DNA from: Laetmonice hystrix
Lineage: Eukaryota
Length of the DNA stretch: 64,000 bases
Direction: 5' to 3'
Assembly (NCBI GenBank): GCA_965235115.1
Contig: OZ249436.1
Coordinates: forward strand, 16,928,001-16,992,000
A program made the translations under genes and the position numbers. Under the pieces are notes generated by a model that was not told the origin of the DNA, ran no database searches, and saw only the letters and a program-made list of their open reading frames with translations. Below are positions 1-64,000 of the stretch, piece after piece. How positions within the stretch are numbered: position 1 is the first letter of the stretch; each line of letters starts with the position of its first letter.

Positions 1-177
1 ACGTTATTGCCAGTGGTGCTGGGCACGGCGATGTTAAGGCTAAGGTTTTGGTCGTGCTTGGTGACCCGTTGGGCGAGCGCCTGGTGTTGGTGGGCGGGTA
101 CCTCCAGCGACCTCCTCCCGGGGCTCCCGTGACGCATCAGGTCCTCCAGCTTGTTGTGGAGCGTCTTCATCGACAAC
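1..177 (-). CDS. RGS7-like: R7 RGS tail exon truncated by the window edge (LSMKTLHNKLEDLMRHGSPGRRSLEVPAHQHQALAQRVTKHDQNLSLNIAVPSTTGNN...)
   Basis: Acceptor atattgtag at 178, phase 2; frame open to base 1. Confidence 0.72.
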
Positions 178-3100
178 CTACAATATCACGTGGTGCAGTC
201 TCAGCTAATCACCTGCTAGACGGGTTCATGTTTATAATATACCATCATTCACAGTTATGTGTGTGCAAGATGTCGACTGAAAGATTATGGAAGGAGAGAA
301 GACTTAGCCTTAAGATTATTCATGTCCAATTGTTTATGGCCAAAGCCAAAGCGAAGAGCAATTCATTGCCAACACTTTCCAATGATTTAATGCAATAAAA
401 AAAAAATTAAAAATAGAGCCAGTTTGAGGGTCCGATGATATGTATGAAGATCACGTGATACGTTAGATGATATCTCACTCACCCCTTCTTGTTTTCACCC
501 TTCACATCGCCAGTACTCCTGCAACGTGACAGTTCAATGGATCAGTTCCCACGGGTTGAGGTTGTAGGTTGATTAACAGGGTTAATTAACATCCCAGCCC
601 TGACCTACTACAGGCTTAATGAGGGTTGACCTGTTAGAGCCTAGAGCAGTCCCGTCTCACCTCCATTAATAACACCTCCTATACCCAAATCATGATATGT
701 TTAAACCTTCTATCGTCATCAATATAGGAGTATAAGACTGTCGGACAGGAGCACACCAAGGATTAACCTCGGGTTTAGGTCAAAGTGGAGGTTAACCCTT
801 GCTGTCCTCACCCACCCACAGCCACACTCACCCAAAGGGCGACGACTTGTTCGACTTGCCGTTGATATCTAGCTCATGGAGGTTTCCGGTGCTGAAGGAA
901 TGCTGGGATAGCCCGGCTTCCGTCGTCATCTTGGTTGCGACGTTCATGTCGTCCGAGGCACTACCGCGTCGTTTGGGCTTCGGGCTCGGGTTGGGAGACT
1001 TCTTCTTGGTTCCTCCAAAATTAAAAAATCTTCAAACGGAAAAACAAAGTCGTAATGTTTAAATATATCATACTGGAATGGAAGGTCTTTACCTACGGTT
1101 ATTCTGATAAATTAAAGCTATATTTAGTATCTGTAACCTTTCTTAAATCTTCGACTACAGAGAGTCTGACGTGATTTGACTGACAGTGAAGAGGAGTTTA
1201 AAAAAAGAAAGAAAGAGAGGCACAGACTTACTTTTTCTTCGGGCATGGGTTGACAGCATTAGCGAGGAGATACTTAAAGTGGTCGGACCGAATGAAGCGG
1301 TTATAACTGTCTTTCTTCATCAGCGTGTAAATATGGTCCTGGGCCTTGTCCATGGTAAACCTGGGCCAGAGACACACGTAATTATATCAGGGCCTTGTCC
1401 ATGGTAAACCTGGGCCAGAGACACACGTAATTATATCTGGGCCTTGTCCATGGTAAACCTGGGCCAGAGACACACGTAATTATATCTGGGCCTTGTCCAT
1501 GGTAAACCTGGGCCAGAGACACACGTAATTATATCAGGGCCTTGTCCATGGTAAACCTGGGCCAGAGACACACGTAATTATATCAGGGCCTTGTCCATGG
1601 TAAACCTGGGCCAGAGACACACGTAATTATATCAGGGCCTTGTCCATGGTAAACCTGGGCCAGAGACACACGTAATTATATCTGGGCCTTGTCCATGGTA
1701 AACCTGGGCCAGAGACACACGTAATTATATCAGGGCCTTGTTAATGGTAAACCTGGGCCAGAGACGCACGTAATTATATCAGGGCCTTGTCCATGGTAAA
1801 CCTGGGCCAGAGACACACGTAATTATATCAGGGCCTTGTCCATGGTAAACCTGGGCCAGAGACACACGTCATTATATCAGGGCCTTGTCCATGGTAAACC
1901 TGGGCCAGAGACACACGTCATTATATCAGGGCCTTGTTAATGGTAAACCTGGGCCAGAGACACACGTAATTATATCAGGGCCTTGTCCATGGTAAACCTG
2001 GGGCCAGAGACACACGTAATTATATCAGGGCCTTGTTAATGGTAAACCTGGGCCAGAGACACACGTAATTATATCAGGGCCTTGTCCATGGTAAACCTGG
2101 GCCAGAGACACACGTAATTATATCAGGGCCTTGTCCATGGTAAATCTGGGGCCAGAGACACACGTAATTATATCAGGGCCTTGTTAATGGTAAACCTGGG
2201 CCAGAGACACACGTAATTATATCAGGGCCTTGTTAATGGTAAACCTGGGCAAGAGACGCACGTAATTATATCAGGGCCTTGTCCATGGTAAACCTGGGCC
2301 AGAGACACACGTAATTATATCAGGGCCTTGTCCATGGTAAATCTGACCCAGAGACACACGTAATTATATCAGGGCCTTGTCTATGGTAAATCTGACCCAG
2401 AGACACACGTAATTATATCAGGGCCTTGTCCATGGTAAATCTGACCCAGAGACACACGTAATTATATCAGGGCCTTGTCCATGGTAAACCTGGGCCAGAG
2501 GCACACGTAATTATATCAGGGCCTTGTCCATGGTAAAAACGATGATATTTCTACGTCTTTGAGGGTATAAGATATAAGATGGTCATATAAGAGGTAGAAG
2601 TACTTTCTGTACATTATCCTACTTAACCTTTCCTTAAAGCCGATTGGTGTTCGGGACTATGAACCAGTGCTCCGACCTCACATAGATTTAGGTATAGGGT
2701 AGACCACCGGGACTATGAACTATACCGACCTGTCCGGATGTTTGAGGTGTTGCACCGTGTATTCCATGGTCCGAGCGTCGATGTTGATCTCATGGGGCGC
2801 TCCCGACGCCAGGAACTCTCTGAGAATGACAACGACATAGAATACAGTGACCATGCAGGCGGTCACACAGATCATATTACATTCTGGACGTTTGTCTTAC
2901 AGCGACGTCTACTCTGGGATCAACAACATAGTTACCGCAAAATGAGTCTGCATGATTTCCCAAGGTGTAATTATACTTACGTCATGGATACCGGGATGGC
3001 TTCAGAGTCACGTGACCGGGATTTGTGGGTCAGGTGACCGGGATCTGAGGGTCCCGTAACGGGGTGACTGGATCACGTTACTTGGATTAGTGGATCATGT

Positions 3101-6100
3101 GACGGTGGAGATTGTGGATCACATGGTTCTACCTACCTGTATATATCATGAGCCACCTCGCCCACCTTGGAGAGGGCTGACGCTCGGAGCTGTTCGCACG
3201 CCTGCCAGAAGTGAAGGTTTTCCGAACTGTACTCCTTTGTGAGGAAGAGTTCAAATTGGTGGCGACCCTTGGGGTCAGCGAGTACCTCCTGGATGTTGTA
3301 TGCCCACCGCCGGACCTGGCGCTCGGTCGGCGTCGTCGCTCTGTATGGGACACCACATAGGGAGCTGTCGTCAGAGACGGGTACGCAATGCTAGTGTCTC
3401 TTTAAATTACTTAACTGAAAAGTGAGATTCTTATATCTGTATCAAGTTATGGGACACTACTACAAACGTACTAATAAACCTAACGGTGCGACTTTTTTTT
3501 CTCGGTTTACTGGGTTTACACCCCCTGCATGGATGGGGTTAGGTAGGTTAGGGGTGAGTAGAGGATGAGGATGAGTAGGAGATGAGGAGGGTGAATAAGG
3601 GATGAGGATGAGTAGGAGATGTGGGTGAGTAAGGGTGAGGAGGGTGAGTAAGGGAAGGGGTGAGGAGGGTGAGTAGGGGGTGAGGAGGGGTGAGGAGGGT
3701 GATTAGGGAGTGAGGAGGGTGAGGAGAGTGAGGAGGGGTGGGTAAGGGGTGATACGAACCCCTCAGAGTGGAGCTGCCAGTGTGTGATGTCGTCGGTAAT
3801 CCAGGGATTCGAGGGCTGCGGCTGGCAGAGGAACGGGTCGTGCTCGTAGAACTGCTCTGCCCTCTGCTGGAGGCTGGAACAAACAACGATACGCTGAGGT
3901 ACATGGAGACAAACCCTGACTACACAGACACCTCGGCCCTCTGCTGGAGGCTGGAACAAACAACGATACGCTGAGGTACATGGAGACAAACCCTGACTAC
4001 ACAGACACCTCGGCCCTCTGCTGGAGGCTGGAACAAACAACGATACGCTGAGGTACATGGAGACAAACCCTGACTACACAGACACCTCGGCCCTCTGCTG
4101 GAGGCTGGAACAAACAACGATACGCTGAGGTACATGAAGACAAACCCTGACTACACAGACACCTCGGCCCTCTGCTGGAGGCTGGAACAAACAACGATAC
4201 GCTGAGGTACATGGAGACAAACCCTGACTACACAGACACCTCGGCCCTCTGCTGGAGGCTGGAACAAACAACGATACGCTGAGGTACATGGAGACAAACC
4301 CTGACTACACAGACACCTCGGCCCTCTGCTGGAGGCTGGAACAAACAACGATACGCTGAGGTACATGGAGACAAACCCTGACTACACAGACACCTCGGCC
4401 CTCTGCTGGAGGCTACAACAAACAACGGTACGTTGGGCTTCACGGAGGGCATCGGGAGGAACCCTGGATACACAGGTCCCGGGTACAAACCAACACCCAC
4501 AGACACACACCCCCCCCCCCACCCTCACGGCCATACGGTCACCCCCACCCTGGTCCACACCCGCATCCTGGCCCATACCCACACCCTGGCCCATACCCAC
4601 ACCCTGGCCCACACCCGTAACCTGGCCCACACCCACATCCTGGTCCCCGCCGCATCCTGGCCCACACCCACATCATGGCCCACACCCACACCTACTTGCG
4701 TTTTACTGCCCAGAGTTAGAATGACCTGTTCAAACACCTGACTTGATGTCGTCCAAGGCCCAATGTTTCCATGGAGACTGGCGTCCCCCGGCACATCACG
4801 CATTCATTCAATATTAATGGCTCTCTATCTCCGAAGAATAGATTGCTTTTTTTCTTTACTGCCACATATATATTCATGACTCTAGATCCTTTATTTTTTG
4901 CATACCTCGACGATTTTGCCAACATTGGGAACCTTTTTACGCGATCTTCATACAGAGTGATTTCAAGACTGGTCCGTTAAACGGCTGGAGCAGGAACACG
5001 TCCTGACTCAATGGCTGCATTCGATTCGGCAACACGAATGACACGGGCTCCACTCGACCCAAAATAGAACACCCAGTGTGAGTCCCTCGGATCATGTATC
5101 TAGGTCTGGAGTATACTCCCCAGATCCTCGGGGGTTGCTCGTGTTGGATGGCCGTGACGTCATTTTATGACGTCACAGACATTCGGCGACTAGAGCCCTT
5201 GTGTTCAAGTCTATGGCAAGATGACGGACAGAAGTTAAGTTGGGTAAAGCCCCCGTCACACTTTCCCGGATCGCGCGCCGGGTCTTGTCGGATCGGAGCT
5301 ACGGGCGCATCCTTAGTGGACACTTAGCGCTTTCCTAGTAAGCCGTGATCACGTGATCGGTGACGGATCCATTACGAGTTGTTAGGTATCCTTCCCGGGT
5401 ATACGTATGTATTGGTACGTGTAGGGACGGATCACACAAGTATTGGCACGTATCCACTACGGCTTGATACGGTTTGATACGGCGTGCTACGTGTGGTACC
5501 CTACGTATTGTGACGGGTTGGTATGGCTTGCTACGGGTTGCTCAAGGTGAATCAAGGTGGCCAACGCATCCCAAACTGTTCAATCCGTAATAACCTGTCG
5601 GAGATACGTAACAACCTGTAGTAATCCGTAGTGGAACCGCATCAACCCGTAAGAGAGCCGTAGTGAGCCATAGTAAGCCGTAGCTATCCGTATTTATCCG
5701 TAACTATACGGAGTAGACTCGGAAAGCTATCCGTAACAATCCTTCTCAACCCGTAACAATGTCGTAGTAACCCCTACTGGAGCCGTGTCATCCCTTATCA
5801 GCCCGTTCTGGATACGGAGTTTCACGCATCATCGCCTTTCCAGGTCACGGAAGCTGCCGGATCGCCTTGCACTGCGGATCATTCCAAACCGTTGCTTGAT
5901 CCGGGAAAGTGTGACGGGGGCTTAAGTTTGCAACCTGCACATGCTCCATGACCTACTCCCTCGAGCCGAGTGTTAACAATCGAATACAACCCCCCACATC
6001 GGATGACCGTGAAGAAATGGAAAAATAATGGATGGCCATGGCTGGCATACACACTCTATACATCGACGTCCAACCCGGGGGAGGCGCATACACACTCTAT

Positions 6101-9100
6101 ACATCGACGTCCAACCCGGGGGAGACGACTCGTCCCCGCCCACGTCCAACCCGGGGAAGGCGACTCGTCCCCGCCGACGTCCAACCCGGGGGAGGCGACT
6201 CGTCCCCGCCGACGTCCAACCCGGGGAAGGCGACTCGTGCCCGCCGACGTCCAACCCGGGGGAGGCGACTCGTGCCCGCCGACGTCCAACCCGGGGGAGG
6301 CGGCTCGTCCCCGCCGACGTCCAACCCGGGGGAGGCGACCCGTCCCCGCCGACGTCCAACCCGGGGGAGGCGACCCGTCCCCGCCGACGTCCAGCCCGGG
6401 GAAGGCGAATCGTCCCCGCCGACGTCTAACCCGGGGAAGGCGACTCGTCCCCGCCGACGTCGAACCCGGGGGAGGCGACTCGGCCCCGCCGACGTCCAAC
6501 CCGGGGGAGGCGACTCGGCCCCGCTGACGTCCAACCCGGGGGAGGCGACTCGTCCCCGCCCACGTCCAACCCGGGAGATTAATTAACGGAGGTTTCTCTC
6601 CGAACCTGGGAACGGGGTAGACGGGGTGCGGGGGGTGTAGACGGGGGGGGGGGGGGGTAGACGGGGACAGACTGGGGTAGTCGGGGGGGGGGGTAGACGG
6701 GAGGTAGGGGTAGACGGGAAAGACGGGGGGTAGACGGGCAGACTCGGGTAGTCGGGGGGGGGGGGGTAGACGGGAGGTATAGGGGTAGGTATAGACGGGG
6801 GTAGGGGTATAGACGGGGGGTAGGGGTAGACGGGGAAAGACGGGGAAAGACGGGGCGGTAGACGGGGTAGTCGGGGGTTAAACGGGGGTGGACACCCATT
6901 TCGGCCCCAGGTGGGTGCATGGAGGGGCCCACCTGGGTCTGAAATGGGCCACACTTGGCGTACGTCAGGCCCATTTCGGGCTGAACTGGGCCTGATTTGG
7001 GAACGGTGACTTCCGACAGCTCCGTTTCCGCAAACCTGTCGAGCTCGGGCCGAATTGGATCACATGTGGGCAAAAGGAGCCCATTTCGGACTCAAGTAGG
7101 ACCCCCGGAAACCCACTAGGGTCCAAATGAGTGCCTACCCCATGGCAGGCAGAAGTCGGACCGAAGGGGGATTCCTATCGGGGGGGGGGGGCTGAATCTA
7201 ATCGAATCGGTGCCGGTTTTACCTTGTCCAGATTACGATGGACGTTATTTAGTCATGAGAGGCTGGACAGACGCCCCTAAACAACCACGTGACTAGCCCA
7301 TAAATTCTGATTGGTTAGCTTCAAATCGTTCCAATAATGTGAATTTGTTCAAAGAAATGTCACCTCAGGCGGCTCTGTGCATGGAGATGAGCAGTTTGTG
7401 GGGAGGCTTGGGCAGATACTGATGGCCCTGGGCCCCGGCCGGCCCCGGGCCCGGGCCGGCCCTGTCCCAGGGTCGGGGTTAAATGAGGTTAACAGCTACA
7501 CTAATCGGATCGCTCCGCGTGTCGGCCCCAGCCTCGCACCGGTGGGTCACGTGGTCATCAGTCTGCGCGCGCACCCTGCCATCCATACGTTAAAACCCGT
7601 GCCATCCCATTCGGCCAACCTCGGGACTGTTCGGGACATTCCTCTCGGCCATCGCACGGTCGTCGCCATGTTGGATCTTCTTTTATCACGTGAAATACAG
7701 CACTTGGTCAAATTGGCGACGGCCGACACACCGACAAAGGTGAAAGACAATAAGTGTCTGGCTTGTTTAAAAGCAGATATCCGCTTGATCTATAGGCCTA
7801 CCTCTGACAGGTTGATTAGGCATAGGCCTAGACGTCAAAGAAAATCTATTCAGGCAAATATCATACTTTTTTAGATGTTGACATTCCCATGGGCATTGTT
7901 TAGGCCTATCGTCTGGACGGTAGATCGACGCCCATTTCCGCCCATCTCGGCATGCTCGGTGGCCTATACCTTAAAAGATTGATTGAACATTTTTTGGAAA
8001 CATCAAAATTTGAGTGATAAAGTGTAGGCCGAGATGGCTATCGCTGCCAGTTATTGAGCCACATTAAGTCACATTTAGGAGGTCTTGGTCAGTTGAATGA
8101 AATCGCCCATTGGCACTGGGTAAGGTAATTTAACGGATGTCGACGTCCGTCCCACGGACGCGCTGTCTCACTCTTACTCGGGATTCCCTCGGACATATGA
8201 CGTCATTTCTTATGTCGATGCAAGCTGGTAAAGTATGATTTCTTAAATACTGCAAAACTGAATGTGTCGCGGCTGTTAAGAACGATCGAGAACGAACGAT
8301 CTTCGGAAATTATCCATCTTTCCCAATGAACAATCCCGCACTACGCGATTTGTGATGTGCCCAACCCCGTGGAATCTACGTCATATCACTACATCTTGCA
8401 AGGTCCGAGACTACATCAGCAGCGAAGCGACCGGAAGTCGAGGTTTTCCGAATGGTGCCATCCGTACGAGTACGAACCAAGTCATTGTGCCGGACTCTAA
8501 TCTGTAATGCATGAGCCATTGAGGTTATTGACTCATGGAAACACTGGACTCATCCACAACTACATGGACTCGTCACGGAAACGTCACGCCATCTCTGACG
8601 TGTAGGGGAATCGTACTACTGCTGTCATCGTAACACAGTAACCCCCCCCCCTCCTCCCGGCCAGGGGTGCGTTGCATAATAAGTCCCGCTCGTTAATTTA
8701 CCCCCCCCCCGATCCGCGCCTGGTTATGTATCGTGATACGTATCGTGTTGTGGCACGAGTGTATCGTTTCAGCCCTACTAAATCCCATGAAAGATTTTTT
8801 ATTTTTTATTTTTTAAAATTCACCTCAGAATGCTCCTTATCCAAAGTGCTATTTTTGGAAACCTGATTTGCCAGGTCTCAGCCGGGCCGTGATGGCGTGA
8901 GAGAAACAGCGTGATTTAATCAAATATGTGTTCGCAGAAGCAGCGATCAACAAGCCACAGGCATGGACAGGTACAACAGACAGATACTGACCCCTCGAGT
9001 CAAAGGACAGGCACTGACAGCACAGTGGCATGCCCTGAATCGTCAGGGGACAGGAACTGACAGCACAGGGACATGCCCTGAGTCGTCAGGGGGCAGGAAC

Positions 9101-12100
9101 TGACAGCACAGGGACATGCCCTGAGTCGTCAGGGGACAGGCACTGACAGCACAGGGACATGTCCTTAGTCTTCAGCCTGGGCCAGGCACTGACAGCACAG
9201 GGACATGTCCTGAGTCGTCAGGGGACAGGCACTAACAGCACAGGGACATGTCCTGAGTCGTCAGGGGGCAGGCACTGACAGAACAGGGACATCCTGAGTC
9301 GTCAGGGGGCAGGCACTGACAGCACAGGGACATGTCCTTAGTCTTCAGCCTGGGCCAGGCACTGACAGCACAGGGACATGTCCTGAGTCGTTAGGGGGCA
9401 GGCACTGACAGCACAGGGACATGTCCTGAGTCGTCAGGGGGCAGGCACTGACAGAACAGGGACATCCTGAGTCGTCAGGGGGCAGGCACTGACAGCACAG
9501 GGACATGTCCTTAGTCTTCAGCCTGGGCCAGGCACTGACAGCACAGGGACATGTCCTGAGTCGTTAGGGGGCAGGCACTGACAACACGGGGACATGTCCA
9601 GGGGCAGGCACTTGCAGCACAGGGACATGTCCTGAGTCGTCAAGCAGACAAAGAACAATGTCTATAATCACAGATTTCTACCACAACATATTATGTCAAG
9701 CCCCGCCCCATCACAAGGCCATCTTTGTGTAAGCCTACTGTTGCAAAGGTCCTGCCTCCCCAATAATCTTATCATTAAAGAACTTCAAGACTTCTAACTC
9801 TCAGTGTTGCTGTTTTTAAGCCAGTGTTCCGTGTAAGTACATGATCCCCACCCGACTATTTCGCCAATCTCCTCCTTCTCCTACTCCTCCCCCTCCTCCA
9901 GACGAGGACTCGTTCATGACGCGTTCTCATCTCGGACACACACTGGGTCCAACTCACCGCTGGCCACGATTTACGACCGGAGGCGGAGATGTAAACCGTA
10001 CCAGTTGTAACTGGTCGGACGTGGTTGAGCCGGGTGTGGGCCATCGGGGCTGGGCCGGGTGTTGGCCATCGTGGCTGGGCCGGCTGTGGGCCACCGTGGT
10101 TGAACCGGCTGTGGGCCACCGGGGCTGGGCCGGCTGTGGGCCACTGGGGCTGGGCCGGCTGCGGGCCACCGTGCCTGGGCCGGCTGTGGGCCACTGGGGC
10201 TGGGCCGGCTGTGGGCCACCGTGGCTGGGCCGGCTGTGGGCCACCGGGGCTGGGCCGGTTGTGGGCCACCGTGGTTGGGCCGGGTGTGGGCCACCTGGGT
10301 TGGGCCGGCTGTGGGCCACCGTGGCTGCAGCAGTTGGTCTCTTACCCGACCTGCCATGGGTCGCCCTGCCGCACAGTGCTCGACTCGTGTCAGTAGCACC
10401 GTGACGTCGTCCATGCAGGAAGAGGGCAGCCAGCCAGATCCTTGACTGGATGTCGTCCCAGTTGCCTATCACAGAGGCAAGCCAGGATCCCCAAGCCAAA
10501 TCCAAGCTTAGGACTGCCAACTAAATCCAAGCTTGGGAACACCAACCAAATCTAAGCTCACTTTGGGTCCCATGTTCACTCAGCACGGCCGAGCTGTTGC
10601 TATTACCCACTACAGATACGTGTCTGGCTGTCTGTCGTAGATGTACCCGTACCCTTCATAAATAACAAGTAACAGCACGACACTAGGAACGGACCGCCCT
10701 CTCTAATATCGCATGTAATACTGCAGTCTTTACTTCAACTGTAAACAACCAGTATAAATCTCGGTTTTATGAGTAGACAAGCCGCTAAAGTGAGGTTGTA
10801 AATTAGCGGTGCTGACTTGACAAGCTACGAGAATCCCCGGCGGTTTGCCGACCGCTCTCCGATAGGGGTCTCTATTAGAGAATGTCAGTCCTAGCAAAAC
10901 TGCACGACTGTCAACGGAGGTTCCCTCTAAATTAGACTGGGTGTTGTGTTGTTGTTGGGGTGGGGTGACCGGGGTGGGATAAATGGTTGTAGTAGGCCTA
11001 CCGATACAGAGACAAGCCCGGTGACAAGCCCAGAGGAAATATCAGCGCTGGGACGTTCAACCCTCAATCAACCCCGTAGTACAGATTTATTAAGAAAGAA
11101 CTGATCAAGCAAGTTTCATTATTCTGTAGAACCGAATAATAATATATAAGCCCAGTTGTAGTACCGAGATAGAGAAGCCCGGTTGTACTACGATATAAGC
11201 CCGGTTGTAGTACAGGCAGACGGAGAAGCCCGGTTGTAGTACCGGTATATACAAAGAAGCCCGGTTGGACTACGATATAAGCCAGGTTGTAGTACAGGCA
11301 GACGGAGAAGCCCGGTTGTAGTACCGGTATACAGAGAGTACCGGTATACAGAGAAGCCCGGTTGGACTACGATATAAGCCAGGTTGTAGTACAGGCAGAC
11401 GGAGAAGTCCGGTTGTAGTACCGGTATATACAAAGAAGCCCGGTTGGACTACGATATAAGCCAGGTTGTAGTACAGGCAGACGGAGAAGCCCGGTTGTAG
11501 TACCGGTATACAGAGAGTACCGGTATACAGAGAAGCCCGGTTGTAGTACCGGTATACAGAGAGTACCGGTATACAGAGAAGCCCGGTTGTAGTACCGGTA
11601 TACAGAGAAGCCCGGTTGTAGTACCGGTATATACAAAGAAGCCCGGTTGTACTACGATATAAGCCCGGTTGTAGTACAGGCAGACGGAGAAGTCCGGTTG
11701 TAGTACCGGTATACAGAGAAGCCCGGTTGGACTACGATATAAGCCAGGTTGTAGTACAGGTAGACGGAGAAGCCCGGTTGTACTACGATAAAAGCCCGTT
11801 TGTATAGTACAGGTATACAGAGAAGTCCGGTTGTACTACGACATAAGCCCGGTTCTAGTACCGGTATACGGAGAAGCCCGGTTGTAGTACCGGAGATAAG
11901 TACCAGTATATCAAGGGGACAAGGCTGTCCAGCCAGCCCCTAATGTCCTGACTGGCCTTTGGTCTCAGCGAAATGACCCCGGACAGAAGAGCTACAACAT
12001 CAATGAAACACCCCGCCCATACAAACGACCTCATTGACCTTTACTCGACCTACCTTTCTGCTGCCTTTGAAGTCTTCATCCGCGCTTGCTTCAAACAATG

Positions 12101-15100
12101 GCGCAGGAACTCAATCTGAAGTTTTAAAAAACATACACTAATTTGAAGCAGAACACTGTAATCATAAGCCAAATGAGTGACATTTAATTCTCTCGGTGCT
12201 CGGTTTTACATGGATAGAAGTTCTTGATCAAATTATCCCCTACAGAGTGTACTAGTATATCAAGGTACGCACCTCTTTCTTGATACTTTCAATGTTTTTC
12301 TTCTTCCTGCGGGCCATGTGGCTGGGCTGGTAATTCCGGCGTACCCCCTCCTCCAGGCACTTCACCTGGAGAGGCTGCAGCATGAAGATGTCTCCAGTAA
12401 GTTTACATGACACTGAACTAGACCTACAATACTGGAGTGAGTGGAATAAGATTTTTATTCTATGAAACCATACTATCAACAGGGAACTAGAAATATCTAT
12501 AATATAGATATTACAATATTATTGTAGTTATAAAACACCGTCGTGGTATGGTATGGTATGAGTTAATGAAAGGCTGAGCTCCATAGCCCTTCCAATTTTT
12601 GAAACACTTACAGTGGGAGTGTTACCATGGAGACCCTGTCCCCCAATACCTTGGGAGTGTTACCATGGAGACCTTGTCCCCCAATACCGTGGGAATGTTA
12701 CCATGGAGTCCCTGTTCCCAATGTCCCCAATACCTTGGGAATGTTACCATGGAGACCCTGTCCCCCAATACCGTGGGAGTGTTACCACTGAGACCGTCCC
12801 CCAATACCTTGGTAGTGTTCCCATGGAGACCTTGTCCCCCTACCATCGAGACCCTGTCCCCCAATACTGTGAGAGTGGGAATGTTACCATGGAGACTGTT
12901 CCCCCAAACCGTGGGCGTGTTACCATGGAGAACCTGTCCCCCAATACCGTGACAGTGGGAATGTTACCATGGAGACCCTGTCCCCCAATACCGTGCGAGT
13001 GGGAATGTTATGGAGACCCTGTTCCCCAAAACCGTGGGAGTGTTACCATGGAGACCCTGTCCCCCAATACCGTGCGAGTGGGAATGTTACCATGGAGACC
13101 CTGTTCCCCAAAACCGTGGGAGTGTTACCATGGAGACCCTGTCCCCAATACCGTAGGAGTGTTTCCATGGAGACATCACGCTGTGCGAAACATGAACATA
13201 ACTGACAGTAATCACATCGCCTTGATATAGAGGTAAAGCTGGCGAAGAAAGAAACTATCAACTTTATCAGTTGGACTCTGTGAAAGAAATGTGCCGAGCC
13301 GAGCGGGAGCCATACGATGAGAGAGATTATTAGGACGTCTGGGGTTGGCTCGGACATCAAAGGCCAGGCGGCCGTGTCGGCTCATCAGTCTAACTACGCT
13401 GATCAGACAGTGGAGATGACGTCCATTTATACCTCAAGATGTCGCTCCGGCAGCAGGCTGTAGCTTCAAACTGTGTGTGCCCTTTCTCTGATAACTATAC
13501 CTTCTCCTACCTCTCGACCACCGTCCCTCAGCCCCACCCCAGCCCCACCCCAGGCCCCCGCCCCCGTCCCTCAACCGCCCCTCCCCCAGCCCCACCCCAG
13601 GCCCCCGCCCCCGTCCCTCAACCGCCCCTCCCCCAGCCCTACCCCAGGCCCCCGCCCCCGTCCCTCAACCGCCCCTCCCCCAGCCCCACCCCAGGCCCCC
13701 GCCCCTCCCCCAGCCCCACCCCAGGCCCCCGCCCCGTCCCTCAACCGCCCCTCCCACGGCCCCACCCCACCGGCCGTGAATTTTCTTTCCCCAAACGACA
13801 TAGGATTTCGAGGCTTCTGATTGGTTAGCACTCCATTTCCCCCAGCCGTCGCCCCACCCCCGGCCCCTCCCACGGCCCTAACCCACCCCCGCCCCCTGCC
13901 CTCGCTCGCCCCTCCCACTGCTCCTTGCACGGCCTCCTAAACGGATCTAACCATGTCACCGTCAGATGTCAGACCATCAGAGATCCGGAGCTCCGTAATG
14001 GAGTCACTTCTTTTCTTTATCTCGCTATTTGATCTCCCCCACCACGGCCAGGTTCCGGCCCGCTCAGTGAGCTGATACATCAAGGCCCTGGGTACACGAC
14101 TCGACATCAAGGCCCGCCCAGCAAGCCCAGTGTACACGACTCGACATCACGGCCCGCTCAGTGAGCTCAGGGTAGACGACTCGACATCACGGCCCGCTCA
14201 GTGAGCTCAGGGTACACGACTCGATATCACGGCCCGCTCAGTGAGCTCAGGGTAGACGACTCGATATCACGGCCCGCTCAGTGAGCTGATACACCAAGGC
14301 TCAGGGTACACGACTCGACATCACGGCCCGCTCAGTGAGCTCAGGGTAGACGACTCGATATCACGGCCCGCTCAGTGAGCTGATACACCAAGGCTCAGGG
14401 TAGACGACTCGACATCACGGCCCGCTCAGTGAGCTCAGGGTAGACGACTCGACATCACGGCCCGCTCAGTGAGCTCAGGGTAGACGACTCGACATCACGG
14501 CCCGCTCAGTGAGCTCAGGGTAAACGACTCGATATCACGGCCCGCTCAGTGAGCTGATACACCAAGGCCCTGGGTACATGGCTCGACATCACGGCCCGCT
14601 CAGTGAGCTGATACACCAAGGCTCAGGGTACACGACTCGACATCACGGCCCGCTCAGGGTTGTGACGTAGTCCTAGGGTTGTGACGTAGGCCTAGGGTTG
14701 TGACGTAGGCCTAGGGTTGTGACGTAGGCCTACCGGTGGAGTTTGCTTACTCTATTCTGATAACACAAAAATGGACCAGGACAGGCTCAGACATAAAAGA
14801 TTTGTTGGAAGATATGAAGACACTCACTACTTCTTAACTTCTGTTCATATCGCTGTACTAATATCAATCCGTACACAGAACATCGAAAGGTCGAGTCAAT
14901 AAGACGCCATGCGTACTCAGGAATACACAGAGCCTTCCACAGCCCAAAACTACGAGAGGAGATGATCACGGTTCCGTGGAAGGGAGGGCTACCGAGTGTT
15001 GGCTCAGACTAGGGGATTGCTCAGACTGGGGGATTGCTCCCTGCCCCCCCCCCCCCCCCCCAGCCGCTCGGTCGATGCCCAGGTAAATGAGGGCTCCCGA

Positions 15101-18100
15101 GGCTCCCGAGTGTTGGAACCAGGGCGGCTCAGACTGGCGGCGGATGATGACGGGCCTGAGTTATTAATGCCCTCGTCCGACCAGAATCCCGCTGGGGGCG
15201 CGCCCTCGGCTAGTGGCACAAACTGTCGCCAGGGGGCATGTTGAACGAAAGGGCCGACACCACAATGACCAATCCCTCATTCATAGTTGATGGTTGCGGC
15301 ACTCGCTTATAGACATACAGTGGTAGAGCTGTCAGACGGACCAGAACCATTTCTCTGGGTCAGCCGCCGAGCGCGGGCCATCAACTCCGCTCCACGTCAT
15401 AAAATGATAACCACGGCCAGACAGCCTCGATCTGGGCCGAGTCATTACTCTCTAGGCTCTTTGCCATCAGTCGGTCTGTCTCCATGGTTACGACACGACA
15501 TAAACACAACAAGCAACGTTCTACACTAAGTCTTTACGTACAGAAAACACTCTATACTCCGAGACCTTCGGGACCTTATGTACGCCTACCGTCCGACGTC
15601 CACTTAAAGACCATTTGTTAAATCCCAACCACTGCACCCGTCATGGCCCATTGTCCTGGCTGACGACGAGGATCTTTGAGATACAATCACCTGGAACGAC
15701 TGTGACATCAGTAAAAGCCTTTGGTGATTGGACGTCAACCACTTTACGTGTATAACGCTGAGACGCGACATACTGTACATTGTACACCAGCCAAACCGAC
15801 ATCTGCACGGATTGGGACAGACTATGGGGATAAAACCTTTTGTGTATATAGGTCAGAGACAGAGGTTAGTGGCAGGGCTAGGGTTAGTGGCAGGGCTAGG
15901 GTTAGGGTTAGTGGCAGGGTTAGGGTTAGTGGCAGGGCCGGGGCTAGGGGCAGAGGGTAGCGTTAGGGGCAGTGATAGTGTTAGTGGCAGGGCCAAGGTT
16001 AGAGGCAGAGCTAGGGGCAGGGATAGGGTTAGCGGCAGGGATAGGGCTAAGAGAGTTTGAGGAGGTCTGAGGACCCCGATGTTAGAGACAGGGTTAGGTG
16101 AGAGGCGATGCCTACAATTCACAGTAATATAATGAGCTGCTACAAGTTTCAAGAGCAAGATTCAGGTCTTATCCGAGATGATTTAGATCACGTTCCTCGT
16201 TCATTCAGAAACCAAATCCTTTAGGGAAACGCACACGTTTACTTGGACATCCATTAAGTTTAACGGGTACAGGGTCCCGAAGCGCTGGGGCTACTGATGC
16301 GGGTACGCTGGTGGTGTTCAGCTCTCCTGTGGGATGGGTTGAGCGTTGAGGTGAGGGTGGGGTGGGGTAGGGTAGGGTAGGAGTGTTTGTGAGGTCAATC
16401 AATGCCAGCCCCTAGGCAGTCTGCGGGAGGCTCCTTCCTTGTATCTAGGATAAAGATTATTCCGTCGTCTTCCCTCAGGGAAGGGCTCAGTCCGGGGTCA
16501 GGAGTTGGTCAGTCCCTGCTTCATTGCCTGCCGGAGGGGACCTAGGTCCCTCCCTCATTGCTTGTCGGAGGGGACCGAGGTCCCTGCCTCATTGCCTGCC
16601 GGATGGGACCGAGATCCCTGCCTCATTGCCTGCCGGAGGGGACCGAGGTCCCTGCCTCATTGCCTGCCGGAGGGGGACCGAGGTCCCTGCCTCATTGCCT
16701 GCCGGAGGGGACCGAGGTCCCTGCCTCATTGCTTGTCGGAGGGGACCGAGGTCCCTGCCTCATTGCCTGCCGGAGGGGACCGAGGTCCCTGCCTCATTGC
16801 CTGCCGGAGAGGACCGAGGTCCCTGCCTCATTGCCTGCATGCCGGATGGGACCTAGGTCCCTGCCTCATTGCCTGCCGGAGGGGACCGAGATCCCTGCCT
16901 CATTGCCTGCCGGAGAGGACCGAGGTCCCTGCCTCATTGCCTGCCGGAGAGGACCGAGGTCCCTGCCTCATTGCCTGCCGGAGGGGACCGAGGTCCCTGC
17001 CTCATTGCCGGCTGGAAGGGACCGAGGTCCCTGCCTCATTGCTTGCCGGAGGGGACCGAGGTCCCTGCCTCATTGCCAGCCGGAGGGGACCGAGGTCCCT
17101 GCCTCATTGCTTGCCGGAGAGGACCGAGGTCCCTGCCTCATTGCCTGCCGGAGAGGACCGAGGTCCCTGCCTCATTGCCTGCCGGAGGGGACCGAGGTCC
17201 CTGCCTCATTGCCGGCTGGAAGGGACCGAGGTCCCTGCCTCATTGCTTGCCGGAGGGGACCGAGGTCCCTGCCTCATTGCCAGCCGGAGGGGACCGAGGT
17301 CCCTGCCTCATTGCTTGCCGGAGGGGACCGAGGTCCCTGCCTCATTGCCAGCATGAGGGGACCAAACCCTGCATGTGAGGCGGGGGGGCCCACCAATACA
17401 TTATTGCTGAATCCCCCGCTGCCATCTTCCTTAAGCTTGGTTTTAACGTAAAGTGCCCAGCCTGCACGAATCGTAATCTTGGCCTGTCCTTGTGATCTCA
17501 CACTCTGTATCTCGTGTTCCCAGGCTTGTTCTAACCGTTACTCGTGTACGGAGCGAGTCTCAAAGAGAGCGGGTCGCGGGGTTCAGTCGATTACTGGAGC
17601 AGAGGCTGGAGTTTGTCCGGCCCCGAAATACTGCTGCTGACATTCGCTGCCCTGGAGGACAGGCGTGTACTTACTCCAGGCCGATGAACCCTCCAGAACG
17701 CCCTCTCCTGGCTGTCCAACACCACTTTGTCGGCCTTCTTCCGCTCCTTCGCCAACCTGAGGACAACAAAAAAACAAGTAGAAATGGCCCTAGGCCTGAT
17801 GGACAGACACAAATAAACGGCCGAGGGTCCTTAACCTCATACAAAAACACAAAATGGTGGGTGTCCTGGGCCTGACGGGCAGACGCAAAACAGCAAGGGT
17901 CCTTGGATAGGCGGACAGACAATACAAAACGGCGGGGTCCTTGGATTGGCTGACACACAATACAAAACGGTCGGGGTCCTTGGACTGACCGACAGACACA
18001 GAACGGTTGGGGGGTCCTAGGACTGATGGAGAGACACAGAACGGTTGAGGGTCCTAGGACTGATGGACAGACACCGAACGGTTGGGGGTCCTGTGACTGA

Positions 18101-21100
18101 TGGACAGACACCGAACCGTTGGGGGGTCCTGGGACTGATGGACAGACACAGAACGGTTGGGGATCCTGGCACTGATGGACAGACACAGAACGGACGGGGG
18201 CCCTAGGACTGATGGACAGACACAGAACGGTTGGGGGTCCTAGGACGGACGGACACAGAATGGTCGGGGGTCCTGGGACTGAGGGACAGACACAGAACGG
18301 TTGGGGGTCCTAGGACTGATGGACAGACACAGAACGGTTTGGGGTCCTGGACCTGAGAGGGATGAAACCATGAACATGAGAACATGAGTTATGAGAGGCA
18401 ATAAGTTAATTATGTATCTGGCCCTGTCTGACCGAGAAAAACCAAGTTAACATCGGACAGCGGTGTATAGACATGTCCTTTACGACAGCCCGGGGTGGAG
18501 CAGACATATTAGGTCTGTTCGCTTGGATAGAAAATATTGGCTGCCATTTTACCGGTGGTCCGGGCCGGATGGGCCGTCCTGAATGTCAAGCAGTGACTTT
18601 GAATCTCCCAGCTAGGGAGTGGAGGATGCTTGCGCCTGCCTCCCCCCCCCCCCCACACTCAACCCACTCAGTGCGCCTGCCCCCCCCCCCCCACTAAACC
18701 ACCTCAGGGCGCCTGCCCCCCCCCCCCCACTGAACCCCCTCAGGGCGCCTGCCCCTCTCCGTGTCTCCTCGCCGTGTCCCCTCTCCGTGTCCCCTCTCTG
18801 TGTCCCCCTCTCCTGTCCCCGCCCCTCGCCTGTCCCCGTCTCCCCTCTCCTGTCCCCGCCTCCCCTCCCGGATTACGTCATGAACACAGGAGAGCCACGT
18901 CCCGGATGTAGAACGTCGGTCTGATGGCGGCCAACAGAGGGGGCGACAGTCGTTGCTTCCGGTCACAGTGCATCAACCCAGACACAAGCAGCGGGAACGA
19001 GGCTCAAGGACAGCCAGGTCAAACCTAACACAAAACCAAGTCACCAGGGACAATGATAACAGAGATCGCCGTAATAACGTATAACTATAATATGATAACA
19101 TAGACCGTCATAATAACGTAACTAACTATAATATGATAACATACACCGCCCTAATAACGTATAACTATAATATGACATTAAAAGTGGGAGACGGCGGCGG
19201 AATTAAACATGGTTCAACTCGGCTGATGGTTCGAGACGGATCCTCACCACGGGCAGCTGGATGTCATCATCATCAATGCCATCCTCAACACCATCAGAGA
19301 TCATCAACATCATTGCCATCCTCAACATCATCAGAGATCATAGTCATCATCGGAGATTATCAATATCAACATCATTGGAGAGGAGGAGGAGTAGGAGGAG
19401 GAGGAAGAGGAGGAGGAGGAGGGGCAGGAGGAGAGAGAAGGCATAGGAGGGGCAGGAAAGGGGAATGGACAGGAGGGAGAAGAGGAGGGGGAGAGGAGGC
19501 GGCAGGAGGGGGAGAGAATATAATATCCCGGAGCTTGCGTGGATCTGAATTATGGGGATCCATCGTTTGGTGGGTTGTCCCTGTGTAATCTATGATGACG
19601 CACCACTCCACATCATTCGATAACGTAGAAATCAGGGTTATTTCGAACTGAATGCTTTAAGCCACCTACCAGTACCTGACCTGGATATCCATCTGACCTG
19701 GATATCTCACGTGGTTTTAATATGGGTCGAGGGATGACCGGCTTGAGTGGTACCCCAACTGATCTCACGAGGGTAAATTACTAACTCATGCATTATAAAT
19801 ATATCATCATAATCCGGAGGTTTTTTTTATCTACACTTGCCCTGATAACAGGCGTGATGTACCTACCTAACCTGTTACAGGAATACTTGCCCTTAGAACA
19901 GGGGTGATGTACCTAACCTGTTAAAGGAATACTTGCCCTGATAACTGGGGTGATGTACTTACCTAACCTGTTCCTCTGCTTGCATGAGTATGAAGTCCCA
20001 TTTATCACAAAGCATCTTTTGTAGCTTGTTGAACGACGCCTGAAACAAAGAATAGGAATAACATGAACATTCTTTATGAAGCCCTCTGTACAGGCAAAAC
20101 CGCTAACAGGCCGGGGCATCAAATCAGGAGGTGGATCCTTGTTCTTGTACAGGTAACTCGGCGTCTCTAACAGGTCAGGGGAATGGATCAAATCAGGGGT
20201 GGATCATTGTGACTGTAAGGTAACTCTGTGTCTCTAACAGGCCGGGGCATCAAATTATGAGGTGGATCCTTGTGACTGTACAGGTAACTCGGCGTCTGAA
20301 ACAGGTCGGGGGAAGGGATCAAATAATAGGTTATACAGGTAACTCAGCGTCTGAAACAGGTCGGGGGAAGGGATCAAATCAGGGGGTGGATCCTTGTGAC
20401 TGTACAGGTAACTCAGCGTCTCTAACAGGTCGGGGGAACGGATCAAATCAGGAGGTGGATCCTTGTGACTGTACAGGTAACTCAGCGTCTGAAACAGGTC
20501 GGGGGAACGGATCAAATCAGGGGGTGGATCCTTGTGACTGTACAGGTAACTCAGCGTCTCTAACAGGTCGGGGGAAGGGATCAAATCAGGGGGTGGATCC
20601 TTTGTGACTGTACAGGTAACTCAGCGTCTGAAACAGGTCGGGGGAAGGGATCAAATCAGGGGGGTGGATCCTTGTGACTGTACAGGTAACTCAGCGTCTC
20701 TAACAGGTCGGGGGAACGGATCAAATCAGGGGGTGGATCCTTGTGACTGTACAGGTAACTCAGCGTCTCTAACAGGTCGGGGGAACGGATCAAATCAGGG
20801 GGTGGATCCTTGTGACTGTACAGGTAACTCAGCGTCTCTAACAGGCCGGGGCATCAAATCAGGGGGTGGATCCTTGTGACTGTACAGGTAACTCTGCGTC
20901 TGAAACAGGTCGGGGGAATGGATCAAATCAGGGGGTGGATCCTTGTGACTGTACAGGTAACTCAGCGTCTGAAACAGGTCGGGGGAATGGATCAAATCAG
21001 GGGTAACCCAGCGTCTCTAAGGCCTGCATCCCGTGAGATATTAGTTAAACTGGCAGCTCAGCGCTCGCCGCCAACAATATCTCACATGTAGGAGTTGTGT

Positions 21101-24100
21101 GGACGATCTGAACACTCAGGCTCCTCCTCTTCATGTCATTATTGATGTCACTGCTTCCACTGCTGTATCCACCTGCCGCGCGCCCTTCCTCCCTCCACCT
21201 TACCCCCAACCCCCGCAATCCACACAGGATGGTCCTCATCACGTGCAAAAAGGTCACTGGTCAACTCCAGTGAGATGAAGACAGAGTCCTGGCTGAACCT
21301 ACAAATTGGTCCCACACTTACAAGTCAAGCTCTGACTCTACAAGCTATAGACCAACTTTAAAATATATACCAACTTAAAAAGTTATCACTAACTCTACAC
21401 ATCAATTCTCAGGCCAAGCCCATCAATTCTCAGGCGAAGCCGTGCGCAAAATCTCTACATTACGGCTTAAAGCCTGTAAAGCCACGTCCAGTAACAGCAC
21501 GCTCACACTCGATCCCCCCGAGCATGTTTTATCAATATAGCGCGTGGCCTCTCTTTGACAAGTCTGACCAAACTTGGAGTTGAACCAGAAATCATTTCCT
21601 CACCTGTTCGTGATCGTCAAGTCCGTGTCGCTGTTTGTTGCGCATGCTCCGTTTGGCCAGGTAGATAGCTGAAAGTACAGTGTTCCGGAGAGTTGAAGTG
21701 TACTGCTTGTGGCTTGATTACACACCAATCAGCGCTATATATATTTATTTCGGACCTCTTTATGCTATTATATAAGAAAAACGCAATGTCAGTCGAAAGA
21801 TTTTGCCCCTTTAAGATATCAATGTTACACCGGCGTGTATGCCTTGGAGACCTGACGCCAGGAATCTAGGTCACGAAACACAAGACGACATCAATCAAAT
21901 CAATACCATGAGATCAGCTTTGACTTCAGATCTCTTCAGGTCAAGCGATCCATGAGCTCGAGGAATCCATTATCTGAAGGAAGAGGATGGTTAACACTTG
22001 ATGACGATGGGCACGTCTGCAGCCCCTTCCATGAGGCAGGGGGCACACGTACGCGCATCCCCTCCCATGAGGCAGGGCTGCAGACCTTACATGAGGCTGG
22101 CAGCCGGCATACCATCCGGGGCCTGCCTCATGGACTAAAATGCCTCGTCAGGTGACCTCATGAATCCTGCATGGACAGGTCACCGACAAACAGGGCTTAT
22201 ACGTTGATTGATGCTCATTGACATATGTCATCAAACTTTGATTGACAGCTGCTAGAGCCCACTTACCGCAATCTCTCTCCCACCCCTCTCCCCTCCATAA
22301 TGACGACTGCTCAGTCTGCAATCACACCACAACGTCTGCATGTTTCTATCTTCGGTACAGATACATTCCTCTCGGTGTTAGAGTAGAGGATAGAACTAAT
22401 TGGCTTTGTAATATTCAACTGTATTGTTTATATACATGTACATGTATATATAATCGTTATTATGATGATGACAAATATGAGTTCAAGTCAGAATCGCGGA
22501 GTAAGCAGAATGGCAGGGCTTTCATTGCTCCTGGTCAGTGCTGACGTAGCAGATATTCGAACAGTTCTCGCGATGTTGGTCAAGTCTCCGACCGGATCTC
22601 GTCTCCAAGAGAACGCCGCGCCCGCTGTCCATACGTCACGTGACTCGGGACCTCAGGTGGCGTCTGTCTGCAGGGTCACGGCCTCGAGGTCACAGCCTCG
22701 CTGTAGGTGTGACGTCCCATTCTGAGGTCAAACGTTTCATATGGGCCAGGACTGTTTTGGGGTGACCACATGCGCCAAGCATAGCGTATGACCGCAGGCA
22801 CGGTGTGACCACAGGGGCGGTGTGACCCCAGGCACGGTGTGACCCTAGGCGCGGTGTAACCACAAGCGCAGTGTGACCACAGGGGCGGTGTAATAACGAC
22901 AGACGCGGTGTGACCACAGGGGCGGTGTAACGACAGACGCGATGTGACCACAGGGGCGGTGTGACCCAACCAGACCCACAACCGGCCCCTGACATCTTCT
23001 TGACCAAAATCAGTTACATCTCGAAGGACTTTATCGGTATATGTCCAAGTTAGAAAAGGACTAAAGTGGACGTACGAAAACGTAAGGTTAGGTTCACCCT
23101 TGTAACCGGTGCTATATGATTGGTCACGAGCAAATGTAATAATATGAGGCGCCACCGCTAGGTACCGTGTTGGTTCTTCGGACGGAGCCGATAGTAGGTG
23201 GGCGGCCGAACTATTTATAACCCGAACGTAAAGGGAACTTATAGCAATGTCACGTGAAAAGTATTCACCAATTATGCAAGGCCTTAGAAAGATTCATGGA
23301 CGTAATGACTGTATAAATGAGGGTCAATTGTGAGTTTGTGTAATAGTTAGATTCTGCTACAACTTTATCAATGGGTGTACAAGTAGTGTGTATACACAAA
23401 TGGGAGTGTGTGTACTAGCCAATTACACTCTGCTACGGCTTTATCAATGGGTGTACAAGTAGTACACACAAATGGGAGTATTTGTACTAGCCGGCTTTAT
23501 CAATGGGTGTACAAGTAGTATACACAAATGGGAGTGTGTGTACTAGCCAATTACTGGGGTTGTAATCAGGTGAAGCAAAACCCCCTAAACTTTTGTGGTG
23601 CAACTTGGGGCGGCTGCGGCAGGTGTGTCCCCTCCCTCAGCAAAAAATGTGATAATTTTATGTTCAAAATGCTTTCTCTCAACGTCTCAAAAAAATTGAC
23701 AAATTATGCCTCAGTTACGACTTTGTAAACAAATCACAACAACATAATTCGGCTCCATGTGATGATAGCTTCGCAAAGAACCTCATCGCTTTGGCCTCAG
23801 ACAACGACTATAAATAACTCGATGAGGAAAACACTTACAAATACCACCTCATAATGCTTGCCTCAGCGGCGGCCACTCGGCCAGTAAGAGGGCCTGGCAC
23901 TAAACCCACTTGACTTAATTTACTCGGTTAGAGATCAGAGATTGAGGGCGGTTGTTTCATGTCACGTGGTCGCTAGGTGTCAGGGACAATCACCCGGTGG
24001 TTATCGTCCACAATGATCTCCATGCCACACTCACAGAGCGTCCACCCGTCCAGACGGTACGGTCACCCCCACCCCCCCCCCACCTTCCCTACTCCAACGT

Positions 24101-27100
24101 AACTAGGTTACTCCGCCCTGATAACTTACATTACCAGCAATGCATGGACCCTGCTGGCAACCTGGCTCGCCATTTGATGGTAGACGTGTTAGGATCTGGT
24201 AAACTGTACACGGTAGACGATTCGTCCAGTCAGGATCCTATTCAGGAGATGGGCTCCGCTTCTAACTTAGTGGGGTATTTTTCAACTCTTTTTCTACTGA
24301 GGGTCCCCTATGGGGCAGGGGGTTTAATGAATGGCTTCCACGCCCTCTTCTCCTTTATCCATGAAAGATAAAGTTCTCCTACAATTGTTTTAAAGAGTCA
24401 TGGTCATAGTCTTCAAACTTAGATGATATACATCAGGATTTCGTGAAAACTGTCACCTGGCAGTTCTGTGTGTACGGAACGTGTTTGTAACATTGACCGC
24501 CCATATAACAGTGACATTTCATTCCACACAACTCCCAACACAGGGATTGTTTGTAGAGACTTTTTCTATTGCTACGTCTGTGTCCATGCCACGCTGAAAT
24601 CGAGGATTCCGTGTGGTAAGAGAACTCCCCAGGATCTGCCGATGAAAATGACTCACATTACATACATAATCTTTATTAGCACTGTCCCATTGGGTTACTG
24701 GCCCACATCAGCCAACTGATGGCAAATCCTCCCTAAGGTTTCAGGTAGGGTAAAGTCCAAGTTCAGTACAAACCAACGAGCCAACCTGCAAATAATTGTT
24801 CTCTGGAATAATGTCTGGATCCGAAACGCCATCTCCGTAACCACACAAAACTGATCCCCACCGACTCCCAGCCGAGATTATGGGCAAGAAAACCCCAAGG
24901 CTTCCACCATAGGGAACCATTACTCATCACACAATATGCATCAGAGCATAACATTTCACCAATTTGCGGCCCTCTATCGCCTACACATAACAACCCCTTT
25001 TCCCTCAGGGCTCCTAAAAACAAGAGAACTAAATATTGTAGGAACTTTTAACTCCCCCCCACCCCCACACGCCCTTAGTGTCTAAAATTTACAATACTCC
25101 CTGTTGGGAGACAGGGAGACAATACTCCCTGTTGCAGTGTTGGGCAGGGTTTCCTGGAGGTTTTCGACTTTTTTTTTGGGGGGGGGGGGGGGGGGGGGGA
25201 ATGGTGCGAGTTTGGGGGGGGGGAGAGTAATGCAAAATTTTCCCCTTGGAAATTTTTTTTTGGGGGGGGGAGTAGCTGAATAATGGGAGAGTCTCCCCCC
25301 CCCCCCCCCCCCAAAAAAAAAGGGTTTGACCGTCTGCAATCAAGGAGAACCAACCTTCCCGCTTCACCCGCTTTGATAACCTTCCCCGCGATTCACATTT
25401 ATACCTAATTTGCATACTTGTGTGACGAAACAGCATTTCGTTCGTTGAGATCTCTTATTTCTGAACCCTGGGCTGTCGTAACCCAGCTCTGAGTTATCTG
25501 GCCACTCACTCAACCACTGCTCCGAGTTTACCAACAAACAAATTTGACAACAGTTACTGACCCAATTTCTCTGATGGACCTGCATGCATTGTTAACCGAT
25601 CCCGATGTAAGGACCTGCATGAATTGTTAACCGACCACCACGTATGGTCGCCAACCAAAAAAGCAGACGGTGATTTGTTGAATGTCCCAGTTACCAACAG
25701 TAGCGCTGATCGCCTGTTGACATGTATTACCGCCTCACATGGCACATCACGGTTACCAAGGTTTGCTGACATTTCCTGATGTCATTGGTCGTCTCCGAGG
25801 GTGATTCGAGGACCAGAGGGTGATTCGACAACCCGAGGGTGATTCGACAACCCGAGGGTGAATGTGACTGGGGGGATTTCACAGAATAAAACTTGTTTGT
25901 CTTGTTTCCACGGTTACAGGGATTAGCATTTCTTAAACTACCCCAGTGGAAAATCTCCCTGTCTGCCATGGAATCCACAGTTTGTGTTCCCGTGATCCGC
26001 CTTAATCCACGATAATCCTCGACTAAACATGTAATTTGACGTCTGGGACGCCTTCCTTGTCCTTGGAACCAGACCCTCCACGGTCCTAGAACCAGTCCAC
26101 TCCACGGTCCTGGAACCAGCTCCCTCCACGGTTCTGGAACCAGGCCCCTCCACGGTCCTGGAGCCATTCCCTCCACGGTCCTGGAACCAGGCCCCTCCAC
26201 GGTCCTAGAACCAGTCCCCTCCACGGTCCTGGAACCAGACCCTCCACGGTCCTAGAACCAGTCCCCTCCACGGTCCTGGAACCAGACCCCTCTACGGTTC
26301 TGGAACCAGGCCCCTCCAGGGTCCTGGAGCCATTCCCTCCACGGTCCTGGAACCAGGCCCCTCCACGGTCCTGGAGCCAGTCCCTCCGCGGTCCTGGAAC
26401 CAGACCCTCCACGGTCCTAGAACCAGTCCCCTCCACGGTCCTGGAGCCATTCCCTCCACGGTCCTGGAGCCATTCCCTCCACGGTCCTGGAACCAGGCCC
26501 CTCCACGGTCCTGGAGCCAGTCCCTCCGCGGTCCTGGAACCAGACCCCTTCACGGTTCTGGAACCAGACCGCTCCACGGTTGTTGGACTCCACGTCCTAC
26601 TGAGTCTGTCCCTCCCACACAGAAGCTTTTCCCTGAACAATATAAGCCAACTCAAGGAAGATTACCTGCAATGCAAATATTGTTTTAACTCTTATATGTG
26701 CATGCTTTCTACGGCAGGTTAATGATCCTCGTGGCATCAGATGAACCTGTCCCTTGGAACCTGTGACTCGCTTTGACCGACAAGGGTAGATCCGAGCCAG
26801 TCTCAATAGGCCTAACTGCTGCCCTCTGTATGTCGGCCACCCGCACACAAATATCAAATTCCAATCGGTATGTTGGAAACAATAACAACAAAATGATCTG
26901 CTTACCATAGTCGACATTGTCGGGCTCCCAGTTTTGTGACGGCCAGAAGTATGGACTCTGGAAGAAAGAAGGACAAAGACAACTGGGTTGTCAACTTATG
27001 GTGAACAGAAATGGCAGACACAGGTATTTAACTAGGGTACTGAATGAGTGTAGTAGCTGTAATGTGAACCGGTAATAGGCCTACTAAATGTGTGTAGTAG

Positions 27101-29215
27101 GCCTACTAAATGTGTGTAGTTAACCCTTAAGTCTTGTTCACTGAGTCAATGACTTCCCTGACATTTTATAAGAGGAATGTTCTTGTGCGAGCGAAGAATA
27201 GACTTTCATAAATTAGTAGAACACTGCGTTCGAGGCCATCCTCCAGAAACTCTCAATCCTGCGCCCAGGTCAAAGGTCACTTCCGTTTAATGCAGACGAG
27301 AGCAAATTGTCGCAAGTATCGGTTCAGCCAGGGATTTCCCCACAGGGCCCACTACACCAAGGCGAAGCCAATCTATTCACGTTTAATGTGGCTATAAGGC
27401 CGTCTTTGTGAAGAAACATGATCTCCCTCCATGCCTTTCCACAATTCTCAGGGGTATTTCACGTCTTTGTGAATATGGGCCACGACGTCGTTGTTGACGT
27501 CACAATGGGCGGCCCCAAGGTTCCCACTCCGTGAAGCCCACTTTATGCGTGGCGGTGGTGTGCACTCAGTGGGATCTACTCCCAGTAACCAGCATCCTTT
27601 GGGGTGGACACTGGGACTGACGACTTCCGGCCACCATTCCATGCACTGGGACTGATGACTTAGGACCACTCACAGCGGATCGACGAGTGTGCCATGGTTT
27701 AGCTAACGTATTCTTTCACTGGTTTCCAAATATATCAAAGTAACAAAATCGAATGTAAGGTTAGGGCTTGGTGATCGGGAAAACTTGTCAGATGAACCTC
27801 CCTGTCGGCACCTCCCTGTCGGCACCTCCCTGTCGGCACCATCCAGTTGGCACCACCCAGTCGGCACCGCCCTGTCGCCACCATCTTGTCGGCACCACCC
27901 TGTCGCCACTGTTCTGTCGGCACCGCCCTGTCGGCACCGCCCTGTCAGCACCGCCATCTGCTTCCGGTCGCCGGAAGTTGGCGGCGCGATCTCGCTTCGA
28001 TCAGTGGCATGCCTGGCTATGTCAGCTGAGGACTGGACGGCTGGCTCGGACCAACGGCAAGCAGGTGGGCGGGACTGTGGACTGTGGGCTTGGTTGATCT
28101 TGACTGTGGGCCTCGTTGACCTGGGATGGGCGGGACTGTGGGCCTGCTGCTGCTGCTGCTGCTGCTGTTACTACTGCTGCTTGGACGGTGAGCGTGAAGG
28201 TGGTTGCTGCTCAGACGGCTGGCCTCATACGACTGCTGCCCACTGACTTATTTGCCTATACATCAAAGCATCATAAAACCCTTATTTATCAGATCCTGAA
28301 GCCGCGAGAAAATGGAGACGAGGCAGCACTTAACAACCGCTGCTGATGACGTCGCTCAGCCAACCAACCAACCAATCAACCTTCCAAACGAGCACCGTTC
28401 CCCCACAAACCTCCTAGCCCGGCCTGCTTCTTCCTGCAGGACAAACCGTATTTTTGGTACAAAAAGCCGAGACAGCTGTATCAGATTCATTCGTGGACCG
28501 CGGTGTACGCTAATGATGCGTTTTTATTTTCAGGCGACCATTAGTAACGCTGGTATCCGTTGACGTGCCATATCCACCTGTGAACACTGATTTACCCAGC
28601 TGTGAAGTCTTTTATCCAGCTGCGAACACTCATTTATCCAGCTGCTTCCTGGAGCAGGTGTTACAGAGGAGCGTCAGCAGCGACACTTACCAGGGTAACC
28701 GGGACAAATCAAACCGCCACTGGAACCACACTAACCACACGAGAGATGGGTGGGGGGGGGGGGGGGGGGGGGTGATGTCACTATGCCCCGTCTCAGAGAA
28801 AATATCTGTATTTCAATTGAAAAAAACCCACGAAGAGCCCGCAGACTGATATTCTAGACATCTTGAGTGAGTATTTGTCTACATGTGTGTATAAGTGCCA
28901 TACTGCATGGACCCATGCAGTCGGGGTTACTAGGGATAAATATTGTGGGACCTATTAATGGCCTCAAAACTCAGCTGGAATTATCCATAACCTAGTTGTA
29001 AGACACGAGCGGCGGCTTACAGACTGTTGTATAAGTATTTGACGAGACGCTCACCTGAAACCTATAGAGCGTTCCGTCGTCCTTCACGAGTAGCGCCTTG
29101 GTGTCAGCCACAGGGAAGAAGTAACCATAGTGACAGAGGAGCCCCGCTAGGTGGAGTGCTTCGGCTGAGTCCTCCACGTGTAACCGATCCATGAGCCATT
29201 CTATGAGGTCGTAAC
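1..29215 (-). CDS. RGS7-like: R7-family regulator of G-protein signalling (DEP-DHEX-GGL-RGS; RGS6/7/9/11, EGL-10/EAT-16 family), spliced CDS of 14 exons, partial at both ends
   Basis: Exons 29215-29055, 26957-26906, 21668-21604, 20039-19963, 17756-17675, 12374-12273, 12115-12054, 3873-3760, 3340-3137, 2819-2730, 1360-1232, 1029-832, 518-483, 177-<1 have GT-AG boundaries with matching phases and join into one open frame. It contains R7 motifs GYFFP..KDDGTLYRFQSPYFWPS, LDSQERAFWRVHRP, DPFL..PQPSNPWITDD, EYSSENLHFW and LMKKDSYNRF. Exact paralog cannot be fixed without a tree. Confidence 0.95.
483..518 (-). CDS. RGS7-like: R7 RGS short tail exon (STGDVKGENKKG)
   Basis: 36 nt; acceptor gttgcag, donor GG|gtgagt; phase 2 to 2; no homology support. 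Confidence 0.6.
832..1029 (-). CDS. RGS7-like: R7 RGS exon, C-terminal tail (FFNFGGTKKKSPNPSPKPKRRGSASDDMNV...HSFSTGNLHELDINGKSNKSSPFG)
   Basis: 198 nt open in the expected frame; acceptor tttgaag, donor GG|gtgagt; phase 2 to 2. Confidence 0.82.
1232..1360 (-). CDS. RGS7-like: R7 RGS exon, RGS domain C-part (FTMDKAQDHIYTLMKKDSYNRFIRSDHFKYLLANAVNPCPKK)
   Basis: 129 nt; acceptor tctctggcccag, donor gtaagt; phase 2 to 2. Confidence 0.95.
1341..2537. repeat. 49-bp minisatellite, ~24 copies, containing the acceptor and first 20 nt of exon 1360-1232
   Basis: Unit gggccttgtccatggtaaacctgggccagagacacacgtaattatatca. Confidence 0.97.
2730..2819 (-). CDS. RGS7-like: R7 RGS exon, RGS domain middle (EFLASGAPHEINIDARTMEYTVQHLKHPDR)
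   Basis: 90 nt; acceptor cattctcag, donor AG|gtcggt; phase 2 to 2. Confidence 0.95.
3137..3340 (-). CDS. RGS7-like: R7 RGS exon, RGS domain N-part (ATTPTERQVRRWAYNIQEVLADPKGRHQFELFLTKEYSSENLHFWQACEQLRASALSKVGEVAHDIYR)
   Basis: 204 nt; acceptor cccatacag, donor AG|gtaggt; phase 2 to 2. Confidence 0.95.
3540..3750. repeat. Purine-rich low-complexity tract
   Basis: Degenerate gagggtgaggag runs. Confidence 0.8.
3760..3873 (-). CDS. RGS7-like: R7 RGS exon, GGL C-half (LQQRAEQFYEHDPFLCQPQPSNPWITDDITHWQLHSEG)
   Basis: 114 nt; acceptor gtttgttccag; donor GG|gttcgt is weak and was chosen for phase fit; DPFL/SNPW GGL motif. Confidence 0.92.
3859..4432. repeat. 77-bp minisatellite, ~7.5 copies, containing the acceptor and start of exon 3873-3760
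   Basis: Unit gccctctgctggaggctggaacaaacaacgatacgctgaggtacatggagacaaaccctgactacacagacacctcg. Confidence 0.97.
4540..4695. repeat. ~18-bp degenerate minisatellite
   Basis: Unit like ccctggcccacacccaca. Confidence 0.8.
5248..5922. mobile_element. Non-autonomous DNA transposon (MITE), PIF/Harbinger-like, 675 bp
   Basis: 25-bp perfect TIR agcccccgtcacactttcccggatc / gatccgggaaagtgtgacgggggct, flanked by TAA on both sides (5245-5247, 5923-5925). Confidence 0.9.
6050..6577. repeat. 35-bp GC-rich minisatellite, ~14 copies
   Basis: Unit ccgacgtccaacccgggggaggcgactcgtccccg. Confidence 0.95.
6612..6890. repeat. G-rich degenerate repeat
   Basis: gggggtagac-type units with long G runs. Confidence 0.85.
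9010..9642. repeat. ~43-bp minisatellite with recurring variant units
   Basis: Unit ggcactgacagcacagggacatgtcctgagtcgtcagggggca; variant ...ttagtcttcagcctgggcca recurs three times. Confidence 0.95.
10020..10327. repeat. 25-bp minisatellite, ~12 copies
   Basis: Unit gggccggctgtgggccaccgtggct. Confidence 0.95.
11146..11900. repeat. Compound ~23-30-bp minisatellite
   Basis: Core aagcccggttgtagtac with alternating linkers. Confidence 0.93.
12054..12115 (-). CDS. RGS7-like: R7 RGS exon, GGL N-half (IEFLRHCLKQARMKTSKAAES)
   Basis: 62 nt; acceptor cttcag, donor AG|gtaggt; phase 0 to 2. Confidence 0.9.
12273..12374 (-). CDS. RGS7-like: R7 RGS exon, DHEX-GGL linker (PLQVKCLEEGVRRNYQPSHMARRKKKNIESIKKE)
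   Basis: 102 nt; acceptor ctgcag (an in-frame alternative ctccag lies 9 nt downstream), donor GAG|gtgcgt; phase 0 to 0. Confidence 0.85.
12612..13175. repeat. 38-44-bp minisatellite, ~14 copies, carrying X-box-like motifs
   Basis: Unit gtgggagtgttaccatggagaccctgtcccccaatacc. Confidence 0.95.
13520..13920. repeat. C-rich ~48-bp repeat plus C-rich tract
   Basis: Unit ccccgtccctcaaccgcccctcccccagccccaccccaggcccccgcc. Confidence 0.9.
14057..14732. repeat. 40/55-bp minisatellite followed by a 19-bp x4 repeat
   Basis: Units ggcccgctcagtgagctcagggtagacgactcgacatcac and agggttgtgacgtaggcct. Confidence 0.93.
15863..16050 (+). repeat. Degenerate TTAGGG-like hexamer repeat
   Basis: ggttagtggcagggctagggttagggttag...; a similar opposite-strand tract lies at 37745-37845. 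Confidence 0.75.
16512..17365. repeat. 34-bp minisatellite, ~25 copies
   Basis: Unit gtccctgcctcattgcctgccggaggggaccgag. Confidence 0.97.
17675..17756 (-). CDS. RGS7-like: R7 RGS exon, DHEX (LAKERKKADKVVLDSQERAFWRVHRPG)
   Basis: 82 nt; acceptor gttgtcctcag, donor gtaagt; phase 2 to 0. Confidence 0.95.
17758..18355. repeat. ~38-bp minisatellite abutting the acceptor of exon 17756-17675
   Basis: Unit ggacagacacagaacggttgggggtcctaggactgat, more degenerate toward the exon. Confidence 0.9.
19050..19175. repeat. ~40-bp x3 repeat
   Basis: atgataaca.a.a.cg.c.taataacgtataactataat. Confidence 0.85.
19260..19515. repeat. Degenerate (CAT)n then (GGA)n simple repeats
   Basis: Seen directly. Confidence 0.8.
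19835..19972. repeat. 46-50-bp x3 repeat containing the donor of exon 20039-19963
   Basis: acttgccct...gtgatgtac(y)tacctaacctgtt at 19835, 19885 and 19931. Confidence 0.85.
19963..20039 (-). CDS. RGS7-like: R7 RGS exon, DHEX (ASFNKLQKMLCDKWDFILMQAEEQVR)
   Basis: 77 nt; acceptor ctttgtttcag, donor AG|gtaagt; phase 0 to 2. Confidence 0.93.
20085..21020. repeat. 69-bp minisatellite, ~14 copies
   Basis: Unit tgtacaggtaactcagcgtctctaacaggtcgggggaacggatcaaatcagggggtggatccttgtgac. Confidence 0.95.
21604..21668 (-). CDS. RGS7-like: R7 RGS exon, DHEX (AIYLAKRSMRNKQRHGLDDHEQ)
   Basis: 65 nt; acceptor tactttcag, donor CAG|gtgagg; phase 1 to 0. Confidence 0.93.
22798..22968. repeat. ~17-bp degenerate minisatellite
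   Basis: Unit gcggtgtgaccacaggg. Confidence 0.85.
23353..23555. repeat. 55-75-bp x3 repeat
   Basis: ctttatcaatgggtgtacaagtagt...tacacaaatgggagt...tgtactagcc. Confidence 0.85.
26063..26580. repeat. 23-24-bp minisatellite, ~21 copies
   Basis: Unit ctccacggtcctggaaccaggccc. Confidence 0.95.
26906..26957 (-). CDS. RGS7-like: R7 RGS exon, DEP/DHEX junction (SPYFWPSQNWEPDNVDY)
   Basis: 52 nt; acceptor ctttcttccag, donor gtaagc; phase 0 to 1. Confidence 0.95.
27796..27957. repeat. ~14-bp degenerate minisatellite
   Basis: Unit ccctgtcggcacc. Confidence 0.85.
29055..29215 (-). CDS. RGS7-like: R7 RGS exon, DEP domain (GYDLIEWLMDRLHVEDSAEALHLAGLLCHYGYFFPVADTKALLVKDDGTLYRFQ)
   Basis: 161 nt; acceptor cttcctcag, donor CAG|gtgag; phase 1 to 0. 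Confidence 0.95.
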
Positions 29216-29940
29216 CTGAGGAAGATAAGTAAACCAAGATAAGATAAGTAAAGAGGTAACGGTGTAAGTATGAGGTCGTAACCTGGGGAAGATAAGTAAA
29301 CCAAGATAAGATAAGTAAAGAGGTAACGGTGTACCCGGTCCATGAACCATTCTATGAGGTCGTAACCTGAGGAAGATAAGTAAACCAAGATAAGATAAGT
29401 AAAGAGGTAACGGTGTACCCGGTCCATGAACCATTCTATGAGGTCGTAACCTGAGGAAGATAAGTAAACCAAGATAAGATAAGTAAAGAGGTAACGGTGT
29501 ACCCGGTCCATGAACCATTCTATGAGGTCGTAACCTGAGGAAGATAAGTAAACCAAGATAAGATAAGTAAAGAGGTAACGGTGTACCCGGTCCATGAACC
29601 ATTCTATGAGGTCGTAACCTGAGGAAGATAAGTAAACCAAGATAAGATAAGTAAAGAGGTAACGGTGTAAGTATGAGGTCGTAACCTGAGGAAGATAAGT
29701 AAACCAAGATAAGATAAGTAAAGAGGTAACGGTGTACCCGGTCCATGAACCATTCTATGAGGTCGTAACCTGAGGAAGATAAGTAAACCAAGATAAGATA
29801 AGTAAAGAGGTAACGGTGTACCCGGTCCATGAACCATTCTATGAGGTCGTAACCTGAGGAAGATAAGTAAACCAAGATAAGATAAGTAAAGAGGTAACGG
29901 TGTACCCGGTCCATGAACTATTCTATGAGGTCATAACCTA
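29178..29940. repeat. 84/67-bp minisatellite containing the acceptor and first ~38 nt of exon 29215-29055
   Basis: Acceptor motif gtaacct at 29211, 29278, 29362, 29446, 29530, 29614, 29681, 29765, 29849, with a variant at 29933. Confidence 0.97.
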
Positions 29941-30177
29941 CCAGAGCATAGAGATAAACATAATGCACCACTTATAGACCTACACAGATGAATGTGTAAT
30001 CAGTGATGGCTAAAAAATCCTGCTGGAAACGATTTGGCCTGTCTACAATCCCGAAGATGTCTACAACTCATGTGGGAATAACCTCGGCCAGGAGAACGTT
30101 AGATTTGCCCCTGAATAAACTAATGCCGTCTGGCCCCGTCCTAACTTGTGATCCTTGTCCGGGTAGTCGCTGTTACG

Positions 30178-30590
30178 GTAACGTGTATAAACTGACGCCA
30201 CTCTGAGAGCAAGCCGTCAAGGTGTGGGTTCGTAACGTGTATAAACTGACGTCATATATAAACTGACGTCACTCTTAGAGAAAACCGTCAAGTGCGGGTT
30301 CGTAACGTGTATAAACTGACGTCATATATAAACTGACGTCACTCTGAGAGAAAGCCGTCAAGTGCGGGTTCGTAACGTGTATAAACTGACGTCATATATA
30401 AAACTGACGTCACTCTGAGAGAAAGCCGTCAAGTATGGGTTCGTAACGTGTATAAACTGACGTCATATATAAACTGACGTCACTCTGAGAGAAAGCCGCC
30501 AAGTGCGGGTTCGTAACGTGTATAAACTGACGTCATATATAAACTGACGTCACTCTGAGAGAAAGCCGTCAAGTGCGGGTTCGTAACGTG
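30178..30590. repeat. 70-bp minisatellite, ~6 copies, two TGACGTCA per full unit
   Basis: Unit gtaacgtgtataaactgacgtcatatataaactgacgtcactctgagagaaagccgtcaagtgcgggttc. Confidence 0.96.
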
Positions 30591-31096
30591 ACGCGGACTT
30601 AGACGACTCTGAATGGATAATGCATATTACTGGTGACATGACCAATGCCTCCATGTTAACTCGAGACACCGACCAGAGCTAATACGTTCACGACAAACAA
30701 CGCCTTCCCCTCTCCTCTCCGGGCTCACAACTGTCAGAGTTCTGTAGATCTATGTAAGTAGATCCGGCTGATCCAGGCGGAGTAATCTCTCTCCAGCGTC
30801 TAGTAATCTGTCCCCCGAGGACGGGCGATCAGACCTTTTGACCGTCTCCTACCGCCCGGCCCGACCGACCACCTGAGCCATTGTTACAAGATGTGTTCGG
30901 CTGACAAAAGTCTTGATTGAGGTCGATACCTGAGCTGAACCGCCCTAACTACCCAGGACCGAGTCCTGCCTGACGTCGTGTTGTCAGCGAACAGAGAGCG
31001 CATTCAGTGGCGCCACACAACGGGCTTTGTGACTTCACAAAACGTTGGCGTCAGGACGCTGAGAGGTCGACAGTTGATCGGTGAACAATATCTCCC

Positions 31097-34000
31097 GGAC
31101 TGCGCTCATTAATCTCAAGGTCACACGTATATCGAGTTATTCACTCCAATAGATCATACCTCACGGACTGTCCTCATTAATCTCAAGGTCACGCGTATAT
31201 CGAGTTATTCACTCCAATAGATCATACCTCACGGACTGTCCTCATTAATCTCAAGGTCACACTCTATCGAGTTATTCACTCCAATAGATCATACCTCACG
31301 GACTGTCCTCATTAATCTCAAGGTCACACGTATATCGAGTTATTCACTCCAATAGATCATACCTCACGGACTGTCCTCATTAATCTCAAGGTCACACTCT
31401 ATCGAGTTATCCACTCCAATAGATCATACATCAGGGACTGTCCTAATTAATCTCAAGGTCACGCGTATATCGAGTTATCCACTCCAATAGATCATACCTC
31501 ACGGACTGCCCTCATTAATCTCCAGGTCACACTCTATCGAGTTCTCCACTCCAATAGATCATACCTCACGGGCTGTCCTCATTGATCTCAAGGTCACACG
31601 TATATCGAGTTATCCACTCCAATAGATCATACCTCACGGACTGCCCTCATTAATCTCAAGGTCACACTATATCGAGTTATCCACTCCAATAGATCATACG
31701 TCAGGGACTTGCCTCATTGATATCAAGGTCACACGTATATCGAGTTATCCACTCCAATAGATCATATCTCCCAGACTGCGCTCATTAATCTCAAGGTCAC
31801 ACGTATATCGAGTTATCCACTCCAATAGATCATACCTCACGGGCTGTCCTCATTAATCTCAAGGTCACACTATATCGAGTTATCCACTCCAATAGATCAT
31901 ACCTCACGGGTTGTCCTCATTAATCTCAAGGTCACACTATATCGAGTTATCCACTCCAATAGATCATACCTCACGGACTGTCCTCATTAATCTCAAGGTC
32001 ACACTATATCGAGTTATCCACTCCAATAGATCATACCTCAGGGACTGCCCTCATTAATCTCAAGGTCACACTCTATCGAGTTATCCACTCCAATAGATCA
32101 TACCTCACGTCTGTCCTCATTAATCTCAAGGTCACACTCTATCGAGTTATCCACTCCAATAGATCATATCTCACGGACTGCCCTCATTAATCTCAAGGTC
32201 ACACTCTATCGAGTTATCCACTCAAATAGATCATACCTCACGGACTGCCCTCATTAATCTCCAGGTCACACTCTATCGAGTTATCCACTCCAATAGATCA
32301 TACCTCACGGGCTGTCCTCATTAATCTCAAGGTCACACGTATATCGAGTTATCCACTCCAATAGATCATACGTCACGGACTGTCCTCATTAATCTCAAGG
32401 TCACACGTATATCGAGTTATCCACTCCAATAGATCATACCTCACGGACTGCCCTCATTAATCTCAAGGTCACACTATATCGAGTTATCCACTCCAATAGA
32501 TCATACGTCAGGGACTTGCCTCATTGATATCAAGGTCACACGTATATCGAGTTATCCACTCCAATAGATCATATCTCCCAGACTGCGCTCATTAATCTCA
32601 AGGTCACACGTATATCGAGTTATCCACTCCAATAGATCATACGTCACGGACTGTCCTCATTAATCTCAAGGTCACACGTATATCGAGTTATTCACTCCAA
32701 TAGATCATACCTCACGGGCTGTCCTCATTAATGTCAAGGTCACACTATATCGAGTTATCCACTCCAATAGATCATACCTCACGGACTGTCCTCATTAATC
32801 TCAAGGTCACACTATATCGAGTTATCCACTCCAATAGATCACACCTTACGGGCTGTCCTCATTGATCTCAAGGTCACACGTATATCGAGTTATCCACTCC
32901 AATAGATCATACCTCACGGACTGCCCTCATTAATCTCAAGGTCACACTCTATCGAGTTATCCACTCCAATAGATCATACGTCACGGACTGTCCTCATTAA
33001 TCTCAAGGTCACACTATATCGAGTTATCCACTCCAATAGATCATACCTCAGGGACTGCCCTCATTAATCTCAAGGTCACACTCTATCGAGTTATCCACTC
33101 CAATAGATCATACCTCACGTCTGTCCTCATTAATCTCAAGGTCACACTCTATCGAGTTATCCACTCCAATAGATCATATCTCACGGACTGCCCTCATTAA
33201 TCTCAAGGTCACACTCTATCGAGTTATCCACTCAAATAGATCATACCTCACGGACTGCCCTCATTAATCTCCAGGTCACACTCTATCGAGTTATCCACTC
33301 CAATAGATCATACCTCACGGGCTGTCCTCATTAATCTCAAGGTCACACGTATATCGAGTTATCCCCTCCAATAGATCATACGTCACGGACTGTCCTCATT
33401 AATCTCAAGGTCACACTCTATCGAGTTATCCACTCCAATAGATCATACCTCACGGACTGCCCTCATTAATCTCCAGGTCACACTATATCGAGTTATCCAC
33501 TCCAATAGATCATACGTCACGGACTGCCCTCATTAATCTCCAGGTCACACTCTATCGAGTTATCCACTCCAATAGATCATACCTCACGGGCTGTCCTCAT
33601 TAATCTCAAGGTCACACTATATCGAGTTATCCACTCCAATAGATCATACGTCACGGACTGTCCTCATTAATCTCAAGGTCACACTATATCGAGTTATCCA
33701 CTCCAATAGATCATACCTCACGGACTGTCCTCATTAATCTCAAGGTCACACGTATATCGAGTTCTCCACTCCAATAGATCATACCTCACGGACTGTCCTC
33801 ATTAATCTCAAGGTCACACTCTATCGAGTTATCCACTCCAATAGATCATACCCCACGGGCTTTCCTCATTAATCTCAAGGTCACACGTATATCGAGTTAT
33901 CCACTCCAATAGATCATACCTCACGGACTGTCCTCATTAATCTCAAGGTCACACTATATCGAGTTATCCACTCCAATAGATCATACCTCACGGGCTGTCC

Positions 34001-34459
34001 TCATTAATCTCAAGGTCACACGTATATCGAGTTATCCACTCCAATAGATCATACCTCACGGACTGCCCTCATTAATCTCAAGGTCACACTCTATCGAGTT
34101 ATCCACTCCAATAGATCATACCTCACGGACTGTCCTCATTAATCTCAAGGTCACACTCTATCGAGTTATTCACCCCAATAAATCATACCTCACGGACTGT
34201 CCTCATTAATCTCAAGGTCACACTATATCGAGTTACCCACTCCAATAAATCATACCTCACGGACTGTCCTCATTAATCTCAAGGTCACGCGTATATCGAG
34301 TTATCCACTCCAATAGATCATACCTCACGGACTGTCCTCATTGATATCAAGGTCACGCGTATATCGAGTTATCCACTCCAATAGATCATACCTCACGGAC
34401 TGTCCTCATTAATCTCAAGGTCACACTATATCGAGTTACCCACTCCAATAAATCATACC
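31097..34459. repeat. 67-68-bp satellite, ~50 copies
   Basis: Unit ggactgtcctcattaatctcaaggtcacacgtatatcgagttatccactccaatagatcatacctcac. Confidence 0.98.
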
Positions 34460-36397
34460 TTATATTATTTCATTTCAGTAAGCTGGCGACTATCGATTCA
34501 CAACCTTTGGTAATGATAATATTTGCAAACAGTACATGTCATAGCAGACGAAATCAATTCCAGGGACGAGTACAGGTGATCTCTTGTAAGTTAAAGTGTG
34601 TGATTACAATGGTTCTCCTGAAGTCGTCAATGATATCAGAACAGGACACGCAGTAAGGAGTGATTAGAAACATGTCTGGTATCAACAATGTGTCAGTGGC
34701 GACAGCGTCGGGCGACAGAGACAGCCCTTTCACTGTCGCGTGCCCTCTGACATAGTGGCGACAGCCGGGCTGTGATCACGTGTGATGGCTGTGATCGCGT
34801 GACCAAGGGGACTCGACCAATCACCGGGCGGTGACACCAGGTGACGTCAAACGTCCGACTGCCAGGAATCTTTCTAACATTAAAGGGGAACCTGTCACAA
34901 ACGCTAAATGTTGAATGGGAAGGCCACGGCTGGTCGTGCTGTTTTTAAACAAAGACGACTTGGTGACACTGCCTGTCGTGTCCGGGGTAAGAAGAGAGAC
35001 TGTAATCACTGGTAGATCCAGGGGCAGAGTTAGACGATCGTGCCCCCTACAAACCTCCCTCCTCTAGGACGCTGGACGTGTTTATCGTTATTTGTCGGGG
35101 GAGGGGGTTTCACCCAAGAAAAAGACAATAACATCTGGTTTTCTGTATTCTGTCTTTTTTAGGGTGCTCGTGTCACCGGGGCCGGGACGGGGGACCGGGA
35201 CCGGGGACCGGGACCGGGGACGAGGGGATGGATATAAGGTTGGGGCTCGGAATAGAGATATAATGTTCTTTTCTAGCCAGAAATATTCCTCTGACATGTT
35301 CCCGTGGCGACAGACCTTCCGTAGCTGCGACCGACATCTGCCAACTTGACCACCAGTTCAAGGGTCGTCCACTGACGGACAACCCTGCACAATATGATTG
35401 ATAGTAAACGTTGTCCAGTGGATTTCAATCCAACTCTAACCCAATGCCTTCACTCTCAGCCATTGCCCTCCCACCCCGGACAAACCATGCAATCAGTTCT
35501 CTGCCCGGCCTATAGAGATTGTTTAATAGTTCCCAGACTCCACTCAAGCCCCCCCCCCCCCCAAGCTCCACCCACACATATTGACATGGATACGGACGGA
35601 GCCATAAAATGCTGTTCACCTACTTTGTCCCAGTCCGTTCCACATATCCTAATGGAGGTGATTTTGGGTAGTTATGCTTTTACAATCACAACAATTGCGG
35701 TACACTGTTCGAGCTTTTTATCAAGAAGAATGGGAGAAGATTTGGGCGACTCGTTCGTCATGCTGACACTGATTTAAGATACTCATCCATCAGTGCCGCA
35801 GGGCCGTCCTCCTCAGTCACGTGGTCGGGGGTGGGGGGGGGGGGCACGGCACGGCCAACCGCTGGACCTCTGGGGCATCCATTATTGTCGGCGGTACCCG
35901 GATGTGAGCACAGTGTCTCTCCCTGGGGACGACCGTGACATCTTTGGCTCTGAGAGTCATCCCTCAACCCGAACATGTGACACGTTATACATGAGTCTGT
36001 GGGCGGCTCACTCCGTCTCCCCCTGTACATGTTGACGGCACCGGGCTATCCAACTACCGGTACATCATTCAGGTATCCACCGCACCCTGGCCACTAGACA
36101 GAGTATCCATCTCTGTACTACCGTATACAGAGACGGACGCCACTTAGTGCAAGTTCCTGGTGTGTTCGGCCAAATCATCCAACCACCATTAGGGGGCCTA
36201 AAACCCCTCCCCTGCCAATATGTCTGGACTGAATATTAATAAACACGCTTAAAGTAACTTATCTCACTTATTTCCAAGTTTGGAAAGCACGACGAGACAA
36301 AAATAAGGGCAGCACAAAGTCTGGAATCGATTAATTTCCCTCTCTGCCTATCGCGGCCATTTTGACCTCCCGGGTCAGGGAGTAGCCTGGTACCCTG

Positions 36398-36692
36398 CCA
36401 ATCTAATTAAAATTAGATCTTGGTATTCCGCGTCTCTCTCGGCTGTGTCAGTGCTGCTGCGCTCCATACCTAGATCTAAGGAAATCTCATTAGGGGTCAC
36501 CTCAGGTTGACCTCTGGATTCAGCCAATCAGCGAGTCGCCTACGAAATCTTCGGTGTGCGCTCGTAGGCATTTTCAACGGCACACTTGAATCTGGGTCAA
36601 AGGGCAGCCTGAGGTGACCCCATACGCGATACCGTTAGATCCTAGTATGGAGCGCATGCGAAATAACTACGATCTAATTTTAATTAGATTGG
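36398..36692. mobile_element. Palindromic MITE, ~295 bp
   Basis: 22-bp TIR ccaatctaattaaaattagatc / gatctaattttaattagattgg; direct repeat gtaccctg on both sides (10 bp ggtaccctgc if ends are trimmed by 1); further inverted blocks inside. Confidence 0.85.
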
Positions 36693-37003
36693 GTACCCTG
36701 CCTAACAGACGCATTCGCGATGTTACGACAGAGCAGGGACCTTGCTAGGTCAGAGAGATGCATGCTGGGACATCAACAGGCAACGGAAGCCACAGCTGTA
36801 CGACATTTCGGAATTTGATGTTTTATCCTTAAAATACTTGTCAGATCACTAAAGGAAGACGTGGCCCCTGATAAATGGATGCAGGTGAGTAACTGTTGAT
36901 CGGTACATGAATTTGCGTTGCCAGTGACACACCAATTTTTAACATTGAGTGATCGTAAGCCTCACTGCCACTGGCTGAGGCTTACTACGTAGGCTACCTG
37001 GCC

Positions 37004-37525
37004 ACCCACACAGTCACTCCTTGTCCACGGCCATGGACCAGGACCCACACAGTCATTCCTTGTCCACGGCCATAGACCACGATGCACACAGTCATTCCTT
37101 GTCCACGGCCATAGACCACGACCCACACAGTCACTCCTTGTCCACGGCCATAGACCACGACCCACACAGTCATTCCTTGTCCACGGCCATAGACCACGAT
37201 GCACACAGTCATTCCTTGTCCACGGCCATAGACCACGACCCACACAGTCACTCCTTGTCCACGGCCATAGACCACGACCCACACAGTCATTCCTTGTCCA
37301 CGGCCATAGACCACGATCCACACAGTCACTCCTTGTCCACCGCCATAGACCACGATCCACACAGTCATTCCTTGTCCACCGCCATAGACCACGACCCACA
37401 CAGCCACTCCTTGTCCACGGCCATAGACCACGACCCACATTCGCTCATTGTCCACCGCCATAGACCACGACCCAAACAGTCACTCCTTGTCCACGGCTAC
37501 ACACGGTCACTCCTTGTCCACGGCT
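37004..37525. repeat. 39-bp minisatellite, ~13 copies
   Basis: Unit cacacagtcattccttgtccacggccatagaccacgacc. Confidence 0.95.
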
Positions 37526-38807
37526 CCCCACATTCACTCCTTGAGACGGGAGACAAGGGTCCCTCCAATAACAAAATCTTGGCCCGGGTAGACCCCCCCC
37601 CCCTCCCCCAACCCGTTTCTGCTATAATAAGCCCACCGATAGCTGAGCTGCCCCAGGACGATGAAGGCAGACATGATCCACACGGTTATATCTCCCATAA
37701 TAACTTAAACCCCACAAAATTTGGTGGAAAGTAAAGATCCATGGCCCTGACCTTATCCCTAACCCCTAACCCCAGTCCCTACACCTCCCCAAAACATATC
37801 CCTATCCTATCCCTATCCCTATCCTTGACCTTAACCCTAACCCCTGCCCAAACATTTCGTGGAAAGTTATCATGGGGGAAGAACCATCCACACCCGTACC
37901 CCCGTACCCCACCCCATGTACCCCACCCCCGTTGCTGGGTGACTGAAAGGACTGTTGGTATTCAGTCCTCACGGGACCCCCGTCACGACCCAATCAATCA
38001 GGGCCGGTTAGCTCCTCGCGTCCACTCATCTCGCTCTGGTCACCGACTTGAAGATTCTAACAAACCGCACGCCGCCGGTCGCTGTTGACAACGTCATCCT
38101 TATCCTACCCGACTGAGATAGATGGGGGATTCCCCGGCCCTAACTCTGCCCGCCTCCCATTGCATAGGTCGTCTGTTGACGTCACAACCGTATCCCATCC
38201 TCACTCAGATAGATGAGGGATTTCCCGGCTGGAGACCGGGAGCGGTATGACGTCACAACCAGGCCACTCAACGGAAGCAGTGTGACGTCACAAGAGGTCT
38301 GAGGAAGCAACCAGTGCAGGGCATTCGGGGAATCTTGGAATCTATGATCTTGGCTTTAAGACCGGAAGAAATATATGACTAGAAAAAATGTAGGACCAGA
38401 TAATCTAATTTACTTGGCATGTGAGATAACTTACGGAGCAATTTGGAAAATCAATTTGTTTCTTGACTTCAGGCCACCTTGACTTGACTTCTCTGCCTAG
38501 GTCCAGCCCTAATTGACTTTGTCCATTGACCTTTACAGTTGGCCATTCAGTGGGCCTCCTGTCCGCCTTAACTATTACTAGATCCACCTGATACCCCCGG
38601 TACAGGGTATGGTTGTATTGTATGCATAATTGGCGTTAAAATGGCTGGAATTGCAATCCTTTGGTTGCTCGAAAATCCAAAAGAGAACCCCTCGAATTAA
38701 AATGCCGGGATCGTTTCACCAGGATACAGGATATTGCAGCAGGCAGGAATAACCAAACGTGTCTACACCCCCCCCCTGATAGTCAAGATGTTAGCATGGT
38801 CAAAGCC

Positions 38808-39236
38808 ACTCAGCTAACCATGACAATCCTAGGCTATGTAGACGTAGCAGACCTCAGCTGACCATGGCAATCCTATGTAGACGTATCACTCCATGCAGCG
38901 GACCACAGCTGACCATGGCAATCCTATGTAGACGTATCACTCCATGCAGCGGACCACAGCTGACCATGGCAATCCTATGTAGACGTATCACTCCATGCAG
39001 CGGACGTCAGCTGACCATGGCAATCCTATGTAGACGGATCACTCGATACAGCGGACCTCAGCTGACCATGACAATACTATATGTAGTTGTATAACCCCAG
39101 CGAACCTCAGCTGACCATGGCAATCCTATGTAGATGTATAACTCCAGCGGACCTCAGCTGACCATGGCAATCCTAGATGTATAACTCCACCAGACCTCAG
39201 CTGACCATGGCAATCCTAGATGTATAACTCCAGAGG
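38808..39236. repeat. ~45-51-bp minisatellite
   Basis: Unit cagctgaccatggcaatcctatgtagacgtatcactccatgcagcggacca. Confidence 0.92.
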
Positions 39237-40458
39237 ACGGGGTTAAAGCACGACGGCCATTCAATAATAATCGGTCAACATCCATCTTCAGTTATACAAC
39301 GTCAACGTCTGACACACAGCTGTCAATATGTGATACATGATAGAGAAAGATCGAAATGATCAGGCGTCTAGACACGGTCACGCCTGACGCTGCACGGTAC
39401 CCCATCAACATTTGTCAAACAGCTGCTACTGAGAGCACAAACACCCAGCAGATGGTACTGCGGGCATCCAGGAGGTGGTACCGCCATCCAGCCATGAGGG
39501 GTGAGTGAGATATAAGGACGTATTCGGGTGTTTGGCCCAGTGATGGTGGGTTTTCTACATCTGGAGACCTCAAGCCTTCCTAACCCCCAACTCCCAACAC
39601 TGACTCTAACTCGGCAGAGCCGTCACGACTACTGGTTTTCATGTGATGACTATTAGCTAGTTTATAAATGAAGACCATTAGCATTGCATGACAAGAAGCG
39701 GGGTAACCAAGTAAAGTTATAGGACCAATAGAAAAAGAGATCTCAACGGTATAAAAGCACGTTCGTGCAGTGGTAGAGAGATTGGTGAAAACTTACTGTC
39801 CTGTCATCTTAAAGAGAGTGGGGGGTGGGGTTATTAGTCAGCAACGTTTTAATCCTGACAACCATCTCCATAAATCACTGCTCAGTCACGAAATGTCACG
39901 AGATCTTGATGTCCTCTTCGGCCTGTCCTTTAAACGTGCTTTCTCCAATCACAACAAACGTTACAACTCGACAGAGCATGTCACGTGGTCAGGCGAGAGG
40001 CCACCAATCACAGCGCGTTAATACGTCACCACGTCACTAAATACGTTATCACCTCAAAACGTCACACTCTCGTCCTGCCATATTATGACGATCGGAGAGT
40101 GGGGGCTGGGAACGGCCAGCTGGGCCCGAGTCCATGTCAGGTTGGTGTGCCGGGCTTACACGGACAGTACGGGTGTCATTGCGGGTTTAGTCTGGCCTCC
40201 TTCCCACGTCCATCACCCGCTTTATTGAACAATATTTCGGGAAAACAAATGTTGATTTTGGACCTCGGCCCTTTAACAAACGTCATATCAGATGTCAGCA
40301 ATAAATGTGCCTTTAACGTTTCCCTGCAAACAAGCAATGTTCTCCCCAAGGCATCTTCAGGTTGTCAAGGGGCATCGCGCATCCTGCATTCTACCCCTTG
40401 AGCCCAGTCCAGGCTAACCGGGCAGAAGTTGACCCTGAGGTCATCGTCGCTCCACCCG

Positions 40459-40593
40459 CACTAACGGTCCTCACCGAAGGCTTACTTCTCGCAAAAATGC
40501 CTGCTAGCCTTGCTCAGTTCGCTGATAAACAAATGTGTCCCTCTCCCTCCCTAACAATACAGTTTCTAGCAGTCTGACTTGATACGGTTTAAC
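40459..40593 (+). mobile_element. Truncated copy of the dispersed repeat at 61246-61386
   Basis: Shared gccttgc.cagttcgctgata.ac..atgtgtcc...caatacagttt.tagca.tctgacttgata(ta)cggtttaac. Confidence 0.6.
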
Positions 40594-40697
40594 CTTACTT
40601 TACGGTAATTCCAAAAATTAGCTCCCCTGTCATCGTCGCTTCGCGCTGGCATCCAAACATTAGGCCTACAGTGGCCTGCTCGCGACACGGTGTCGCT

Positions 40698-40796
40698 AGC
40701 GCTGGCTGGCGCTGGCTGGCGCTGGCTGGCTGGCGCTGGCTGGCGCTGGCTGGCGCTGGCTGGCGCTGGCTGGCGCTGGCTGGCGCTGGCTAGCGC
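40698..40796. repeat. 10-bp repeat (gctggctggc)n
   Basis: Seen directly. Confidence 0.9.
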
Positions 40797-42895
40797 TCTC
40801 GGCCGGGGACGTTCCTTGGCTAACTAGAAATGCACGCTAATTTTTATTAATCGCGCCTCAGGCAGTGCTGTAATCTGATTGGTCTACGGGGTACCGTAGC
40901 AGGTGGAAAACAGATGGCGCTGCGAGTTCGGGGTTCAACCCCGAGCGGGGGAGGATGCCCCAAGGAGGCATACTTTACTCGAGGTCTACTGTTAGACTGA
41001 GCCTGGATAGATTCGAAATAGTATTTTAAATAGGCAGTTTTCACTGGGGCTTGAGCCAACCAATCTAAGAGCCCCCCCCCCCCCCCCCCCATGCACGCCT
41101 CGATCTTTCGGCGCTCTCGGTACCGTTATGATTTCCATTTGCCCCCACCCTTTTTGGGAGCTTCCGACAACACTGAAATGGTGGACATACCAGATACTGA
41201 CTCATGAAATTTGGACTCCAGGGGCCAGTTTTTAAAAGGAAGATCAAGCAGTATCTCGAGCTTACAATACAAACACGCTAAAAATACAGACTTCCCAGAG
41301 GCTCCCACAACTGACTGTGAAAATGTTTACAAGTTTGATTTGCCACTTGATAAAATCCACTTGATATACATATACATAAGGAATCCAGGTCCGGCGGCGG
41401 ACCTCCATTCCGGCGGACTTACATTCCCTTCACACATGCCTTCACACATGAGGCCGCTGGTTGGTTGTCAAGGTGACCATGCCGTAACACTGGCTCCAGA
41501 CATCAGTGACTACATGGCATTCAAGCACGCGCGTTTTATACGGTCAGTCGTACGTCACCCCCATAACCAACCCTCACCATGTTTATACGCTTTAAAGGTT
41601 AACAACCTCCGGTCGTTTTATTGTTAACAAAACATGTTTATTCCTTAACAAACCCCCATCATGTTTGCCCTTTAAAAGGAATTTAAAATTTAAACATGCC
41701 TGGCTGGGTCACGCTCTCCCAGCACTCACAGCAGGTTTGACGGCGGCATGCGAGCAGGAGCCGGGTGGGGAGTAATGTTTAGAGCCCGCGTGAAAAGTTC
41801 AGGGTATTTTTGATCATTTATAGCAAAGTTGAGAGCGTTTTGTATCTATGCTTCCGCTTCGTAAGCGTGCGTTACTTTTACCACGATAGATATTACCATG
41901 TATTGTAACTATGACTTGCATTTTCTTTTAAGATCCCCTCCCGCACCACCACTACTATACCACCATCATGTGCCCCGGTCTGACTTTAAATAGCATCTAT
42001 TTATAACCATGTCTTCTTGGCAGCCGGGAAAACACCCTTAAAATGAGGCCCACTGTAATGAGTCGGAGAGGCACAGAGCATAGACACCACGTAACGACCT
42101 TGGAAGGGGTAATAGATGTAGGCAATATACGCGGACAATTTAAACCCCTAATCTGGGACGCTGGTTGCAATCAGAGGGTGCACCGGGTGGTTTCCGTGGT
42201 AGGTCGGGGAGCGCGTTCAATTACCAAACCCTCAACATGAAAATGAAGCTGGTTTGTCAAGGCAAACTCCTGCCATAAGTCAGGGCCGGACCTCTGCCTG
42301 GTGCTCATTGGTCCGACCCCTGGCTGATCTCATTGGTCCGACAATCTCCCATAATGCAGAGGGGATCGTTCCGCTTACTCCTCTGCCACACATGTTTTTT
42401 ACGGGCAAAATCGGGCCCCTGCGCGTTTAACTCCGTTTTTGGAAAGTCGGCCGTTCTGTATGGTATCTGTAAAATTTAACATACCTCTAAATCCCACAAC
42501 CGAGATTATACCAAGTGACATTCACCGTACAAGAAAAATACCTGATGAAATATTACGAACTACGTTGCGGAGGGAAATCAGCTATAGTCGTAAGTCGGTT
42601 GGCCAATTTCGGGATGATCCGAAATACTTTGGGTATTTGCGCCATAGCGGTTGCAGATCATTTCTCCGAAGATTTGGATGTTTGTGTAGCATCATATTCT
42701 GAGAGTCTGCGCCTTAAAAGTAAACAACAAGAGTGCCTCAGCAAAATCGAGCAGCCACGATTCGAGCTCGTCAATGTTCGGCTGTTCTGGTCGGGGATTT
42801 CTAGGTCAGGTCAGGCGTCACTCAAACGGCAGTACCCAATGTGTGGCAGAGATTGACAGAAGGGAACGATCTCTGTCCGGAGAGTGTGGTCCTAT

Positions 42896-44915
42896 CTGAT
42901 CTCATTGGTACGACCCCTGCCTGATCTCATTGGTACGACCCCTGCCTGATCTCATTGGTACGACCCCTGCCTGATCTCATTGGTACGACCCCTGCCTGAT
43001 CTCGTTGGTAAGACCCCTGCCTGATCTCATTGGTACGACCCCTGCCTGATCTCATTGGTCCGACCCCTGCCTGATCGCATTGGTACGACCCCTGCCTGAT
43101 CTCATTGGTACGACGCCTGCCTGATCTCATTGGTACGACGCCTGACTGATCTCATTGGTACGACCCCTGTGTTACAACCGCTAATGTAATAACGCCCACT
43201 ATTGTAATAACTGGGGTGATAGGGGGGTACCAGGGAAGTACCACCTGAGTACCGGACAGGACCAGGGGAGCATTTTTGGGGTACCCTCTGAGTACCCTCT
43301 GGGTACCCCCTGGGTACCCAGAGGGTACCAACCGGGGGGTACCAGGGAAATACTACTGGAGTACCGGACAAGACCAGGTGAGCATTTTGGGGGTACCCCC
43401 TGAGTACCATGTGGTACTTCCCTGGTACCCCCCTAGCACCCCAGTTATTACAATAGCGGTTGCGTTCGCCAGAATTCGCAACCGCTATTGTAATAAAACT
43501 TTGTTCAAGGGCTACCGACCAGATCTATACCTGAGGGTACCCAGGGGGTACCCAGATGGTACTCAGGGGGTACCCCCAAAATGCTCACCTGGTCCTGTCC
43601 GGTACTCTGGTGGTACTTCCCTGGTACCCCCCTAGCACCCCAGTTATTACAATAGCGGTTGCGTTCGCCAGAATTCGCAACCGCTATTGTAATAAAACTT
43701 TGTTCAAGGGCTACCGGCCAGATCGGTACCTGAGGGTACCCAGGGGGTACCCAGATGGTACTCAGGGGGTACCCCCAAAATGCTCACCTGGTCCTGTCCG
43801 GTACTCTGGTGGTACTTCCCTGGTACCCCCTAGCACACCAGTTATTACAATAGCGGTTGCGTTCGCCAGAATTCGCAACCGCTATTGTAATAAAACTTTG
43901 TTCAAGGGCTACCGACCAGATCGGTACCTGACGGTACCCAGGGGGTACCCAGATGGTACTCAGGGGGTACCCCCAAAATGCTCCCCTGGTCCTGTCCGGT
44001 ACTCTGGTGGTACTTCCCTGGTACCCCCTAGCACCCCAGTTATTACAATAGCGGTTGCGTTCGCCAGAATTCGCAACCGCTAAATTGTAATAAAACTTTG
44101 TTCAAGGGCTACCGACCAGATCGGTACCTGACGGTACCCAGGGGGTACCCAGATGGTACTCAGGGGGTACCCCCAAAATGCTCACCTGGTCCTGTCCGGT
44201 ACTCCAGTAGTATTTCCCTGGTACCCCCCGGTTGGTACCCTCTGGGTACCCAGGGGGTACCCAGAGGGTACTCAGAGGGTACCCCAAAAATGCTCCCCTG
44301 GTCCTGTCCGGTACTCTGGTGGTACTTCCCTGGTACCCCCCTAGCACCCCAGTTATTACAATAGTGGGCGTTATTACATTAGCGGTTGTAACACCCCTGC
44401 CTTATCGCATTGGTACGACCCCTGACTGATCTCATTGGTACGACATCTGCCTGATCTCATTGGTCCGACCCCTGCCTGATCTCAATGGTACGACCCCTGC
44501 CTGATCTCATTGGTAAGACCCCTGCCTGATCTCAATGGTACGATCGCTGCCTGATCTCAATGGTACGACCCCTGCCTGATCTCATTGGTAAGACATCTGT
44601 CTGATCTCAATGGTACGACCCCTGCCTGATCTCATTGGTACGATCGCTGCCTGATCTCATTGGTAAGACATCTGTCTGATCTCAATGGTACGACCCCTGC
44701 CTGATCTCATTGGTACGACCCCTGCCTGATCTCATTGGTAAGACATCTGTCTGATCTCAATGGTACGACCCCTGCCTGATCTCATTGGTACGATCGCTGC
44801 CTGATCTCAATGGTACGACCCCTGCCTGATCTCATTGGTACGGCCCCTGCCTGATCTCATTGGTAAGACATCTGTCTGATCTCACTGGTACGACATCTGT
44901 CTGATCTCATTGGTC
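42896..44915. repeat. 25-bp minisatellite interrupted by the 43170-44393 element
   Basis: Unit cctgatctcattggtacgacccctg on both sides of the insertion; two stray copies at ~42295-42342. Confidence 0.95.
43170..44393. mobile_element. Foldback-type non-autonomous DNA transposon (~1.2 kb) inserted into a 25-bp minisatellite
   Basis: Near-perfect inverted arms of ~235 bp (tgttacaaccgctaatgtaataacgccc... / ...gggcgttattacattagcggttgtaaca); direct repeat cccctg on both sides; ~4 internal units of ~199 bp. Confidence 0.9.
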
Positions 44916-45046
44916 GACGCGGCATGACTGACGTGGGATGGCTGAAAAAATACAAAACGAACTCTTCACGACATCGTCATGATCGAGTATTATCCGGCCG
45001 GTCGCCACGACTGTCCCCATATACATGTAGGCCTACTTCTGTCTAA

Positions 45047-45265
45047 AGCCGGGGTCACACTGACCGATCCCCCCACCCCCCCCGATTCTGCCGTCGGCCG
45101 ACGTTTTCCGTGTCGATGATCGGTGACGGAACGCACGTGTCGGGCAGTGTGATCACACGATCATGTCTGACGAGATCTTATCGGTGAGACTACAGATTCT
45201 ACAGATTCCGTCGGCCGACGCCGGAATCGGCCGACTGAAAAAAATAGGGCAGTGTGACCCCGGCT
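45047..45265. mobile_element. MITE, PIF/Harbinger-like, 219 bp
   Basis: 16-bp TIR agccggggtcacactg / cagtgtgaccccggct with TAA on both sides; internal repeated ccgtcggccgacg. Confidence 0.88.
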
Positions 45266-45822
45266 TAACTGCTCCACAATGGCAGCTAGATGAGGTCATC
45301 AAAGAGCGGCGCTAGGGGGCGAGGAAGGGCAACTATAACTTGCCGTCTTTGACCACCAGCTCCCCTCTCCCTTGAAATGGTTAGTCTGGTACCACAACTG
45401 TTTTTATATGACACCCTAGTATAGCTGGCAGGTTGTATAGCGCGTCGTTTATAAAGTGGCGTATTAGCCATCTGCTGCCAACATGATGAATCGTACCAGT
45501 ATGCTGTCTGCCACCATTTCTATGGTCTACAGCTCAACTTCCCCTGCGCATGCTCGTACGACAATCTCTTCTGGGACGCTGCGCCATTCACGTGACCTGT
45601 TTTTGACGCCCTGTGGATGGATGAGCCAATCGGGTGGGATTTTACATGCGATCGCGGGTTTGGGTGTTGACATGGAGACCACCCGGGGAGTTAGGACGCA
45701 GGCCTCAACATCCTGTCCCGAGCCAGGTCACGTGCCAAACGGAATCCATGGAGACGGCCGCCGAGCCTGCGCGCCACCTGGGGACCAGAGTCGACATTAC
45801 GCTTGCCGCCACCCCAGTTTTA

Positions 45823-45989
45823 GCACTCTTTTGGGGACGCGAAAGTTCCGTTGTAACGGGTATAGATCTACTTATTTTGCCCGGATTATCTAATTGCGAA
45901 TGATCTAATTGGCGCTTAAACCCTAACCCAAAGATATTGTTTCGTGTCGGTAATTAGTTAATATAACTCTCGCGTCCCCAAAAGAGTGC
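45823..45989. mobile_element. Small MITE-like inverted-repeat element
   Basis: gcactctttt(t)ggggacgcga / tcgcgtccccaaaagagtgc inverted ends, internal ccctaaccc; no clear TSD. Confidence 0.55.
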
Positions 45990-48354
45990 CAACCCGGTCC
46001 TCGCCGGACCCTCTCCACTCCCGGGGGTAGTCGTCATACCCTGCACCCCAGGGGGTAGTAATCACCCCCTACACGGTGCTGACGGTGGTTCCACCGGCGG
46101 CCCTAAGTCTGCGCGACTCTGACAGAAAAACGTGGGTTGGCAATTAGGCCTAAGGAAGCGTGTTTTGGCACTCCAGGGGGTGAGATATCTGACCTCCACC
46201 CTCCTCCAGTCACACCCTCCAGGCGGAGCATTGTCCCTCTCTAGTTGTCCCTCTAGTCATGTGAGTCTCGTTTGTACACCAATCCGGTTCCGGTTGTAAG
46301 TCCTGCCGCCAGAGGTCGCTGTCGTTCTCAGTGACCATGCATTCGGGACTCCCTCGGGCATATGACGTCACTTCCTGCTATTCGAATATACCCTCGGGTG
46401 GATTAGTGGCCATGTTGGCAACCGGATACATGGCCAAATGGAGGTGTGTAGCAAGGCACTGAGTGAACCGTCATATCCCATCGAGCCAGGAAGTAGTGCA
46501 TTATTGACACCTGCTCCTTTGGCGTTGTATGTACAAATATAAATTTCCGGTATGAAGGGGAACGTTTGAAGAAGAAAAATGAATCACCTAATTTACCTAA
46601 ATCGTGATACGGTAATTTATCCAATTATAGGAAGCAATATGGCCGCGCCCATGAACGACAACAACACGACACAGAGGAGGGGACGTGGAGGTGGAACCCT
46701 TCTGATCAACCTTGCCGGTAAAACTTCAGTTTTTCGCCCCCCCCCCCCCCAACGTGAACCCAGTACACGGGATAGCTGCCGCTCGGTCACACGGCCCGCC
46801 ATGCAGACCGTGGAGTCCATACGGGCCTACTGTTTGTAGAACGAAACTAGAAACATAAATTTAACGTACATTTGTGTACAATGGAGAGTTTCTTGTCTAT
46901 ACATACATCTATACGCCGATACATATTATATCTGTCTTAATTCAGATAATATAATAACTCCAATATGACTAAATTTTGCAATGCTTCATTACAGAGCCGA
47001 ACCGTATAGTGTCCGACTGGAAGCTGTCTAGGGTGACGCCGGTCTACAAGGTAAAGGGGGATAGTCTACAAGAGGGAAATTACCGATCATCATACGGCAT
47101 ATATGGTGAAGGTACCATGGGAAAGAAGTAAAGACGCAGATTATGGCATATCTCAATCAACACCAACTTATAACCATCGGCCAATCAGCATACATCGAAC
47201 GCCGTAACTCGAACACGGCACTCCACATTGATGACTGGCTCATAAACATGTCAGATAGTAATGGTGTTTGCTCCATAGATATAAAACAATGTCTTGATAC
47301 GATCATAATATATTGTTAAAGAAATGGAATTGTATGGATTCCAGCCCAAGGATGTTCAATGTCTTAAGAAAGAGCCCAGGTTGTATCGTGTCATCATGAG
47401 CTATCAAGTGCTGAGGGTCTCGAGACAGGTATTCCGCAGGTTCACCTAGGTACCTGTAGGAGTTACCTCTTCGCTGATGACACCCTTGTTTTATGTAATG
47501 GAAATAATATGGAAGAATTATAAGTTAATCTGCAGAAATGTGCGTCAGATATTATTAAGGAATGGTATGACAGAATTTGAGAAATATGCTGGTTATATAC
47601 ATATCAATATATTTTTAATAAATAATAAAAAAAAATCTCTTTTATCATATACTATGGGGGAGTTGTGGGATTTGTAGTCATGTGATCGGGAGGAAACTGG
47701 ACAGCCCCACAGATCCCGCCCTGCCTGTGATTGATCACCACATGACCTGACCTCTGACCCCAGGCAAGGTCAGCCGAGGTCTGTCCAAGGGATGGGTGAA
47801 CAGTTGGTTCCCGGGTGGAAATATCCGGCTTCACGAGGCAAGAGGCATGAAGGTATGAGGCATCGCCCGGTGGGTTCATTCATCAGGCACCCGTCCGCAG
47901 CGCCACCTGACGGTCCGATGTGTCACACGGCCTCAGAGATGCAGTGAGGTGGCTTTTGGTGTGGTCTGTAACGCATAGAGAGACTCCACCCGTCCCTGTC
48001 ACTGTTAACCACAGAGGTCGCGAACCTTCCATCTTACAATACGGGCTGTCATCAGACCTGACGCCGGCCACACAACGCGTCCTATCATGACGTCAGGACG
48101 CTGCATGCTGGCCCCATTTATTATCACCCCATCGTAATGACAGGGGAAGTGTTCGTCTAAACATTGGAGGCAGCTTTCCTCCACGGCAGCCTCCGGGCGT
48201 CGCTCACACGATCAGATATCAGCTGATGTCTGCCCATTCCCAGGTATTCCAGACAAACACTTAAAACAAAATAGGCCGCCAGTAACAATGTTTTTTTTGT
48301 CTCCTCTTTTGATCGCTTATATTTTCAGCCTTAAATCTAGACAAACGTTGGGCA

Positions 48355-50222
48355 GTAAATGTTAACGGGAGCCACATGGTCGGACAGCCTGGCACTGTCA
48401 CACAGCCCAGGTAAATGTTAACACGGACCACGTGGACTGACATCCTCGCGCTCTCACACAGCCCAAAGTTAACACGACCCACGTGGACTGACGCTCTCAC
48501 AGCCCAGGTAAATGTTAACACGGACCACGTGGACTGACGCTCTCACAGCCCAGGTAAATGTTAACACGAACCACGTGGACTGACGCTCTCACAGCCCAGG
48601 TAAATGTTAACACGGACCACGTGGACGGACAGCCTCGCGCTCTCACATAGCCCAGGTACATGTTAACACGGGCCACGTGGACTGGACAAGGTAAATGTTA
48701 ACACGGGCCACGTGGACTGGACAAGGTAAATGTTAACACGGGCCACGTGGACTGGACAAGGTAAATGTTAACACGGACCACGTGGACTGATGCTCTCACA
48801 GCCCAGGTAAATGTTAACACGGACCACGTGGACTGACGCTCTCACAGCCCAGGTAAATGTTAACACGGACCGTGTGGACTGACGCTCTCACAGCCCAGGT
48901 AAATGTTAACACGGACCACGTGGACTGACGCTCTCACAGCCCAGGTAAATGTTAACACGGACCACGTGGACTGACATCCTCGCGCTCTCACACAGCCCAA
49001 AGTTAACACGACCCACGTGGACTGACGCTCTCACAGCCCAGGTAAATGTTAACACGGACCACGTGGACTGACGCTCCCACAGCCCAGGTAAATGTTAACA
49101 CGAACCACGTGGACTGACGCTCTCACAGCCCAGGTAAATGTTAACACGGACCACGTGGACGGACAGCCTCGCGCTCTCACATAGCCCAGGTACATGTTAA
49201 CACGGGCCACGTGGACTGGACAAGGTAAATGTTAACACGGGCCACGTGGACTGGACAAGGTAAATGTTAACACGGGCCACGTGGACTGGACAAGGTAAAT
49301 GTTAACACGGACCACGTGGACTGATGCTCTCACAGCCCAGGTAAATGTTAACACGGACCACGTGGACTGACGCTCTCACAGCCCAGGTAAATGTTAACAC
49401 GGACCATGTGGACTGACGCTCTCACAGCCCAGGTAAATGTTAACACGGACCACGTGGACTGACGCTCTCACAGCCCAGGTAAATGTTAACACGGGCCACG
49501 TGGACTGACGCTCTCACAGCCCAGGTAAATGTTAACACGGGCCACGTGGACTGGACAAGGTAAATGTTAACACGACCCACGTGGACGGACACTCACAGCC
49601 CAGGGAAATGTTAACACGGACCACGTGGACTGACGCTCTCACAGCCCAGGTAAATGTTAACACGGACCACGTGGACTGACGCTCTCACAGCCCAGGTAAA
49701 TGTTAACACGGACCATGTGGACTGACGCTCTCACAGCCCAGGTAAATGTTAACACGAGCCACGTGGACGGACACTCTCACAGCCCAGGTAAATGTTAACA
49801 CGGACCACGTAGACTGACGCTCTCACAGCCCAGGTAAATGTTAACACGGACCACGTGGACTGACGCTCTCACAACCCAGGTAAATGTTAACACGGACCAC
49901 GTGGACTGACGCTCTCACAACCCAGGTAAATGTTAACACGGACCACGTGGACTGACGCTCTCACAGCCCAGGTAAATGTTAACACGGACCACGTGGACTG
50001 ACGCTCTCACAGCCCAGGTAAATGTTAACACGGACCACGTGGACTGACACTCTCACAGCCCAGGTAAATGTTAACACGGACCACGTGGACTGACACTCTC
50101 ACAGCCCAGGTAAATGTTAACACGAGCCACGTGGACGGACACTCTCACAGCCCAGGTAAATGTTAACACGGACCACGTGGACGGACACTCTCACAGCCCA
50201 GGTAAATGTTAACACGGACCAC
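48355..50222. repeat. 46-bp minisatellite (with shorter variants), ~42 units, internal ~535-bp block duplication
   Basis: Unit cccaggtaaatgttaacacggaccacgtggactgacgctctcacag. Confidence 0.97.
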
Positions 50223-52297
50223 GGTGAGACCGCGCGCACTGGGAACTGACCTTGGACCTCTTCCCCTTGAGGTACATTGGATTCAACAGGACAGGCCTGC
50301 TCTCCAAAAACACCGGCGACGTCTGTGTCGGTGTCGGTCAATGTGTGAATGGTCACGTTGAAAAAATAAGGTGTCGGTGTCGGTATTGGTACCGGTATCG
50401 GCCACTGTGTGATCGGCGCATAACACTCCCATCTCCGGTGAACTGAACAACTTATAAACCAAGGCTATGGATCACAGCCTTGATAGTAGTGGCCGAGTTG
50501 GCATGGACATATTGGTATACCTTATATGGTAATCTTGGGGCCGGTGTTCGCTTCCAGTAGGTATACAATTATTAATTGTCTCTGTCTGGAAATTGGGAAA
50601 GTGAACTTTCAGGCCACGCCTGATGCTCGTGCACAGTGAAGGTTCCTCCAATCACCGTATTCATGCATAATTCTACCGAAATGCAATAATCTCCGCATTA
50701 GTTCAATCCACCGTCAATGCTTGTTTGTCATTCATGAAATCAATACGACTCCAAAACCGGAATGACCGACGATTTCTTTATATCGTTTGCAATTTTTCAA
50801 TATAACTCCACAAGGACCGTCTCAGATAAGGCTAATTTTTCGTTTATTTCGTCATATTTTTTCCAAGTGCATCCGCAGATAATACAGGATCGGATTTGAT
50901 GGAAACCCTACAAATTTGCTTCCAATTAGGAAATTCGTCGGGAAGAATTGTCCGTAAAGTCGTCATTTATTATTATTATTATTAAGGGGGCGTGCAGGTT
51001 TAAGTCCTGCCCAGGGACCAGCGGAACATCTGGCAAACTCACCTGACTCGAGGACGCCAGCGTTTGGTCGACAAGATCACGTGACGAGGCCTCATGGAAC
51101 GCTGCCGATCCTTGTCACGTGACCAGTCACATGCCAAAGTCTACAAATAGGCTGTAACGCCGCGCGGTAAAAATAGCACCGAGAATATTGACTGGCAATA
51201 CATTTGACACCCATAACGCCATGCAAGATCTATCAATAGAATGCAATTAGCAGCAGCTTGTGATGCTCAATGTGAACAACGTGCAGGTCTAACGATCGAA
51301 CTAAGGAGTGGACGGGAGAATGGTCTATCAATTACTCAACATGAACTCATTCCTCCTGAGACTCATTAACCGAATCTAATTAGAAGTGAAAAACGATCGG
51401 CGGCGGTGCCGACGGTGGCTGCCGAGTGCGACTGGCAAGTGGCTTGAATTTGACATGATGATGACATGATGATGGGAGCGGCCCCGCCGACTGACCCGGT
51501 GGTCCTGGAGGTGACACAGGGTCAGTCGACACTCTCCAGTTCGAGAGCGGCCCCGCCGACTGACCCGGTGGTCTTGGAGGTGAGACAGGGTCTCTCGACA
51601 CTCTCATCAGCGTCTGAAAAAGCAATATAAAGAGTGGGTTGGGTGAGCCCCCCAGCCCCGCCAGGGTGATGCTGCAGGATGATTATAAAATGGAAAATGG
51701 GGTTACCTATAAGGAGGTAGAGTGAAGGACCCCCCTCCCTTCCACCGCCAGCACGACTGTGTCGGACCCGGTCTCAGCTTCACCTTGGGTTGGGATAGAA
51801 GGTGGGTGGGTGGGGTATATCGAACTGGCCTTTCCCTGCCCATTCTCTGGAATGGGTTTGTAACCGAGTACGGGATCAAACTTGACGCCGTAGAGTCCAG
51901 CCCCTTCACTCTTATACCCCCCACCTTTACCCTTACCCCCACCCCTCACACACGGCATGCGTGTGGCCCGACTGTCTCGGCCCGAAGGCTACAAGGCTGA
52001 GCTCGTCTGATCACGAATACCAAATACTAACCCCCGGAAGGCCACCCTCATGTGGTTTGGGGTAACAATCACCACCCCCACCCCAACACCGTAAGTGGTC
52101 CACTGATCTCGGTGGTTCCACAGTCGCCCTCCTCAATGCCACAATTCGTGAGTCCAGGAATAAACGCGGAGATCAGATCTCCGAAGTGTTGTGAGAACAG
52201 TTGGCCTGGGTCTGTGCCAGCGTGTTGGATCAATAGACCTACCGTCAACATGACATGCTCTATTCGTGAACCCCCGTACCACACGACGTGTACTGCC

Positions 52298-52940
52298 AGC
52301 CCCTCACTACAACGGTTTACAGTCAGCCCAGCCCCTGACTACACCGGCTTACAGTCAGCCCAGCCCCTGACTACACCGGCTTACAGTCAGCCCAGCCCCT
52401 CACTACACCGGCTTACAGTCAGCCCAGCCCCTCACCTCACCGGCTTACAATCAGCCCAGCCCCTCACTACACCGGCTTACAGTCAGCCCAGCCCCTCACT
52501 ACACCGGCTTACAGTCAGCCCAGCCCCTCACTACACCGGCTTACAGTCAGCCCAGCCCCTCACTACACCGGCTTACAGTCAGCCCAGCCCCTCACTACAC
52601 CGGCTTACAGTCAGCCCAGCCCCTCACTACACCGGCTTACAGTCAGCCCAGCCCCTCACCTCACCGGTTTACAGTCAGCCCAGCCCCTCACTACACCGGC
52701 TTACAGTCAGCCCAGCCCCTCACCTCACCGGCTTACAGTCAGCCCAGCCCCTCACTACACCGGCTTACAGTCAGCCCAGCCCCTCACTACACCGGCTTAC
52801 AGTCAGCCCAGCCCCTCAGTACACCGGCTTACAGTCAGCCCAGCCCCTCACTACACCGGCTTACAGTCAGCCCAGCCCCTCACTACACCGGCTTACAGTC
52901 AGCCCAACCCCTCACCTCACCGGTTTACAATCAGCCCAGC
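52298..52940. repeat. 32-bp minisatellite, ~20 copies
   Basis: Unit cagcccagcccctcactacaccggcttacagt. Confidence 0.96.
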
Positions 52941-53785
52941 GCCAGGAACCTTTCAGATATTACGGTTTTCATGGCTTCTAGTTCCTCCAACACTATCAGA
53001 CACAAACCAACCAATGCCGTCCCGTGGACGGACCATTCAGTGACCCTGACCATCCAATCACTGGACACGACCAATCCAATCACTTGAAGCCGATCGATCA
53101 CATGACACAGACCAACCAATCATGCGAGGAAGCCGTGGTGATTCCACTGGTGGCAATATTAGGAGAGACGAAGCGCCCTCTCGCGGTGACCCGGGTTTAT
53201 CCTCTGGGACTTTCCAAAACTGGATCAATTTACAATAACGTGACGCATTGTGATGTAGTCAAAAATTATGGCTAAGTGACACCGCCATACTCCACTACAT
53301 CAATTTCAAAAATAATGACGGTCCGCTTGGGTCCTCCCGCCGCCCCCCCCCCCCACCCCCCCCCCCCCACCCCCCGCCAAGTTTCAGGTCAGTTTTAGCA
53401 GTGTCCAACCATCCAAGCCAGCTCAGACTTGATTTTCTCTCTACACCACGAACACATTGTTTCTATAAATGACTCCGTTTTTATCATTCCGAGAAAAAGG
53501 TTTGATGAGGCGGAATGGACGTGGAGATCATGAGGTACGAGTTGTGAGATTTGTGAGATTATCAGCTGGTTGAGTTAATTGGTGTCCCTGAAGAAGGTAG
53601 TTAGCCTTCTCAGAGTCTATTGTTGGAGATGAAGGAAGGCGGACTGTACCTAAAACATATCCCACAATTGTTCAAACCTCTACATGGTGAAAGGCTTTCT
53701 TCTTCCACCTAATCACAGCTCGCAGACCACGGTGTCGTTGAGTCTTTTTCTCTCCGTGATGCTTTTGTCAGGTGTACTTCCCTCC

Positions 53786-54160
53786 CGTCCGCGGTCCGGG
53801 GAGAGTCCTTGGCACCCCCTCTATCGGCCGCGCTCCGGGGAGAGAGTCCTTGGCACCCCCTCTCTCGGCCGCGGTCCGGGGAGAGTCCTTGGCACCTCCT
53901 CTCTCGGCCGCCGTCCGGGCAGAGAGTCCTTGGCACCCCCTCTCTCGGCCGCGGTCCGGGGAGAGAGTCCTTGGCACCCCCTCCCCCGTTCGCGGTCCGG
54001 GGAGAGTGTCCTTGGCACCCCCTTCCCCGTCCGCGGTCCGGGGAGAGTGTCCTTGGCACCCCCTCCCCCTCCCCCGTCCGCGGTCCGGGGAGTGTCCTTG
54101 GCACACACACCCCGTCCGCGGTCCGGGGAGAGTATCCTTGGCACCCCCTCCCCCGTCCGT
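53786..54160. repeat. ~40-bp GC-rich minisatellite, ~9 copies
   Basis: Unit ccgcggtccggggagagagtccttggcaccccctctctcgg. Confidence 0.93.
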
Positions 54161-54592
54161 GGTATGGCATATTTCCCGGTCCCCTTGCCCACAGTCCAAG
54201 GATGGTACGCCCCTAGTCGCCGCGCCTGTGGTACGGGCAGCGAGTCACCCATGCACCGCAAGACTCTCTGCGACTTGAGTAGACTCATTACGATGGTAAT
54301 TTGCTCTTTTGATTTGACAGTCAATTTCGTGAAATCTTCTGTTCCTAATGAAACCTCAGGCTTCAAGTACCTTGCTAATAAATGCTCATTAGTCTAAATA
54401 TCATTTCCTGCTTGAAAACATCGCTTCTTTGATGAACCCAAAATAGTGTGTGGTCTATCCTTCACAGAGTAGTAATGCATCATGGTGGAATCCAAGGAGT
54501 GATCTGCCTGAAGGCGGGTCGGGTCACGACTTAGATTAAAAACGTCCTTTATAAAATCAGATGTACATGTACTGAAGTTATGACCAAAACCA

Positions 54593-54903
54593 TTACAGAT
54601 TGTATGGGCCACTACAGATGGTATGGGCCACTACAGATGGTATAGGCCACTACAGATGGTATAGGCCACTACATATGGTATAGGCCACTACAGATGGTAT
54701 AGGCCACTATAGATTGTATGGGCCACTACATATTTTATGGGCCACTACAGATGGTATAGGCCACTACAGATGGTATAGGCCACTACAGATTGTATGGGCC
54801 ACTACATATTTTATGGGCCACTACAGATGGTATAGGCCACTACAGATGGTATAGGCCACTACAGATACTATAGGCCACTACAGATGGTATAGCACAGATG
54901 GTA
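54593..54903. repeat. 19-bp minisatellite, ~16 copies
   Basis: Unit ggccactacagatggtata. Confidence 0.95.
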
Positions 54904-55375
54904 CCAACACTCGGTAGAGGCCAAATTACTGATGCTATTTTACAGGCTGGTTAGGTGTTAATCATGGCAGGCTCACAACCATACACATACCCACGTCTTC
55001 TGTTTTTCTTCAAGACAAAATAGCTAAACAAAATAGCTTAAATAGATCGGCCGCAGCTAGCCTCAAGTACTCCCGGTACCTAGACAGATCTAGCGGGTTC
55101 TTTCCGCTACACTCGACCTCCTTGACAGCCGCTATTTGTGTGACAAATGGCCTCCCATGCCACCGTCTTCCTCGACATGGAAAGTCACTTCTGCAGGCCA
55201 CGGCGTGTCCTGGTTTGTAAATAATAATGGTGGGTCGGCGTGACACAGGTGGCGCTCGGGTCGACGTCCGCGCGCCGTAACTGACCTTAGGATCACGTGA
55301 CACCTCCACATCAACCAATCTGAGGACGGCTGTCAGATCCGGAGGTTTACGTGTTGTTGTGACGTTAAACAACTA

Positions 55376-56563
55376 ATTCAGGACTTTGATATCGGCCCAC
55401 GAAATCACTCAGACAAGTCATTCAGGACTTTGCTATCGGCCTATGAAATCAGAGCGACAAGTTATTCAAGACTTTGCTATCGGCCTTTGAAATCAATACT
55501 GACAAGTTATTCAAGACTTTGCTATCGGCCTATGAAATCACTCAGACAAGTTATTCAAGACTTTGCTATCGGCCTATGAAATCAGAGCGACAAGTTATTC
55601 AAGACTTTGCCATCGGCCTATGAAATCAATCAGACAAGTTATTCGGGACTTTGCTATCGGCCTATGAAATCAATCAGACAAGTTATTCGGGACTTTGCTA
55701 TCGGCCTATGAAATCAATCAGACAAGTTATTCGGGACTTTGCTATCGGCCTATGAAATCAATCAGACAAGTTATTCGGGACTTTGCTATCGGCCTATGAA
55801 ATCAATCAGACAAGTTATTCGGGACTTTGCTATCGGCCTATGAAATCAATCAGACAAGTTATTCGGGACTTTGCTATCGGCCTATGAAATCAATCAGACA
55901 AGTTATTCGGGACTTTGCTATCGGCCTATGAAATCAATCAGACAAGTTATTCGGGACTTTGCTATCGCCGGGCCTATGAAATCAATCAGACAAGTTATTC
56001 GGGACTTTGCTATCGGCCTATGAAATCAATCAGACAAGTTATTCGGGACTTTGCTATCGGCCTATGAAATCAATCAGACAAGTTATTCGGGACTTTGCTA
56101 TCGGCCTATGAAATCAATCAGACAAGTTATTCGGGACTTTGCTATCGGCCTATGAAATCAATCAGACAAGTTATTCGGGACTTTGCTATCGGCCTATGAA
56201 ATCAATCAGACAAGTTATTCAAGACTTTGCTATCGGCCTATGAAATCAATCAGACAAGTTATTCGGGACTTTGCTATCGGCCTATGAAATCAATCAGACA
56301 AGTTATTCGGGACTTTGCTATCGGCCTATGAAATCAATCAGACAAGTTATTCAGGACTTTGCTATCGGCCTATGAAATCAATCAGACAAGTTATTCGGGA
56401 CTTTGCTATCGGCCTATGAAATCAATCAGACAAGTTATTCAAGACTTTGCTATCGGCCTATGAAATCAATCAGACAAGTTATTCAAGAATTTGCTATCGG
56501 CCTATGAAATCAATCAGACAAGTTATTCGGGACTTTGCTATCGGCCTATGAAATCAGAGAGAC
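55376..56563. repeat. 44-bp minisatellite, ~27 copies
   Basis: Unit caagttattcgggactttgctatcggcctatgaaatcaatcaga. Confidence 0.97.
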
Positions 56564-56925
56564 AGGCCGATAATTGGTTCCCACCAGTTGAACCTTTCCA
56601 TATTAACAGAGGATTGATCTCCGATCGTTTAAGGTGCGATCAATGTTCGATTTTGAAAGTATTCTGAGTTGAAAGGTTCCCTTCAACGTTTCTGCTTCCT
56701 TCTACCTGAAGCTACCGCCGAGGGTAATTTGACTGCTGAGGTACTATGTCATCTGAAATCGAACTCTCTATTAACATTTAAAGCCTTGCTGTGATATTGG
56801 CCCTATTTATTGTGACGCTATTGTGACAAGTAAGTCGAGTCATCGACAAAACAGATTTTTAAGAAAAATGCATAGATGCTATAGTTTTACCTGTGCGCTT
56901 GTTGAAGCCCTGCTGTCGATTGTTC

Positions 56926-57951
56926 TGGTGGTAAACCTAGCCCCTGCCACAACATGCGACTGTCTACTGGTAAACCTAGCCTCTGCCACAACATGTGACT
57001 GTCTACTGGTAAACCTAGCCCCTGCCACAACATGTGACTGTCTACTGGTAAATCTAGCCCCTGCCACAACAAGTGACTGTCTGCTGGTAAACCTAGCCCC
57101 TGCCACAACATGTGACTGTCTACTGGTAAATCTAGCCCCTGCCACAACATGTTACTGTCTACTGGTAAATCTAGCCCCTGCCACTACATGTTACTGTCTA
57201 CTGGTAAATCTAGCCCCTGCCACAACATGTGACTGTCTACTGGTAAATCTAGCCCCTGCCACAACATGTGACTGTCTACTGGTAAATCTATCCCCTGCCA
57301 CATGTAACTGTCTACTGGTAAATCTAGCCCCTGCCACATGTAACTGTCTACTGGTGAATCTAGCCCCTGCCACAACATGTGACTGTCTACTGGTAAATCT
57401 AGCCCCTGCCACAACATGCGACTGTCTACTGGTAAATCTAGCCCCTGCCACTACATGCGACTGTCTACTGGTAAACCTAGCCCCTGCCACAACATGTAAC
57501 TGTCTACTGGTAAACCTAGCCCCTGCCACAACATGCGACTGTCTACTGGTAAACCTAGCCCCTGCCACAACATGTGACTGTCTGCTGGTAAACCTAGCCC
57601 CTGCCACTACATGCGACTGTCTAGTGGTAAACCTAGCCCCTGCCACAACATGTGACTGTCTGCTGGTAAACCTAGCCCCTGCCACTACATGCGACTGTCT
57701 ACTGGTAAACCTAGCCCCTGCCACTACATGTAACTGTCTACTGGTAAACCTAGCCCCTGCCACAACATGTGACTGTCTACTGGTAAACCTAGCCCCTGCC
57801 ACAACATGTGACTGTCTGCTGGTAAACCTAGCCCCTGCCACTACATGTGACTGTCTACTGGTAAACCTAGCCCCTGCCACTACATGTGACTGTCTACTGG
57901 TAAATCTAGCCCCTGCCACAACATGTGACTGTCTACTGGTAAACCTAGCCC
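56926..57951. repeat. 39-bp minisatellite, ~26 copies
   Basis: Unit ctggtaaacctagcccctgccacaacatgtgactgtcta. Confidence 0.97.
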
Positions 57952-59271
57952 AGCTCAACTCAGCCACAAAATAAGACTGCAGATTTCCCGAGTTTAGGAC
58001 GGACGTCGCTGTCGTAGTTCGTGGCGCTGTACAAGTGTATAGTAAGAGCCCTGAGCTGTTTGACGTGGTAATAACATGTCAGAAAAAGGCGTGGAATCCG
58101 CCGACGTCACGCAGACACACGGGTTTGACGTTAGATCAATTTTCCGAGTCTTAACGGAAATAAGTTACGGCACTCGATCGCTGCCCCGCCCGCTTAAATT
58201 ACCATGCTTCAGCCAACTCGTTAACCCTGCGCTCATGCTACCATTTCGATATACTTCTCAAACACACTAGTAAGTAGTATACGAAAATGTATGTTTTAAT
58301 GCAGGCAATCCAAGGTAACGTTGCACATTTAGCTCTAGATTCAGGCTATAAAAAAATACCATTCCCTTGAATGAATGGAGGGGGGGGGGATTCTGTGGGG
58401 TACAAGTCTTGACATAATTATATACCACTCCCCCCCCTCACCCAATCCTGTGTTTGTCCCGTTCTGCAGTATTTTGTATTGGTTCGGTCGTTTTAAATAA
58501 ACGCCAAACTCGGCTCTTATCTTCAATCATGACACATACAAATCTCCAGCGATCATTCTAAAAATCAACCGTTCCCTGCATTTAGATTGCACGCAGCTCG
58601 TAAGATCGATGTTTAACTGCGACAAAGTGTCTGAAATGTCTCGTGTTAGATTCCGACCGTCAGATCAATGCATAATTCACCCAGAGAAAACATCCAACTT
58701 CTGGACGCTGACCCGGACTCGAGTAATCCGATATCGGGGTGAGGGTAGAGTTTCGATATCGGGGTGAGGGTAGTTTCGATATCGGGGCGAGGGTTGAGGT
58801 TGTGTACAGTGTCACTGGGGACACGGAAGTCTGCGTAACGTGACTGACGTCATTTGTTAACAATAAGGACGGCTACAAATAACCTTTGGGTGTCCACGCT
58901 GGTTCTCCGTCCCACCAAACTGTGTCTGCGTAAAATATGTATGTGTATCAATAACCGAGATACGAATGGGGGAAGGAGGAAGGGGATGGAATCGGTCCCA
59001 TTCTCTGCTCTAAAAGTTAAAGTTATCGGAGTTTAGTGACCTGGGTCTACCTTTGAACGTTTTACATGGGGGTTCATATATTCATGATAAAAGATATAAT
59101 ACATATTGGCGGCTTACAATAACGATATGTATGAGATGATGACATCTTTTGTTATACCACTGAATGGTGGGATTAGGTCACCGAGTAGATGGGGTATGAG
59201 TACATCACCACCACACGGAATTAAAATGATAACTTTGTTCTCTTCATTCGGACAGTCTAAGATACCTCCAG

Positions 59272-59669
59272 GGACTAACCCCACAAGTCTCAGATACAAG
59301 GACTAAACCACCAGTCTCAGATACAAGGACTAAACCACCAGTCTCAGATACAAGGACTAAACCACCAGTCTCAGATACAAGGACTAAACCACCAGTCTCA
59401 GATACAAGGACTAAACCACCAGTCTCAGATACAAGGACTAAACCACCAGTCTCAGATACAAGGACTAAACCACCAGTCTCAGATACAAGGACTAAACCAC
59501 CAGTCTCAGATACAAGGACTAAACCACCAGTCTCAGATACAAGGACTAAACCACCAGTCTCAGATACAAGGACTAAACCACCAGTCTCACATACAAGGAC
59601 TAAACCACCAGTCTCAGATACAAGGACTAAACCACCAGTCTCACATACAAGGACTAACCCCACCAGTCT
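59272..59669. repeat. 27-bp minisatellite, ~15 copies
   Basis: Unit ggactaaaccaccagtctcagatacaa. Confidence 0.96.
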
Positions 59670-60093
59670 ATTACTCCATCACCCAGGATCCCTGACTGCA
59701 TGGGCTTTCCATGATGACCACAAGGACCTGTTGTTGTAAGATGCATGTACACCCTGATGGCAACCTACTAATTCATGGAAGCCTGGATGATTCACTGTGT
59801 TAATGTTTAAATCCTCACTCAGATCCACATATGTAGACTACCGTTTTGAGAAGGTACATGTGTACTGGTATTATACACAAGTATCTGCCATGATCCACCG
59901 GTAACTGGTAAAATCCGGCTCACACTCCCCACCGGAATCTCATCACAGGAACGAACAACTCAAATCCCGTTTTCAATTTTTCATGGCGGCAGACGCCATT
60001 TTTAACTGGCCGGCGGCGTTGGTCGCCAGTACAAGAAGCAGCAGCTGATTACAACGATTCTAATTAAGAGGGACGCTTCCCCTAACTAATGCT

Positions 60094-61242
60094 CTTCTGT
60101 GACAAAGTACGGGAGACTGGCTGGGGGGGGGGGGTCTCTGTGACAAAGTATGGGAGACTGGCTGGGGGGGGGTCTCTGTGACAAAGTATGGGAGACTGGC
60201 TGGGGGGGGGGGCTCTGTGACAAAGTATGGGAGACTGGCTGGGGGGGGGGGGGCTCTGTGACCAAGTATGGGAGACTGGCTGGGGGGGGGCTCTGTGACA
60301 AAGTATGGGAGACTGGCTGGGGGGGGGGGGCTCTGTGACAAAGTATGGGAGACTGGCTGGGGGGGGGGCTCTGTGACAAAGTATGGGAGACTGGCTGGGG
60401 GGGGGGGCTCTGTGACAAAGTATGGGAGACTGACTGGGGGGGGGGGGGTCTCTGTGACAAAGTATGGGAGACTGGCTGGGGGGGGGTCTCTGTGACAAAG
60501 TATGGGAGACTGGCTGGGGGGGGGGGGGGGGGGCTCTGTGACAAAGTATGGGAGACTGACTGGGGGGGTCTCTGTGACAAAGTATGGGAGACTGACTGGG
60601 GGGGGGGTCTCTGTGACAAAGTATGGGAGACTGGCTGGGGGGGGGGGCTCTGTGACAAAGTATGGGAGACTGACTGGGGGGGGGGTCTCTGTGACAAAGT
60701 ATGGGAGACTGGCTGGGGGGGGGGTCTCTGTGACAAAGTATGGGAGACTGGCTGGGGGGGGGCTCTGTGACAAAGTATGGGGGACTGGCTGGGGGGGGTG
60801 CTCCTCTGTGACAAAGTATGGGAGACTGACTGGGGGCCGGTGTGCTCCTCTGTGACAAAGTATGGGAGACTGACTGGGGGGGCGGTGTGCTCCTCTGTGA
60901 CAAAGTATGGGAGACTGGCTGGGGGGGGGGGGGCTCTGTGACAAAGTATGGGGGACTGGCTGGGGGGGCGGTGTGCTCCTCTGGGACAAAGTATGGGAGA
61001 CTGGCTGGGGGGGGGGGGGCTCTGTGACAAAGTATGGGGGACTGGCTGGGGGGTGTGCTCCTCTGTGACAAAGTATGGGAGACTAGCTGGGGGGGGGCTC
61101 TGTGACAAAGTATGGGGGACTGGCTGGGGGGGGGGGCGGTGTGCTCCTCTGGGACAAAGTATGGGAGACTGACTGGGGGGCGGTGTGCTCTTCTGTGACA
61201 AAGTGTAAGAATGGGAGACTGGCTGGGGGTGGGGGGGGGGGG
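60094..61242. repeat. ~40-bp minisatellite with a variable poly-G tract, ~27 copies
   Basis: ctctgtgacaaagtatgggagactggct(G)n. Confidence 0.96.
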
Positions 61243-61245
61243 CTT

Positions 61246-61625
61246 GTTAAACCGTATATCAAGTCAGAGTGCTACAAACTGTATTGTCAGGGAAGGACAC
61301 ATGTGTGTATCAGCGAACTGGGCAAGGCAAAAGCTTATGCTATCGGGCACTTTCGGGAGAAAGCCTAAGGGTAAGACCGTTTAGTGTTGCTGTTGCGGAA
61401 TGAGAATACTGTGTAGCACCCTACTGGAATCGAACCCCAGTCCCAAGACCCATTTGCATAGCATCAGGTATCAACGCCAAAGCCAGCACCATTTGCACGG
61501 GCATCAGGCGTAATCCAGTTCACCCTCTGAATGTCCGGAGAGAGAAAATTGTATAGCACCCTCCTGGAATCGAACCCCGGCCCCAAGATTAACGCACCCA
61601 CTCGCATAGCATTAGGTATCAACGT
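61246..61625 (-). mobile_element. Probable SINE-like dispersed repeat with two B-box-like modules
   Basis: 61246-61386 aligns by eye in inverted orientation with 40459-40593; minus-strand GGTTCGATTCC occurs twice, 140 bp apart, in duplicated modules. Confidence 0.5.
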
Positions 61626-62225
61626 AGATGCCAACGTAGGTACTCCCCAACTCTGAGTTCCTTAGTCGCCGACCGCTGCTGGCCAACCATTGCCATCACT
61701 CACACACCGGCTGCGCCCATCTTTAATCACAGCGGAAATGACGTACATCACGCCAACAACTTAAAACCCTGAACAAACGCCATGAAACATTATACCGACA
61801 TCAAAGAATCTTTTAAAACACACATCTGTATATACTGAGTCCACGACATGGCCCACCCCGGCAAACTGTGTCCACAGCCGGCGGACCGCGCCTCACCATA
61901 CCGCCCTCATCAAACAAAGACATTGGACAAATCTCTATTTGCAAAGTTACTCTTTGTTTGCCATGAAGAATATAATTTCCAATAGTTCACATTAAGACGG
62001 ACACAATGGCAATAGCCTATCAACATTGTGAAGTCGCCATGGTAACGATTGATCTCCAAGCAGACGGGCCAAGATATGCGGTATGAGTTGAACATTGATC
62101 AGAACAGCACGTGGCCCGTGTGTGTCTAACATTGATCCATCATTCTGGCTTCACCGACGAGACCCAAGCTGACAGCAGAGGACTGAAGGGCATTTCAAAT
62201 TCACCTTCACATACAGGCCCGACAT

Positions 62226-62336
62226 TGTCCTTACAACTCCCGGCCACATCAAACTCTGCCTCACCTCCACGTACCGGCCTATAAACTTTATGTCCTTACA
62301 ACTCCCGGCCACATCAAACTCTGCCTCACCTCCACA
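62226..62336. repeat. Two-copy local duplication, ~65-bp period
   Basis: tgtccttacaactcccggccacatcaaactctgcctcacctccac x2. Confidence 0.9.
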
Positions 62337-64000
62337 TCACATACCTGACATCCGTAGCTAATTTTGCCACATGCTTTAAACAATATGTTGGCAAGCTTTC
62401 GATGAAAAACTTTTATACATTTGCAGTGAAACTTCAAAAGAATGGGATTTCTTGAATGTTATGCATCTGAAGGACACATTCACTACTAAACACTCTACGC
62501 GCTCTCAAAGGACAGACATTTGTTTAACGTTCCAACTGAGTACGTCTAATGCTTTCTCGTTTGAAACCAGTCTGTTCCGAAAGAACAATCCATTATATGC
62601 GAATCCCATTTGAAGATGAATCTGCCGAAATCTGCCGCCCCCTCTCCGCCACAAACACACACACACACAGTTAGTTACACGTGAGCGACCACGTGCCCCG
62701 TTCTTAGACCAACGTAAACACACTTCTGATGCCGTCAAGCTATTTTTAGAATCATGCCGTCTCCCTTTCTATATCGACATAAGAATGGCGGCTGTCAATG
62801 GTTTGTGTATAAAGATAAAAGCATCACCCTATGCCTACCATTACTGTACATTACCTCAACCCTCGGCCTAGGATTTAACCCATCGCCGTCAGGGGGCGCT
62901 TTGACTGAATGATTTCACTTTGAATTAGGTTGACGTTCTATCATTAATGGTGAATGCCACACCGTATTGTGAAGCGTGCAGATGTCAATCAAATAGCAGG
63001 TCCCTAAGTTTCCTCAAATATTGCTGACATCAGCAACTTACCTTCCGCCTAACAGGTACATCCCATGTACAGTACTCGCCTTATACGTATACTAGCACAT
63101 ACACAACCTCCCAGATATGGTGCCTTATACCTAGCACATACAACCAGAACCTCCCAGATAAGTCCCTTATCTGGCACATACACAACCTCCAAGATAGGTG
63201 CCTTACCTAGCACATATAAACCCAACCTCCCCGACAGGTGTCTTACCTGGTACACACCTAAACTTCAATCAATCTCAACAATTCCACCTTAAATCCTCTT
63301 ATCCTCTCTTAAACAATAGTTTTACTTTTCCGTTCGGTACGACCATATTGCCCTCATGAGCTGCCGTACGTACCATGTGTACGTTAGGGGTAGGCTACAT
63401 GTGTGCACGTAGTGTACTATGTGTACGTAGGGTGCTATGTGTACGTAGTGTACCATGACTGTGTAGGCTACATTAGGGGACGTAGGGTGCTATGTGTACG
63501 TAGGCCTAGGGCACTACCTGTCGTAGGCCTATATCTAAACTTTCACTTCGTTTTGACAGTTGATCCTTATATTTAGTATCCGAGGATGATGGTGTATGCC
63601 ATTAATGACTGTGCACAGTTCTATGATCACCTGTCGATACCTGAGCTGTCATTGACTAGTTGCTGTCTCTGATCACACAGGTAATCTTCTGTTTGATCGG
63701 GTTCCCCCTCCCTGCCCCTGGTCGTCCGACAGTCTGGGATGTGACAGACTCTGGTGCCAGAAATCCTACATGGCGACACCCCACCCTCTACACTCGCCTC
63801 GACAGATGTTCTAAACGTACGATTCCGTGCAGTGATCGTCAATGACACGTGTTGATATGTGGGCGGGTCCCTGATTTAGATCATATGACGTCACTGTTGA
63901 CGTCACAACTACTTCTGTAATCAATGGCGGCGTGACAACCAAACAAGTACTTAACATCTACCGGTCTCAATCTGAAAACTGAATCACCTGTAATCACTCC

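Follow-up and report, generated by a model that had tools for sequence, protein, structure and literature searches.

Mirage minisatellites at four splice sites of an R7-family RGS gene in Laetmonice hystrix and at about 2% of sampled splice sites in the same genome

What does it mean when one gene carries banks of duplicated splice sites beside its exons? A sequence-only reading of the locus studied here had offered two answers: either copy number acts as a heritable dial on productive mRNA, or a mutational process favours duplications at exon boundaries and the decoy sites are ignored. We followed up this question in a window of 64,000 nucleotides (the whole stretch of DNA analysed, G000:C1:16928001-16992000) from a genome of 627 Mb in 35 contigs, and in a blind sample of splice sites from the same genome.

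The host is an R7-family RGS gene on the minus strand, with 14 exons between positions 29215 and 1 that have GT-AG ends and give 515 codons without a stop:

29055..29215, minus strand: exon 1 of the window (DEP domain), true acceptor 29215; frame and homology
26906..26957, minus strand: exon 2; frame and tblastn
21604..21668, minus strand: exon 3; frame and tblastn
19963..20039, minus strand: exon 4, true donor after 19963; frame and tblastn
17675..17756, minus strand: exon 5; frame and tblastn
12273..12374, minus strand: exon 6; frame and splice signals only
12054..12115, minus strand: exon 7 (GGL region, weak homology); frame and tblastn
3760..3873, minus strand: exon 8, true acceptor 3873; frame and tblastn
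3137..3340, minus strand: exon 9 (RGS domain); frame and PDB match
2730..2819, minus strand: exon 10 (RGS domain); frame and tblastn
1232..1360, minus strand: exon 11 (end of RGS domain), true acceptor 1360; frame and tblastn
832..1029, minus strand: exon 12; frame and tblastn
483..518, minus strand: exon 13; frame and splice signals only
1..177, minus strand: exon 14, running off the window; frame and acceptor only

The top PDB match of exon 3137-3340 is RGS9 (E 5e-19), and exon 29055-29215 used as a query retrieved 99 proteins, mostly with DEP, DHEX, GGL and RGS domains. By tblastn with five of these 99 homologues we obtained matches at exons 1-5 and 7-12, the support for exons 6, 13 and 14 being frame and splice signals only. 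Aligned to homologues annotated with PF00610, PF18148, PF00631 and PF00615, the exons fall in order, and the gene has the DEP, DHEX, GGL and RGS domains in the order of the R7 family. A candidate exon at 16249-16326 was dropped because it breaks the reading frame. The next upstream exon lies about 44 kb off, beyond the window (L151:9172-9273), which brings the count to at least 15 exons; the DEP-domain exons on either side are apparently separated by a single intron of about 44 kb, made up of positions 29216-64000 of the window and L151:1-9171.

Tandem repeats cover 40% of the window, versus an average of 12% in myosin and kinesin loci. The largest array in the window (31088-34460, 67 bp x 50) is unrelated to any exon. 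At 42896-44918 a GGTACC-rich element with inverted ends interrupts an array of 25-bp units (11 and 21 copies). The element contains a 198-bp tandem repeat of its own, and the whole resembles a minisatellite into which a transposon has inserted. A 69-bp duplication at 51476-51605, with an acceptor-like pyrimidine tract upstream of it on the minus strand near 51615, is possibly a non-coding or alternative exon.

Using Tandem Repeats Finder, with copy numbers taken as assembled, we found four arrays that each span an exon-intron boundary of the RGS gene:

1341..2537, minus strand: 49-bp array, 24.4 copies, 96%; unit of 20 exon nt and 29 intron nt
1409-2489, minus strand: 23 extra acceptors of the 49-bp array; exon part present but AG absent in the outermost partial copy
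3855..4432, minus strand: 77-bp array, 7.5 copies, 98%; unit of 15-19 exon nt and 58 intron nt
3950-4412, minus strand: 7 extra acceptors of the 77-bp array
~29178..29940, minus strand: 84/67-bp array; unit of 38 (or 14) exon nt and 46-53 intron nt
29282-29937, minus strand: 9 extra acceptors of the 84/67-bp array
19835..19972, minus strand: triplication of a 46-50-bp unit, 2.8 copies, 83%; holds 10 exon nt and the donor
19913 and 19867, minus strand: 2 extra donors of the triplication (scores 5.3 and 9.4; true donor 11.2)

The gene thus holds 39 extra acceptors and 2 extra donors, 41 decoys in total. These results bear out what had been read from the letters: acceptor and exon start amplified at three of the 14 exons by unrelated units, about 23, 7 and 9 extra acceptors, and a fourth exon with its donor triplicated. 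All four units are unrelated to one another. The two that we searched against the genome, the 84- and 77-bp units, match at the RGS locus only, and we reject the idea that they are members of dispersed families, there being no match elsewhere.

Within the arrays the inner units are near-identical (six of the seven units of the 77-bp array are identical), and the array edges are diverged or cut. Beyond the 77-bp array the outer flank, to about position 4490, is a gapped and diverged older copy of the intronic part of the unit, with a score that none of 2000 shuffles reached. We therefore reject a foreign insertion with target-site duplication as the source of this array. No alignment to the unit was found in the outer flanks of the 84- and 49-bp arrays (P 0.24 and 0.49). 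The full 84-bp units all differ from the true exon by the same two amino-acid-changing changes and one silent change, the exonic parts of the decoys are decaying, and there are patterned unit variants and a higher-order structure (the 67-bp unit occurs twice, and there are 50-bp variants). This anatomy suggests an older duplication that diverged, followed by amplification of the inner unit.

The arrays are a new instance of a repeat type that already has a name, one that the sequence-only reading had not recognised. In the available sections of two reports on amphioxus (lancelet), "mirage" minisatellites with units of 10-160 bp are described from Adh3 and the globin genes BflGb6 and BflGb9 (PMC3087553), and others from troponin C and PGBD5 (PMC3902484). 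As there, an intron end with an exon head, or an exon tail with a donor, is repeated in tandem. In all four RGS arrays the tandem unit spans a boundary of the host gene and is of minisatellite size (46-50, 49, 77 and 84/67 bp, tens of bases as in amphioxus), many units keep their AG or GT, either boundary can be copied (39 acceptors, 2 donors), and homogenised inner units lie between diverged edges; several arrays in one gene are likewise seen in amphioxus. The RGS copy number is higher (24 versus 3-6 in the globins), and normal splicing and length instability are shown for the amphioxus arrays.

Two human loci are comparable as far as the available portions of their reports go. The end unit of the 37-bp VNTR in intron 7 (IVS7) of F7 holds the true splice site, with identical pseudo-sites deeper in the intron; these pseudo-donors are functional but unused, in-frame ones included, and only the exon-proximal site is used whether or not the frame is kept (PMC1557585). 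The F7 repeat is on the donor side only, with 5-9 copies and one array in the gene, in contrast to the three acceptor arrays and one donor triplication of the RGS gene. The junction duplication 844ins68 of CBS is spliced to normal mRNA, and CBS also has a 31-bp exon-end VNTR (PMC2630376); 844ins68 is a single duplication, unlike an RGS array of up to 24.

The near-identity of the inner units raises the question of whether the arrays could be assembly artefacts, and one mirage was mis-assembled in a draft genome according to the available text of PMC3087553. The patterned variants and higher-order structure argue against this, as do reads from three DNA runs of one sample, which is perhaps the source of the assembly. 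For the donor array, where the artefact question could be put to reads, the triplication is letter-identical in read-derived contigs of 3/3 runs, and in these contigs no variant letters were found in 689 nt at 19600-20288. In addition, of the words sampled from 1000-4500, a region that is half array, the three runs contain 72-81%. We regard an artefact as scarcely credible.

We then asked how often such arrays occur elsewhere in the genome, starting from all 86 myosin-head and 140 kinesin matches and from the 18 dynein loci behind 90 AAA_6 matches. We took 88 + 72 ten-kb stretches (86 of the 88 were modelled, the matches of the other two lying in overlapping stretches), and built exon models with a custom profile-to-genome spliced aligner, without RNA validation. 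An intron was kept if both flanking exons had at least 20 bits and at least 45 nt, leaving 750 introns (1500 splice sites; median intron 260 nt) from 93 loci. An array was counted as spanning if its period was 16-250 and it covered 8 to 65 exon bases and extended into the intron; we set the thresholds of this blind test ourselves.

Spanning arrays were found at 19 acceptors and 15 donors, that is, at 34 of the 1500 sites (2.3%), and they make up 34 of 154 arrays. Ordered by rising repeat cover of the locus, the spanned sites number 1/894, 6/252, 10/214 and 17/140, a trend that is partly circular because spanning arrays add to the cover. In the RGS gene itself (repeat cover 38%), 4 of the 27 splice sites are spanned versus 1.1 expected under a local null (P 0.024), a value to be read in the light of the window having been chosen for this feature. 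The gene is typical of repeat-rich genes in this genome. This recurrence of the same structure, scaling with local repeat density, favours a neutral reading of the arrays.

A functional reading would begin from the stops. Regulated unproductive splicing coupled to NMD is known from poison exons, and if copy number were a heritable dial, more decoys would mean more premature stops and NMD, and a lower RGS dose. All 41 decoys of the RGS gene (23 + 7 + 9 acceptors and 2 donors) do lead to a premature stop, both extra donors giving one at once, and later exon junctions lie downstream of every one of them, so that alternative site use would place stops upstream of later junctions as in that kind of regulation. 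Most decoy acceptors also score about like the true one (10.0 and 10.0 in the 77-bp array), which counts for the dial and against the neutral reading. Repeat length is known to affect splicing elsewhere; for example, the ABCA7 intron 18 VNTR is among the cases listed in the available part of a review (PMC13196383).

The stops turn out not to be special. The 84-bp unit is a multiple of three and stop-free in the exon frame; the seven 84-bp units are open in that frame except for a stop in the outermost, and two 67-bp units shift the frame. Eight of the nine decoys of this array reach a stop only via the two frameshifting 67-bp units and the ninth via a point change, so the failure of the 84-bp decoys is due to two variants and one point change. 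In the blind sample, 32 of the 34 spanning arrays had decoys by our matching rule (352 decoys, calls uncurated by eye; two arrays dropped), and the nearest decoy was in frame and stop-free in 7 of the 32, versus 21% by simulation from 120 non-spanning units. Unit lengths divisible by three were found in 15/34 spanning and 45/120 non-spanning arrays. Stops were thus no more frequent than chance across these 32 arrays, there is no selection for stop-giving decoys, and chance alone would make all four arrays stop-giving in about 39% of cases (0.79 to the fourth power). The claim that the productive site is in each case the copy nearest the exon body is true but uninformative: since splicing to a more distant copy would put repeat units into the exon, it holds by construction.

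Elsewhere in the blind sample, one donor array in the dynein genes D04/D14 has 30 in-frame, stop-free decoys, and one in the kinesin locus L106 has 10.

The decay of the exonic parts, the lack of a stop bias and the fact that dynein, kinesin and myosin genes carry the same arrays, at a rate that follows local repeat density, all weigh against the dial. Decoys were also silent in amphioxus RT-PCR and in F7 constructs, as given in the available sections of PMC3087553, PMC3902484 and PMC1557585. Of the two branches first proposed, the dial through NMD is therefore left without support and very improbable, and a mutational by-product whose decoys are ignored, with boundary-spanning copies as the survivors, fits, with a modest excess at exon edges.

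How large is this excess, and does it require a process of its own? The sequence-only reading had called for comparing boundary-straddling units with shuffled placements, and the answer differs with the null. A strict null, which moves arrays only within the collapsed intron that holds them and is conservative if deletions trimmed introns after duplication, predicts 26.7 spanning arrays where 34 are observed (P 0.10). A uniform null, which moves them evenly over the locus and is liberal if exons or young insertions are hidden in long introns, predicts 15.4 (P 3e-5, 2.2-fold). For arrays of at least 3 copies and period at least 25 there are 29 versus 19.1 per-intron (P 0.02) or 10.2 uniform, and with introns of at least 800 nt after collapsing set aside, the count is 31 versus 25.0 or 17.0. 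Two early nulls, superseded by these intron-based ones on more data, had given 12 acceptors versus 4.4 and 6 donors versus 4.3 (loose), and 12 versus 5.9 and 6 versus 5.8 (tightened). The excess under the uniform null and for larger arrays means that plain chance is not the full explanation, and we take the modest excess of 1.3-2.2-fold at exon edges as probably real. Because 14 of the 34 events fall in two dynein genes (7/50 and 7/44 sites), the P values are optimistic. These genes are D04 (G000:C18 near 27.78 Mb) and D14 (C13 near 1.16 Mb), with seven mirages each.

One way to account for the excess would be a mutational process that favours duplications at exon edges. The overall excess, rising to 1.5-2.8-fold for larger arrays, suits such a process, and so do the dynein set, which repeats the result of the first set (22 versus 9.5 pooled and 15.9 per-intron), and introns collapsing to more than 200 nt (17 spanning versus 9.2 expected, three strata summed). 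A tentative route would have diverged alleles pair in the conserved exon and resolve out of register in the diverged intron end; this could leave two boundary versions in tandem, of which the inner might then be amplified, a sequel we hold just as loosely. It would match the 77- and 84-bp arrays, in which the outermost exon copy is preceded by an intron end of another sequence that has an AG of its own, but diverged edges are a normal outcome of turnover (PMC3087553, available sections), and the absence of variant letters in the 689 nt at 19600-20288 does not suit diverged alleles. Against the process in general stand the strict null for all arrays, the concentration of events in two genes, and the finding that non-spanning arrays near acceptors are as enriched as spanning ones: on the acceptor side, arrays ending 0-40 nt short of the boundary or less than 8 nt past it number 33 versus 20.4, and spanning ones 19 versus 13.4. 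No excess was seen on the donor side, either just inside the intron (21 versus 20.4) or among spanning arrays (15 versus 13.4). We consider an exon-edge process unlikely. A general attraction of arrays to splice-like motifs was rejected, strong donors occurring in 8 and strong acceptors in 18 of 102 non-spanning units, compared with 7.7% and 19.9% of control windows. Arrays ending anywhere within 40 nt of acceptors are about 1.5 times as many as expected (52 versus 33.8, P 0.002), and donors have no such excess.

Another organism seems to carry an array at the corresponding acceptor, to judge from its protein P0001, which is 77% identical to window exon 29055-29213. The first 100 residues of P0001 can be read as roughly five decayed repeats of the intron end and exon head found at this RGS acceptor, spread over the three frames: the copy at residue 25 is in frame and those at 14, 48, 67 and 87 are shifted, and the best shifted fits, with 4 and 2 base mismatches, lie below those of all 30 shuffles. 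P0001 is likely to reflect a mirage at this acceptor in that organism, judging from the fits, and such recurrence would favour an exon-edge process.

On balance we think it probable that the RGS arrays are mirage minisatellites, a neutral side effect of a genome prone to repeats, and we predict that only the copy adjoining the exon body is used in splicing. Each would have begun as a short local duplication taking in a splice site with the exon edge next to it, and been amplified later. Ancestral introns were presumably short (median 260 nt), so that a 40-80-bp duplication may often have crossed a boundary, and slippage or unequal exchange could then have amplified and homogenised the unit. 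By analogy with F7, CBS 844ins68 and amphioxus, the spliceosome would keep to the exon-proximal site, and the decoys in the RGS gene should be silent. The 1.3-2.2-fold excess at exon edges may reflect shelter from deletion beside constrained sequence, a step against which the missing donor-side excess just inside the intron speaks.

As a single locus the RGS gene is ordinary. The added value lies in the blind measure: 34/1500 sites, a modest excess and unselected stops. We found no genome-wide test of boundary-spanning repeats in the literature searched, which left most subscription journals outside its reach. A bolder generalisation, which we would not bet on, is that a two-fold mutational or survival bias piles minisatellites on exon edges, above all intron 3' ends, leaving about 2% of splice sites (12% in repeat-rich genes) with up to 50 intact decoys and leakage that rises with copy number at a few genes. 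If true, this bias would offer a natural experiment, on the scale of a whole genome, in how identical upstream acceptors are passed over by the spliceosome.

Mirages also mislead gene annotation, P0001 being an example in which an open reading frame appears to have been called through one. They are ready substrates for testing acceptor choice, since a first-AG scanning model would predict that upstream copies are used, and for testing the tandem-duplication route to intron gain. The arrays in D04, D14 and L106 are the best places to seek decoy use unmasked by NMD.
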